A stretch of DNA of 64,000 bases, taken from NCBI GenBank assembly GCA_000708835.1, contig DF236953.1:45971-109970 (forward strand), given 5' to 3'. How positions within the stretch are numbered: position 1 is the stretch's first letter; each line of letters begins with the position of its first letter. This document shows, piece after piece, positions 1 to 64,000 of this stretch. Below the pieces are notes generated by a model. That model searched no databases and was not told the origin of the DNA. It saw nothing but the letters and a program-made list of their open reading frames with translations. The position numbers were made by a program, and so were the translations under genes. This stretch comes from Klebsormidium nitens. Lineage: Eukaryota; Plantae; Klebsormidiophyceae.

Positions 1-78
1 ATTAATCCAGACCAAAAGTTTGGCTGACCCTGCCTCCCGCGAGCCTCCTCAAAATCTTTAACCCCCTTCTTAACCCAG

Positions 79-3000
79 GTCGCGGTTAAGCGGCTAAGCC
101 TGGAGAGCAAGCAGGGTGAGCCGGAGTTCCTGGCGGAGATTGGCGCCATATCGCAGCGGCTGAAGCACCCTAATCTGCTGAGACTCATGGGCTACTGTTC
201 GCACGGGCGGGACAGGCTGCTGGTGTATGAGCTCATGCGGCGCGGGGATCTCAGGTATGGTCATCAAGTTCCAAACTTCAGGGTTGTATCGTTTTAAGAA
301 ACGCCAAAGCTTCGGCTGCGGTTGGTCATAGCCCGCAAACCATCTTCGAACATAGGGGTAAGAGTAGGGTTGTTTATATGTGAGCTTCGCTCACGGTCGA
401 AGCCAAAGAGCGCTGACTTTGAAATCCAAACCCCAAGGGTTCAATGCTTGACGGCTCGTCCGCTATGACAGCAATCTCTGGCTTTCCGGTCTCCTTCTTG
501 GTATTTCTTCCCGCTTGCCTCGTCCAATTCGCTCGACTTACAAGCAGCGCGCCTCGTCCGATGCGTCCCGGCTTGTAACTTGGGTCTCCCGTATCCCGCA
601 GAGGTTATCTGCGAGATGGGCGGAAGGAGCCAATGGCATTTCTGGACTGGGAAACGCGGCTCAACATAGCCTGCGACTCCACAGCAGGATTGCAGGTAAG
701 ATCGACGCTCCGCGAAAAAGAAATTGCTAACGCAGGATGTTGCTCACGATTACAATTGTACCCTGCAACTCGAATGAACGAAGTGTCATTATGATCACAC
801 CTGCTTCTGCAAGGTCCTAGTCGCACTCCGGTTCTCATTGTGCTGTCTAGGTACCCGGCTCTGCTGGTAAGCAGAGCCGCTCCTAAAAGACGCGTGTCTC
901 CTTGCAGTATCTGCACGAGGGGTTCCGGCCTCCAGTGGTAAGTGCCACCACTTTCTTAAGTGTGTAGATAGCGCAAGTCCTCTGTCAGGCTTTCGAGAGT
1001 TTAGCTCTGCCGCCTTCAAACCGTCTCCTATGATGTCGGGTCATTTGCAACGGGTTTGCGCAGCATCTGATCTGATGTGCGATGCACTTTTGAAGACAGT
1101 GTGATATTCTGACTAGAAGTGCTTGAGAATTCTCGGTATTGGGGCTGTTTGGAGGCCATAAAGCACATTAATAAGCGCCCTGTCCTACATACACTTTAGA
1201 AGTTTATTCCTCACGGGATCTGTGACAGTGTGCGTAATGGGTGTGGAAAATTGGGCGAGTTGCTGTTGATTTTTCCTTTCCTGTCAGCATATATTGACCA
1301 GTTTGGCCGGAATAGCTCTTGCTTGTCCTTCGAAACGCAGGTGCATCGGGACATCAAGACGTCGAACATCCTCTTGGATGATGACTTCCGGGCAAAGGTG
1401 AGCGGCTGAATGCTCTCTTGGCCTTTAATGTATCGCGCTTCTGATTTTCTTGTAAGCCTTCGGCAAAGTCCGGTTCTTATATAAGGGCACTGTTCGTTCT
1501 TCTTTCTGTTGCTGCACTCACTGAGACGGCAAGGACCTGCGCGTGCTAGCTTCTAATGAAGACGTTCGTTGTTCTCCTTCTTGAATCGAATTTGAAGGCC
1601 TTCACCGCCTTCACGTGCACTCGTCAGGCCCCTCTGTTTGGCAATCTGTCTCCGATCTTGAAACCGAGATTACGTTCATTCGTACGGGCCCCGCAAATAT
1701 TCTTCGGGGCGGGGGGACCTCCTCACTCTATCTTGGCCAGCTTGGCAAAACCCCGGGCCCGCGATACGCGGAGGCAACGAATGTACGGCAACGCCAGCGT
1801 TTCGCCAGTCACTTACCATGAAGTCCAAGCGGGGATATTTAGTTTGTTCTTTTCTCTGCAGATCTCCGACTTCGGGCTGGCCAAACTGTACCCTGAGGAT
1901 GATGCCACGCACATCACCACCAAAGTGCAGGGGTGAGCTCGGCCGCACGTCGAAGCGCAAACACTTTCGTGTCTGTAAGAGGCATGATTCAAAATACTTT
2001 TCTAGAATACTTATAGTAAGCTCAAGTTATTGTAAGAACGAAGCTACCACTGAAAACCTGAACCCAAAATGTCACCCGCTCCGCAGCCGTCCCCACCCTA
2101 ACCCCCATACTAATCCTACCCGTCCCAGTACTATACCTTGAGCTTACTATACCTAGTCTGGGGAATGATTGGTTCACAGGCGATCTGTCGTCGTGGCAAA
2201 GTTACGTTGCTAGCACCGAAGTTTGATACTTCCTAGACTTTCAAGTGCTCTCGGCCTATTCGCTCCAGTCGTTCTGCCTTATCAAAGCAAACTTCTAACC
2301 GAGCCAGTAACTTTCTTTGCAGGACGTACGGTTACTTGGCGCCTGACTATGCCACTACCGGGCTTCTCAACACCAAAAGCGACGTCTACAGGTAAGGAAC
2401 AGGAGTATGAAAGCACGCAAAAAGTCCAATCAAGATGGTCGCCATTTGCAAGTATCCTACGTTGGTAGGATAGCATCTGCTTGCCTATGGTCATAATTGA
2501 GTCGTCTCCTTGCGACAAGTGCATGATCGATGACCTGGGTATCACTGAAGAACGGTCTCAGCGTCAGAGTACTTCAATCTTGCCTGGGCCGTCGTGAGCG
2601 AAGTCGATTGCACAATCTGGTCGAGTCTGAGATACTCTAGTAATAATCCGCTGGAGAACTCAAGACACTAGCATCTCTGAGTAATCCGCCGGAGAACTCA
2701 AGATACTAGAGCAATAGCCATGACCTACACCTTGAACAACCACGGTTTTTGACTCACTCTTGCCTCTTGCACTGCATTTTTCGACTTTATAACTTATGGC
2801 TCTGCTTTCTTTCAGAAAAAGATATCTTCTAGCAAAACAAAACGCCCTCCTCCTTGGCAGCATGGGCGTGGTCTTCCTGGAGCTCTTTGCGGGCGTCGTC
2901 GCGGTATCCGCGACCACCCTCAACTCTGACGTCAACAGCTTCTTGGTGCCCTGGGTGAGTCCGCAAACTCTTCCTCAAGCGCTGACGTCAACAGCTTCTT

Positions 3001-4219
3001 GGTTCCCTGGGTGAGTCTGCATACGCTCTCTCACGCGCTGACGCTCGTGCACCGAGCTACCGGGGTGCGGTACGTCAGCAAGGGAAGCCCGCTGAGATGT
3101 CCGCAGACGGTGGCGAGGGCTCTGGCTCCCGTCGGGCTTCTTGTTGCACGTACGTGGATTGCGATCGTGCGCTCATGTACGGTCACTCTGTGAGATGCCT
3201 TCTGGTGTCACCTACGCCCTTCGGAACTGACCCATGCTGTTTGACCGAAGTCTGACTTAGCACGGCGTGTCTGAACTACAAGAGCGCCCCTGTTTTGTAC
3301 GGGTTTCGCTGATAGTCCACCCTGCGTCATCGGATGGTTGGGGGTTGCACTCCGCTGCACGAAGGCAGCAATGAGTGTCAGAAGTCCAGTCCGTGCCTAG
3401 ATCACTCCGTTTCCGTCCGTTCTTGCAGGCCCGGCGGAACAGCGGCAAGGCGGGGTTCTGGAAGGAGGTGATGGACCCTGCTCTGGAGGGGCAGTGCCCG
3501 CCCAAAGCTGCCAAAATCTTCGCGGCACTGGCGGTCGGCATGAGCTCGCACGTAAGCGACATCGTGTTTCAAGATGTGCTTCGCTTGCGCGCTGGTGTTA
3601 GATAGAACGCTGTCCAGTACGTTTGACCTGGATTAAAAACAGTTCCGTGATCTGAAACTGCATTCAGCAGCACTTGCTGAGGTGTCGTCAATGTCTTGAG
3701 CCTCCGTACCAAGATCCCGGCATCCCCTTCTTCGTTGGGAGCCTTTGAGAGCTGGCCCGGGCCTTTCGACACCGCATAAAACGCCAGAGCCCCAAGATCA
3801 AGGTCGCCAGGTGCAGTTCGTCAAGTCTTCCTTCTTTCCCCGTTCAGGATCCCAATGCTCGCCCGACAATGAGCCAAGTGGCTTACACATTGGAAATGGT
3901 GAAGAAGGAATGCGCCGCCAACCAGGGCCAACCGTCCCTCCCACGGACGGCCGGTTCTAATGGTGTCGTCGGCACGACGTCAGCGAGTGGTAGTGGATCA
4001 CGTGCTCGGAAGGGTGATAGCTATCGGCCGTTCGAGCCCCAGTCTGGCACGTGGGCTGAAGATAGTCTTACGGGGGGGTCTAGTAGGACGACCGGCTCGG
4101 AGGGAACATGGGTGCAAATGAGTGAGTCGGAGAGCCTGCCGGAGCATTCAACGCTCTTGCGGCATGGTCAAGGCGTCACTGTTGTACGACCGGAAGTCTT
4201 TCAAGGTAACGGCCGATAG
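79..4219 (+). CDS. Receptor-like (RLK/Pelle) Ser/Thr kinase, 3' part; 5' end lies upstream of the window. Exons ~79-254, 602-695, 908-937, 1341-1397, 1862-1932, 2323-2391, 2861-2954, 3429-3551, 3850-4219
   Basis: Manual splicing at GT-AG sites gives contiguous kinase subdomains: VAVKRL, LKHPNLLRLMGYC, LLVYELM, LDWETRLNIA, YLHE, VHRDIKTSNILLD, ISDFGLAKL, GTYGYLAPDY, KSDVYSMGVVFLEL, RPTMSQV. Confidence 0.95.
2012..2151. mobile_element. ~140-bp MITE-like element in a kinase intron
   Basis: Perfect 15-bp inverted repeat TATAGTAAGCTCAAG (2012-2026) / CTTGAGCTTACTATA (2137-2151), with a C-rich core (cccaccctaacccc...tacccgtccc) that recurs elsewhere in the window. Confidence 0.7.
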
Positions 4220-5389
4220 TATATAGTGTAGACACGGAGCCCAGAAGCCAAGGCCGCCAAAATGGCCAAAATCCGGATGCTTATAATTGAAGAGCCACTA
4301 CACGTATATGCCTCATATAACAACTACATACAATGATATAGTGTCCTCTGCTCTCTCATAATCGTTTGTTTGTAAAGTATTGAAGGCCGGCCTTGGTAGT
4401 TGTCAGGGTTTTTGGAACTGGAGAGACCACCTAGCTAGCTAGGCCCTTAGTGGCAACATGTAGAAAGTCTGTGAGTTTGGATACTTGTTCAATTTTGTAG
4501 AGGCCTGTCATATAAAGCAAGCTCAAGGATTTAGTTCTCTGACAATCAGCAAGGCAAGGTCATACAATCCGTAGCATGCAGCTATCACTGGAGTGATTAA
4601 AGATATTACATACGATTGTCACTACGCATTCTGCCTTGTTCGATCAGATTTACCTACAATGATCATGATATGGAAGCGTTGCATGATCATTCATCAGTAC
4701 CTGCATGATATATCCGGCGATTCGACACGTTCACTTGATATACCTACCGTACCCATATTCAGTCATATAAGCGGCGGTTATTAACCGCGATCCATGTACG
4801 GTTGATGAAATCCTCAACATCATCAACACATTTGGGTTGCAGTTGCATGCCTGGCATCATGGCATGGCCCATGTGAAAGATGAAGTTGGGCGCGGCAGGC
4901 TCCAAACGTGGATCCCCCGGGATCTCAAATTTTCATGTCATGATGATGTAATTCAAGTTTGAATGCTTCGGTGCGGCCGACGACACCAGCAAGTTCCCGC
5001 CAATTCTGTGCAAACGTGGCACTCGAACCGTGGCCTCCCATGGCGTCCTCGATATCCGGAGCCAATCAAATGATGGAACATCGCCACCTGGACTTTGAGG
5101 TCAATTGAAAATGGCATGACGTACGCCGCTTGCCGCCATTGCCATGATGGCCCATTCAAGTTTGATTGAGTTGGCATTGCCAGTGCATGCCAGGGAAGCC
5201 CGAGGCGGCCAGATGATTTCAAATTCTCAGCAATTTGAATTTGAGTCTTCAGCCGCCTCCTGCTGAGCTGCAAGAACAGGATGGAGGTGCTATGACCACT
5301 TGACCAGTTTACTGTCCACCTGTCACACCTTTTTGTTAGAGTCGCCTTCCCTCGAGCGATAAGTGCGGCAAGGTGGCCGGTGCTGCAAG

Positions 5390-8300
5390 ATGGCGGGATC
5401 GGCGCCATGTGCATGCTTTCCTGCTTCTTTTCAAGCTCAATGGAGCCACATTGCCACCTATGGACGCACACTGAGGCTGGATCTGCCAGCCACAGCACTC
5501 GCGATTACCAGACCAAGCCCGCACTTGGGCCTCCATAACCCAGGCAGCAGGGGTGGGCGCTGGATCGTCAATGCGTCTATTGCAGGGACAGGGGAGGTTT
5601 GCAATGGGAGTGCGAATGGGGTTCACTCAAAAGGTAGCGAGGCAGTGCCAGTGGCTAGGCACTGGCAAGAAAGGGCAGTGTCGTGGGTAGCTCAGCCTGC
5701 CGCACCAGGGGCCCTTAGGGACGCCACCGACTACTGTGACGTTCCTTTGAACTACTACCAGGTGCGGGTCTTCAAACACTCTCCTAGACAGTTACACTTA
5801 CCGGTTTATCTAGTGGCCACAAAAGTCTTCTCAATTCTATGCTGATTCTCACATGTGCCTTGCGTCGCGCTTGTCCTGTCAAGTCATGTCGAGTCTGCAG
5901 TCGCGTCTTGCAGTCAAGCATGTATTGCAACTTAGGTGGTCCGCTTTTAGCATCAATTCCAAACGGTTTGGGAGCTCCCTCGCTGAACCCATTGCGCGGT
6001 AACTGCAGCTAGCTAGGCCCCAGGGAAGAGACACAGGGTGGTGAGTGTGAACCGGGGTTGTGTTGGCATCATTGACGGCACATGTTGAAGATACACATTG
6101 TTTTGCTGTAGATTCTGGGACTCCGAGAGTCGGCCACACAAGATGAAGTCTGGCATGCGCACCAGTGCGCTCTCAAGGCATCCCTGGCAGAGGAGGGCTA
6201 CTCCCAGCTGGCCATCAGTGCTCGTAAAGTAAGGACGCAAGAAGCCCTCTGAAGGGTGATTGTCACGAGTAAAAACTAAATTACTTGCACCCATGATTAG
6301 TTCAGGATTGCCAGTCAACTGGGTGCCTTAGAGTGTTTCAAAGTATATGCGCTTAGTAAGGCCTTGCTCTGGTGCCTTTCAGATCTCGGTGTCAAGAGAA
6401 GCTACCTGAAAATGCAAGAAATTCTATGTGAAGTGTTCCCCTGTGACAGAGTCAGCTCCATCTTTTTGTGGTCGACTGTATCCAAGAAAGGCTGCCAGCG
6501 TGAGCGTCTCATGGTGATTGGGCACAGCCCTTCTCTCCATTCTAAGTCTCCCAACACTCCCTAGGCGACTGAGTGATGCGATGCGACCACCGGCTTACCG
6601 CAGGTTTCCACTTGTGTTGCCAGGAGCTTTAATACCATGCTAGCATGAGAGTTGAGACTTGTGATCCTCACTCCACCATTTCAGGAGATCCTGGATGCCG
6701 CTTATTCGGTTCTTGGCAAGGACACGCAACGGAGGGAGTACACAGCACACGTGCGGCGCAGCAGGAACGGCGTCCTCTCAGTCCCCTGGGAGTGGGTGCC
6801 GGGACTGCTTATTCTGGCACAGCAGGTGAGGGGCAGGTCCTTTCACTTTGGGGCCACATACGTCAGTTGCTCCTTACCACTAAACAGACTTGCTTAAGAA
6901 CTACCTTGTCCATGTTTTTTCCAGGAGACATAGAGAGAGACACAAGTCCATAGTCTCAATAAACGACAAACTTGTCTTCAGTTGCACCTTACCAGACTCG
7001 CCTGAGTACTACTTTTTCCTGTTGTTCTGGAGAGCGACACTTGAATCAGAGAGACGAATTCATGTTCTGTTTTACAAACCTCTCAAGGGGGGAGAGTTGG
7101 GTGGGGGTATTAAGGTGGCCATGCACAGGTTGCAACACCCACGGCCAAGTGCTTTCGTAAGTATGAGGACTGTTGCGGTTCACTGACTAAATGTGCTGGG
7201 CTGCTCAGAAGTTATGCGTACGATCTGGCCCAGTCATTGTGGCATCAGCCCAATTGCCCCGATACATATGAGTGGAAAGTAGCAGAAATCTGTATGTACA
7301 GACAAAAACGGGTGGAAGGCAGGAGGATTGAGCTTGTTTTCATCTGCAGGCAGGGGACGCGACCCTTGTTCTCAGTTGCGGGGAACAAGCGCTCCAGCGG
7401 ACGACCCTTAACCCCCTGAAGGGGGACGTAGTGCTTGCGATGGCGCTCGCACAAGTAAGTGAAAGAGTGGCCACTTTTCAAAAAAGTGAAGAAACACGCA
7501 GTATCTGTAGTCCTTTAAGAGATACGTCCAGCTTGTCCATGTTGGAAACACTTCCGCTAAGGAATTTGATCACCTTCTACGACTCAAACTGCCGTCATGT
7601 GGCTGAGTTCGATAAAAAAACCTCTCTCGCCAAGATCCGTCATAATTGGTTTCTTGTTTCTGTCTCTGCATAGTGACCGGAGTTCACAGGACTCCCAAGA
7701 AGATGCTCAATACTGAGCACCTTGATCACGGTCTTTCGCCATCGTATTCCTCCAAGTCGGATCGAGACTCGTATGCACTGTCTGTGGGTGAAAGGAACAG
7801 CTGCTAACTATCCCCCCCCACCAACTCTCCAGTGTTCCTTGGCTCGCGACGACTTCGAAGCGGACAGCGTGTGTTCTGCGTGTGCCCATCTCCGGACGGC
7901 GCTGGAGCTGCTTCAGCAAGGGGGGGACCTGCCCCTCCGGCCAGACTTGCAGGCACAGGTGAGGGATTTGCACAGTCAACTCCACAATAGTCGCGAACAG
8001 ACTCGGAGCGAGACCGCAAACTTTACGAGCTCGGAAGTTGTGTCAATGATAAGGGGCTAATTCCTACCAGCAGTGGCAGACGAGGAGGCGAAGTGGATGA
8101 ACGAGATGCAAGCGTAAAACCTAGAGCAGTCACGAAAACAATCTCCTCCGCAAATGGCAACGTAATAAAGTTCGAAAAACCCAGCGACGTTTCTCGGCTC
8201 TTTTTCCCTCCAATCTTCCTAGTAGCGACTTTCGCTCGGGAGCTTGCGAACCAAGGCTAATCGAGGGTAACCAAAGCGAGCTAATTGGGCCCTCTCCATG

Positions 8301-11300
8301 AGCCAGATTGAGCACACCGTGACCGCATGCGGTTCCGCGGCCTTTCTCGAACAGCTCGCCCAACCTGAAGGCAAGATTTCCCTCAGGGGTTGACTAACCA
8401 AGGTTAACTGAAAGCTGACTAACCCCAATCTCTCTGTCTGGGAGATCGAGCACACCTTGACCGAGTGCGGTCCCGCCGCCACCCTGGAGCAGCCAAGTTT
8501 GCCAAGGAGCCGACTGACCATAATCAACCGAACCTAACCCACGTTGAATAAAGCTGGCTAACCGTTCCTTCTCTCCGTGCCCAGATTGAGCGCACCTTGA
8601 CCGAGTGCGGTCCCGCCGCCATCCTCGAGCACCTCGCCCAGCCTGCCACCCCGGGTAACCTCACCGCCCGCTCCGCCGCAGTCCGCCAGTCCTTGGAGCT
8701 AGTCCAGGCTGCACTCACGCATGCCCCCCGGGGAGATCAACTGGGAACCAGAGTGGGCTGGTTTTTGGCCGCGGCGCAGGAGAGCATGGGGGCGGACGAG
8801 GGTGTGAATGGGCTCCCCTGGGAGGCGATTTCCAAGGCCTATCGGGGGGGCGAAGTCGATACCCCGGTGATGCTTCGCGGGGCGATGGCGCACTGTGCGC
8901 TGGGGTTTCGGAACCGGGAGCCGAAAATGGTGAGGCATTGGGCTTCGAGACAAGCGTGTTTGCGGGTTGTTGTTCCTTTCCAGCAAGCATGGCGTTTCTG
9001 CTGAGGCGTGCATGAGATGGACCTATAGATTGGCGAGCTTGCGACGTCTGCATGACGTTGACAGGCTCTTGCTGGCGGCTTCAGCCGAACAAACGCCCCG
9101 GTAGCTCTCATGCTTGGGTACCGTCTTTCTTCCGAAATCCGTCGCTTTCTTTCAGGTGGGCAGGTCTCAGGTGTAACGATTTTCTTCTACCTGTCTTCGC
9201 ATTTGGCCTGTCTGTTGTTTGCATCATTCGCAATCAAACCAGGTGCGACTCACCTGATGTTGCAATCGTTCGACGTCCAGCCTTCCAATGACGTCAGTAT
9301 GTGACGTCACTCTCTCTTCTCCGCAGGTGGAGCAGTGCGGTGAGCTGTTGGGGTTGGTGGTGGACCGCGAGGGCGAGCGCGCCAGCGTGCACGCGGAGAT
9401 GGCCGTCGTGGCGCTGCTCCTGGGCCTGGTAAGCCTCACATGATTCCTGAGATTCGAATTCTGAGTATAGGACTTTTTTGGCTCCAATTTTTCACTCTCA
9501 AAGTTCCACTTCTTGCAAGAGCCTTTGCTGCCAAGTGTCGAAACCTCGTCTGAGCTCTCCAAAGTCTCAAGAACGAAGTGTTCTGGGGCTTCGCATTCCA
9601 GAGGATTGGACCCGTTTGTTTCCAATTCGACTACCGCCTCTTTGTTGCTACGTAGCAATCTGGCTCGGCTGGTAAGCCAAGCGTTATTTGTGAAAGGCTG
9701 CCGTTTCGAAAGACTGCTCTTATCATACTACTGTCGTTGCTTCTCGCTTGCACGTGCCCTGAAGATACGTGATTGCGGACGTTTCGCATCTCTCGCCCCA
9801 GGTGGATACGGCTCTTGACTGGCTGAGTGACGTTACCCCCCCTCCGCCGGGCAAGGTGCCGGTGGCCGGGTCAGTGGAAGAGGCGTTGCGAGCGCTGACC
9901 GAGGAAACTGAGAACGGCAACAAGGACGGGGTTATGCACAACCTCTGCCTGTTCACGGTGAGAAAACCGAGCGGAAAGTGAGCCCTATTGGTGTACCAAT
10001 TGGGAGCATCTGTTCAAATCAGCACTGAATCTGGACAAATGGCACTGATTGAGACGGTGTCGTCTTTGCAGCGTACTTTCTGACGGCTGCTCCATCAACC
10101 TTCTAACTCGTATTATCGAGCCTCAGTCGCACTGTTGATCAGGACCTTGAAGCAGCCTTTGTCGATAGTCACTACAATGCCTACGTGCTATTTAGAGCCT
10201 CTCGAAGATGACAACCCAGTCCAGTATGATTGATTCTTACCCCGTCCGACTGGTTTGTGTTCCCGTATGAAACCTCACTTTCTTCAAACTTCTGAAGACT
10301 CGAGTTGCTCCTATGGAGAATCCCGCATTCTCCCGAAATTGACAACACAGTCCATCGCAATCATCGCATTCCCCGTCCGACTCGTTTCTTTGCCCATGTT
10401 CGACCTCTATTCCGCCAACGTTCTGAAGCCACCAGACTTTTACTAGGGGCTTTGATCAAGCATAGGAGAACGATACGGCTCTACTTTCAGGAGCGTTTCC
10501 TCCACACCCGCATCCTCGCCTCCTTTTGGGACACCCGCCGCAGCAGCCCCCCCCTCTCCACCTACCTCGAGGACAAGCGCGTGGAGCACTACTGGCAGTC
10601 CGCAGCAGGGGGATCCCCCCGCACTGCTCTGCTCGCCTACGCACGTGCCACAGCAGAGGCCATTCACACCGTCGTCGAAAAAACCAAGTGGGCGGTCCAG
10701 CACGCGCGCTCAAAGCTACGGGAGGTGAAGCGGCCGCCGACAATCGCTCCCACCCGCGCCGTTTTGCCGTTCGCCACCCCCCCCTGAAGAGACGGCGAGC
10801 GTCCCCACCCCCCCAGAAAGTGAACCCACCGTTGCGGAGCAAACAGCGGCGGCACTCCTGAGAGACCGACGCCATGTTCAATCACTCGCCACCACCCGGG
10901 AAGAAAAGGCGAGCGTTCCCGACCCCCTGGAAAATGAAGTCAACGTTGTGGAGCGCACGGCGGCTGCGCTTCTGAGCGACCGGCGGAACGGCGGCGCGGT
11001 GCGACCGAAGCTGCCCCCCCTTGCTTCTCCCGTCGTTCCACCCCCCCAAAGCGAGGGGGGCATCGCCCCCCCCCTGCCAACAGCCGCTCTCCCTGCCATT
11101 GAGATTTACCCCCCTGAACGTCGAAGACCCCGCAGCCGGTCTCCTTCCCCGGAACGACCAGCTTTACCCCCCGTCGAAAAAAGGCTGGAAGCGCAGAGGC
11201 AGGGTGCGCAGCGGCGGTCACGGGTTGGAAAGAAATCTTCGCTTCGGGGGGGCGACATGACGGGCTTGGCGGGGGGGTTGCTGCTGGCGGGGGTCACGCT

Positions 11301-12357
11301 TCTGGTGGGGCTCGTAGGGCGGGAGAAGCTTTTCCGCCGGACGCCCGAAACGCCCCACGTGACGTCCGCTCGTCCGTCCGCAAAAGCGCCGCCGCTGGTT
11401 GTGAAACCCCCCCGAGTCCCACTCGCCGACACCCCCCCTCCGTCCACCTCCGGGGGGGTCATCCCCGAGGGGGTACGCCTGCCGGACACGGTTCCCCCCG
11501 CAACGGAATGGAAGCGGTCCGAGCCCCCCGCCGCGATTGCGCTGCCGGCGATGAGCAGCCGGGAAGCGGAGGCGCTCGTCCGAAAATGGCACGCGGCGAA
11601 AGCGGACGCGCTCGGGCCCCAACATGCGAAGGGGCGGCTGAGCGACGTCGCGCTCCCCCCCTTGAAAATGCACTGGGCGAAAATTGCGGAGGATGCGCGG
11701 CGGGGGGGGCGGTATTGGAACTACAAGTTGCTAGACGTTGCGGTGGACTCGGCGAAAGTGTGGCGGTCTCAGCGGGGGAGTGAGGAGGAGGCGAGCCTGG
11801 AAGTGACGATCGAGGAGGCGGCGGAGCTGGTGGACACACGTGACGTCAGCGACAACGCGGTCTACTACAGGTGAGCTGACGTCACGCCGCGTCGCCCGCA
11901 ACTGATTCCCTGGAGGCAATTGCGATGGTTAGTATATTGCAAGCCGTGACTCGCTGCAAGTCTGCTAGTAACATAACGACAGATCGTGTTGTAGGGTCAC
12001 CGAAAAATATTGCTTTGCTGTGCTCTGAGAGGGGGTGCTTTACGGGTCCATTTACGGAAAAATGAGGATGCTTTTTGCTAGCGGTTGTTGTACAATACTC
12101 TTCTTCGAATGCTTGACGACAGACAACGGTTTAGCGTGGTTCAGAATCCTGTGTAGGTGGAAACCTCCAAAAGTGCTTGAAGTACTATATAAAGATTGGG
12201 AGGCGTATTTCTTGGGGTTGCTTTCCGTTGCAAAGATGCCGAAGACTTCCGCGGCATTGACGATCTCGATATTTTTTCCAGCACCTATCGTGCAAGATAC
12301 TCGTTGAGGCGAGTCGATGGCGATTGGAAGTTCTGTGAAGGTGGGAAAACAAGGTAG
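5390..12357 (+). CDS. ARC6: ARC6/PARC6 (Ftn2)-family plastid division protein. Exons include 5390-5761, 6112-6228, 6685-6825, ~7099-7157, ~7421-7453, ~7831-7957, 8586-~8929, ~9327-9428, ~9802-9957, ~10451-11871, ~12284-12357
   Basis: Transit-peptide-like N-terminus; J-like domain DVPLNYYQ|ILGLRESATQDEV...AEEGYSQLAISARK|EILDAAYSVL...RREY; VPWEWVPG; DVVLAMALA; LRPDLQAQIERTL; TM segment LAGGLLLAGVTLLVGLVG; C-terminal IMS (DUF4101-like) domain EAEALVRKWHAAKADALGP...YWNYKL...TYRARYSLRRVDGDWKF. One apparent +1 frameshift in the C8 run at 10777-10784. Confidence 0.9.
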
Positions 12358-13762
12358 CAGCTTGAGAGCTCATCACATGGTAATCTAGAGAATTGACAAC
12401 TCACTTATGTGTAGATCATGCGAGCATCGACTGGTATTGATATTCTTGTTCATCTGGATGGTGGCTCAGGTGCAACTAGAGTAGAGCGTGACAAGTAGAA
12501 GTGCTTATAACCCGTCAAAAGGTCCGAAGTCATGATCTTTGTCTGTTGAATACATGTTCTTACTTTGTCGTTGGTCAGCTAGCCACGCAGGCAGGTCAGT
12601 GTACCTTTGCGCACTTGAATGGAGTTTGCAAACCGAAATGCGAAATGCGTACCTCTTCCAACTTAAGTGTAGAGAGCTATGCATGCACATGCTCGCGTAG
12701 AGAGAGCATCATCCGTTCAAATACTCGTCCTCTGGGATAGTAGAGTAATTCGAAAACAGGCGAGCGAGGTTGAAGCATTTCAAACGTATTGTGATGCGTC
12801 CACAGTGGGAAGCAGTCCCCGGGATACCGATGTTGTGGTCTGTTAACGATGTCAAACGTCTGAATCCTTGCTTATTCAATTGGAGGTTTTGTCGTGGACG
12901 GTCAGTGGACCCATTCCAAACGACTGGATCCTTGCTCATTTATTGGAAGTCGGCACTCAATCTGCTATAGCAGTCTACGCATCTACACAACATGACTTCA
13001 AGGTCCATGCCTGCTGCAAGTAGTGTGACTGCATTAGAATTGGTTGTTTACCTTTTCAAGCATCAGGTCGATCGAGGACCGCTTCGTGCATAGCCTGCTA
13101 ATTTTTCGAGTATCAAGGAGAAAAGTCTTTGCATGCACGATGCTAGCCCACGAAAACAGTTTCTTACTTTGCCATGCCAAGGTGATGTAAGGCGTGTGAC
13201 CACTTTTTGCACGTTTCAAGCAGAAGCATCGCACGATCGATCTGAATCATGTTTATATATAATTCACCATGATATTCACCTCGAGGGGCCGTCGCCTTCA
13301 GCGGCCGGCCTCTCTTGTGATGTACATCATGCATCGCATGCAGTGGTATGGGCTACTGAGGCGGCCGGCATGAGGCCGGCATGTACTGCTTACAATCTAG
13401 CAAGTCATGCAGTCAGATTTAGATGCACAAGGCTCAAGCTCCTGCCGCCCTGACGCTAACAGTTAACCCTCACAATCACCCTGTTCCGTGGTGCTCATGA
13501 TGCGCACGCAAACTCACCCTAAACCAAGCGAGCTTTCTCTCTGCAGTGCCTGCACCCGTCCCTAGCTGAGGCTAATCTGTACATCCAAAGTTCAAACCTT
13601 TCAGCGCCTGCTTAGAATCGCATTGTTGACGTGGCCGCCCGTCGCCTGCCGGCGGCCAAGCCCCTCTGTCCGCCCGGCCCCTGTATTTAAACGTGACCTG
13701 TTGTTCAATAATTTCTTCCAGCCGGGGAGCCCCCGGGGAGCGTGTGCAGTGTGCACTGTGGC

Positions 13763-13968
13763 CTTGAGCCTCCTCGGGCTAGCTCAGTTGGTTGAGTGTC
13801 GTGCTTAACCTAGCACACTAAAAGGGGTTGGACCGAAAGGTCGTGTGTTCGATTCTCGAACCCGGCCATCCGCTGCGGAAGGGGCGAGGATTCCCCTTTC
13901 GTTTGTCGGTGTGCTAGTCCCGGTGCTGCAGCTGATCAGCCCGGTGTGCCAGACTGTTCATACCTTTT
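13763..13968 (+). mobile_element. tRNA-derived SINE-like element (~205 bp) with 15-bp target-site duplication
   Basis: Pol III A box TAGCTCAGTTGGTTGAG and B box GTTCGATTC; acceptor and T stems are degenerate; ends in a T-run; flanked by identical AGTGTGCACTGTGGC at 13748-13762 and 13969-13983. Confidence 0.7.
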
Positions 13969-14806
13969 AGTGTGCACTGTGGCAACTCCCTTGCATGTCT
14001 CGTATTAGGGCCAGGGGCTTGTCTCCCAACTTGTCACAAGGTTCATAGGCCGGGGGACGGGTAGGGTTGGTTTCGTGGTTAGGGTGGGTAGGGGTGTGGA
14101 GCGCGTAAATTCTGGGTTAGGATTTTTTGTTTTGGTGCCCGGGGCTTCTGAATCAAGCCCCACGGGACACGGGAGTTGCCAGTACCCCGCGCGGGGAGAA
14201 GTTGAATTCGGAAGGTCAAGATTGTCGTCATGCTAACTTCTAAGGCACCAGGCTGTCGTGATCAGTGTGTGATTGGCTGAGCCAGTGGAAGTAAATGCCC
14301 GAGGCCAGGCAGCCAAGTGATCAATTATGCAGGTACAGTTTTGTTGCCTGCATCTTGGATGTGCATCATTGCTCTGTCCGTGGTAGGTTGTATGGCATTA
14401 ATGTATGCACTGTGCAGCCAAAGACTGATTGGTCTCTAGATACCAGAAGACGCGGTTTCGTTCCATTAGCTATATGGATAATTGAAGTCAAACGAAGCGC
14501 ATTATGCACAGATCCGGCACACTGCAACTTGGGCGCAAGGGGGCGAAGCTGTGTCAACCAACATACTAGCTCGCCCTCAGCTCGCCTCCCCAGCTAGGTT
14601 GATTACTTTTTGTTTCATCAGTGGATGCGCAGCTACCAGTCCAAGCACCAGATCTCATTTCATCATATCTTCCGAAGCGAGATTTCCACAAGCAAAACGG
14701 CTGAGTTATATGCTGAAGGACGCCACTGACAACTTTGTAGCTTTATCAACGACTTTCTGTTGGGCCCATTGACGATCTCTTTTCAGAGAAAGGGAGGCAG
14801 CTTTCG

Positions 14807-17800
14807 ATGGCGTTCAACTTCATCACCGCAGCAGCTTTGCTGCTGCTTAGCCTTGCTGGCATTGTCTCCAGCCAATCACGCCCCCAAACTGGTGAGTGGG
14901 AAGCTTTGAGCCAGCTCTGGGAAGCACGGCGCTGGAGTTGCCCATGCACTAAGAATTATCGAGTCACGAGTCTCCAAGATATTGTGTACTTTTCAAAATA
15001 TTGTTCTTTGACTTTCTGCAAAATGATCTGCCGCAAGGATTTTCGGGCTTAGTGGGGCTTTGAATGTGCTGGCATGAGGTACATGAGTTTGTATTGTTGT
15101 TGTGTGCATGCTTGTTCGAACAAGCACGCACACAATTCCTCGTCATTTCTTTGTTGTATTTACTTCTGGAGGGCTGCATTTGTCAGCTGTCAAGAACAAA
15201 ACGGTTGCGCGTCGAGATTCCTCTGCAGAGTTCACAAGATTGCAACCAATTCTGAACAGGCTTGTCTCAAACAAGATTGAGGACTTGAAGCGCAAAAGGT
15301 ATCATACTTCATTGATGTCATGTTTCTCAGCCCACTACAAAATAAGCGAGTCCTTCCTGACAATGTAGGAACATTGGAAAGTCCTAATTAATACCCCACT
15401 ACTCTCGTGTGAGCTGGTCACCCCTGCTCAGAGAACGCGTCATGCATGATGCATCATTTCAAGAGTGCCTTCACGCCAATCTGCTTCTCTTCGGAGCAGA
15501 ATCTATCAAGATGAGGGGAATCCAGCAGTTTTCCAAGGGTCGCCAAAGCCATGTCATTCTGCAAACATTTGATTTGAGTTGGTCAGCCAAAGTATATTCC
15601 CCTGACGTTTCGGAAGATGCAGATCTTACCCTGTGCATAGTACCGTTGCTGGCGTCAAAATGGGCCTTGCTGCCACTGGAGTCAGCACTCGCCCCCAGAG
15701 CTTTTGATTGGAAATGTAGATGTCGACATTCTTGTGCATCCATAATTAAGTACTCGGCTGGCTGCGGTGCGTGCAGGTTGCTTCCCCGTTGACCGGGTTG
15801 GGTCAGGCCAGATTCCGAATGTGCAACAAGCCCTCTATCAGTATAGTCAGCGTTTTAACGACTTCACCGGACACTTTCCGCCTGGAACAACTGCAGTAGT
15901 ATTTTGTCAAACTGGTACGTGGGACCCTAATTTCCCTCTGGGAACGGGGCGGTCATCTCTGGTGTGCCGTCAAAACGGTGACACATACGATTGGGGATTA
16001 CCTATTGTATGCGTACGTAAGTCGCAGTCACCTTGGGAGTTGCCGATTCCTGCTTTTGATGCAATACGGGTCTGCTGACTTTTTGTAAAATGTTGAGCTA
16101 AAATGTTCCTACCCTCTTGCCCCTTTGTATTGGGGGTTTACAACTAAGGAGATCACAGCAGCACTGGTTTTCAGATTGATTGAACAAACACGCTGGGACG
16201 TCACTTATTCAAGGCTTGTGGGTTGGTGGCAAAAATGGATGCTGCGAGCATTTCAATGTTTGGGGGATTGGGCTTATCTGCCTATCTGCTGCAGTTTATG
16301 GCCGCGTGCATTATGCAAATCTGATGCGGCCTCACCTCATATCATCGTAGCTTTTCCACCTTGCAGAAAGCGCCTGTGGTAGCATTATTAATAAGGGTTC
16401 CGAACGCGTCTTCTATGACGGCAAGCGCGGTGAGAGGGGCTCCTCAGGCTTCTCAGGCGGTGTGATCGCCACTTGCGGGGTTGACCCTTCGATAAGTGCT
16501 GTTTGTACCGGGCAAGGCTGGATTCCAAACAGCATTCAGTGTGGTAAGTGACTCAATAGTCGACCCGGCTCTCTTAATCGAGAACAGTCGGACCAAAGTT
16601 GACGGTTCTCTTTTGTCGGATCGGTATTTCAAATCAGTTGGCTTTGAAATGTCAATGCAGATCACTCGGGTCAGGCAGAAAAGCTTTGATGATGTGCTAA
16701 GATCTGTCTGGATAACTTGCAATTGGGAATGCCACTCCCTTTGCTCACTAGCGTACTTTTCACCTCTGAGGTTCGTCTAAATTAGGGAGAGCGATTGTTG
16801 ATTGGTCTCTATGTACGGTAGCTCTGTACCACTAACCACCTACCTGACCCACCCTAGGCCCCAGTCGGTTACCTGAACATTGCCAGCTTATGGTGGTCTC
16901 TCTTGACCCCAAATCCTGTACTTCCTCAGGACCCATACACTACCATGGATGCCTGCCGCCCGCAAGGGGAGGCGACGGCGGGCCTCTCTGGCAGTACAAC
17001 CACGACTTTGACGCAACCACGGGCCGTTACCCCATAGGGACAGCTCTGTCCGCCACGTGCTTGACCGGATACACAATTTCGGACCGCGAAGCACGCGGCG
17101 CTTGTAAATTCGACACGTTACAGTGGACGGGGACGGCGACGAAAGTGGAATGCAGTAAGCCACCTAGACCGGCTCGTCTTGATCGGAGTCTTCACGAGTC
17201 GGACCCCTCCAAAGGTCGCAACTAGTGTGCTTTGTCAATCTTCGACCCTGAATTCCTTTTCACATTTTGAGTCGCGAGAGAGGCCAGCGATATGAAGTTG
17301 AAGTACTGAAGTCCAGTGCCATGTGCAGCCTTAAAGTAGAGAAGCGTTGAGTTGTTGCAGCCTCGCATGCTCCAGCTTTATGATGGCCTCCCACATTACT
17401 TCGAAGCTCGAACCAAACGTGCTACTTACCCTCAACAATCAGTAATACAACGGAAAAAGAATAAGCAGATCGCTTTGCACTTTTGCATTTTGAAGCTTGT
17501 TTTTGAAAATGGAGTGATCTAGCGAAAGGCTGCATGCTGCCCCTTGGGGAGAAGTCTCAATGCCCAAAGCCTTTTGAGAACTTGAAAGCGTCGACTCTAA
17601 AACTTGCGGAGGAGTTCTCCACTGCAGTTCCTGGCTGCCCGTCTATCAGGGTCAACGGAGCAGGCAGAGTGTTTTACTCGGGCACTCTGGGCAGTAACTC
17701 CCGCTACTCGGGCGGTACGAAGGTTACGTGCGGGAGCAACCCGGCAAACACTGCCACTTGCTCGACCAACGGCAACTTTTGGACCCCGTCGTCAATAGAC

Positions 17801-20800
17801 TGCGGTAAGCTAGACGTCTTTTCAACTTAGCATTAGTAAGCTCTAGCAATAGTAAGCTCCTGCGCTAACGCTAAAAATCCAACCCACAAAACCACCCCCT
17901 CCGCACTTGAACCCACCCTGACCCCCAAACTAACCCCACCCGTCCCAGGCTGGTTACCTTACTATTGCTTAAAAATGGATTTTTGTAAGCGAGGGCGATA
18001 GAATGCTGAACGCAGACCTAGGTCAGCTTGTGAGCCCCGTCTTTGAATCTGGAGTTCGCACGGAAGGCCCACAGTTAAGAGAATCGGGATAAGAGAAAGG
18101 AGGACAGGGAATTCTGCGCTAATTACGGAGTTGATTGATCGAGACAGCTTCGTTCGGAAGGTTCAGGGTTTGAGAGCCCTCTTTTTTATTCACTTGCGAA
18201 CGAATAACAGCTGAACTGTTGCGCTCTCGCTCGAAATCCCGGGATCTGCGGGTAAACCCATATCTTGTTCAACCATAGCCGTGGCAAACCGGTTATGGCA
18301 AAGCGATTCATTGTCTAACAGAGCTTGCCCAAACGTTGTGCAGCGGCCTCGGCCTGCGGTAAAAACGACCCCCATTTCGAGCTGACGGGTCTAGCCACAA
18401 ATGAGACGTTCACATTCGACTTCCACGGGCAGAGCCAGAGAGCTACTGCGCTGTCACGGATACGCGCCTGGCGGTGAGTCGCCCCGCTGAGGCCGCGACA
18501 ATAACTTCCTTCAAAGGATGTAATTCTAAAATTTTCTTCACTAAGAGGGATCTGTTAAGATGTGCTTGGAACAGCCAACGTTTGTGCCTCTCTACATGAG
18601 GTTTCCTTTTCCGCTTTGCTGCTGAACCAAGAGCGAAGCTGATTTTGAGAGGAGCGTGCGCTGTCCCCGGTATACACCCGCAGATGACGTGCCGATGGTC
18701 TCAACAAGAAACCCTCGAAAGTGGAACGCTGTTTTTGTGTATTCGCCTGATAATCGATCGCATATCTCCGTCCTTTTTGGCAGCTCAATGTGCGCATGTT
18801 CGGCCTTTCCCCGGGCACGACGATCCTCTCGCCCCGCCCAACGGAGGACGACGACCCGTTCTTCGAAGGCACGTGGATGGACGCACTGGGCATCCTGTAC
18901 GCTGACGTCAGCGGGGAGGAGCGTGACGTCAGCGTCGTCATGGACCCGGACCTGGACCGGGCCGGCCGGCCGTCGCTGTCCGTAGCGTTCCAGGGCGAAG
19001 CCGTCGCCGACTATAGAGTGGGTTTTGGCGGGTTTAAAAGGAGCCCTTCCTTATAAAACCCATCTTAAGTCCGTCGGTTGATCAGGTTGTTTTTGTTTGT
19101 AACCATCTACAGAGACGGAGCAGCTTATTGTGCCGGGAAGGCCCCGTTTTCCGGTCACGGGAAAGCGCGAGAAACTCCGTGCCTCTGAGCGGCCGACACG
19201 TCGACCGCCTGTTCGAACCCGAACTTCGGCAGACTTTCTCTCGGGGTCTGTCTTGGTTTGTCTCCGGTTTGGTAGACTTATTTTGGAGGAAGCGCTCAGA
19301 ACTCTGAACTGGTCACTTCGAATGGGCGCTTTATATTTAACAGGCTGCAGCTTGGCCGCTCACCGGGACAGGAAAACTTAACAATATCAGATGTCTTCAA
19401 AAAAGACTTTGAAAACAGGGACAGGTCTTGCTCGTTCCGAATCAAGCGCTTGCTTCATGTGACCATTTAACGAAATACGAAGTCACCTCAACTTCTTCAG
19501 ACCATGTGTCTTACGCGGCATTACTTTAATGAGACGTTCGAAGTTCAAATGAAGCAGGCTGACTTCCTCCTCATATGCAGGCAACGGGAGAAAAACACGA
19601 TCAAATGCAACTTCACACCCTTTGATTACCTCAACTGCCCGTCACGGATCCCGCTTCAAAGCAGGATATAACCCCATGTTGCCAGCTGGCGCTTCTGGAG
19701 CTCATCGCCTAACCGGATTCTCGAGCAGGGCCAACTCAATGCCATGTGGACTAGCCCAGACGGCGCCACGTCCATCACGCGCGAATTCATCAACGGCTCC
19801 GACACCATGAAGGTTGTCATCGCCGGACTTCTGGACATCGACATCGTGACGAGCCGTGAACAAGAACTACTTGCCGATCCCCCGATCCACTTCCTCAACT
19901 TCTTCATCAACTCAATGGCGGTCGGGCCGTCGGTTCACGGGGTGAGAACCGCATCCTTAACTCTTAGAAACACGTTAGACCCCCCTCCTTCAACCCAGTC
20001 TAGCTAGATAACTCAACCGAGCCTGGAAAAGGGTTCGTTTCTTTTGGAGTGGTTCGAAAGCAGGGGAAGTATGCCACCCTTCTAAAGAGGGGAAGCCTTT
20101 CCAAGATGTATATCGATGCTCACCGGCGCACTCGGTAAAGGAGGGTTTCCAAGCCAGCACACTTCAATGATGCACTCGCATCTGTCAGCGAAACTTGATG
20201 TGCTGTTCTATTTCAAAAGCGTACCTGGCTGAAAGCGCCCCTGAGCCCCTTTGATCACATCCTGTTCGCTGCGAAAATTCAAACGCTTTTATCTGCCTTT
20301 TTGCTCATGTTTACTTGACGATTTGATCTTTTCTTTCAGGCTTCGGTTTCCATAAACGACCGCGCCAGACTCTGCTTGCTTGGGTAGATGACACTTTTAA
20401 GCATATATTCAACACAGCATATATTGGAAGTTCGCCACTTTGCGAGAGATGACTCCGCCAGCAACTTTCAAACCTCTCCCTCTTTCTGCATACGCGAGAA
20501 GTAGTGTAGTTCTGCTCGGCAACTAGTAGTCAAGTGTTAACCGCGCGGCTAATCCATTCTTTCGGGCGTCATCAGTTTCTGCGCCAGACGAACGCACTGC
20601 TTGGCAGTCAGTAAGTCACCAGTTAAGCGCGTCTAACCCAATTATTTGGGCGATCTCAGGTCCTACGGCCAGATTGTACGCCCAAGGTAGCTAGTGAGTT
20701 AACCCCGCCCCTAACCGGGTAATTTGGGCGTCCTGAGATTTTGAGCCAAATGTACATCCAAGATAGTTAGTGATATAACCCTGCCACTAACCCGGTGCTC

Positions 20801-21805
20801 TGGGCGTCCTCAGTTTTTGGGCCAGATGTACGCCCCGGGCGCTGTGGAAGACCGACTGGCGATGGGCACGCTCGAGGGACTGCGCCACCGCGAGTACGTC
20901 GAGGGGACGGACGACGACTACCAGACGTCAGCGCTGACGTCACCCGACTGCAGCTTCAACCGCTTCGGACAGGTGCGGACAGTCAATAGATCTTCTAATT
21001 GGGCTTCTTCACAATCTTCTCGTCACGTGTATTGTTTGCGTTGCGTCTAGTTAAGGAAGGGATGGGTCAGTGGACTGGGGGAATGGTCACCTGACGTCAG
21101 GCATGACGTCACCACAATGCAGCTTCAATCGGTCTGAGCAGGTGCAGGGAGCTTGGTTCCTTCGTCGAGTTTTGGAAGCAGGACGATCACGTTTGTAAAC
21201 CGGGCCCGGAGTTTCAGTCCTGGCGGGCTACCTGTCGACGGCGAGCGTGACGTCACCTTTCTGCTGCCAACTCGACAGACCCAAAACTTTATACGCTTGA
21301 GCGCTGACTCTCGGCTCTAGTTCGCGTCTGGTTCGAGTTTCCTCACACTGCATTCCAGGCACCCAACGGTGGCGGGGAACTCTCCAACGTGACTGCTGTG
21401 GGCGACAGCTCACTCGTCCGGAGCAACGACGGCCCGCGGCGGCTCTTGCGCGCACTCGATTCCGGGCGCACAATCGCGCCGTCGGCCCGCTGCCGCAGGC
21501 TGGAGAACCGCAACGCTTTTGAGTGCGCGCTTGGTGAAGCTGCGTGCGCAAAGTGTTCGATCTCGATTAGATGCTTTATCAAGGGAAGTGCCAGGACCGG
21601 GACGACGGGTGGGGTTGGCTTGAGGACTTCGATCAAGGTGGGTACGCGTGTGGAGGGGATCATTTCTAGATCAATAGATCAAGGTGTTGGGTTTGCTTTT
21701 CGCTCGAGCACAATCCTTAGTCAACATGGAATCGAGTCTGGGTGCGGAGCAGGTCGATTTGGATTGAGGTTTTTAGTTTGCTTTTCTCCCGAGCACAATC
21801 CTTAG
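14807..21805 (+). CDS. Secreted protein, copy 1: signal peptide + 4 sushi/CCP-like modules + root-cap (PF06830-like, VWD-like) domain; probable pseudogene or assembly error. Exons 14807-14891, 15777-16016, 16367-16543, 16930-17154, 17628-17804, 18344-18473, 18784-19017, ~19700-19941, 20814-20972, 21359-21805
   Basis: Hydrophobic leader MAFNFITAAALLLLSLAGIVSS; four 4-Cys modules ending W-x(4-8)-C; root-cap motifs NDPHF...FDFHG...YCAVTD, LNVRMFG, TWMDALGIL, HG|FLGQMY, YQTSALTSPDCSFNRF. Exon 18344-18473 is 1 nt short relative to the paralogue. The 3' end is uncertain. Confidence 0.75.
17846..17968. mobile_element. Second copy of the MITE family
   Basis: TIR GCAATAGTAAG (17846-17856) / CTTACTATTGC (17958-17968) shares the ATAGTAAG core with the 2012-2151 copy; same internal acccaccctgacccccaaactaaccccacccgtccc motif. 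Confidence 0.65.
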
Positions 21806-22729
21806 TCAACGTAGAATCAAAAGTGTCTGGAGGGGAAGCTCGCACGGGGCCTGACATAGGGTGCTCCACACTCGGGTGGGTTTGAATATCAACTGTGAAC
21901 TCCGCGTTCCGCGGCGTTGTTTTTTACAAGCTTCTCTAGATCAAGGTTAGTCATGGAGACATACGACCAGATTGCGAGACTGGTCGAGCGTACGTAGATC
22001 GATTCTGTAAGGAGCAATTTCTAATTTCTAAGCAATAGCGATGAACACTATAAACGCCTGCCCTGTTTGAGATTGGCCGTTTGATACTCACCCGCTAAGT
22101 CTCCCGAATGTATGACCACAGCGCTTTCAAGCCTCTCCATGTGCACGTTTGAGACCGTCAAGATCTCAAACCGGGAATTGTGATCAATCTCAAGCCACGG
22201 TCGAGACCAAGCGCGTTCTCATGCACATGCTAGCTATATCGCAACAGCGGAACTGCGAAAATGATGAGAAAGCAAGCCCGGTCATGATCATGAATGGAAT
22301 ATAGGCGAAGAGCATCATTGCATGCACTAAGAAAGTCAAACTTGCAGGGGCACTTTCGCATCTTCAACCGTATGCTTGAATTGGCGCCGCCGTCCCCTCA
22401 GACATAGCCACACCGTGACCGCATGAGCGGACTAGTAGTCCCGATCGGTAAACTTGGATTGAGCAAAGCACCAATGGCAATAGAGCCACAGGTCAAGAAG
22501 CTCAATATGCGGGAAAGTATGCACATGTGATCGGACTTCACAAAATTACCTTCAAATCCAATTGGACCCGAGTCCGACATTCCTAGACGCGCGGCAACCG
22601 CGCGCGAGTGACCAGAGTCGCCTGCAGAATCACGAAACGTCTCACGTTGAAACGTGCTTATAGCCTTACTAAGCAGATAATCTTTCCCTTAGGATTTCCA
22701 AAGGCAACACCTGTCTTCAGAAGACACTT

Positions 22730-22826
22730 GCCGCCTGCTTAAATGCATGTCGTCGAGTCCCTGAAGGATTCTGCGAATGTAGTGAAGAACGAAGACGCCG
22801 CAGTCCTCCGACGCATCCGCCTGCAA
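22730..22826 (-). pseudogene. Possible Ulp1/C48 protease-like exon fragment
   Basis: After a TTGCAG acceptor it reads ADASEDCGVFVLHYIRRIL, resembling the QxNxxDCGVF catalytic-Cys motif. Upstream His/Asp motifs were not found. Confidence 0.3.
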
Positions 22827-25800
22827 GAATCTCAGAAGTGTCATTGATATCTTTAGCCCTCCGGTTAGACTCGATCCGTGGAAATGACGCAAGCCCTTAT
22901 CTCCAAGGTTTTTCTTGTCCTCAGACTACCCATCAACGAGTACTGCGTCAAGAGCTCAAAGCACTCGGAACACGTGCATGGTATCTGTGATGATGCTTGA
23001 TTCCTGAAGTTAAGTGCTTTTCAGGATTTGACATCTCCAATACCGGTTCCAATTCGGTAGAAAAGTGGAAGTTTAAAAGCTCCCCTCAGTCCATTGCAAA
23101 AAGAATCTGGATGGGACAGATGAGGGGCTTGGGGAGCGGGCAGAACGGCAATACAGACTGAGCAAGAGAAAACACCGAGAAGAACCGTTTGCGGGGCAGG
23201 GCGGAATCATGCAGCTACGGGCCGGAAACGGAAGAGGGGCGCTCGGAGTACTGGCGAGCCCCGGTACTCGAGAAAGAACCGGGGCGCGGTCCGGAAGCCG
23301 GGGTTTCTCGGGCTGAGAACGGAGCAGGATTGCCCAAGTGGATGAGCGGACCGTGGAAACAGGAGCAGAAGTGCTCGGGGATGCCCCGGGAAAATGGACA
23401 GAATCCAGGAGCCGGGGGAGAAGTGGAACGTGGGCGCCCGGGGCCAATGGTCGGAACCAGAAAGACCCAGGGTATGGACGGAAGTGGGGCGGACCCAAAG
23501 TGGAAACGGAACGGGGGCGGCCGGAAATGTAAACGGAACGGCGCTGTCGCCTGGGACGGACGGAATAGGGGTACCCCGGGGGTATGACGGAAGCGGGGCG
23601 CCCCGAGAAACAGAAGGAGCCAAGAGACCACGGTGCAGACAAAGAAGAGGGACGCCAGACTGGATAAGGCCGGAAAGCCCCGGGGCACGCAGGGAACGGA
23701 ACCGCCCTGAGGGCGAGACGGACGGAAGTGAAGAGGCCCAGGGCAGAAATGGAACCGGGTCTCCCCGGCGGACGGGTGGCAGCGGGAAATCTAGGGGAAC
23801 GGAGCGGAAGGGGCCCGGGCGCCTGGGGGAATGGACGACACCACACAACCCTGGGAACGAAAGGGAACATTCCACCCCCAGAAAAAAATCCCTTTTGAAG
23901 GATGCGCTGCCCAACAAGCCCGTTCGAATCTTGATAAAAGGAGGATTCGGATAATATAGACTGTACATGTTTCGGGCAGGCGGGCACCAATACGATCCAC
24001 GAGTCAGCAGCAGCTACAGGATATCGATATCGGATCCGGCGTAGAAACGTTTCACAACCTGTCACAGCAGAACATGCTAGGTCGAAATCTTGATTAATTA
24101 CAAATTACTGTAAAGAGGCACTTGTTAACTCAACGGCAGGTTGAAAAAGTCAACTCCGCTTCGGGTTGTACGCCTGCCGGGGCCTCCTCGAGTTGCCCGG
24201 CTCAGTTTTCAATGTAGTTTCTTTCGAAGCAGCGTTCTGACGGACTGATTGATGATTGCCTGGCTCTCATGTACTTGAAGTGTGCATGCAAAAAAGTCCC
24301 CTGAGACAGAACGCTGGAAACACGCGAGCATAATGAAGAAAACAAACAAGCAACGGTTGACTGGATAGTTACCTTAGGGGGGCACGAAAGTACTTGGAAA
24401 GCTTCCTGCTCTTGACGTTGTTTTACCAGCTTTTGAAGGAGCCTGCTGATAGTTGGTATCCTGACGTTGCCGAGATTCATGGCGGCCGCGACGCTACTGA
24501 GGTCGCATAACTATGTCGCGGCCGCGCTGCGCGCCTAAACCCTGAGCCCAACCTGAATTTCTTTCCACAAGAGCAGACCGATGACAGGCAACGGCATCAG
24601 CACTCCGCTTCACGGCTTCTGTGCTCCTTCTGTGACTCTGAAATTCCTACATGGTATGCTAGACCTCTAATTCTTCTTTCTACAATGTTTTCCAGAGAAG
24701 CCCGGACGGTCACTGCCACTGATCCAGTCAATAGGCCCAAGCGCCACCAGAAAGTCCAGAAGGAGATGAGCAATCCAGCTTCCGCCTCGTCAGGTTCACA
24801 ATCTTATTACCTCACCACGTCATTAAGGCGTCCATTCCCCGCGAAGGTGACAAGACATTGGCGGCGGTGTCGCGTCGCCCCCGCGGCGCGTCGCCGCGCA
24901 ACATCTAGACGGTCCGCTTCTCCCTTCCCCCCTGGTGGATCTGCACCCGCCCCATTTCTGTCCGGCTCCAGACAGGACTGCATCCGCGCCCCCCGTTCTG
25001 CTGCTCATGCTCCCCGGAAAACACTGCCCCGTGACGTCAGCGGCACGCATGAAGGGGTGCCATTTGGCTTGGACGCTTGACATCAAAGTCCCTCTCCATC
25101 GAGTGTGGCCCTGCAATACCAGCACATCTTGAAGTAGGTCTTTTCAAAATCACCGGTTTGAACCAGGTAAACGGCTTGCAGCCTTCCGTAATAGTGTTCC
25201 ACATGAGCTGCCCCCTTTCCGAAAGCAGAAGTTCCGCTTTCACGCCGGAGTCCTGGGTCACTCTAATTCCTTCATAAATTTGAACTGGACGCTGTGAGCG
25301 GAAGTGGCAACGTAGAAGGGTGACGTGCTCGTAGAGCGCGGCTAATCATGGCCCGCAGGTCCATAAGCCAGACTCCGCAACTTGTCACTCAAGCAGAGGC
25401 CACTTGCTGCAATCCAGTCTGGGAGAAGCTTTGGGAACTTCTGAAGCGGCGCCGGATACCTCAATGCAGTATGTTGATGGCAAAATATATATTGGCGTTG
25501 ACGAGGGAGGGCATGCTGTACTTTACTGAACGGTCGGAACTCCACGTGCACCTTCTTTAAGGAGGTCCGAAAAAGCAGGCTTGTGATGCGAACAAGAGCT
25601 AAGGAATACAAAGGCATGAAGCACGCGTCTAATCTATCTACCTGGTACGCGAACGTGCAGCCATGGAAACGTGCTATCAATTGCATGCTGGCCTGAATCG
25701 CGTTCACAATGAGTTCAATTCTTATCATCCTGGGAATATATATAGCTCGATGATTTTCTCAAGATATCTTGCGTCTTTTCGTCTACGTCTTTCTGCCTAA

Positions 25801-26207
25801 GCCCAGTCTAGAATTGCTTTGTCAAGCGGCAACGCTGCAACTCTTCATGGATGTACAGTAGTATACAGGACCTCCTACTCACCACAGATAACGACATGGA
25901 GCAACGGCTTGTGCATGACCACGTAAGTTAAATGCTCGGCTTGCTCCTTGCTGGGAAACTGGACAACCACAAACTACACAGACGTAGCTAAAACCTCGTT
26001 ATATCTAAGAGATTTTAGCCCGTGAACTGCTACCGAAAACCGTGGCACAACATGACATGCTCGGGGCGAAACCCACCCTGAACCCCAAACCAACACCACC
26101 CGTCCTCGTCGAGAACCTTGTTACAAAACGAGCTCCTTCCTACAGTATGTTAAACTACTATGATATCTTAGCAGGGCTGTGACCAACCGCTCACGAGCTT
26201 GGATCGC

Positions 26208-29200
26208 TCACGCTTCGCCAACCGCGCACTCAAAAGCGTTGCGGTCATCGAGCCTGCGGCAGCGGACCTGGCGGACGGACGGCAAGATTGGGCGAACCGA
26301 GTCGAGTGCGCGTAGGCGCCGCTGAGGGCCGGCGCCCTTGCTCCCGAGAAGTGAGCTGTCGCCTATAGCAGACGCGTCAGCGACGTTCCCACCAGCATCG
26401 GAGGCCTGAAAAGCAGCGCGAGAGAGTCGACGCACTTCAAAACTCAAGAATATTGAACAGCGGCCATTCAGAAACACTACTGCTTTGGGGTATGATTTCG
26501 GAGGAAAGCCCCGGAAGTTCCAACAATTGAGTGGTAATCTCGGTGTGACTACCGTGTCCATCACTGCGGAGGATTAAAAGATGGCACCGAAGCCACCCGC
26601 CCACGAAGCCAAAACTCAATTGCGCCAGGTTTTTTCCATTGTCGAGAAGACAGCAGACATGTCACGCTTACCATCATATAGCCAATTTGAAGACTTCTTG
26701 CACCTGCTTGGACCTATCGAACTTGAGCGGGAAACGTCATGTCTTACGGCAGGTGGTCACCTCATCCGTCTTTTGGCCTTCCACTTCCTCGAGACGCAAA
26801 GCAAACACCTCAAAGTCTCTGTCGCCAATCAGATAAACCGGTGACTGATTGTTCGTACCTGTCCGAAGCGGTTGAAGCTGCAGTCGGGTGACGTCAGGGA
26901 TGACGTCTGGTAGTCGTCGTCTGCTCCCTCGACGTACTCGCGGTGGCGCAGTCCCTCGAGCGTGCCCATTGCCAGACGGGCCTCCACAGCGCCCGGGGCG
27001 TACATCTGGCCCAAAAACTGAGGGTGCCCAAAAACACAGGGGGTTAGACGCGCGGTTAACAGATAACAAGAGACTACCAAGCAGTGCGTACACTTGGCCC
27101 AGGAACTGAGGACAGCCAAAAGGTGGTTTGAATTAGCGGTTAACGGTTGACTCCTGCTTCCCAGGCAGGGCGTACGTCTGGCCCAGAAACTGAGGACGCC
27201 AAACAACAGGGTGTTAGACGCTCGGTTAACAGCTAACCAGAGACTAGCAAGCAACGCCTACACTACGCCCAGGAACTGAAGAGGAACAAAAAAGTGGGTC
27301 CGAGAGTAGCGGTTAGCGGTTGACTCCTGCTTCCCTGGCAGGCGGTTCACAACTAACTACGGAGTCCTGGGCAGGGCATTTGAGTGATTGGTTACGAAGC
27401 TTCGAGAAAGAGCCCAATCAATGTTGTGACACAATCAGGAATTCCGTCAAGGCTTGCAGTCAACCTAGCATTGCAAATGTCTGAGTTGCAATCTGCTGTG
27501 GTCGTCTCCGCCTCAGCGTTGTCTCTCGGAACCAACACTTTTTAGAAGAATCGTCATCAGAGTGAAGGAAAGGATTGAAAAGCGGCGACCAAGTCCTAAG
27601 AGTTGGCGGGCGTGCGATCAGGTCCAGCTTTATCTTGGCTGAAAAGTTCCGGCCAAATTCGCTCAAAGTTGTCTTATCCAGCACTGGGACAGTCTGGTGC
27701 GAGCGGTTTGAGATGATCGAGGTTAACTGGTGTGTTGAACTTGTTCCAGCGCGACGGAATGTTTCTGACCAACATCTTGATTGCTTCTGCCCTTCTTCGG
27801 CGATAATGTCGTAGTCGAAAGTGTTATGTTGAGCAGTGCTTCTGATCAACAAATGAACTCTGTGAACGATTGCGTACGGTCATCAGAGGGTCGACCAGCT
27901 GGCGAAAGATTACTGTGTGCGGTAGTGATTTTGCTGGCATCGGTTCAGATGAGGGACAGAGTATCGCATTCCAGCAGGTCGCTTGCTTTGCCCCTCAAGT
28001 CGAACCATTCAAACATGAGGGACTTCTGCCCCAAGCCTAGTTAGACGAATCTGGTCGGGCTGAAGGCGGGGCTCTTCTTGATTAAGGATGTGACTCACCC
28101 CGTGAACCGACGGGCCGACCGCCATCGAGTTGATGAAGAAGTTGAGGAAGTGGATCGGGGGGTCGGTGATCAGCTCTTGTTCACGGCTCGTCACGATGTT
28201 GACGTCCAGAAGTCCGGCGATGACAACCCGAACGGAGTCGGAGCCGTTGCGGAAGTCGCGCGTGATGGACGTGGCGCCGTCTGAGCTGGTCCACGTGGCA
28301 TTCGACTGGCCCTGCAGGAGAAATCGCATAGGCGATGACGCCTCGGATATATCAGCTGGTGATGTGGAATAATCTGCTCGAAAAAGCCGGAAGCAGTGTA
28401 CACCTGACTTAGAAGGATAATGTCTCTCCTTTGCCTGCATCTGAGGCGTCCCTGGAAGTGATTGTCATGCTGGAGCCTGAAACTAAGACTCTTGACTAAA
28501 GCGAGCTTGCTTGACAACAGGCTTTCGACTGTCCAAGAGATCCGAACGATCGACTCACTCCACGAGATGATTCCTAAGAACGTCGGTGGTCACAAGAAGC
28601 AAGCGCTTCATCCAGAACGAGCAGAATTGCTCCCGCTTCCAAGCCCTTCCTTGACAACTTCTTGGTATCATGGTCAACCTGGTCAACCTGCGATCGAGCA
28701 GCCGTGCAGATGCTAAGTACACGTTGAGAGTGGCCGGCCAACTTTGCTTTCTGAGCGACTGTTTTGCATTCAGCAAAACAGACCCCAAAAAAATGTATGT
28801 CGACGCCTGCGTTGAAACTGACGTCCGATCGAAACGTTGCGACGCCAAGGCGCAAGATTCTCCCGCGCTTGAGTACAAGGGCTTCTCCAAACCGCGCGAT
28901 CTCACCTTGTATTCGGCGACGGCTTGGCTCTGGAACGCGACGGACAGCGACGGCTGGCCGGCCCGGTCCAGGTCCGGATCCATGACGACGCTGACGTTAT
29001 GATTCGTCCCGTTGACGTCAGCGTACAAGATGCCCAGTGCGTCCATCCACGTGCCCTCGAAGAACGGGTCGTCGCGGCGGCCCTCGAGGATCGTGGTGCC
29101 CGGGGGAAGGCCAAACATGCGCACGTTGAGCTGCCGAAAAGAGGGCCGGGAAACGATTTTCTGTACATATCATACTATCTGTAGTAGTGATATTAGTATC

Positions 29201-32200
29201 ATATGACTGGATGGCATTCTGACATGCGTCGGCTGGGTTGACAGACACCGAAGGCTGATAAGGCTGCATCAAGCCCGGCCCTTTTTTCCAGATACCCGGA
29301 CTACAAACGAACCTGGTTACGGCAAAGTGCTTTTGGCGCTCTTTTGGATACGCTGCTCTTCAGAAGATCTCTGCCACCCTGATCCATGTCAAATCGCAGT
29401 TATCTAGTGGTCTCTAAAGATGTTTTTGAAGCATCTGATGTCGTCTTTGGCATCGGACAATGGTCGTCTCCTAGCCATCTTCAGGGCACAGCAAGAAGCA
29501 CGGACGAAACAAGCACGAAGTTTCGCTCCTCACTTTACTTGGTCAAATCGTACCTAACCAGTTCTTAGAAGGCCATCTAACTTAACCGGAGCCTAACCAC
29601 GCTTGGTAAGTAGCAATTTCCCTTAAGAACGATTTTGGCTTTCGAAACTAGACCAAGTTTGTAAGAGCCCGTTTATGTCGGTTCAGCTAGACCACTCACC
29701 GCCAGCCGCGTGTCCGTCACAGCACAATAGCACATTTGGCTCTGTCCGTGGAAGTCGAATGTAAACGTATCGTTCGTAGCGGCCAGCCCCGTGAGTTCGA
29801 AATGGGGGTCGTTTGCACCGCAGGCCGAGGCCGCTGCAAAACATTCGCGGAAAAGTCTTCTCTTTGTAAGACATACCCGTTTCCTAGCAGCTTTTTGAGA
29901 TGACAGGACGGAGATTCACCGGCCAAAACGTGGCTTTTCAAACGAGAGCGGAAAGATGGTCAGAGTTTATTCGTAAATAGTGGGACGGAAATAGTGGGAC
30001 CGTGGCCTTCTTGGTTTGAGCGGTTCGGAGCAGAAATTGTTTAGTCGATCGGTCAGTTTCCTATGCGCGGAACCGCCAATAGCGAGCCAAACCAAGTTCT
30101 TGCTTCGCGTTTCCCCTTGATCTCCATTCCGCGGACTGGCCCTCACAGGCTGATATGGCTTGCGCACCGCAGTCTCTCGTTGTCGCTCACCGCAGGTTAT
30201 GGACGACGGGTACCAAGTGCCCAACGGCGTGCAGACGGCGGCACCGTTGGGGTCGTTCGAATTGATGCTGCACCTAGCGTACACGCGATCCGAGTAGCGG
30301 CCATTATTACGGCCGAGGACGCCCGAGTAACACACTTGACCGGGCGGGTTACCGTTCACTTGTATCGCAGAAGGACAGCCATCCTCTGCAGCGAAAGGGC
30401 TGCAAGTTAGGATTGCTTGCAGTTTTGCCAGGTGACGATTACTAGACTCTCGAGGTTCTGGAACACGACTTGGGCTCTAAGACTTCGCCAAAGGGGGCAG
30501 CAGCCTGCAGAGCGGCAGTGAATCCTGAAAGTTTACAAGATGAGGGCTACAAAACGGATAATAACATCATCTGGACTCAAAGGAGCTTCCGAGACTCTGG
30601 CTGCTGTCGTGAAGATGATGCATCTGCAATGTGCAAGGCCGCATCTCATCCATGTTTCGACGTATCTCCTTGGAGGTGAAAAAGTAGAGCTCCGGATTCC
30701 ATCAGGACTCCGAAGCTCCAGCACGTAGACTTTCAACCCGCGACTCAATAATAGAGAAGACACTCGTCAAACTCAGCAACGCACGCTCTCTGGCCCTGGG
30801 CTTGGGGAAAACCAGGGGAAAACCGTCTTGTGAAAACTCTTAAGACACGGTGCACAGAGCTTTGGCAACATAACCGAAGCTAAAATTCCCTGGTTAGCAG
30901 CTGATTAGGGTGCTAAGCAGCCTGCCTGTCGTCTGGCGTCTGGTTAACAGGAAAGGAAAACTGAGTAGGCGGCTTACTGCATGTCGCGGTAGTCAACGAC
31001 CCCGTCCACGTCCCGTCTGATTGGCAGTAAGCGCCTGACGAGAAGCCGCTGGCGGCGTTTGAATCTATATAACCATCCAAGCACTTGGCGGTCGCAACCG
31101 TGTTTGCAGGATATCGGCCGTCGCTGTTGGGGTCCTGGTTGTACAGCACGAAAGGCCCGTTGGCGCCTCGCCCAGACAAAGTGAGCGGCGGGCATGATCC
31201 TGTAACCGGCGCTTTCTCTGCAGGAATGCATTTAGAAAGCGATGCAGATCTCTTTTGCAGAAATGTTCGCCTTCAGACATGCGTGAACTCATTTCGGAGG
31301 CAAAGGTGATTAAATTATCTGAAGGCACGTGGTTTTGGGCGTTCTATCAGTGTGCGTGCCTCGCAAGTTTTTCGTTTCATGTATGTCTGGCTCAGCTTGG
31401 TCTGAGATGTGGACTCTGATGAGGAACAACAGCATCGGAGAGCGCTTAAGACTGCAAGCTTGGATAGGCATTTGGTCTTGGCAAAGGAGGAAGGCCGCTG
31501 CGTCTCAGGTTGAGTCATTCAGCTAACACTTGTTTGATTGAGCTGCAGATTCAGTTCAGAAGCTGAATGGGTCACGTCATGGTCTAAAGAGAGTCGTGCG
31601 GTTATGCAACACGACAGAGTCTGCCTGCGGAGCTGCCTTGAGGTTTAGAGAACAGTCAGCAAGCTAGCGTCCTTGCTGCAGTGCAATCTCAAAGGTACAA
31701 AGCACTCAAGTGAGCAAAGGAAGTGGAAGCCCCAGATCTTTACTTTTCCAGTAAGCCCCAAAGTCAATGTTGTTCTGCAATATCTGAATGTCCAACGTCA
31801 ACTGATTCTTTGATCACCATTGAAAATTCCTGCCGCAACTCCGCAACTTCGATCCAAGATACCTGGGTTCCAGAATCTAAAATGGTGGGAATCAGTACAG
31901 GTATGCCACTTACCACATTTGATTGTGGACGGACTCCAACTCGTATCCGGGTTACAAACAGCTCTTATTGAGAGGTCAGCCCCGCACGTGGCGACCACAC
32001 CATTCGAGAAGAAGCGGCGAAAAGCATCGAGCTTGCCGTCATAAAATACCGTGTGCTCAGAACCCGTGTTGGTGATAGGAGGACAGCCAGGGTCTGCAAG
32101 GAAGAGAACCCAAGGTTTACTTCGACAGAAAAATCATCTGCTCCACGATAGCAATGCGGACAGGGCGAGGCACAAGACATATCTTTGTAATGGATGGTAG

Positions 32201-34244
32201 ATCATGATAGGTAATCCACAAATGATGGATGCACACGTCTGAACGTGCTCGCAACATCCACATCTCAGTGCCCTACCCATCCCAAGCACCGGCCTAGGTT
32301 GCACTCTATAATCAGTCTGTTGTGAAGCTATCATAGACTACAGTCTGAATTGTTCACTTTCAAAACAGGAGCTGATGTTAGCCGTACGTTAAGATCAACA
32401 TATCGGCTAACCTACAATCTTGCACTAAGTAAGCATGGTGTGGTTGTTTTACGAGAATGAAAAGCTCAAAACTATATCAAAAATCTGAACATAAAAATAC
32501 AACATTCGATAGAAACGAAGCTGAGGCTGAAGATGCAGGTTTATGACTACATTGAAATTCTGCAACAAGAAAGTTCTTGAGCAACTTGAAGCTTCCTGAG
32601 GGCACCTGAAGCATAATATCGAGGTCACTGTTACTGGCCTTGTTGTGAATAACCTTGTCTGGGCTACCCAACAGCACAGCATAGAAAAAGTTTTTACATA
32701 TGCAACAATCAATCTGCGTCCCAACACGGCTGTTGGTGAAGGATCTGTGCATCTGTGGATCGATTACTAAGTCCGAAAGAGGGGAGGAAGTACAATTAAG
32801 CGATCTCAGCGTGACAAATTGCATGTTACAAGTCAGCAGGCAGTGTAGATCCTTTCCCAATAGATCAAGGATCTTCCAAGGTGACCGCAACTTACTGCAT
32901 GTTGTAGGTACGTTTCCTTGCCAAAAGTAAATTGTGCCATCGAAATTCTGAACGCACTGCCCCCCAGATGCTCCGTGTGGGTCTGAGAACCCATCCAGAC
33001 ACTTGGATATGACCCGTGTTCCAGGCAGATACCGTCCAGTGCTTGCATCAAATGGCTGGCCGAGGTACAGATAGGCTGGTCCGCGAGGGCTTTCATTGCT
33101 GCCTTGGGGCACGTCAAGGGGGGGGCAACCTGCGGGGAAAGTTGGCCAGGGGAGTTAAAAGGTGCACTTACTGCAACCTTTCAGTTTCATAGATGAGAGC
33201 TCAGCTGGGGCTCTGAAAGTTTAGCTCCAAGAGCAGGAGTTTTTTCGGTTTCAAGAACATGCCAGGCTAGTACCTGCAGGAAAGCCACTCAGTAGGCAGG
33301 CTTGGATCAAAGTACAACGAGCGCACCTCAAGCTTATGTTTGGTGCAAAGACTGAAGAAAAGTTAAAAATGAGAGATCATTGCCAAATGAAAGCTAAGGT
33401 AGTTGAGTGATTAAATCACCTGGCAGAAAGTTTGAGGTCAGCCGCTTGTCAAAACTCTTTGCTGACGACAGAGAGTGATAAGAACATGGTCTCATTAGGG
33501 GACCCTTTGTATTGAAGATGGTTGAATAAACTTTGTTACAAGGATGGCATGGCCGCCATCCCTAGAGAAAGCCCATGGGTACCTGCTGGTTGTCCCTGTT
33601 GAACAGCGCAGAGCAACGTCTTCCCAACCCCATCGCCTGATTCAGGGCTCAGCTCAAACAAAGACTCCGACATTTCCACCTACATGTATATACTGTGTCT
33701 CACACTACATTCATGAAGCACTTTCTTGGACCAGCCTATGCTTATAAGCAGCTTCGTTGTGTCACCATAAGACCCTTGAACATTTTGTCCTGCACTTTTT
33801 CACAATTGAGCTCTGCTTGGAAGGACTTTCTGCATTATGCAGAAGTTGAGGTCCGAGTCTGTGCTTTTAGAGCATATGCTGCCATGTGCGTGCTTGTTCC
33901 ATGTAGGAGTCTTTTAAGGACGAAGCCGCTCTAGAAGGGCTGCACTGATTTCTCAGTCGATGAGGATGACCTCAAACTTGCGACAAGGAACTCCATTGTG
34001 CAGGTAAATGGGCTTTATAGTTTGCAACCAATTGCTGACAAGTACAGGTCTTCTCAGAACGTTTCTAGGGCGAAACTTGCATCAGTACGAGAAACCAGAT
34101 TAGTTGTGCAGCGTTTTCAGCTCAATGTTCACGAAATACTTATCCCAACTTAGCTGGCCACTCACCAGAAACACCGTCTTGGCCGGAGACAATGGCGGCA
34201 AGGCTGAGCAGCAGCGAAGCTGCTGCAATGGTGTTCAACGCCAT
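26208..34244 (-). CDS. Secreted protein, copy 2 (signal peptide + 4 sushi-like modules + root-cap domain). Exons ~34244-34166, ~33130-32892, ~32090-31911, ~31225-30978, ~30387-30191, 29833-29700, ~29130-28894, ~28434-28098, ~27018-26858, ~26405-26208
   Basis: Paralogue of 14807-21805: MALNTIAAASLLLLSLAAIVSG; same exon order and phases; root-cap exons highly similar (FFEGTWMDALGILYADV, HFLNFFINSMAVGPSVHG, LGQMYAPGAVEARLAMGTLEGLRHREYVEG). The FHGQSQMCYCAVTD exon is in frame here. Confidence 0.85.
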
Positions 34245-34836
34245 CAGAAGTCAGAAGCTGCCGGCTCCTGTCCTCGTCGAAGACCAGCAATGGTGTGCAG
34301 CTGTCGTGCTTGGGAGCCTCTCGTTTCAGAGGGTAACGATATATGCAAGAGTCCTTCTAATGTTTCTAGTCTACAAAACTTGGTGCTGGGAAGGCGTCGT
34401 CAGAGGGCTTTCTCCTGCTTGGACGTTGCCGACCCTGCCTCCTTGCTGTCCTTGCGACGACATTCCTGTGCTTATCCTGCTTTTTGAAAATCTTGCGCAT
34501 TCAAAGTTGAACCTTCAGGTGAGGAAAGGCTAGCCGTTGACAATGTTGAACGTACTACCCATCATGGACCCCAGGGCCCATCATATATGCCGGGTGTTGG
34601 GGTGTCACCAATGTTGTGATGGTCCTGACTGCTGACTCCTGCTCCTGAGTGACAGAAAAGTCAGGCTCAGCCACTCACAATATTCACAACAGTATCCTGA
34701 CTTACGTAACCCCAGTATTACCGCAGAATTGCTACATACGCGTTAGAGGCGAATTCAAGGTAACTCGAGCTATGTAACTAACCGCATGTAGCTGGCCTAA
34801 CTTTTTTCACGCCAAGCCAGGCGCTAATGACAGCCT

Positions 34837-34837
<1 letters not shown>

Positions 34838-34898
<61 letters not shown>
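34838..34898. repeat. (CCTGACT)n heptamer microsatellite, ~8-9 copies
   Basis: Perfect tandem cctgact units; a degenerate version occurs at ~34622-34650. Confidence 0.95.
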
Positions 34899-35018
34899 GC
34901 TTGCAACTTGCAAGATGGAAGGCGTAAGCAATTGCGTTTGCATAATGCATACTGAGTACCTAAATATTCGGGCATAGGGCAATCACCCGCATTTACGAGC
35001 GATGTCAGACCGAGGCCC

Positions 35019-35250
35019 NNNNNNNNNNNNNNNNNNNNNNNNNNNNNNNNNNNNNNNNNNNNNNNNNNNNNNNNNNNNNNNNNNNNNNNNNNNNNNNNNN
35101 NNNNNNNNNNNNNNNNNNNNNNNNNNNNNNNNNNNNNNNNNNNNNNNNNNNNNNNNNNNNNNNNNNNNNNNNNNNNNNNNNNNNNNNNNNNNNNNNNNNN
35201 NNNNNNNNNNNNNNNNNNNNNNNNNNNNNNNNNNNNNNNNNNNNNNNNNN
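35019..35250. other. Assembly gap (N)
   Basis: N run; the same 23-mer ACGAGCGATGTCAGACCGAGGCC flanks both sides. Confidence 1.
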
Positions 35251-36011
35251 ACGAGCGATGTCAGACCGAGGCCCGGGCCCCGGGCCCCGCGGCCGCCGCC
35301 ATGCACGCGGCGCCGCGGGTCGGCGCGAGGCTGAAATCCCACCCAACTTTCTGAGCCGTCCGATGAGTCGGAGGCATCCGAAGGCCGTCGATCCGAGATT
35401 CGGCTGAAATGTGCAGAAAGTGCCCGGTACGTCCTTGCATCTTATAAGCTATGCACCATCAGTCGGAGTTGCAGACTGAGCACAAGTTCCTTGTGTGGCG
35501 CCACGAGCATGTCGGCGGGATGAAACACGCGTTTTCGTCTTGGCAGGAGGTGAGCAATGCAGCCTTTGTGATCTTTCATGTTTGTCTCATTTCTCACTTG
35601 GGGTGTCGTGCTAGTATACTGGTTACTGCAGATCAAGCACAACGCCGGAAGATTACAAAATTTAAGAAGTAATACTAGTTGGCCGTCTGCTGGTACACTT
35701 TCAGCTTTTCAGGCTCCGAGGGGTTCCAGGGTTTCAAAAGCACGCCACCGGGATTCATTTTTCTTGAATGGGTTCCAGAAGAACGCCACCAGGATTTCAA
35801 CTCAAAGCTTCTCAGAGATTAGAGGAAGCTGTGTGGTACCTCTTTGAGATGCCAGTGGTGCCAAGCGAGGTGTCTCTGAGGTATCTTAGTACTCGAGATT
35901 GGCGTGTTACACTTTGATGTAGTGAGAGGCAATTTCTGGTGATTCGTAAGGGTCTGGCCGGCCCTTCAAGCATCTGCTCAGGCTCACCAAGGATTGTCAC
36001 TCATCCAAGGT

Positions 36012-36282
36012 GGGTGTACCAAGAAATGATGTATTACTTCTTAAGACTATAATGGGTATTTTCTGGTACATCTTGCGTGGTATGGCCGACTCATCCAGCG
36101 TTGAGGTGTATAAGAAAAAGACGTATTACTCTTTAGAGAAGAATTGGGCGTTTTCTGGTACATCCAGGGGGGGGGGGTATGGCCGGCCCTGCGAACGTTG
36201 AGGTGTACCAGAAAACGATGTATTACTTCTTAAGAAACTAATGGGCGTTTTCTGGTACATCTCCGGGGGTATGGCCGGCTCT
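36012..36282 (-). repeat. Left array: 3 copies of the ~75-bp quasi-palindromic repeat, in inverted orientation relative to the right array
   Basis: Units GTACCA(A)GAAA..TATTACTTCTTAAGA..TAATGGG..TTTTCTGGTACATC..GGTATGGCCG at ~36014, ~36105 and ~36201 are the reverse complement of the units at 57.6-62.2 kb. Confidence 0.9.
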
Positions 36283-36593
36283 TCAGCACGCCGTGAGCAC
36301 CATTCGGTCGTTATCAATCTGAATCGACCATTTTAGACTCCGGAGCCGCAAAGGATCTCTAAAGAGACTTTTTAGAGAAGCCTATGATATGCGTGCAAGC
36401 TTGCTTCGGCGTCAATGTCAACGTTAGAATCAGCTTCAGCTTCGGGATCTGGGGGATCGAAGATCATTATATAAAAGTCAACAGCAACAGTGTCAATGGA
36501 ACCCAACAGCAACAGTGTCAATGGAACCCCCCCCCTTGCTCATGAACTCTCAAAAGAGACAAGGCAAGTTCAACTTGGGTTGCCTTGCAACAC

Positions 36594-36938
36594 CTAGACC
36601 AGTCTCTCGAAGATGGTGGATGTGATGGCGAGTGCTACAATATCATAAAAAAGCTTTGCATCTCTACATACGCCTGGATCGTTGGTGTCAAGCCTGAACA
36701 GATGCGTGATTGCTTCCATCACGTAGTCAACAATGAACCTCCACTCGACGGTGCAGTTCAATGGCACCCCCAGAGTATCTTGACATTCGTAAGCTCCGTT
36801 CCTTAAATCCGTAGTACTAGTCGTTCCATTTGGAAGCGCCATGAGCAAGGTATCCTTCTCGATGCACGTTCCTCCCCTAACTACGTTAATGACAAGCGCT
36901 TGAGGTGGGTCGTACTCGCTTAAGGATACCTTACTCAT
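36594..36938 (-). CDS. Small hypothetical protein (~114 aa), divergent from the KDZ gene
   Basis: Open frame from ATG 36938 with protein-like composition; no recognised motif. Confidence 0.3.
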   Translation of the reverse strand: MSKVSLSEYDPPQALVINVVRGGTCIEKDTLLMALPNGTTSTTDLRNGAYECQDTLGVPLNCTVEWRFIVDYVMEAITHLFRLDTNDPGVCRDAKLFYDIVALAITSTIFERLV

Positions 36939-37022
36939 TAGAATGAGAGCAAGCGGTGGTAGCCACGAACTTAGGGAGATCAAGAGGTGCTTTAACCAAC
37001 AAGTCGTTTCTTTGTCGACAGG

Positions 37023-40000
37023 ATGGACCTTTCGACCCCCGATGCATCCGAAGCCCTCAAAGATTCCAGCCGCATCGTACTGCTTGCATCGACCACTCCA
37101 GCAGCATCAGCTACCTTGCACGGGACTCTAGCAGCCAATCAAGCAGTCCGGAGCTACGCAGCGGTCCACTTCAAAGGCCGGGTTCCCGCCTTCGGTGACA
37201 TCAGAAACGTCCCAGCGGCTGTCCCTCCTCCACCAAATGCAGGGGGCGTGCGTGGAGGGCGCCCTTCCTATGCCGCCAAGCAGGGGGGCGCCGACTTCTC
37301 GTTCGACTATGGACTCGCCTTCAGCTTGCGGCCTGCCGGGGCCTTTGATCGAGGCGGATTCGGCTCGACGTGCATCGGGCGCACGTGCGGCGGGAAGGGG
37401 GCGGTCTACACTCGGAGGAGCGAACCCTTCATCTGGGAGCGGAAACGAAACCGAGGCGGAGCAGTCATCTGTCGAGGTGGTGGAGGGCATCTCCTTTGCC
37501 TTCGATGCGTGGAGGCCCAGTACAAAGAGGGGAACCCCTTCGTTTCCAGCGCGAGCGAAGGGCCCGTTTCTCAGCAAGAGCTCTTCACCAAGTACGAAGT
37601 GTTTCCCAAGACGAAAGAGCTTCGAGAGGTACGGTCAGGGGAGGTAGGGAGCGAAGGCGGCCACCAATTCTTTGTGCAGAGGAGGGACCTCGCCCCCTGC
37701 CCGTACTGCTGCGAGCCCAAGGTGGCCGGTCCGTCAAGGCGCGGTGTCATGAGAGCGCTGGAAGAGGGGCCGAGCCCACGGGAGCTCGGCACGGTGGCGA
37801 TCCTATCGGAGTTGAGTCGGAGCAAAGTCCCTCCGATTGCGGTTGCCCCCGGCCTTTTCCTTTTGCCCCAGCTCGACGCCCCCAGCGGGCGCCTTCTGGA
37901 CATTTTTGCCACGGATCGGGGGCTCGTCAACGCTCCCCGACTCGTGAAGGTCGACCACATGGGCAGCTTCCGGTGCCTGTGCGGTCAGAAGGCGTGCCGT
38001 GACCACGACGTGGGATTCTTGGAGGCGACGCGTCTCATGGGCGGCTGGTGGCAAAACGGAGAGGCCATCTTCACGGCCTTTGACGACAGTCGTCCGTTCG
38101 TGCGGGAGGTCACGAGCGGTGTGTCTTGGGTGTTGCCGCTAGACCAAGGGGGGTGCGTGGGGGGTGCTCTCTTTGGGTTAGACGCGGAGGCGTGGAAAGG
38201 CGGGCCGCAGCTCCGAGTGTTTGTTGTGAGCAATCCTAAGGAGAAGCCCGTGGTTTGCGTGCTTGTAGGAGAGAATGCGCACTGTGGCGAAGTCGACTGC
38301 ACGGGTCCAAAACGGTGCCGGCACCTTTTGGGCGTGCTTTCGAATCAATCTCTGCCTCTGATTGAGCGCGCCGCAGATGGAGGTGGGAGTGAGGTGACGC
38401 GGACCCTCGCTGAGAGACGGGCGGAGAGGGTCGGGCAGCGAGAAGCGCGGGCAAGGCGGCTCTTGGTCTGCAACGACTCCGTGTGCCGACGACCCGACTC
38501 AAAGGCCGTCTGCACGCATGGAGGTACGCTCGAGGCTTGGGAGTGTCTCTCCGCTGCGGTGCTCGACATGGGACATAGCCACAAGAGGATAAGTACGGTC
38601 ATGAGCCGTGGGGGGAGAAGTGTCACGAGCTTGTGCGAGCGCTGGGGCGACCGGGGTGTACGAGAGAGGGACGAGGCAAAGCATTTCTGCGCCCCGCGAC
38701 CCGTCAATCCGCTCTCACCGTGTGGCCGCGCATGGCAACTGGAGAGTAGGAACGGGGCTCTGACAACCGCGGGAGCGCGCTACCCGGTCACTACCTATCG
38801 AAGGGTCTGTCGACTGGCACCGGGACGCGAGGCGGCGTGCTGCTCAGTAGCCTACGACGGCCAGGTGCGTCCAAACCCCTTTGTCGTACAGATTTCTCCA
38901 TCGCCGCTGCGCGCATTTTTTGTATTGTTGGTATGCCGCTTCCGAAGGTAGCAAAGCATTGTTACTGAGGTAGTCAAACTTGTACTTGGCTTTGACTACG
39001 GGCGAAAATTTTGCTTCGGTCGAGAATCCTTGTCGAGGCTCCAACGGTACCAGGCAGCGAAGGATGGACAATTGTTGGATTGCCTCCTCGTGAAAGATGC
39101 GCTCCAACTCTTGTTCACGGCTCTCGAGTTCCGCTCTGAGGTCAATGCTTTCGGTTGGATTGAGACCGGCCAGTACGGCTTGCGTCTGGAAGCATCTTCC
39201 GAGCTCTGCAAGGTCATGATAATGTTGGACAAGCCTCTCTCTTCGTTCCTTGATGACTTTTGCTCGTCGATCCTCCAGAGCACTGTTGAAGCCCGTTGGA
39301 CCTCCTCGCTCTCGAACAGCAAGTACTTGCAGGTCCGACTCTCGATAGAAGCGGGTCTTGACGAAACCCGAAGGATGAGGAGCCCACTGAAGTGAAGAAA
39401 GGTCCTTGATTTGGTACTTTCGTCGGGCCTCTGCTGTGGTCAAGCAGTCGAGCGCGCGGTGCATTCCAAAGTTCACACAGCTTAAGGAGAATGGCAAGCC
39501 CTTATGCGGTTGCATGGGCCATCGCAGTTCGGTCCAAGCATTGTCGCATACTGTGCAACACTCTCGAGGCCAAACGGTCTCAAAATGTAGCGGACCGGAT
39601 GCGACGCTGTATGGAACCGGGAGCTCGTGCATCATCGTTCCGATAGCCGCGTGTGCATCTTTGCAGGTACACGCTGAAGCTGCCAAGTCCGGAAGACCGA
39701 GCAAGCCATTGTCACCGACCACGTTCAAAGCAAACGCAAATTTGTTGTTCAGAGCCATAACAGAGCAATATAATTAATTTGATCTACTTTGGACGCGCAA
39801 CTGAGGTCAACTTCCTTTCTCATTGCAGGAAGACGGCATCTTCAACTTCTCCGGCACCAACCTCATCTCGCACGGACTCCTCTTGCGCAACCACTTTGCC
39901 GCAGCTCTGGGGGCAGCTCACAGCCTCAACTTTGAGGCGGGGGACATGGCCACAAGGTGCCTCGAGGGGCCCAGCGTCCCTAGGCTGGACGACCGGGTGT

Positions 40001-42074
40001 TTGACGCTGCCATGCAAGCCTTCAACGACCTCGCCGCGCGGCCTCGAATCCAGCACGTCTGCAACCGTCTTGATTGCGCACACCTCTATACCTCAGAGGT
40101 GCGGGCCGCCGAGGTAGAAGCGGAGGCGGCTGGCAAGCCTCTTGCGCCGGAGCGGACCGAGGGGTCTCCTGTTGAGCTGTCGACCTACGCCTTCTGCCGC
40201 GACAAAGTCATCACGTTCGATGGGACATTCTTCCCCAATTCGAGCGCCATGCGCGATAGCGCGGAGGCGACGCTCCACAGCGTCTGCGAGCCGGACCCAG
40301 AGGCCCCTATGGTTCGAGGAGGTTTCACTCCTCTGAGCGTAGGCGGAGTGCGGCCATCCGACGTCCCTCTGGAGGGCATTGACGGACCCTGGAAGTACAG
40401 GAACGGGCTGTCAGAGCTTAGGCCGGCCGTTCGAACTGCGGCCCTTCGGTGGTGCAACTTCCGGAAGGCGGCCGCCCAAGGGAGCAACCTGCCGCTCTCG
40501 GCCGACGAGTTCGTGGCGATGCGGGAAGGTTTGCCGCCTCACGTGAGAGCCCTCTTGGATTTTGCCACCGAGTCGGTAGCGTGCCCCAACCCCGCCGACT
40601 GCGCGACTTGCAGAGCGGTGCCTCGCCGCCCCTGGATGGACGGGGTGTTGAAGAACGGTCCCGTAGCGCCCACGGAATGGTGTCCGACCCACTTTCAATC
40701 GTACGCGGCACTCCTGCACGCTCTGCTCATCCCTCGGTACAGCTGGGTGTTTGGCCACATCGTGGCGCTGAAGCTGCTAAGGCACGTGTTGCTCGAAGGA
40801 GCGCTCGACGAGCGGGGGCTTGCGTACCTCACAAACGATGCCCCGATGCTGGCGGCAATCCTTCGAAGGCACCCGACGAACGAAGGGCCCAAGCAGTACT
40901 GCTTTCCCTCGGCGCTACGGCCTCTCATGCGCGACATCTACGCGGCCAATCTACTATGCTTTGAGCCGACTGCCAACCGCCCCGGGGCATCGCTTCGATC
41001 CCCTTTGGCGGCCCTCTATGACGCCACTGAGCATCTATGGGCCCTTGAGAGTGAGAAACTCCGATCATTGGGCAACTCTGGGGAGGCCGCCATTCTCTAT
41101 GCGGAACAGCGCGGCGCGGCGCTCAAAGGGGCTGCGAATTCTCGCTTGTTCGACCTGGAGGTGCGAGAACCCCAGTGCTACACACCAAACGGCTTCCTTA
41201 GAGAGCCCTCCGCTGTTTATAGGGACCGCGTCGGGGCCGTCTCGCTGTACGACTTCCATCCTTTGCTTTATGGGCGGCCGCAGTTCACAGACTGGGAGGA
41301 CACTTCGGGTCGAGGGAGAAAAGGCTCGGAAGAGCGGCTGGCGCAGCACTGCGGGGCTCCCACTCCTCGGTCGGCAAAGGGCCGTGCTGGAATGTTTATC
41401 GCGTGCTGCCAAGACCGAGCGCCGCTGGGCTATCACTGGCTTAAGGGAGGCGAGAGCGTATCCGACCTCGGCACCGTTCTGATCACACGCTTCCCGTTCA
41501 AGACGCTCCGTGGACTGACGATAGTCGAGGATGCCGCTTGCAATGCGCAAGAGTGGCTCTTGAATCGGTGAGTATTGATTTTGCTTAATTTGATTGAAAA
41601 TTCAATTCAAGGTGCCAGCACTGTGGCAAAGGCTCGATAAATCGTTTTCAAGGAACCATCGTTTTAGTGCAATCAAAGTTTATTTGTTCAAGGTTTAACC
41701 ATCATTTGCAAATTGCTTGCAGGGTGCCTCAGCTGGCAAAGTTCATGCTATTCGTTGTCGATCGGTTTCACTCGGGACCCGTGAGCTGCGCGCCGGCCGG
41801 AGCCGCTAAGCGCTACGCAACGCACACTTGTTCGCCGACGCTCTTCATCGATTCGTACCCTCAGCACGAGGCGACAGTGACAACCGCTAGCGAGGGCCTG
41901 AACTCGGGCCTGAAGCGCTCGGCGGCTAGTTTGCAGCAGATCACGAGCATCAGGCGGCTGATGAGTAGAGTCACGACCATCCTCGACACGCTGTTTGAGC
42001 GTTTAAAGTACGCGGACTATTGGAGTGAGACTAGCAGCCCGTTAAGGGACTCAATTCGGAGGGGCCGTGGTTGA
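37023..42074 (+). CDS. KDZ (Kyakuja-Dileera-Zisupton) superfamily transposase with SWIM-like and CxC cysteine clusters. Exons 37023-38864, 39829-41567, 41723-42074
   Basis: In-phase GT-AG splicing. SWIM-like FRCLCGQKACRDH and CGEVDCTGPKRCRHL; CxC-type YDGQ|EDGIFNFSGTNLISHGLL; VITFDG; KDZ core GMFIACC...GYHWLKGGESVSD...TRFP...EDAACNAQEWLLNR|VP...FVVDRFH...CSP...SEGLNSGL. Confidence 0.88.
38844..39758 (-). CDS. Intronless 304-aa protein with an XPA C-terminal-like DNA-binding domain, nested antisense in KDZ intron 1
   Basis: CxxC followed by LTTAEARRKYQIKDLSSL...PHP...TRFYRESDLQVLAVRERGGPTGFNSALEDRR, which matches the XPA_C pattern (itkteAk..Y.L.d.dl...nPh...mrLy...ve..a...hG..eg...e.R), followed by a helical tail. 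Confidence 0.65.
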   Translation of the reverse strand: MALNNKFAFALNVVGDNGLLGLPDLAASACTCKDAHAAIGTMMHELPVPYSVASGPLHFETVWPRECCTVCDNAWTELRWPMQPHKGLPFSLSCVNFGMHRALDCLTTAEARRKYQIKDLSSLQWAPHPSGFVKTRFYRESDLQVLAVRERGGPTGFNSALEDRRAKVIKERRERLVQHYHDLAELGRCFQTQAVLAGLNPTESIDLRAELESREQELERIFHEEAIQQLSILRCLVPLEPRQGFSTEAKFSPVVKAKYKFDYLSNNALLPSEAAYQQYKKCAQRRWRNLYDKGVWTHLAVVGY

Positions 42075-42083
42075 CATTCAGTT

Positions 42084-42111
42084 TCATTACTCATTACTCA
42101 TTACTCATTAC
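42084..42111. repeat. (TCATTAC)4 heptamer repeat between the convergent KDZ and primase-helicase 3' ends
   Basis: Four perfect tandem units directly after the KDZ stop codon. Confidence 0.9.
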
Positions 42112-42296
42112 CCACTTCCAGAAGGCCCGGATTGATTTTGTCTTTTTTGCATGTGGGAAAGGTCTCTAACTTCCAAAAGCATGGTAATCGCGTAATAGAG
42201 TAATAAGTTCTATTTTATGAACACGTTCATGGGTTCTATCATGTTGTGTGTATGTATAAACCTTGGGTAATATGAGGGTAATAAGCTTGTTGGTAC

Positions 42297-45089
42297 TTAT
42301 TGATCATCAGAAGGTCTATCGAGTGTGCTTGAAGGCACCACTACGCGCCCAAATTCGTCTCTTCTGACCACACACACATGATAGTTCGAGCAGTACGAAC
42401 ATGCAATCGACTGTTGCAGCTCTTTCAAATCACCTTGAGGGTTCTTGAACGCTATCCATGGGCCCTCTTGGTCTTCTTTGTAGTCGTGTCGCTGCCAAGT
42501 ATCCACCCATTCGACGGTCGAGCTCCAGAGTTTGCCGTCGTGGAGCGCCTTGCAGATAGCGTTTTGTGGTGGGAACCACCATCCCTTGTGCGTTCGCACT
42601 TGCTGGATGCTGCGTGCTTGCGGCCTCATGTTAAAGATGGCACTCAAAGATTTCATCAAGACGTTGACGTCAACATGGCGATCCTCCTTAATGTCTAGTT
42701 GTGCTAAGAAGATGTCGAATGTACGCTTGATATCCACGGATGCAACCCATGTTTCCAAATAAGGATGAAAGCACCCGTTTTCAAGCAACGCTTGAATCAT
42801 TTTCACATGCGAAGGGATAGAGTGGTCCTTCAGACCCTCTCCCCATGCCGTGATTGGTACCTTCTTGGGATCCCAATCAGAAATGTCAATGGATGACAGA
42901 TATTGATGGAAGAAAAAGGCCGTCTCTGGCTTTCGAAGCTCCTCAAGAAGCTCGTCAAAGTACTGTTTGTTTCCTACCTTGGCACCCGAGCATTCCTGAC
43001 AAGAATATCGCCGGTCATCGGCCTCTCGTTTGACAGGCCATGCATTGTTTGTTGTAAACACGATGTTGCTCCTGTCTTGTACGGAGATTGCATCGAGTCC
43101 TTTCCTTTCGAGGCACGTTGTCTCTTGAGTAATCAGAGACTTCATTCTGTCGTTCATCTTGTACGCTCCCCCCCAGTTGCCAGCTTCGTCAAGAACAATC
43201 AGCAGCTTGTTTGCCCCAAGGGAATTGAACTGACCAATGATCTTTTCAATCTCGTTACAATACAGATAATTCTTGCTGCCAATGATGTTGATCCCATAAA
43301 AGTCAAGCGGCACTGATTTCCCGCATCCCTGGGGCCCACGAAACACGAGAGCCACCTGAGTCTTTTGCCAGGGCCTCTGAACCCCATGGGCCATCCACCT
43401 GGTATTGTATTCAAACCGTTCAGCAGATCCATCGCACAAAATGTAGCGAATGTGCCACATAAGCCTTGGAAATTGCTTTTCGCACTCGGCGCGCTCAGAA
43501 GCTGACAACTTGCGCTGCAGCGGTGCAAAATTCAAACCACAGAATATGTTGAAGTGTCGGGGCGAGACCTTGGATAGCTCAGGCCCAAACACAATCTGGT
43601 CGAATTCGCGTCGCTTTGGACTGCTTTCCCAGAACTTGGCAACTTCCTTTCTCTTGCCGGGCAGGCAATGGAGTTGTAGATTCTTGCAGCGTTCAATAAA
43701 ATTGTGGCCCGACCTTTCGATAGTTTCCTCACGTTGGAGACAGCCATTTGTGTTTTGTGAGTAGATGGTCTCAATATAGATCGCCTTTGATGTGCCGACA
43801 ACGACGGCAAAATAATGACTCATCATGTTTACCACGAGGTTTTCTAGGTCCGTTTTTGCTTGTTTGGTACAATCGTCATTGCCTTTTGCCTTTGATACAG
43901 GGAGCAAATAACTTTCGCAAGCACTAATGAAGCTCCCTTCTGCCCTCAACGGTAAACTTTCCGGCCAAAAGTGGACGCCAAGCAGTCGCTTTGGTTGATC
44001 AATGCACTCCGCACTTAGACATTGATAGAGAAGAATCCCTCCATTGCTGAGGATGCTGAAGTTGTTTGAGATGTGTTGGTGGCCGTTCAAGCACGTTCGA
44101 GTGCCTATTGTCTTGAATTTGAGAATCCTCCATCCATTTGGAGTTTTTTCTCCGACACCGTTGAAGATGCTACAGTCATTTGGTACCTTTGCGTGTAGCA
44201 TCTTCCTTATGTCTTTGAGTGCTCGTTCCAAACCCGGCAAAACCAGCTTGTCATGCACGTCACTAGATGATGCTTTCGCTTTTGGCATTGCTTCCTCTTT
44301 CGCAAATGGCCTTGTAATGGCCCCACATCCATACGAATCGCTTTCATTTGGAGATTTAACCGTCTTCTCTTCCTCGTCTTCCTCTTTTCCGCTATGCTGT
44401 TTGCAATCATTTAGTATTCTGACTAGCCATGAAGGCATGTCTTGGACAGCATCAAAGGTTGGAGGCCCGTTGATCCACTCATATGTTGCGAGCTGGCCAC
44501 GACCATTGACGTAGCTCGCAGGGTGGGCAAAGACAACACCCTTTCCGCCTCTCCCATCAACCGCAAAAGTCTCATCGCCAACCGTTAAGGTTGAGAAGTT
44601 TCCAGTGCACGTAAGCCCTGGCGAATTTGCTTTGAAGAAAAAGTGTTTTCCGCCCGACCCTGTCTTTGCCTGAAGCGTTGTGGGCTCCCCATGCTCGGCA
44701 ATAAGACGACGCCACAACTCCATGCCCGACTTCTTTGTGGTATCAATAACTTCTTTGACGGTGTTGCTAGTAACGTCTATATCCACCGCATAGATCCCAC
44801 TTGCACCCGTGAGTATCGCAACGCCGTTGGCGTCTGGCCTCTGGCGTAGTGCGTCATTGATGGAGTTTTGCCACGTGTCGAGGTCTTTAATGTGCTCGTA
44901 TGTGCGAGGAAATCTAGGATATTTTCTCCCCTTGTTCTTATCCCAAGAGAGGTGCACGGGGATTGCGAGGAGGCCACCTTCACAAAGTCGTAAGATCTCG
45001 TCTTTAATGCTCTGGGGTCCTGGACCATTGACCCTCTGTGAAACTTGAGGCCCGAAGCCGCTGACCTGCTCATTGCCAGATACAGACAT
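42297..45089 (-). CDS. Intronless 930-aa bifunctional primase-polymerase (Prim-Pol) + Zn-binding + SF3 (D5/DUF5906-like) helicase
   Basis: Prim-Pol motifs NGVAILTG..IYAVDIDV, TLQAKTGSGGKHFFF, VDGRGGKGVVFAHPAS..YEW; CxxGHxHxxNN...YQCLSAEC; Walker A GPQGCGKS; Walker B LIVLDE; motif C VFTTNN; DDRRY. Confidence 0.92.
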   Translation of the reverse strand: MSVSGNEQVSGFGPQVSQRVNGPGPQSIKDEILRLCEGGLLAIPVHLSWDKNKGRKYPRFPRTYEHIKDLDTWQNSINDALRQRPDANGVAILTGASGIYAVDIDVTSNTVKEVIDTTKKSGMELWRRLIAEHGEPTTLQAKTGSGGKHFFFKANSPGLTCTGNFSTLTVGDETFAVDGRGGKGVVFAHPASYVNGRGQLATYEWINGPPTFDAVQDMPSWLVRILNDCKQHSGKEEDEEEKTVKSPNESDSYGCGAITRPFAKEEAMPKAKASSSDVHDKLVLPGLERALKDIRKMLHAKVPNDCSIFNGVGEKTPNGWRILKFKTIGTRTCLNGHQHISNNFSILSNGGILLYQCLSAECIDQPKRLLGVHFWPESLPLRAEGSFISACESYLLPVSKAKGNDDCTKQAKTDLENLVVNMMSHYFAVVVGTSKAIYIETIYSQNTNGCLQREETIERSGHNFIERCKNLQLHCLPGKRKEVAKFWESSPKRREFDQIVFGPELSKVSPRHFNIFCGLNFAPLQRKLSASERAECEKQFPRLMWHIRYILCDGSAERFEYNTRWMAHGVQRPWQKTQVALVFRGPQGCGKSVPLDFYGINIIGSKNYLYCNEIEKIIGQFNSLGANKLLIVLDEAGNWGGAYKMNDRMKSLITQETTCLERKGLDAISVQDRSNIVFTTNNAWPVKREADDRRYSCQECSGAKVGNKQYFDELLEELRKPETAFFFHQYLSSIDISDWDPKKVPITAWGEGLKDHSIPSHVKMIQALLENGCFHPYLETWVASVDIKRTFDIFLAQLDIKEDRHVDVNVLMKSLSAIFNMRPQARSIQQVRTHKGWWFPPQNAICKALHDGKLWSSTVEWVDTWQRHDYKEDQEGPWIAFKNPQGDLKELQQSIACSYCSNYHVCVVRRDEFGRVVVPSSTLDRPSDDQ

Positions 45090-45196
45090 GTCCTTGAGTC
45101 ACATAAGGAAAAAAAGCGTGTTGAACAAACGCACCACAATTGGGCTGCGGTCGAGGCATTGCGCAAAATAATCTCAACTAACAACAGGACTCGACA

Positions 45197-45547
45197 ATGG
45201 TCCATCAAATCGAGGAAGGATTTTCGGAAGTGTCCAACGAAATTCTAGGAAATTTTCCATGCCCATGTCGAGCGTGCCACAAACACAGACAATACGCCAG
45301 ATTGAATCCGGAGAAGCATAATGCAAACATGAGGGCGTACTACCACAGGCATCAGGAGACAATACTACTATGCAAGGCGTACAAAAGGTACCTGAGTGGT
45401 CAAACGAACAAACTTCATGAGACCACCGCCCGACGGTTGATTGCTGCCGGATTTGATGTTCCTCAAATGGTCTCTTTGGGCACGATACACAAGGGTAATG
45501 CACCTACGGTGCCTTTAGGCGTCTTTACTAGCATCGAAGTATCCTGA
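45197..45547 (+). CDS. Small basic virus-like hypothetical protein
   Basis: CPCRAC plus YARLNPEKHNANMRAYYHRHQE, a charged/aromatic helix of the type common in small viral DNA-binding ORFs; divergent from the primase-helicase. Confidence 0.5.
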   Translation: MVHQIEEGFSEVSNEILGNFPCPCRACHKHRQYARLNPEKHNANMRAYYHRHQETILLCKAYKRYLSGQTNKLHETTARRLIAAGFDVPQMVSLGTIHKGNAPTVPLGVFTSIEVS

Positions 45548-45588
45548 AGCATTTGGCAGATTACCAATGGAACGCAGAACGCAGATTG

Positions 45589-46644
45589 TCAAAATTGTAT
45601 CTTGGATCCGCAAGGGAGGTACTTTTTTTCATAATGTTTTTGTGCAACAGCGGCGGTGTGCAGCATGCTTCGCGCAAGATCGTCCCGTTCGGCAATGCTT
45701 GGAGCATCCTTGAAGAGATTGCTCACACAGATCTTCCGCAGCAAGCAACTACCGACCTTTGCGTCTTTGAAGAGGCCAGTTGAGCAAAACTTGGTGAGAT
45801 AATTCCTACTCATCGGCTTATCCGGCGATCTCATCCGAGACAAGAGGTACGTTCTAGGAAAGACTTGCAAGCTTTCAGCAATGACGTTGTTGCATCGGGT
45901 GCTCATATCTATTGAAGTAGGTCCATGGTGCTTAACGGTTTTAAAGTCCTTCAGTACGAGACGAAACTGGTCTTCTGCAAACTCCAGCATATAGTTTTCT
46001 GACCCCGACATTGTTTTACATGCCTCAGTGGTTTCGATGTCCTCAAAGCGGATGATCGGGCACTCTGAGTAGTCGTTGCGGATTGCAGGCTGATACGTGA
46101 AGAGACAAAGGTTCAAGTGACGGATCAGAATTATCTTGTCCTCAATAGACAAGTCCTCGGGTGACTTGACTAGAATCTTTCTATTTACATGCCGTTGTAG
46201 CTCGACTCTTCGTTCAGCTATTTCATCGAGTGTCTTCCAATTGGTGGCTTCTCTTTCTGTCAACACCTGTGGAGGCGGCCGCGCCTCATCCATCAACTTG
46301 CGAACCGCTGTGTATCGTGCGTAATAGACGTCGTACGACGATTTGTTATCAGGAAACGCTTTGCGCACAATGACTAGCAATGGGTTTAACCCGGTCGCTT
46401 GCATGGATAGCTTGGTGGGGTATGTGTCTTGAAAGTACTTAATAATCGCATCAGCATCCTTGATCCAATCCACGCTACCAAAGTCCCTTTCTCGATGCAA
46501 CCCTTGAAACAGACGCATCACATGCTTGCAATATTGCTGGATCGTGAGCTTCTTTCGGCCACCGTCATCAAACACTTGGCGTAGCAGCCGTTCACTAGTG
46601 GTCACCGTGGTTATGTGCCTTGTGCCTTTGGTGGGCTCCGACAT
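45589..46644 (-). CDS. Tyrosine recombinase/integrase, Polinton-like-virus/virophage type (351 aa, intronless)
   Basis: Catalytic set in order: R (QPAIRNDY), K (DFKTVKHHG), LLRKICVS (HxLRH variant), H (MLHT), Y (KHYEK); helical N-terminal domain. Confidence 0.85.
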   Translation of the reverse strand: MSEPTKGTRHITTVTTSERLLRQVFDDGGRKKLTIQQYCKHVMRLFQGLHRERDFGSVDWIKDADAIIKYFQDTYPTKLSMQATGLNPLLVIVRKAFPDNKSSYDVYYARYTAVRKLMDEARPPPQVLTEREATNWKTLDEIAERRVELQRHVNRKILVKSPEDLSIEDKIILIRHLNLCLFTYQPAIRNDYSECPIIRFEDIETTEACKTMSGSENYMLEFAEDQFRLVLKDFKTVKHHGPTSIDMSTRCNNVIAESLQVFPRTYLLSRMRSPDKPMSRNYLTKFCSTGLFKDAKVGSCLLRKICVSNLFKDAPSIAERDDLARSMLHTAAVAQKHYEKKYLPCGSKIQF

Positions 46645-46911
46645 CTTCCAGTTATCTGGATACCTCGGAGAAAAAAATGACCAAGGAAACGCTTCCCTTC
46701 TCAGATATTGTGAATTTCAGAGGTCGGAATTGCTTTCACCAATCAGGGACCGGTAAAAGCTTTTCATGGTTATATTGGTTATGAAAAGCTCCTGCAAGCC
46801 GACTTTACACCAGGTGTGTTTAGTCTATTTTCGGCCGAAAAGTTACTAGCGCTAGATACTGTGAATATGCTTGTACAAGAATTACTGAACGGGGTCTTTT
46901 AAGCAAGTCCG

Positions 46912-47460
46912 TTATCCGAGGGAGGCGTCTTCTTGGCATTCGTGGCTTACGCGAGCCTTATCTTTGTTTAAAAGCATGTCAAGACCTAAAATTGGCTCAT
47001 CATCATTCGTCCAAGCAACACTCGGGGCATAACGTGGAGACTCGTAGCAAGTCTCATGCTGTTTGCCAACCATCGGGATAGGGCTCTCGTCCCTATGCAA
47101 AAGCTTCCGTGCCTTGGACCGCAGATGGCGTGCCTGGCTTCTAGCACGTTGCGCATTGTTTAATGCAACTCTCCAATCCACTTTCACTCCGTAAGGGCCG
47201 TTAAAGCCGGACTTGTCCCAAAATGCATTAAACCCTTCGGCAACCAACGATCGCACTAGCGCTCTAGTTATGTGACGGAGGTTGAACGGCTCGGCTAGTG
47301 CTCGGATGCCGCCAAGAGCTGCAACATCGAGTATAGTTTCGAGCAACCCGAACTCTTTGTAAGATCTTAAAATTGCGGATCTCGCACTCTCGAGGACGGC
47401 TCGATCCATTTGCATGATGGCAATATGGGATTGGGGGCGATACCCAAGAATTGCATCCAT
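46912..47460 (-). CDS. Hypothetical protein (182 aa), intronless
   Basis: ATG-initiated ORF co-oriented with the recombinase; no motif recognised. Confidence 0.45.
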   Translation of the reverse strand: MDAILGYRPQSHIAIMQMDRAVLESARSAILRSYKEFGLLETILDVAALGGIRALAEPFNLRHITRALVRSLVAEGFNAFWDKSGFNGPYGVKVDWRVALNNAQRARSQARHLRSKARKLLHRDESPIPMVGKQHETCYESPRYAPSVAWTNDDEPILGLDMLLNKDKARVSHECQEDASLG

Positions 47461-47819
47461 TCAAACCGTTGAAGTACCGTTCGCAAAGAAAATTCACAAT
47501 GTACCATTGCACACAGCCGTTTGCTGCTTCTACTCGGTATCCTGATCATTCACGAATCTCGTATACGCCTTTGAAATCTTGAACTTCCGCTCAAGATGCT
47601 CCTAGTTCGTGCTTTTGCAGCTGATAACGGAGGGTAACATGCGTGCGTGGGTGGTTAGGCGCGCACATACCAACTTGGCAATTGAGGCGAATGATATAGT
47701 TGTTTTGAATCGATCAAGGAAATCCAACAATGCACCAAACTCCTCGCAATCAACCTTGTCCATCTCCCTTACATTCAAGATTCAATATGTTACAACCGAA
47801 TTCACTCGGGCCTTGTAAA

Positions 47820-50800
47820 TCACCGAAGCTCAATCATACACTTTCCGTAATCCTCCTCGCCTGCCGGCGAACTCAACTCCTCTAGCAAAGGATAACCAGA
47901 CGGCCTACGCAATAAATGATCAAGATCGCTTGCATCTACCTCGTTGAGAAACCCTCTGACTGCAGGCTTTAGCTCTTTCCGATGCTGCCAGACACGAGGG
48001 ACTTCACGAAATTGCAGCTTGACGAGCTTTGCCATCCTGAGAACGTACTTCCGCTCGAGCTTGTACTTGTAGTCGCTGTTTCCGGACCCCGACTCGTGCT
48101 GCTTCCCCTTCCCTCGCCGCGGACGGCCCACCTCGATTGCTTTCCCCAGCTTGAGGCCCATGTGTTCCAGCACCCCGTTTATCACCCCCTTAAATTGAAC
48201 CGGATCAAGATCAGCCTTTCCCTGTCTGGGTGCCAGCAGCTGAATCTGGAACATCTCGGAAACGGCACGCTCCGACATCGCGGTTTTCCCGCCGACCTGC
48301 TTAGGGCGGCCTTTGAACAGCTCCGATTTCAGGAGCCTGTTTTTGAGTCCGCCTGCAAGTAGCGAGCGAGTTTCACCGCCCGCATCGAACGCATGCGCCA
48401 GACCCATGTCCTTGAGCAGCCCCCGCGCCGTCTCCACCATTTTGATCTCGTGACCCTGGCGAGCCACCGCCCCTTCGTCGAGCAACTGGCCCTCAAGTAG
48501 CACCTTCAGCAGAAAGTTGAGCTTCTTTGAGAACGGGGGCTTGTAGTCGGCCTTTGTTTCCTTGAAGAAGTGCTCGTCGAGGTCCTTCAGCCCGTAATAC
48601 TGGCAGGCCTCGTACCTCGTCACCTCGAGATTCTGCGCCCCCCTGTCCCTCTTCACATCTCGCAACCGCTGCAACTCCTTAAACTCTGCCGCATCGATCG
48701 CCCTCGCCCCGATGATCTGAAACTTCTCCGTATCCAGCCCTTTTCGCCTCTTACTCCTTCTCGCAAGCTCCTCGGGTTGCTCAATCTCCACCACGTGGCC
48801 AGCTCGCGCGACTTGCAGCTGGAACTCGTGGAGAAGGCGCGCATCCGAGTTCCGCCGCTCCGCCTCCGTGTGCGCGAAGGTTTGGAAGAGGGGCCCGTCC
48901 TCGATCAGCCGAACAACTTTGCCGGGGTCCTCGGTCCTTGACGCGACTCGCCTCCATGCAGCCGTCACTTCGCTGTTGCAGGCTTGCAGAAACTGCAGCG
49001 TCTCCGCCGTGGTCACGCGCCGTGGGGGGGCAAAGAATCCCTGCAAATAGGAACATCAAATTGTGTGGTTCTTCATGCACAGCTCTGCCACAGTCAGATG
49101 TTATCTCCAAACAGGTTTGGAGATTGCCCAATATCTCCCGAAATGGCCCTCACAAACCTGCCCCCCAAACTGGCCCTCAAGAAAGCTAGCTTTTGAACCG
49201 GCCCCAAACTGGACCCCACGAAACAAGCCCACTAAACGGAGTCCCACGAAATTGGCCCAAAAGGCGCCCCCACGAAACTGGCCCTCAAATGGCCCTCACA
49301 AAACTGTCGCGCAGTGGATGAACACTTGCTCATTGTACGCTTTGCAAAGCCATGTAAAGCTAGACAGTCGGACATAATCTAAGGCAGGCACGTCGATCTT
49401 CACTTCCCACCTTGAGTTGCTCAAATTGTTGGCCACAGGAGACCTCCACGCCCGACTGAGAATCGGACGCCCGGTTGAGAGGGGAATCGACCGCCACTTG
49501 CTGGTCCAAGCGGTCGCCAATAGCATCCTGTGGGTGAAAAGGAGAACAATCGTGTCAATTCCTGGTATTGGAGCACGTGTCTCAGGCTCGCTATCAAGCA
49601 GCGTTGTCAGCACCTCCGCAATGAAGCACTTTTGAAGGGCCGTCAAGCAGCATTTGGAGCACATTCTTCCAGGATTTAAGCTGCACCACCGGAGGTTGCA
49701 TGGCTCGACTCGAGCAAGATGGGAAGCAATGCGTATAGTGGGAGGGACGAAGCGCACAGATGAGATAGAAGAAATACCTGCAAAGCAGGGTCGTTGTCAG
49801 CGTCCGGAGCCTGCGGTGCCATAGCCGTAGTTCCCTGCACAAACAAGCAAGTTGAATCCCTTATAGCACAACGAAAAGAGATGCAGGTTTCAGCACGAGA
49901 TAGATCCAAGTGACTTCCGCAGCTTGAGCACAATGCGCGGTTAATTGCTCAACGTCAAGCGAGTAACCTGGAAGAGCTGCCGCATGCGATCTGCTCACCT
50001 GCTGTTCCAGATTGCAGAGTTGCATGGCCGGGATCTCTTGGGCACAGTCGAGCATCACGGAGATGGACGACTGGACGAAGCAGTGAACCAGCGAGCTCTC
50101 CGTTCGCCGGACCCGCAGCGACGCTTGCCAGGCTGCCCGAGCCGTGGTGCTCTTCTTGCACATGAAGAGGAACTTGGTGTGGAACCAGTCCTCGTCAAAG
50201 TTCACGCCCGCCTCCACGGAGGGACTGTACATGAGCAGGCGGACCTTCCAATGTTCAGCAACATTCTTCAGAAGAGCCGTGGTGTCGCCCCCACTCAAGG
50301 CCCTGTGGATGAGGATGTCCGTGTCTGCGAGCCCGAGCGAGTCCTGCGATGTGACCAGGTCCCGGATGCGGTCCAGAACCCGCGCGAACATGCTGACGAC
50401 GACCACGTTCTTGCCGGCTGCGAGATCAGCGACAATCCGGTCCAGCCACTTCTTCTCGTCCTGACAGACGCGAAACGTCAGGGGCACCTGCGCATAACAC
50501 GATACAAAAGATCAGCGCATCATTGGCAGAATATGCGATAGAGAGCATTGTGTACCAAGTAACGGTCAAGCTCTTCGAACCTGCTGCTCATTGGTACTGC
50601 ACTCTCAAACAGAACACCGTCAGTAAAGCTGACGGTATGGCCGGGCCCTGTGGCGGGTCAAGAGCTGCATGGAGATTCAAGCAGTCAAAGCAGCACGTGC
50701 TGAGGGACTCTTGGCTTTTAAGGCGTGGCAAAAGTCTGTGTGCCTTAAGAGCTATTTAGCACGCCGATTGTCCGGAATCCTATTCGCAAATCCAGTTCTA

Positions 50801-53779
50801 ATTTCTTCGTTAAATCCGAGCACTGCCAAAGCAAAGACATGCTGAGAATGGGCACTTCCAAGCGCCCAGAGTCCGAATGGCCAGAACTTCAGCAAGCAGA
50901 GAGATGCGCTGCGTCAAAACCGCCATCCAGATGGAATTAATTTAGTGCCTACCGCTGCCCTTCTCGTGTTGATGATGAGCTTGCCAGGCACGTTCGCGAG
51001 TCGAAAGAAGTCGTGCTCCCGCTGCCCGTACCCATCGTCCATGGCCAACACGCGCTTCGCCCGCTGCACAATCTCCAGGAACAGCTCACTAGTTTCCATG
51101 CCGCTTCTCAAGGTCGCCCCCGAGAGGTGCGCGAGGATGCTTGCCACCTCGTCCAGGATCACGAGGCCGAACGGGCCCACCTCACCGATGCCGCCCGGCC
51201 GAAGGTTCAGAAGACTGTCAACCTGAACCACGATCTCAGGGAACTCCTCACGGGACTGGAGCGCCGTCAAGAGTCCGTGCGTATTATTCGGATCCGGGAA
51301 CCACCTGGTCTCGTAATCCGCCTTCAAGTCGAGGTAGTTCGCAGTGCGGGGAAAGCGGTGTTTGAGGTCCTCGGCCTGCGCCACACGGTATGTGATCATG
51401 CAAGTCCTCATTGGGCGGCCGCTCGCTTCCCGAACCAGCTCACAAAGCTCGTCCGAGATCGCCCCGCAACACACCGTCTTGCCGGTGTTCACACCCGACC
51501 GGATGCCAAGAAGGGGAAACTTGCCCGCGATCCACCTGCGCAATGTACACACGAGAGTCGCTGTGCTGGCAGAGCCTGGTACGCCGACAAGTCCAAAATG
51601 GTTGCTGCTGAGGGGCAGATAAGCATTTCGCAAGGAATCTTGAAGTATGAGTGAGGAAGGCTGCTTGATCTCAAGCAAGACGGAGGACGCATGTGCCTGT
51701 CGGAGTTGATCGAGGTCGCACGCACGTGCTTCAAGGCAATCCGCATGATTAACGCCAGTCTGCAGGCCGGCAACAATCGATTCATGACTAGATCATTCCT
51801 CATGCAAAGAACTTGGAGTCCTATGCTTTGTAATTATGTCGCTCACTTGTTGATGACTGTGTTCAGCTTCATTGGGTTGTCCGCCACCCTCGAACCCCCC
51901 GCGACTTCAGCCACGAGCTCAGGAGTCGATGCATGCGGAACCCGCCTGAGATACTCCATGTCTACCTTGACTGCGCCAGCCTCGTACGAGATGTTGTCGT
52001 CGAACAGGTCCCCGAGGCAGAACGCCTTGCTGACACAGGGAAAGTCCGAGTCCCCGCCCTCGGTATTATTGCTGAAACACAGAGCATAGATCTTGCCATT
52101 TGGGTTGAGGTGGCAAGTCAGATTCTGACGGTTCTGGTGAATCCGGCCCGTGTAGCACGGCTCTGTGCGATTACTGTAGTTATAGCGATCGGGGCCCTCC
52201 TCGTAGGCGCTGGGATGCAAGCGCTCTCTGAGAAGCGCCAGCATGCGCGTTTTGACGAACTCCTCGTTCTTCGAACTGCGCTCAGTGCCCCTTTCAGACA
52301 TCACTCGAGGGTTTTTGAACCTCTCGTGGAGGTTGCTGGGCACTTCGAACGGCAGCTTGAGCTCTTCGCGGGCCTGCAGCACAGGATGGGCAGCCGTTTG
52401 CGTGCGCATTCATGCCAAGTCGTCTACGTCGCCTTGTCAAAATGAGAGGCCAAGGTGGTTAGTGTTTGGCGATCACTTGAACTGGAAAAATTTGCGCTGC
52501 CTTTCAACCAAGGATTGTGTGAGAGCAACAGATTGGAACAAAAGCCGAGCGCCTTCAAACGCAGCGATCCCATCAAGCTTCAACGCTGAAGAGGCGATCA
52601 GAAACGAGGAGTGTGCCACAAGCAGGGTCCTTCCTTCCGTAAAGATGAAGGCCGCATGTCAAGCAATCACTGCTCAGGCTCGCAGCAAAACTAGCAGGAT
52701 GTACCAAGAAACAACCTATTACTTCTTAAGAACTCTAATGGCCGTTTCCTGGTACACCGATCTTGCTGGGTATGGCCGGGCAGCACATCAAGCGCCAAAA
52801 CCGTTTCGTACCAGGAAGGATGTGTAACTCTTCAAAGATTGAAGCCGTTTTCTGGCACAGCCTTCATATGACCGACCAGGCAGGTGTGGGGGCCGGATGA
52901 GCTGCTCACCTCGAGGGGCTCCAGCCAGGTAACCAGAGCATCCTTCCAAGAATGGGCCGGATTGATGCACGTCAGGACGCTTTCCGGCTTCTCGATCTTG
53001 GCGCTTCCCGGGGTCCGCCACTCACGGTCCTTCGAGCACACGTTTAGGTCGATGGCGTCGGCGAGTGCAGGATGCCACTGCTGCAGCCTCTTCTTGAGGC
53101 GCCTCGCAAAGTGGAGAGCCCCCTCGGTGTTAGAGGCGAAGACGAGCTGGCGGGGGGCCAGCTGGTTGATTGTGAGGTGGAGGCTGAACTTGGTCTGACC
53201 GGGGCTCTCGATCCAGACGAAGCTGCTCTGCTGCAACTCACAGTCGTATTGCTCCTTGAACACGATACTGGCCCACTTCTCCATGAGCCCAATCACCTCC
53301 TCCCGATCGTACCTCTCCCCAGCCTCCACAACCTCCCCATCCGCCCCGATCACCGGCTGACGCCTAAATGGAAGCCCCTCCTTCCAGTCGAGGTCGAGGT
53401 AGGGCTTGCAGGGCTTTCCGTTCTGGATGATTTCGGTCACCGACCCATGCCGCCCCTCCAGATGCGACTGCGCTGTCTCCCAGTCCGGGTATGAGGCAAA
53501 GCTGCGCCAGGGGACCCTGACCCCTTCCCGAAGCATGCCAGACCACTTGTGCAAGACCACCTGCGCCTCGTAGTTTAGGAGCGCCGCCTCCTGCTGCATG
53601 AAGACTTTTGGGCCAGGAAGGCGGCCCCTGGGGTTGGCCCCGGTCTGATGGAAGCAGTTGGTGTCGTGCTCCCGCACACGCAACACCCGGAACTCGTCCT
53701 TCTTGAAGACCTCGTTGCCAGTCAGCGGATCAGAGAGAATTGCCGGCTCGGGCGCCGCCACAAGGTCCTCGTGCGCCAT
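47820..53779 (-). CDS. Multi-exon AEP (PrimPol/herpes-NCLDV-type) primase + Zn finger + UL9-like SF2 origin-binding helicase. Exons ~53779-52910, ~52373-51847, ~51640-50948, ~50486-49990, possibly ~49520-49410, ~49043-47820
   Basis: AEP motifs EIIQNGKPCKPYLDLD, KFSLHL, IDLNVCSKDREWRTPGSAK; UL52-like CxxGRIHxN...CFS...C; helicase GVNTGKT, VILDEVASILAHL, VLAMD, AGKNVVVVS, YSPSVEAGVNFD..WFH, QASLRVRR. GT-AG introns separate the blocks. Joining all blocks into one gene is inferred. Confidence 0.82.
49143..49305. repeat. Degenerate ~16-bp minisatellite (aaactggccc(c/t)cac) in a helicase intron
   Basis: About 8 recognisable variants of aaactggccc/ccccacgaaa. Confidence 0.6.
52700..52875 (-). repeat. 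Two isolated copies of the quasi-palindromic repeat inside the AEP intron
   Basis: 52704-52790 is a near-exact reverse complement of 62101-62180; a degenerate second unit follows at ~52806-52870. Confidence 0.85.
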
Positions 53780-54982
53780 TGGAGGCCTGCATGAGCGATG
53801 TAGGAGCAGGCAGATACCGCAGCGCAAGAGAGGCTGGCACACCTGCATAGCCTTCGATCGTGCTCGTGAACGAGTAAAAGGACACTACCTAATGCAAGTA
53901 CCTTCTGTGGAGATATGCCTACGTTGGTGGACGGGTTTAATGAGCTGTGGCGCACCAAAAAGCATCGCTGACCATGTCTCTCCCGCTTTACAGAAAAATA
54001 TTGAGGAAGCAGATTCTTAAGCACTGCAACACTCGACGGGGCGGCCGACCTCACACCAAAGCATGAGGATACGGATTCGCAAAGAGAGACCGACAAGCCT
54101 GGGTCGTCCGTTCACGTCTCGCTGACTCGGTGTACATTAAGTGTACCCAGTGCACCCAATGTACACTTTGCACCGTCCGAGCGATCCTGTCAACAGGACA
54201 TAGCGGCCCCAAGTTCCGACCATCACCCGCACAATGAGCACAGCAGGCTGCCCGAGAAAAGTGGCGGTGGGCTGCAACCCCCACTGAACTTTGTAAAGAT
54301 CATCACGATCTTCGAAAGGGACAGCCACTTACACAGAGGTCGGTGGCGCTTCCCGCCTCCTCTGCATCTCTCTTCGCATGGGCTCCAGCGCATCGTCCAC
54401 GGTTTGCTCCTCGAGCCGAGCTGTCGCTTCCTCCATCTCCCGCTGCCTGTACAGATCCAGTGATTCAGCGTCCGGCAGTGACGAGTCGTCGATGCCCCGG
54501 TCATCCTCAGATGTGGGCTCTTCGTTGGATTCGGTCTCGTCTGATGTCTCTTCAATGTCGAAGGAGGCAGCCTCTCGACCGGACGTCGCTGCTACCTCTT
54601 GCAAAACCATAAGAAACTGATCAATAGAATCTCGCCGTGCTTGCCGCTCATTGGCCGTCAGAAGAAGCTGGCAGTGGGGATCTTCTTGCAAAGAACGGTT
54701 AGCCCGGCAATGAAGACAGAGCCTATGCCTCTTTGCGCAGCCCCGTGCCCCTCTTGATACCTTTCAGCAATCGCACACAGAACAGGACACAGATTGCTTA
54801 CTGCTTCGTCCGGGCTTCCGATCCGGATCCTGGTACCGCTTGGCGCTGGGGAGCTCTCTCTGCTTGAGGCGGCCCTCTTCCTGCCTGCGACCTCCTGCAT
54901 TTGAGCATTGGGACACGTTGCATTCAGAGCAGGCATCACACAGACTTAGGGGAACGCCTCAGCGCTCAAAGGCATCACAACC

Positions 54983-55471
54983 ATGTGCTTTGACACCAAG
55001 TTCACGGGCCGCTTTGCTCTTTCTCGCCCCCTGACCATCAAAGAGAGCGCAATTTTGAAGGCCGTACACGACTACCGCCCTCAGAATAACCTGGAACTAC
55101 CCTCTGCGGCTTCCGAGCAAGAGCGCCCGGTCACAATCGAGCGGGTGGGATCCAAGCACAAATACGGCGGAGAGAAATTTCACTTTTTTGGTATATTCCC
55201 CTCCTTCGATTGCCAATGGACCGTCTCCAAGGACAAGCGCGCTCTTGTTTGGGACGAGAGAGGTGACTTCAGGGACTATGTGAGCTGGTTAGAGTACCTC
55301 ATCTCCCATTTCTTTGCGGCATGGGGAGTACAGCTGAACGGGACCGTCACATTGGAGGGGAATCTCTTAGGCGACACGGGATCGATTACGATCGATGGCG
55401 ACCTGATTGTCGTCGATCTGAAGGAACCAATCAAGGTACTTTGCATAGAGAGATTGTTCGACGCACCGTAG
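54983..55471 (+). CDS. Phage/bacterial-like hypothetical protein, copy 1 (162 aa)
   Basis: Intronless; pattern F.G.F.L.RPLT...CQW...LVWD...F.DYVSWLEYLI.HF...G..LNG.V...G...D.G.I, recognised from memory as an uncharacterised phage-type family. Confidence 0.7.
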   Translation: MCFDTKFTGRFALSRPLTIKESAILKAVHDYRPQNNLELPSAASEQERPVTIERVGSKHKYGGEKFHFFGIFPSFDCQWTVSKDKRALVWDERGDFRDYVSWLEYLISHFFAAWGVQLNGTVTLEGNLLGDTGSITIDGDLIVVDLKEPIKVLCIERLFDAP

Positions 55472-55665
55472 GTGGTGGCTCTACAGCGGCGGAGAGAGGC
55501 TTGCTGGCAGGATGCGGAGGGCTCGAGGAGGGGCCCGAGTTCTGCAAGACAGCAAGAGGGTGAGGAGTTTAGGGACAAGGGGCGCAGAGACGAGACAACC
55601 TCGACCAAAGGAAGTGTATTCCACATACTTAGGGCAAAGCTTTGGCGCTCAAAGGGCATCTGATT

Positions 55666-56131
55666 ATGGGCTACGACACCAAGTTCACCGGCCGCTTTAC
55701 CCTATCGCGCCCTTTGACTGCCGACGAGAGCGCGATCTTGGCAGCAGTGCACGACCACCGCCACCAGGCGGATCTCGAGCTACCTTATGCAGTTCTCGAG
55801 GAGCGCCCGGTCAAGATTGAGCGGGAGATATTCAAGCCCTGCTACATTGGCGAGTGGTTCAACGATTACAAGAAGTACCCCTCCTACCATTGCCAGTGGA
55901 CGGTATCACCCAACAAGCGCGCTCTCGTCTGGGACAAAATCGAGAAGTTTTACAACTACGTGAGCTGGCTCGAATACCTCAATCTCTCACTTTTTCGCCG
56001 TATGGGGAGTGCAGCTGAGCGGGACCGTCAATTGGAAGGGCGCTAACCGGGGCGACAAGGGTTCGATCACTGTCGAAGGCAATAGGATCCTCGTCAAGAT
56101 GCCTCTGGCTGCACGAATGGGCTCACCGTAG
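55666..56131 (+). pseudogene. Tandem copy 2 of the phage-like gene, with a +1 frameshift near 55980
   Basis: MGYDTKFTGRFTLSRPLT...CQWTVS...EKFYNYVSWLEYL. An extra A (TACCTCAATCTCT vs TACCTCATCTCC in copy 1) shifts the frame; the shifted frame continues ISHFFAVWGVQLSGTV...GDKGSITVEG to TAG at 56131. Confidence 0.75.
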
Positions 56132-56340
56132 GTGCCGGCTCTGCAGCAGCGGAGCGAGGTTGGCTGGCAGGATGCGTGTCGCTGGAGGAGGGGCCCGTCT
56201 CCTGCACGACAGGGAGAAGGCAGGGGGCTTAGGGGCAGATGATACGTAGAGACGGCAACTTCAAACACTGGAATGGTACTTCCAATTGGGGTGCAATCAG
56301 GACCGCGGAGCAAATCAAGAGTGTCTTTGCTCTCGGCGCC

Positions 56341-56667
56341 ATGAACGATCTAGAGACTGTGAGGGCAGCAGCGACCTTTCAGGATGCAGCCGCATGTGCA
56401 ATAACACGCCTCTGCAGGAGGGGCACATGCAACGACCCGAGGGATCTATCCTGGCCGTGGCTGTTTCGATGGTTCATGCAAGCGGGGGGGTTCGACGCCT
56501 GGTCGAGCGACGATGTTATCGGATTCTTCAACGAGTTTCTGGACAGTGAAGTGGGCAGATTTGAGGAGTTCAAAGGCGAGCTTTCCAAGCGCATCTGCCG
56601 CGCAGCAGTTGAGGAATGTAGGACACTTACCTCCCCGGCGGCGCTTGGCTCACTGGGCGGCTCTTGA
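56341..56667 (+). CDS. Hypothetical protein (~108 aa)
   Basis: ATG-initiated ORF downstream of the tandem pair; no motif recognised. Confidence 0.35.
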   Translation: MNDLETVRAAATFQDAAACAITRLCRRGTCNDPRDLSWPWLFRWFMQAGGFDAWSSDDVIGFFNEFLDSEVGRFEEFKGELSKRICRAAVEECRTLTSPAALGSLGGS

Positions 56668-57112
56668 CCCTGCGGTTGACCCGCTTGTATTGAGTAGAGT
56701 GCCATCGCCTCTGCCACCCAGTTTGGATTTGGTCGCTGAATGAGAGAGGCGCACGCAAGAGTTAGAACCAACCAATCGAATCCTTCAATATGCAAGCGCT
56801 CACCGTGCATGGGCGCATATGGATGAGCGTGCTCGATGACAACGTCTCGCACACGTCGGACAGCGGCGGAGACTCACGCTTGCTCGCCACGCATCAAATG
56901 CATCGGTGCTGATTGGCTTCGGCCTGACGCTCTCCTGGACCTCCTGCATGACATGGATTGGACATTTACTCATCATCATTGATCACTTGGTCGCTCTGCC
57001 AATGCTACAGATCACGGTGTGAAAGGTCACGAAAACTTTGGGGGGTGCGGAAATGGAGGCAGGAGGCAGGAGGCAGGAACAATTCTGAAAGATTCTGCCT
57101 GACAAACTGCTC

Positions 57113-57524
57113 ACCTCCGCAGTCGTAATCGGAATCGGGGGCTGTCCGGACGAGCTGCTCGGGGCGTCGGGATCCTGTGTTGGCCCCGGGTTGCTTTCCA
57201 CGCCCCCGATTTTCAGTTGTGTCGCTGCAACGCACCGAAGGGATCCCTCAATCAATCGTCCTCAGAATGGCAAGCCCTTCAAGCTAGACTCGTGCATTCA
57301 CTGTGGTATCCACAAAGCCGACGGAAGCCTATTCTTGCCAACAAATGCCAGAGATCTGCCATCGTACCTATCAGCGCCCTGCTCTTTGGTGCTGAGGAGT
57401 AAAAGATCTTCTCCGACCCGCACTCGTAGGTCGGAGATCCTGCACGAGCAGAATGTTGGGGGGTAAGCCTGAAGGGCCGGGCGAGTTGAGAGTCCTGCCA
57501 CAATTCCAGCGGTCCTGCAGACAT
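57113..57524 (-). CDS. Putative spliced ORF start carrying a 2A-like motif (IGGVESNPG/P)
   Basis: ATG 57524; a phase-1 GT-AG intron at 57367-57225 joins ...SRALI-A-TQLKIGGVESNPGP-TQDPDAP...; donor GAG|GTGAG near 57113. Downstream exons are unresolved. Confidence 0.4.
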
Positions 57525-58078
57525 TCGAAATCTTACAAAGTAAACACTTGGCGCTTGCGGTGCGGCAAAGGCTCGCACCATATTCGGGGGCCCGGCCATA
57601 CCCTGCAGGATGTACCAAAAAACGCCCGTTAGATTCTTAAGAAAGTAATACAGCGTTTTCTGGTACACTCGGAATGTGCGCTGGATGGTCGGATCATGCG
57701 CTTGAAGGGCAAGGCCGGCCATACCCTGCAGGATGTACCAGAAAAGGCCCATTAGATTTTTAAGAAAGTAATACAGCGTTTCCTGGTACATTGGATTGTG
57801 CGCAGGATGGCTGGAATCACGCTTGATGGGCCAGCCCGGCCATGCCCTGCAGGATGTACCAGAAAAGGCCCATTAGATTCTTAAGAAGTAATACTTCGTT
57901 TCCTGGTACACGCTGATTGTGCGCTGGATGGTCGGATCATGCGCTTGAAGGGCGAGGCCGGCCATACGCTGCAGGATGTACCAGAAAACGCCCTTTAGAT
58001 TCTTTAAGAAGTAATACAGCATTTCTTGGTACACGGTCCGGCACCCCGCAAAGCCTCACACCGTTACAGGATGTTTGA

Positions 58079-58464
58079 NNNNNNNNNNNNNNNNNNNNNN
58101 NNNNNNNNNNNNNNNNNNNNNNNNNNNNNNNNNNNNNNNNNNNNNNNNNNNNNNNNNNNNNNNNNNNNNNNNNNNNNNNNNNNNNNNNNNNNNNNNNNNN
58201 NNNNNNNNNNNNNNNNNNNNNNNNNNNNNNNNNNNNNNNNNNNNNNNNNNNNNNNNNNNNNNNNNNNNNNNNNNNNNNNNNNNNNNNNNNNNNNNNNNNN
58301 NNNNNNNNNNNNNNNNNNNNNNNNNNNNNNNNNNNNNNNNNNNNNNNNNNNNNNNNNNNNNNNNNNNNNNNNNNNNNNNNNNNNNNNNNNNNNNNNNNNN
58401 NNNNNNNNNNNNNNNNNNNNNNNNNNNNNNNNNNNNNNNNNNNNNNNNNNNNNNNNNNNNNNNN
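58079..58464. other. Assembly gap (N) inside the repeat array
   Basis: N run. Confidence 1.
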
Positions 58465-60513
58465 GAAAGTAATACAGCCTTTCTTGGTACACGCTGATTG
58501 TGCGCTGGATGGCCGGATCATGCGCTTCATGGGCAAGGCCGCCATACCCTGCAGGATGTACCAAGAAAAGCCCCTTAGATTCTTGAAGAAGTAATACAGC
58601 CTTTCTTGGTACACACCCCCGCACTCTGCAAAGCTCCGCACCGTTTTTGAGGGGCCTCGGCCATACCTGCCAAGATGTACCAGAATCTGAGCGGACTTTT
58701 GATGTTCGAGAGGAAGTCGCCGAAAACTATCACGAGAGGACACGCATGGGATCGTTGGAAGGAGAAGGAGTCGTCGCTCACCTTGGAATGCGCTCCTCAC
58801 CAGCACGCTCTTTGTGGCGGTGGGCTGAACCCCAAACCTGTCGCTCCTGCTTGACAGCGCGCACAGTCCCTCTGCGCGGTGGACGGGAGGCTGCCTGGGT
58901 TGCGCCTCGTCACTGGCGGCGTGCTGATGGCGGGCTGCGCCAAGACCGCAGTCCGACTCAGAGTCGCCACTGGTCGCACTGGGGCTGGTTTTGGAGGGGC
59001 TGTCGGGTGCGTCGCGACCAGCAGACGCGGGCTCTGAAAAAGGTTGCGCTCAATGGGTCAGAAAAACGTCGCGCTGGGGTTTCAATGTCACAATTAATTG
59101 CCAAATAACCTGCAGAAGTCCTCGGATTCGTGCGACAGGTCAAGGGCATGCACTCTCAACCGGCCATACCCAGCAAGGTGTACCAAGAAACACCCATTTA
59201 GATTCTAAAGAATAGGGTTTTTTCTTGGTACACGTTCCTGATGAGAAGCAGAACTGACGCACCACAGAACGCTTTCCTTTGTATACAGCTTTTGGGGCGC
59301 CGCTTGGAACCCCTCCCTATATTGCACGACTCGGAACAGTTACCTTCGATTCTGGAGCTAATGACTGTGCCCAGCTGGCTCGGGACACTGCCGGCAGCCT
59401 GGCCATACACTTAAGGATGTACTAGGAAAGGGCAATTAGATTCTTAATTAAGAAACACGCCACTTCCCGATACATGCTGACGGCGCGCTGATCCAGCCAC
59501 ACCCCAAGGATGCACCAGGAAAGAGCCTCAGTTAAATCTTCAGAGAGGAATACGCCATCTCGTGGTACATACTGACAGCGCACCCCAATTCATGCCAGCG
59601 AGTAACAAAGGTTGGGTCGGGCCATGCTTTGCGCCGTCAGTGAATCAAGGCCTGAGCAACACAGTGCAGCGCAAGGGACTGCTGGACGCTCACCTTGCGA
59701 TCTGCTGAGCGCCGTACGACGGCTGCTCGTGGCAGGAAGCCGCCCCGGCTGGATTCCGTATGACGGCGCGCAAAGGCCCTCCCGTGCGGGGCGTTGCAAG
59801 CACTGCGCCTCGTCACCGATCGAGCTGGCGGCGGCGCGCTCGCACTCTAAGGGGTCGAGATTGGGGCGAGTCGCGGCAGCGGCGGAAGGCTCGTCGCAAT
59901 GGCGCGCGTTGTGGACGCCGGCGCCTGGTGATCCTGCGCGGTGGATAAGCACGGCGGCTCGTGAGTTTCACAATTCGCCCCAAAGATCAAGAGCATGCAA
60001 GCTGTCCGGCCATGCCCGGCAAAGACGCCACTTTGTGGTACATGCTCATGGTGCTGCGGGCCCGGCCATACCCCCCAGAATGTACCCGGGCGCTGCCTAT
60101 TCTTCTCTGAAGAAAGATTGAGATGATTCTTGGTACACTTTCGTGAAAGCTGCAGGCCCAGCCATACCCCCCCCAGGATGTACCAGGATTTGCCCATTAG
60201 ATTCTTAAAGAAGTAACACAGCGTTTCTTGGTACGCCTCAGAACGTGCGCTACGGTGGGCTGCAGGTCCGGCCATACCCTGCAGGATGTACCAGAAAAGG
60301 CCCATTAGATTCCTAAGAAAGTAAAACAGCGTTTCTTGGTACACTCGGAATGTGCACGGGACGGGGCGGACTGTGTGCTTCAAGCGCGCTTGATGGGCCA
60401 CCCAACCATACCGTGCAGGATGTACCAGAAAAGCCCATTCGATTCTAAGAAAGTAATACAGCGTTTCTATACCCGGCTTCACACTCTGCAAAGCCTCACA
60501 CTGTTTGGGTGGG

Positions 60514-61262
60514 NNNNNNNNNNNNNNNNNNNNNNNNNNNNNNNNNNNNNNNNNNNNNNNNNNNNNNNNNNNNNNNNNNNNNNNNNNNNNNNNNNNNNNN
60601 NNNNNNNNNNNNNNNNNNNNNNNNNNNNNNNNNNNNNNNNNNNNNNNNNNNNNNNNNNNNNNNNNNNNNNNNNNNNNNNNNNNNNNNNNNNNNNNNNNNN
60701 NNNNNNNNNNNNNNNNNNNNNNNNNNNNNNNNNNNNNNNNNNNNNNNNNNNNNNNNNNNNNNNNNNNNNNNNNNNNNNNNNNNNNNNNNNNNNNNNNNNN
60801 NNNNNNNNNNNNNNNNNNNNNNNNNNNNNNNNNNNNNNNNNNNNNNNNNNNNNNNNNNNNNNNNNNNNNNNNNNNNNNNNNNNNNNNNNNNNNNNNNNNN
60901 NNNNNNNNNNNNNNNNNNNNNNNNNNNNNNNNNNNNNNNNNNNNNNNNNNNNNNNNNNNNNNNNNNNNNNNNNNNNNNNNNNNNNNNNNNNNNNNNNNNN
61001 NNNNNNNNNNNNNNNNNNNNNNNNNNNNNNNNNNNNNNNNNNNNNNNNNNNNNNNNNNNNNNNNNNNNNNNNNNNNNNNNNNNNNNNNNNNNNNNNNNNN
61101 NNNNNNNNNNNNNNNNNNNNNNNNNNNNNNNNNNNNNNNNNNNNNNNNNNNNNNNNNNNNNNNNNNNNNNNNNNNNNNNNNNNNNNNNNNNNNNNNNNNN
61201 NNNNNNNNNNNNNNNNNNNNNNNNNNNNNNNNNNNNNNNNNNNNNNNNNNNNNNNNNNNNNN
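60514..61262. other. Assembly gap (N) inside the repeat array
   Basis: N run. Confidence 1.
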
Positions 61263-62834
61263 GAAAGTAATACAGCGTTTCTTGGTACACGCTGATTGTG
61301 CGCTGGATGGCCGGATCATGCGCTTCATGGGCAAGGCCGGCCATACGCTGCAGGATGTACCAGAAAAAGCCCAATAGATTCTTAAGAAGTAATATACCGT
61401 TTCTTGGTACACGCCCCCGCACGCTGCAAAGCCTCACACCGTTTTGGGGGGTGCCCGGCCATACCCCGCAAGATGTACCAGAAAAGGCCCATTAGATTCT
61501 TAAGAAGTAATGCAGCGTTTCTTGGTACACGCTGATTGCGCGCTTCGTGGGCTGCTCGGCTTTACTCCACCACTTGAAGATGTACCAGAAAACGCCCTTC
61601 AGGATCTTTGCGGGCTTTTCATTTCCGAGAGGAAAGAAGTGTCACTTCCCGGCACTCTGCCAAGGTCCGTCAATCGAGAAGAGGACACTGCGGCCACCAG
61701 ACATCATGGAGTCGTTGGAAGCAGGGGTCGTCGCTCACCTTGAGATGCGCTCCTCACCAGCACGTTCTTTGTGGCAGTGGGCTGAACCCCAAACCTGGCG
61801 CTCCCGCTTGACAGCGCGCACAGTCCCTGTGCGCGGAGGACGGGAGGCTGCCCGCGCTGCGCCTCGTCGCTGGCGGCTTGCTGATGGCAGGCTGCGCCAA
61901 GACCACTGTCCGACTCGGGGCCGCCGGCGGTCGCACTGGGGCCGATTGTGCGGGGGCTGTCGTGTGCGTCGCGGTCAGCGCGCGCGGACTCTGAAAAAGA
62001 GGCCCTCGATGGGTCAGAACTGCTGCACTCGGGATGTCACACTCGACCGCCAGATCCCCTCGGATAGTCCTCGGATTCGTGTGACTGGGCATGCACTTTG
62101 CCCGGCCATACCCAGCAAGATCTGTGTACCAGGGAACGCCCATTAGAGGTCTTAAGAAGTAATAGGTTGTTTCTTGGTACACGTTCTCGATGAGAAGCAG
62201 GGTTGACGCACCACAAAACGCTTTTCCTTGGTACACTGCTTTTGGGGCGCCGTTTGAAACCCCTCCGGTTTTTGCGCGACTTGGAACGATCACCTTCGTT
62301 TGCGAGCTAATGAGTGCGGTAGCTGGCTTGGCACAGTGCCGAATTCTATTCCCCTTTGACATTCTGGGCGCTCACCTGCTGTTGCTGTCCCTGACCAAGG
62401 TGCAGCTGGGTGATCCGGACCCCTTCTGATGCTGCTCGCGTTCAGGACAGGCAGGGTTCGCCTTCCTTCCCGTCTTCTCGCGCCCCTGAACCCATGCTGC
62501 AATGAAGAAAGGGCACGATAAGTGCAAGGTCGCAGGGGCTGTGCACAGCCATGCAAAGACCTGCGCTTGTGACTGAGGTCGAGTCGCTGGTTGCTGCACA
62601 CAAGCAAGAGGTGTGTGTCTCCTCTTACCTGCACGGTCCTTGTCGATCTGGAAACAACCCTTTGTTGGGCGGTGGCGCTCGCAATAGTATCGGACATTCC
62701 CTCCGTACTTGCCCCCGCGAAGCCCAACCCTGCGGGCGTGTCGCACTCGCGGCAATGAAGGGCATATGGGTCTGGAAAAGAGATGAAGGCAAAAAGCATC
62801 AGGGCCAATCACACACGACACACCTGCCTCGCAA

Positions 62835-63385
62835 GACCGGCCATGCCATCAAGTTTTGACGTTGTACCAAGAAATGGCTTATTGATATCTAAAGAAAGAA
62901 TTGGCCAGAACTTGGTACACTTCCCAGCCATGCCAACAGTTTTTGGCGCTGTACCAAGAAGTGACCCAGAATAATCTCAAGAAAGAACGGGTCAGAAACT
63001 TGGTTCCCTTCCCTGCGCACGCCCAGGCATGCCATCAACTCTTGGTGCCATTTTGTTATGTTCAAGAATAAGTGGTCATGACTTGGTACCTTCCCTGAAC
63101 ATGCCTAGCCATGCCATCAACTTTTGACACTGTACCGGGAAATGGCCTATCATTATCTTCAGAAAGACCTGGAGAAAAAAACGTGGTACTGCTCCCTACG
63201 CATGCCCAGTCCTGCCTTAAACTTCTGGCGCCATTATTATGTGGTCAAACCTGGGACAATTCAACGCAGACCCAGCCATGCCAACAACTTCTGGCGCTGT
63301 ACCAAGAATTGGCCCATTATCTTTAGAAATCTTTAGAAAGAATTGGCAAAAATCTGGTACACCTCCCAACGCACGCCCAGCCAGG
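62835..63385 (+). repeat. Diverged subfamily of the same repeat (~6 units)
   Basis: GCCATGCCA(T/A)CAA...TGTACCAAGAA...CTTGGTAC units retain the inverted GTACCAAG arms. Confidence 0.8.
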
Positions 63386-64000
63386 CACTAAAGATCTGCT
63401 GGTCATTTTATGAAGGACTATCGACCCATTGTTCTAAAGTTCCAAAGAACACTCTTTTCCCGAAACGGTGGTATGTTCAATGGTACGGATGTCCTACCGA
63501 TTACTGAAAAAGAAAACAGAATAAGCCTCGATACACGTGCTTGCAGGGCCAGCGATCAAAGATCCCCTAAACTTAAAGGTTGGCATTTGAAGAATCAAAC
63601 AAAATGCCTTTTGCTCACCGTGTTCCGCAGTGCAATTCAACGCTTCTTCGAGTACCCGCGCATTTTGTCGCTTTGCTTTCTGATCAGCAGCGCTGAAGCG
63701 CCGCCCTCGTGAAACCTTGCAAGCAGGCTGCCCCTCATTTTTCAACCCCTTTGAACTTTGGCACCGCCGCCGGCGCAGGGCAGGTGCGTCATCGCTCCGC
63801 GCATTGACAGCAGCAATCAGAATCCCTTGCCTTTTTGCACTGATTGAGATGCGCTCCCTATACTCTGCAGCGCGCGCAAAGCGAGCAGCCTGGCAGACCC
63901 TATGATCAGACTTGGACCGGCCACAAGGCCGGCTTCTCGCCATGATGAATCAAGCATTAGGTCCGTTGTTCACGGCTGCAAGGACTTAAAATCAAGGGTT

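Follow-up and report, generated by a model that had tools for sequence, protein, structure and literature searches.

A candidate giant KDZ transposon with virus-type replication genes in the alga Klebsormidium nitens

The right part of a 64,000-nucleotide stretch of the Klebsormidium nitens genome (contig DF236953.1; the whole stretch is called the window here) raises the question of whether its transposon-like and virus-like genes form one mobile element or came together as independent insertions. A first-pass annotation made from the letters alone had proposed a giant element of about 27 kb, at 36012-63385, in which a KDZ transposase is coupled to viral-type replication and integration genes. 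It listed the transposase, an XPA-like gene, a Prim-Pol/SF3 helicase, a tyrosine recombinase (YR), an AEP-UL9 helicase, a phage-like pair and a 2A-like peptide, and all of these except the XPA-like gene were recovered.

The transposase gene lies at 37023-42074 on the plus strand and consists of three exons (37023-38864, 39829-41567 and 41723-42074) separated by GT-AG introns. It encodes 1310 amino acid residues without an internal stop and matches the paralog P0061 at 79-88% in tblastn. The assignment to the Zisupton-like KDZ group was made with the Atlas features of P0061 (residues 560-1306), where the best match (0.95, 196/256 shared) belongs to a CxC5/KDZ cluster and 10 of the 10 best matches with a family fall in the family or clan of the best one. 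CxC4 was detected in 5 of 12 KDZ paralogs at E 0.00025-0.006 and in 2 of 3 of a second set, all below the curated cut-off of Pfam. The Pfam KDZ model PF18758 gave no match to the window gene or its paralogs, and the KDZ profile search found no PDB sequence. At residues 318 and 421 the protein has what we take to be SWIM-like CxC...CxH motifs, and candidate acidic motifs of the transposase are present. The gene is conserved at about 80% across its copies, and homologs were found on 37 distinct contigs, told apart by size, which is the dispersed multi-copy state of KDZ transposons. Almost wholly inside intron 1 and antisense to the gene is an ORF of 309 codons (38844-39773, minus strand) in a multi-copy region. 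Its best Atlas match is an unnamed cluster (0.92); the presumed likeness to XPA was not supported by any match in Pfam, PDB, NCBIfam or Atlas.

An intronless gene at 42297-45089 (minus strand, GC3 53%) encodes a D5/NrS-1-like Prim-Pol plus SF3 primase-helicase of 930 residues, assigned with PHROGs, Pfam (Prim-Pol, E 1e-15; DUF5906, E 7e-19) and PDB (6k9c/6k9e 'Primase', E 6e-14). The YR gene at 45589-46644 (minus strand, GC3 56%) is also intronless and encodes 351 residues. From its fold model and homologs the YR is of the giant-virus/virophage type, its best viral structure matches including a named tyrosine recombinase, giant-virus proteins and a virophage protein. The fold support in VIA was modest, with best Z scores of 8.9 for Ndc10, 8.2 for Xer and 8.1 for an integrase at an rmsd of 13-15. 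When the sequence was compared with PDB, Cre came first (E 0.003); no Pfam match was obtained, and the YR profile found no PDB sequence. R189, K235, R303, H329 and Y338 are candidate residues whose roles we assume. Two ORFs next to the YR gene, an intronless one at 45197-45547 (plus strand) and one of 182 residues at 46912-47460 (minus strand), have no Pfam or NCBIfam family. The repeat search found no flanking inverted repeats, repeat pair or internal terminus for the D5-YR cassette. No RNA match is listed for 36300-46299, and the contigs of run X14 leave 39253-47256 bare, which we do not take as silence.

The AEP-UL9 gene model (47820-54900, minus strand, GC3 76%) combines a PrimPol-type AEP with a UL9-like SF2 helicase. 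Its core at 53779-47820 encodes at least 1287 residues with no stop and has six GT-AG introns, and more 5' exons follow up to about 54900. In one probable RNA run, X14, contigs cover the gene with introns removed; the splice joints were seen in this run alone. The AEP profile matched the PDB entry 'DNA-directed primase/polymerase protein' (PrimPol) at E 2e-7, and the helicase part matched Herpes_ori_bp. A second, more distant AEP-UL9 lineage (34%) is present in the same alga. At 54983-56046 (plus strand) there is a tandem pair of small phage-like genes, 58% identical, which both match phrog_38666 in PHROGs (E 7e-17 and 4e-12); the second loses its frame near the end. The 2A-like motif at 57181-57207 (minus strand) is located just past an acceptor-like site and has G where the canonical 2A motif has D. 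The composition changes in sharp steps along the block, and the GC3 of its genes steps through 71%, 53-56% and 76%.

These genes are bracketed by arrays of an imperfect palindrome of 56-57 bp with 12-bp inverted arms and a centre of 71-83% AT. With a repeat model, three units were found on the left (36013-36280, minus strand) and about 20 on the right (57588-63363, plus strand), where the arrays contain two assembly gaps and become degenerate toward 63.4 kb; the model was built from nine right-arm units, which match by construction. Two weak degenerate units (E 0.017 and 0.11) lie left of the main array at 35661-35964. Two internal units of left polarity were found at 52699-52877 (minus strand) inside the AEP-UL9 intron 52374-52909; between the first of these units and the one at 62099-62181 the complementarity is 95%. 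In 1-34 kb the best match of the model had E 0.48, compared with E 0.43 for the best in five shuffles. The opposite polarity of the bracketing arrays, as first annotated, stands, but the repeat is not purely subterminal because units also occur inside the AEP-UL9 gene. Its units are both intronic and intergenic. In size and layout (inverted boxes around an AT-rich spacer) the unit resembles herpesvirus oriS as described in PMC13483431, whereas its sequence is unlike oriS; it may be built like such an origin and is a candidate for binding. The repeat pattern gave 0 matches in viral contigs. One metagenome match, L001, was set aside as chance because it is a low-GC bacterial-type contig without similarity to the window.

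Whether the modules recur together was followed on other contigs, where co-residence was scored when the contigs of the homologs have exactly equal size; order, strand and distance were seen for one pair of gene models. At least two of the KDZ, YR and AEP homologs co-reside on 8 other contigs, whereas the chance mean is 0.02 with a maximum of 2 in 20,000, and a contig of 77436 nt has all three. The other seven measure 38059, 38027, 36472, 25666, 25623, 25479 and 9907 nt. KDZ pairs with AEP on the contigs of 36472 and 77436 nt and with YR on five contigs, at similar divergence. The gene model KFL_008920020 comprises a YR N-terminus and a D5 C-terminus in the order of the window and adjoins the KDZ model KFL_008920030. 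A 6196-nt contig of run X4, recognised in two separate alignments by its equal size and depth (8.23), contains the helicase exon and 63596-63916, collinear with the window. Paralogs at 62-85% identity retain the motifs. Among the YRs located on contigs of 9 kb or longer, a partner was found for 7 of the 11 with an identity of 70% or higher versus 0 of the 15 below 70%. In the YR tree, the six partnered rows, window included, are all within one 100/100 clade that holds 13 of the 34 rows; for three other YR clades no KDZ partner was found. Of the check named by the first-pass annotation, in which KDZ, AEP-UL9 and the repeat would recur together and in the same order at other loci, the co-occurrence of KDZ with AEP homologs was observed.

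The block itself is multi-copy in all its parts. At 80% identity or more, 1081 contigs of run X1 align to 35251-55250, and the left bin 35251-35917 has a summed depth of 60.8 versus 15.7-17.9 for zero-difference contigs of this run. On the right, the multi-copy cover passes the proposed end at 63385 and continues over 63400-64000 to the window end (contig depth, and loose ends in all four runs), where the X4 contig also places 63596-63916 with the helicase exon. Since the right arm is still multi-copy at the window edge, the size is given as at least 28 kb; the block is real, the figure of 27 kb was too narrow, and the element likely runs beyond the window on the right. No terminus, target-site duplication or empty site was found, nor an empty-site contig among the contigs listed. 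KDZ-type transposons make target-site duplications of 7-8 bp; to our knowledge, terminal inverted repeats are absent in Kyakuja and KDZx1. When 34.0-36.6 kb was compared with 57-64 kb for such repeats, the repeat unit alone was in common, the right end lying past the window. At 63945 the paralogs diverge together, but their loose letters agree from copy to copy, and the site was rejected as a terminus for this reason. A 23-bp direct match between 34808 and 63372 (E 0.05), considered as an att core, belongs to the degenerate tail of the repeat unit. There are three assembly gaps inside or adjoining the block, and no one aligned contig covers all of it. Loci on viral contigs (D5, AEP, P0097, KDZ and YR), metagenome contigs (YR) and genome contigs (KDZ) included no relative. 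L002 is a 21% helicase match, and phage records resemble P0097 at 22-26% (best 20 of 140 rows).

Four enzyme genes of the block are intact, and similar sets of genes turn up on further contigs, so that it likely belongs to one family of giant mobile elements. We regard it as narrowly probable that this family consists of giant composite KDZ DNA transposons, at least 28 kb long, which carry two captured virus-type replication modules, the block being one of the copies.

The modules may also move apart, because no partner was found for most KDZ contigs and the extra near-identical copies are limited to the right arm. In an incomplete search, no partner was found for 21 of 27 KDZ and 9 of 13 AEP contigs (of at least 9 kb) and for 4 of 11 close-YR contigs; KDZ may usually occur on its own. 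In run X1 the right arm is present in additional, almost identical copies (depth 23-43 for contigs that differ at 0-4 positions, versus 15.7-17.9 for the left arm), which are confined to about 46.9 kb and rightwards and suggest that the right arm was recently duplicated without the left. The contig 25623, with a 70% YR together with a 50% AEP, could be a sign of module shuffling. These observations, the distant AEP-UL9 lineage and the sharp steps in composition and GC3 would suit two or three separately mobile modules (KDZ; AEP-UL9 with the palindromes; D5-YR) that nest in or target each other and were partly co-amplified. We consider this unlikely: a single repeat family flanks KDZ on the left and, with the opposite polarity, AEP-UL9 on the right, the KDZ-AEP and KDZ-YR pairings have similar divergence, and the D5-YR cassette lacks an internal terminus or repeat pair.

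A little less probable still is an endogenous polinton-like or mriyavirus-like replicon that integrates by its YR and whose capsid was lost or lies outside the window, KDZ being a passenger inserted before the spread. Polinton-like viruses, which are 15-30 kb long and have MCP clusters reported from streptophytes, as a standard replicate and integrate with a primase-helicase plus YR, the pair found in the block; the adjacent intronless genes, the GC offset and the size are like those of polinton-like viruses and virophages (PMC10120064, PMC11296320). The AEP-SF2 helicases of mriyaviruses, mimivirus R8, ASFV pF1055L (F1055L) and herpesvirus UL9 offer the same AEP plus UL9-like fusion (PMC11253617, PMC13483431), both domains were found in 45 of the 74 long matches of the AEP-UL9 gene, and, as in the block, no own polymerase is found. 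The three YR clades for which no KDZ partner was found and the right end beyond the window also favour such a replicon. However, capsid, packaging ATPase and PolB had no match among 82 ORFs of the window (25 + 57) in Pfam or 20 in PHROGs, as in the first annotation, and little space within 35-64 kb is unassigned; polinton-type capsids can escape profile searches according to PMC11296320. The AEP-UL9 gene has at least six introns and a host-like GC3, unlike a recent virus, and it is nuclear and multi-copy, unlike the viral AEP-SF2 genes as far as the sources describe them; of the mriyavirus traits, the AEP-SF2 helicase is present and HUH endonuclease and capsid were not found in the window. KDZ is intact and conserved across copies, and D5-YR has no flanking inverted repeats.

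That the block is an accidental pile-up confined to this locus, or an artefact of the assembly, is very improbable: the three gaps and the lack of a single contig across the block speak for it, whereas the modules recur together elsewhere (8 contigs versus 0.02 expected, and the collinear paralogous contig), and one X1 contig covers 40335-46857 with 0 differences, which shows that KDZ-D5-YR is not a misjoin.

How does a composite KDZ transposon compare with known systems? Starships have a DUF3435 'captain' recombinase as their first gene; here the YR is internal, has no Pfam match and resembles giant-virus and virophage proteins in its best fold matches. A family B DNA polymerase with an rve integrase or Cas1, as in polintons/Mavericks and casposons, had no match in 35-64 kb of the window. 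KDZ elements, among them the Zisupton-type KDZx1 and KDZ1-3 of Cryptococcus (PMC11343200) and TET-carrying elements (PMC12730594), have been described as large elements with additional ORFs; they resemble the block in the spliced transposase of about 1300 residues, the copy number and the extra ORFs, and also in the SWIM-like and CxC4 motifs if the candidate motifs here are genuine. They differ in being 6-11 kb long with cargo that is unknown or TET/JBP, as far as described there, whereas the block of at least 28 kb has two primase-helicases and a YR. Teratorn, called the first known fusion of a cut-and-paste transposon and a DNA virus in a review (PMC10175614), likewise joins a DDE transposase to virus-derived replication genes in multiple copies. 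However, Teratorn fuses a piggyBac transposase to an entire alloherpesvirus genome of 180 kb that includes polymerase and capsid genes; the transposase here is KDZ-like, herpesvirus polymerase, terminase and capsid had no match in the window, and introns have been acquired by one of the viral genes. Compared with polinton-like viruses, the window gave no match to a capsid or a packaging ATPase, the module has no inverted repeat next to it, and it is linked to KDZ and a second, spliced primase-helicase. A primase coupled to an integrase could give rise to new giant elements according to a review (PMC6431247).

In a composite KDZ transposon, the Zisupton-like transposase would cut and insert the element. 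The AEP-UL9 gene, with its introns and GC3 of 76%, would be an old capture. The SF3 primase-helicase with the YR, both intronless and of lower GC and similar to a polinton-like-virus end module, would be a later one that predates the spread of the family. The UL9-like protein would bind and open the oriS-like palindromes and then lay down primers that host polymerases extend; additional copies would arise in place or once the element is excised, and the YR would resolve the products. This firing and resolving is a tentative and rather unlikely proposal. We are slightly more doubtful that there is a class of capsid-less, polymerase-less self-replicating transposons which KDZ inserts, the UL9-like primase-helicase and host polymerases copy and the YR resolves; no DNA polymerase gene was found in the block, and self-replication is something that we only infer.

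If true, this would be a further independent route of transposon-virus fusion, in a streptophyte alga and with KDZ and the replication genes of small viruses. Since one copy is intact, candidate origins are at hand and the gene of the initiator-like protein is transcribed and spliced, the family would allow a direct test of transposon self-replication with host polymerases. Some of the scattered 'viral' genes of Klebsormidium would then be transposon cargo and not relics of giant viruses.

We slightly favour the view that the block belongs to a giant KDZ transposon family in which the capture of an AEP-UL9 gene is old and that of a D5-YR cassette more recent, both being carried along as the family spread. 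The co-occurrence of its modules, a check proposed by the first-pass annotation, was examined with searches that gave 29 matches for the tyrosine recombinase (YR), at least 22 for exon 2 of the Zisupton-like transposase (KDZ) and 10 for an exon of the PrimPol-type primase (AEP), and 30 clusters were looked up. The exact length of a cluster's 'longest contig' was the fingerprint of a shared contig. Eight of the 86 distinct lengths were common to at least two of KDZ, YR and AEP, against a mean of 0.02 with jittered lengths. Contig 77436 had all three modules, 38059, 38027, 25479 and 9907 had KDZ and YR, 25666 and 25623 had YR and AEP, and 36472 had KDZ and AEP. Those homologs of the KDZ, YR and AEP-UL9 proteins that carry a name were Klebsormidium nitens gene models, which places the window in this species or a near relative. 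On contigs of at least 9 kb, a partner was found for 7 of 11 YR copies at ≥70% identity versus none of 15 more distant ones, for 6 of 27 KDZ contigs and for 4 of 13 AEP contigs. Since the searches for these three modules favour close partners, any partners of distant YR clades may themselves be distant and have escaped. A tree of 34 YR rows, built without the fused model P0029 and rows shorter than 200 aa, placed all six partnered rows in a single 100/100 clade with 13 members. Against a single unit, most KDZ contigs had no partner found and contig 25623 was mosaic; that the modules were co-amplified yet are separable is a doubtful alternative.

The KDZ gene (37023-42074, plus strand) has two GT-AG introns and encodes 1310 aa without a stop. 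It contains candidate SWIM-like motifs. The Pfam KDZ model did not match the window protein, and CxC4 was matched weakly on its paralogs. The C-terminal part of the KDZ paralog P0061 was placed among KDZ clusters (0.95) in the Atlas comparison of protein features. The Zisupton layout is CxC4, SWIM and KDZ (PMC11343200). The antisense ORF of 309 codons that occupies KDZ intron 1 had been called XPA-like, a label without support in Pfam, PDB, NCBIfam or the Atlas.

The neighbouring D5 (42297-45089) and YR (45589-46644) genes are intronless and lower in GC, with a GC3 of 53% and 56% versus 71% in KDZ, 76% in AEP-UL9 and 73% in one host ORF. D5 was confirmed as a Prim-Pol/SF3 protein of 930 aa by Pfam, PHROGs and PDB. 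For the 351-aa YR, the best structural matches of the predicted model (pLDDT 68) were viral proteins, with nine matches at E ≤ 0.001; giant-virus and virophage entries were among them, as was a Heterosigma akashiwo virus protein named as a tyrosine recombinase. In the PDB, Cre ranked first (E 0.003). Polinton-like viruses typically pair a primase-helicase with a YR (PMC10120064), and one proposal sees this pair as a mobile end module (PMC11296320). That a viral replicon integrated via the YR with KDZ as a passenger is unlikely. In the gene model KFL_008920020 the N-terminus of a YR is fused to the C-terminus of a D5, and the model's number adjoins that of the KDZ model KFL_008920030, in the same order as in the window; a pile-up by chance is very improbable. 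One contig of the sequencing run X1 covered 40335-46857 with zero differences. A perfect 14-bp palindrome (46828-46841) lies just before its end at 46857, where near-identical copies start.

The AEP-UL9 gene (47820 to ~54900, minus strand) bore out its assignment, with the AEP profile matching PrimPol (E 2e-7, PDB) and the helicase part matching Herpes_ori_bp. Removal of six introns leaves a stop-free core of 1287 aa. Of the four runs, X14, a probable RNA run, was the only one to show all or any of the six as joints, and the intron 51536-51846 was crossed by one of its contigs with 1 difference. Therefore, with X14 as the one run and its RNA nature a guess, the gene is probably transcribed and spliced, either in this copy or in one nearly identical to it. 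When 759 residues of the paralog P0076 were compared with 1.84 billion representatives, 1664 matches were obtained, and AEP and helicase were both present in 45 of the 74 proteins that reached 900 aa (new ones among the best 150 of the 1664). The five Klebsormidium sequences formed one group in FastTree (support 99), a result that carried a warning on long branches. Seven matches looked up from outside Klebsormidium were annotated as 'hypothetical' or not at all; these relatives would be intronless and viral. AEP-UL9 fusions are reported from mriyaviruses, mimivirus R8 and ASFV pF1055L (PMC11253617). A more distant AEP-UL9 lineage (~35%) of the same alga, P0096 (KFL_005490050), is a gene model with a ubiquitin-like domain. 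NCLDV-like genes are known in Klebsormidium (PMC5294986, PMC11244446), and contigs related to the block may feature in Figure S5 of PMC5294986. Beyond AEP-UL9, the phage-like gene pair and then the 2A-like motif were both present as annotated. As previously noted, no capsid, packaging ATPase or PolB was matched among 82 ORFs (Pfam) or 20 (PHROGs).

The 56-57 bp repeat unit is an imperfect palindrome in which 10-11 of 12 arm bases pair around a centre of 71-83% AT (5 units); two of three units folded better than every one of 200 shuffles. Three units lie at 36.0-36.3 kb and about 20 of opposite polarity at 57.6-63.4 kb; none was found within 1-34 kb. The claimed bracketing by oppositely oriented arrays thus holds, but not at the flanks alone, as two units of left-array polarity (52.7-52.9 kb) lie within an AEP-UL9 intron. 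With 95% complementarity across 83 nt, the units 52700-52782 and 62099-62181 are closer to each other than any other listed pair, and could delimit an invertible segment or reflect recent conversion. A direct duplication (58745-59393 and 61705-62341, 80%) lies within the right arm. Assembly gaps are at 35019-35250, 58079-58464 and 60514-61262.

In X1, the left arm was covered by long zero-difference contigs with a depth of 15.7-17.9; from 47.2 kb rightwards the near-exact contigs were short, often with a depth of 23-43 and one at 15.8. With depth as a rough guide, this suggests near-identical extra copies for the right arm only. A 6196-nt contig of the run X4, taken as one from equal length and depth in two alignments, was collinear, at ~81-84% identity, with the helicase exon (5551-6068 of the record) and with 63596-63916 (234-547 of the record). 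Comparison of the left and right flanks, suggested earlier for terminal inverted repeats, yielded the repeat unit only and no terminus. All four runs show a break at 63945, which was ruled out as a terminus because its loose letters are common to copies. Since the right arm is still multi-copy at 64000, the element is unbounded and at least 28 kb instead of ~27 kb. The segment 63854-63945 has a very high depth, and its match to paralogs ends just beyond a minus-strand ATG; it is possibly the first exon of another multi-copy gene.

To the left, a plus-strand ATG and exon-like stretch (34192-34333) directed towards the element may belong to a host gene that the insertion interrupted. The same 24 bases flank the gap 35019-35250 (34995-35018, 35251-35274), followed by a GC-rich stretch, and are probably a contig overlap left unmerged. 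A long nested inverted duplication (18325-21540 and 26212-29852), made up of at least six segments with 70-92% identity, surrounds a core at 21.5-26.2 kb and would be a separate foldback-like element. Host-type genes are a sushi-repeat gene (29900-33200; Pfam Sushi, E 0.0005) and a plastid-division gene (8300-11900), presumably ARC6-like.

In the giant transposon family, KDZ would transpose the element, as expected of its transposase family. The HSV-1 oriS has an A+T-rich spacer with directional boxes on either side, and work with UL9 employed a 56-bp fragment (PMC13483431); the repeat unit resembles it in architecture only, as a candidate origin. More tentatively, and rather improbably, the element may replicate itself, starting at the palindromes with synthesis by host polymerases. 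In the literature searched, which lay outside most subscription journals and Repbase, no description was found of a KDZ transposon combined with viral primase-helicases and a YR. If self-replication were true, the element would be categorically new, an outcome we consider still somewhat less likely.

Follow-up and report, generated by a model that had tools for sequence, protein, structure and literature searches.

We report an uninterrupted open reading frame (ORF) of 304 amino acids (P0001; 38844..39758, minus strand) that lies antisense within intron 1 of a transposase-like gene in the window, the 64,000-nucleotide stretch of Klebsormidium nitens contig DF236953.1 analysed here. The ORF is apparently a real transposon cargo gene with a putative function, seemingly unannotated. 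Sequence profiles and predicted models confirm that residues 55-185 of its product share remote homology with the DNA-binding domain of XPA/Rad14, and this homology takes in the zinc finger. The reading that we prefer, at a probability of about 0.4, is that this is a multi-copy intron-1 gene of a Zisupton/KDZ-like element, whose product would be an accessory adaptor combining an XPA-type grip on DNA with a probable F-box that brings in the host SCF.

Intron 1 (38865..39828, plus strand; 964 nt, phase 0) has GT-AG borders, with the donor GGCCAG/GTGCGT at 38864/38865 and the acceptor TTGCAG/GAAGAC at 39828/39829; it is poorer in GC (52%) than either exon (63%). Translation of 38844-39758 on the minus strand gives 304 residues and a stop codon, with no internal stops. 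The initial annotation had described such an ORF nearly filling the intron and overlapping exon 1 by 21 nt, and this description is accurate: 894 of the 964 intron nucleotides (92.7%) are occupied, exactly the final 21 nt of the ORF lie inside exon 1, and 70 nt separate its ATG from the intron acceptor. Splicing at the intron 1 junction is supported in a paralog. One contig of run X15, the RNA nature of which is a guess, matches exon 1 of a paralog (14 differences in 80 nt) as far as the donor, and the bases that come next encode EDGIFNFSGT. The second support comes from gene models of relatives, which are predictions: YDG[Q/R]EDGIFN is uninterrupted across the junction in 8 of 13 K. nitens models.

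A chance ORF is excluded by Markov resampling together with the conserved homologs: when the region was resampled 3000 times with an order-1 Markov model, a stop-free frame of at least 304 codons arose once and one of at least 250 codons 11 times, and both the frame and four cysteines are kept in homologs at 25-50% identity. The ORF being the antisense shadow of a coding frame is excluded as well, since the sense strand is intron with 7-11 stops per frame, the range found in each of the remaining five frames. A source is listed for 29 homologs, and in no case is it an NCBI gene model. In three runs guessed to be RNA, no contig of a nested-ORF transcript was found; two of the three have no contig at all over the stretch examined. 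This result is uninformative either way.

The host gene comprises three exons on the plus strand, totalling 1311 codons with the stop included. Exon 1 (37023..38864, 614 codons) is Cys-rich, displays by eye a SWIM-like CxC...CxH motif and contains the first part of the CxC4 cluster seen in relatives. Exon 2 (39829..41567) encodes a putative transposase core with TFDG, GGES and EDAACN motifs, and exon 3 (41723..42074), with VDRFH and SEGxNS motifs, follows an intron 2 (41568-41722) through which the relatives read. The DG, GGES, DAACN, DRFH and SEGxNS motifs conserved in the host gene presumably correspond to a KDZ-like catalytic core. CxC4 (PF18717) was matched in 6 of 10 relatives scanned, at E 0.002-0.011 and with 16-18.5 bits where the Pfam cut-off is 26.9, the match crossing the intron 1 junction; neither the host gene nor its relatives matched the KDZ transposase domain (PF18758) in Pfam, or any PDB entry. 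The KDZ label of the initial annotation draws on these CxC4 matches, all below the Pfam cut-off, and on motif likeness, which is weak evidence for a Zisupton/KDZ-like gene. CxC4 is the cysteine cluster of Zisupton (PMC11343200), and KDZ/Zisupton transposons carry TIRs and generate an 8-bp TSD (PMC12730594). The relatives of the host gene are dispersed and multi-copy, with 13 K. nitens gene models on scaffolds of 3.7 to 170 kb. Searches of viral contigs with the transposase and the recombinase-like protein described below returned no match.

The host gene sits in a region of about 25 kb that also encodes a primase-helicase. This Prim-Pol and SF3/D5-type helicase gene (42297..45098, minus strand; 933 codons stop to stop) was assigned from Pfam Prim-Pol (E 1.4e-15), DUF5906 (E 7e-19) and the PHROG DNA primase (E 4.6e-30). 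It is followed by an ORF (45589..46716, minus strand) with tyrosine-recombinase-like R..K..H..R..H..Y spacing recognised by eye only, for which Pfam, PHROG and PDB gave no match. An origin-binding-protein-like SF2 helicase in several pieces (47820..52445, minus strand) comes next: the segment 50917-51792 matches Herpes_ori_bp at E 1.7e-6, and the helicase shows GVNTGKT and LDEV motifs, the other pieces being presumably joined to that segment. P0056 found no match among phage genomes. Repeat searches revealed a left array (36015..36290) of imperfect palindromes of about 57 nt (TGTACCA...TGGTACA) in units of about 95 nt, and right arrays (57520..63400), interrupted by assembly gaps, in which this unit is inverted; an exact-end search counts 15 units in these arrays on both sides of the region. 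Exact element ends and a TSD were not located in the window, which has assembly gaps on both sides.

The XPA/Rad14-type domain (aa 55-185; 39204..39596, minus strand) comprises a zinc-finger subdomain, a MerR/Xis-like subdomain and a long basic helix. As a single sequence, P0001 has no match in Pfam, PDB or PHROGs, and Pfam XPA has none at E <= 1 with P0001 or any of 22 family members, so that the XPA signature is visible solely with family profiles and models. The family profile matches Rad14 at E 4.4e-5 and XPA at E 5.9e-4; its nine best matches are all Rad14/XPA, and the CxxC...CxxC and T..EA...Y motifs line up in the alignment, which stops near XPA residue 231. The full-length protein ranked XPA only eighth in a VIA fold search, where long helices were dominant, and the domain was consequently refolded alone. 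The resulting model has a pLDDT of 92.5, and in a VIA search of 48,161 solved chains XPA/Rad14 structures take the first four places (Z 7.2-5.9, rmsd 6-9 A), led by 6j44 at Z 7.2, the next unrelated fold being at Z 3.6. The fold match is modest (Z < 8), and Foldseek against the PDB gave no match at E <= 0.001. Overall, XPA/Rad14 lead three PDB fold searches with models of the protein, and the XPA-like 2enk domain of SLC30A9 ranks alongside XPA in searches with the domain model. The XPA-like fold signature noticed in the initial annotation is upheld by these results; its description as XPA C-terminal-like is right for the C-terminal subdomain and too narrow, given that profiles and models also include a C4 zinc finger.

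The predicted zinc ligands are at aa 68, 71, 91 and 94 (39477..39557, minus strand), where cysteine is found in 15/16, 17/17, 17/18 and 17/18 of the relatives with a residue in the family alignment. The window copy reads CxxC...SxxC, with serine at the third ligand (C91S), a substitution that the initial annotation does not mention, and may itself be impaired, as judged from this substitution. The segment 101-190 holds 18 K+R against 12 D+E. Beyond the domain, a helical C-terminal region (aa 191-304; 38847..39188, minus strand) is predicted with low confidence past aa ~235 and has no family match; neither P0001 nor its close copies have a CxxC of the XPA C261/C264 type past the domain. With no Pfam XPA match and no C-terminal cysteine pair, a true XPA ortholog is excluded.

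The N-terminus (aa 1-55; 39594..39758, minus strand) is predicted to form three helices (2-16, 22-30 and 33-45; pLDDT 60-68) with an invariant TC. In the Atlas, residues 1-190 fall near F-box clusters at 0.87/0.86, scores below 0.9 being leads only; the named neighbours are fungal F-box proteins of 243-257 aa, and the ten best named matches all belong to the family or clan of the best one. Residues 55-190, lacking aa 1-54, had no usable named match, which suggests that the F-box signal originates from the N-terminus. Pfam F-box-like was matched in 1 of 22 family members (E 0.065), a profile of the N-terminus found no F-box protein in the PDB, and no F-box structure is among the best 50 VIA rows for the protein. 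In a viral library, the best matches are giant-virus proteins named 'RAD14', 'XPA domain' and 'F-box domain' (E 6.5e-4 to 9e-2). The available text of PMC10810185 treats F-box and cation-efflux (SLC30A9) clades with XPA-type domains as non-XPA outgroups to XPA, and describes the F-box clade as missing the conserved cysteines. An F-box also occurs in a platyfish Zisupton isoform, as cited in the available part of PMC12062965. The protein best fits, with weak F-box evidence, a position nearest in kind to the F-box/XPA-like paralogs of fungi and giant viruses. The initial annotation had also stated that land plants lack an XPA ortholog; the available text of PMC10810185 agrees, for green plants and green algae alike. 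Since the leads point to non-repair clades, this absence is not what makes the nested ORF interesting.

We found 34 homologous proteins, and nesting in relatives was judged from protein ends and matching contig sizes. Twelve of the 34 read into the flanking antisense exon 1 or exon 2, some at 35-49% identity, so the same nested ORF does exist in other element copies, as the initial annotation had raised. A contig size is listed for 29 homologs; circumstantially, 10 of these share that size with a contig bearing a transposase homolog (nine sizes). Records of at least 250 aa number 5 of 34, contig ends and gene calling explaining part of the shortness, and in at least three close copies (P0002, P0008 and P0011) the frame runs unbroken between the zinc finger and the shared stop codon, and all four cysteines are present. 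Of 347 differences, 40 are listed and 31 of these fall in the ORF: 12 are synonymous and 19 non-synonymous (29% synonymous expected; p 0.15). Copies with 86% identical transposases differ by more than 55% in the nested gene, several genomic contigs diverge from the window sequence at the intron 1 borders, and gene model P0050 has unrelated sequence at the nested-ORF position. A scan for the intron 1 junction motif returned 13 loci, none of which encodes the nested ORF; at L011 there is a weak match to the CxC4 junction (E about 2e-4). No confirmed match was obtained when the ORF was aligned to metagenome and viral contigs, and among 1.84 billion representatives no relative beyond the family was found at E <= 0.001.

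In the adaptor reading, the nested gene would be transcribed from a promoter near the 3' end of intron 1 or in exon 2. Its predicted XPA-type domain would grip DNA and residues 1-50, as a putative F-box, would bind Skp1, so that the SCF ubiquitin ligase of the host would be recruited to proteins at or close to element DNA. Candidate targets are proteins of the host (silencing or repair) or of the element itself (replication and transposition). From its place in the intron, the gene would be carried along with the transposase and leave the spliced mRNA unburdened.

A possible though unlikely alternative, in line with the suggestion of the initial annotation, is a stand-alone XPA mimic with no ubiquitin link. 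At transposon ends or replication forks it would recognise bent DNA or ss/ds junctions, which it would shield or process. The entire XPA minimal DNA-binding domain is present, basic C-terminal helix included, and the primase-helicase and OBP-like helicase of the region would generate forked DNA. Against it stand the low identity to XPA/Rad14 (15-20%), the different orientation of the subdomains in the model (rmsd 6-9 A), the use of this fold by the non-repair protein in 2enk, and a conserved three-helix N-terminus that would go unexplained. The palindromic arrays raise another candidate, a sequence-specific binder of these subterminal repeats acting as an excisionase or MerR/BldC-type factor for the transposase or the recombinase-like protein. 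MerR regulators, excisionases and BldC are indeed fold neighbours below XPA and SLC30A9 (Z 2.5-3.6), but their matches are far weaker than those of XPA and span about 50 residues only, and the divergence between nested genes of closely similar transposases is odd for an end-binding partner; we regard this as improbable.

The C91S change, the many short records, the lack of a significant synonymous excess among close copies, and the divergence at the intron borders and in P0050 would fit a gene captured long ago (from a giant virus, fungus or host) that is now mostly a decaying intron passenger and brings the element no present benefit. This too is rather unlikely: frame, four cysteines, motifs and position are kept across copies at 25-50% identity, which needs long selection after capture, and the three open close copies also speak against decay. 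A host excision-repair factor replacing the XPA lost in green plants would account for the XPA-type domain, yet it is hardly credible for a multi-copy, fast-diverging gene bound to a transposase intron, with just 54 residues before the domain, no C-terminal cysteine pair and no relative outside its family at E <= 0.001 among 1.84 billion representatives. The adaptor reading remains our preference: the protein likely serves the element in an accessory role, not as a true repair factor, and possibly recruits host protein-tagging machinery.

The XPA DNA-binding module is known almost solely from excision repair, and its F-box paralogs were set aside as outgroups. A form with the zinc finger retained, occupying the same transposase intron in copies at 35% identity, offers a testable context, a mobile element in an XPA-less lineage. 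The KDZ cargo repertoire would gain a type besides TET/JBP and F-box, nested in a way that annotation has apparently overlooked. A broader and doubtful extension is that Klebsormidium harbours undescribed self-replicating KDZ-type transposons of about 25 kb, with DDE transposase, primase-SF3 helicase, origin-binding helicase and tyrosine recombinase between palindromic arrays, in which intron 1 is a swappable cargo slot and the F-box/XPA-type cargo would send host ubiquitin ligase to element DNA junctions, an anti-silencing or repair-hijacking function that, if true, would be new for a transposon. Our literature search found no description of the nested gene or the element, and no functional work on F-box/XPA paralogs of fungi and giant viruses; supplementary material of Iyer 2014 and Bohne 2012 may matter for the question of novelty. 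KDZ elements with cargo were already known, and so were F-box/XPA-like proteins.

XPA/Rad14 (6j44, 5g32, 5lcl and 5a39) are alike in the C4 zinc finger, followed by a helix-hairpin-helix and a long basic helix, and are collinear with the nested-ORF protein over ~110-120 residues. The XPA N-terminus is a long interaction arm, whereas that of the nested-ORF protein is short and helical. The latter is also multi-copy and transposon-borne, without a Pfam XPA_N or XPA_C match, and lacks the conserved C-terminal cysteines 261/264 that the available text of PMC10810185 describes in XPA. The putative DNA-binding domain of SLC30A9/ZnT9 (2enk) shares the XPA C-terminal-type subdomain (Z 5.8, 89 residues aligned), but its match begins at model residue 39, leaving the zinc finger outside, and it is fused to a cation-efflux transporter. 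Zisupton/KDZ elements with cargo, such as Cryptococcus KDZ1 (10.9 kb) and KDZx1 (PMC11343200) or the TET/JBP-bearing KDZ (PMC12730594), resemble the host element in the weakly matched CxC4-like cluster, the by-eye SWIM-like motif and a multi-gene content with accessory genes. They differ in the KDZ transposase Pfam match and in termini with an 8-bp TSD, neither found in the gapped window, and here the cargo is an XPA-type protein antisense in an intron, with primase-helicase, OBP-like helicase and recombinase-like neighbours. The Plavaka-flanked giant repeats of Amoebidium belong to another transposase group, with no XPA-like or nested gene described in the available part of PMC11244446, and as here their transposase adjoins intron-poor gene clusters that include tyrosine recombinases. 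The closest parallels are the F-box and XPA-like proteins of fungi and giant viruses (BFVD A0A8F8PME3, A0A7D3R0G1 and A0A2U7UAM6), which are similar in size (about 240-340 aa), are model and language-model neighbours of the nested ORF, and share an XPA-type domain outside repair. With an F-box that is putative here, the nested family differs from the F-box clade, as presented in the available text of PMC10810185, in retaining the four zinc cysteines and in sitting inside a transposase intron.

Translation and junction analysis confirm the nested gene proposed in the initial annotation, an antisense ORF filling the first intron of a transposase-like gene. The ORF (38844-39758, minus strand) encodes 304 residues followed by a stop, and covers 92.7% of intron 1 (38865-39828, plus strand; 964 nt, GT-AG, phase 0) of a gene whose three plus-strand exons (37023-38864, 39829-41567 and 41723-42074) sum to 1311 codons. 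Its 3' end reaches 21 nt into exon 1 and its start lies 70 nt from the acceptor. The remaining five frames of the region contain 7-11 stops each, the ORF length was equalled in 1 of 3000 resamplings of the region, and GC content is 52% in intron 1 versus 63% in the exons. Of 13 gene models of relatives in Klebsormidium nitens, 8 read straight through the intron 1 junction, and a contig of a run guessed to be RNA contains paralogous exon 1 up to the donor, then exon 2 sequence. Across most of its length, exon 2 is 75-81% identical to the named matches.

Assignment of the host gene to KDZ draws on several weak, though mutually consistent, features: CxC4 matches in 6 of 10 relatives scanned (E 0.002-0.011, below cut-off), a SWIM-like motif recognised by eye, many dispersed copies, and catalytic-looking motifs which we take to correspond to KDZ. 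PF18758 matched neither the host gene nor its relatives. A weak match to the CxC4 junction region (E about 2e-4) was also observed on the minus strand of a metagenome contig (L011:1648-1962), possibly a distant KDZ-type gene with no intron at that site. In the accessible parts of the literature, Zisupton layout is described as CxC4, SWIM and KDZ, and KDZ elements as 6-11 kb long with additional genes (PMC11343200); Zisupton has TIRs and 8-bp TSDs (PMC12730594), and both Zisupton and Kyakuja elements are present in green algae (PMC8226300; Chlamydomonas v6 preprint). The accessible part of PMC6431247 holds no KDZ content.

Thirty-four protein records homologous to the nested ORF were retrieved, with identities between about 25% and 92%. 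A source is listed for 29 of them, in every case a JGI, Logan or ENA gene call and never an NCBI model. No relative outside this family was found at E <= 0.001 among 1.84 billion representatives. Nesting in relatives was judged from the protein ends, as readings of the flanking exons in antisense: such a reading of the exon 1 end terminates ten homologs and that of the exon 2 start opens three. In total 12 of the 34 run into flanking exons, including P0013 (48% identity), P0018 (42%), P0027 (49% over 47 residues) and P0019 (35%, the lowest), so that other copies of the element do carry the same ORF, and by these ends its nested position is conserved across relatives. In the other 22 the ends are uninformative, or the gene may sit elsewhere; the P0021/P0056 group ends without reading into transposase exons. 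P0021, P0055, P0056 and P0057 form a divergent subfamily (25-33% identity, four cysteines, acidic tail) that may have another context.

For 10 of the 29 homologs, the longest contig equals in size that of a transposase homolog (nine sizes), a circumstantial pairing. If these pairings hold, six copies share 80-92% identity with the window copy in the ORF and 73-80% in exon 2, and three others 38-49% in the ORF and 72-80% in exon 2. Two other copies have ORFs 42% and transposases 86% identical. Intron exchange between subfamilies would be the simplest reading of these decoupled identities. In DNA run X1, agreement with the window breaks off shortly past the donor in 6 contigs and shortly before the acceptor in 7; therefore the intron of other copies is different or more diverged. 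Record P0050 (KFL_015070010) contains, at residues 605-724, 120 unrelated residues where intron 1 would be; they match neither the window nor other retrieved proteins, and possibly represent different cargo in the same slot.

As a single sequence, the nested protein (P0001) matches nothing in Pfam or the PDB, and Pfam XPA_N and XPA_C are matched by none of 22 family members. Family profiles, by comparison, reached Rad14 at E 0.0011 (A2), or Rad14 at E 4.4e-5 and XPA at E 5.9e-4 (A4); the best nine A4 matches are all Rad14/XPA, in an alignment that includes the two CxxC pairs as well as the T..EA...Y helix. Residues 55-185 are predicted confidently (pLDDT 92.5), and with this model Foldseek returned XPA/Rad14 as 12 of the top 13 entries (best E 4e-3), the other being SLC30A9 domain 2enk. 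An independent search of 48,161 chains placed XPA/Rad14 in the top four positions (Z 7.2, 6.6, 6.5 and 5.9; superpositions of 99-113 residues at rmsd 6-9 Å), followed by 2enk (5.8) and MerR-type folds at 3.6 or less. The fold scores are modest, yet they point, in concordance with the sequence profiles, to an XPA-type domain. The XPA-like fold suspected at the outset is thus borne out by the profiles and by both fold searches. The four zinc-ligand columns hold Cys in 15/16, 17/17, 17/18 and 17/18 relatives; the third ligand of the window copy is Ser. Cys-to-Ser changes inactivate the XPA finger, and the window copy may therefore be impaired.

According to the accessible part of PMC10810185, the defining features of XPA orthologs are XPA_N, XPA_C and six cysteines, 261/264 among them; two outgroup clades, one with cation-efflux and the other with F-box domains, are set apart from XPA. 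We rejected the nested protein as a true XPA ortholog on the missing XPA_N/XPA_C matches, the lack of a C-terminal cysteine pair and the short N-terminus: only 54 residues, with three predicted helices and an invariant TC, precede the XPA-type domain.

It is highly probable that the nested ORF is a genuine gene carried by the element and that its product has an XPA-type domain. Our preferred reading of its role, at a probability of roughly 0.4, is that it serves the element as an accessory gene: an XPA-type DNA-binding module, fused to a probable F-box, would bring SCF ligase of the host to proteins located at the element's DNA. The odds that the N-terminus is a functional F-box are about even. 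Among viral proteins, the fold neighbours come from giant viruses and bear the names RAD14, XPA-domain and F-box-domain; by language model, the neighbours that have names are F-box proteins of fungi (0.87 and 0.86, leads only), the top neighbour being an unnamed 302-aa cluster (0.93). An F-box-like match occurs in one of 22 family members (E 0.065), and the N-terminal profile found no F-box in the PDB. A platyfish Zisupton isoform with an F-box is cited in the accessible part of PMC12062965. A plain junction-binding protector, akin to the role first imagined on transposition or replication intermediates, is rather unlikely. Substitution for a host repair factor is very improbable; the claim that land plants lack an XPA ortholog is supported, and extended to green algae, by the accessible part of PMC10810185.

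A decaying passenger is likewise unlikely, slightly more so than the protector. Frame, cysteines and position persist at 35-50% identity, which implies long-term selection; among close copies, 12 of 31 displayed in-ORF differences are synonymous, no significant excess over the 29% expected (p 0.15), the differences displayed being 40 of 347 and mostly private to the window copy. No nested-gene transcript was seen in three runs guessed to be RNA, which is uninformative either way. More doubtful still is a binder of terminal palindromes; palindromic units of ~57 nt form a left array at 36.0-36.3 kb and, inverted relative to it, right arrays at 57.5-63.4 kb.

Besides the nested gene, these inverted arrays enclose a tyrosine-recombinase-like ORF (by eye only), the KDZ-like transposase and two helicase genes, Prim-Pol/SF3 and OBP-like, the latter in pieces; no capsid gene was recognised within 36000-63400. 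Two runs of separate studies, X2 and X6, contain fragments that match the transposase, intron, helicase and recombinase-like regions with about 96-99% identity. Because the contigs shown never join modules in another copy, it is likely but unproven that 36000-63400 is one ~25-kb composite element. An internal terminal palindromic unit at 52700-52780, 95% complementary to 62099-62181, and a further GGTATGGCCG motif at 50634 may indicate that the structure is nested or composite. A 350-codon ORF (52832-53884, minus strand) with a KPYLDLD motif, archaeo-eukaryotic primase-like by eye and with no Pfam or PHROG match, may represent the beginning of the OBP-like helicase gene. Two tandem duplicated small ORFs follow on the plus strand (54950-55471 and 55633-56046), the first matching PHROG 38666, of unknown function (E 6.6e-17). 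Left of the element, repeated Cys-rich exon-like ORFs (29967-33154, minus strand), resembling sushi/CCP-type repeats by eye, are probably a host gene.

No published description of the nested gene or the element was found in the literature searched, whose coverage excludes the two founding KDZ papers. The candidate composite element may exceed the nested gene in novelty; its organisation is loosely similar to the Plavaka transposase arrangement described in the accessible part of PMC11244446.
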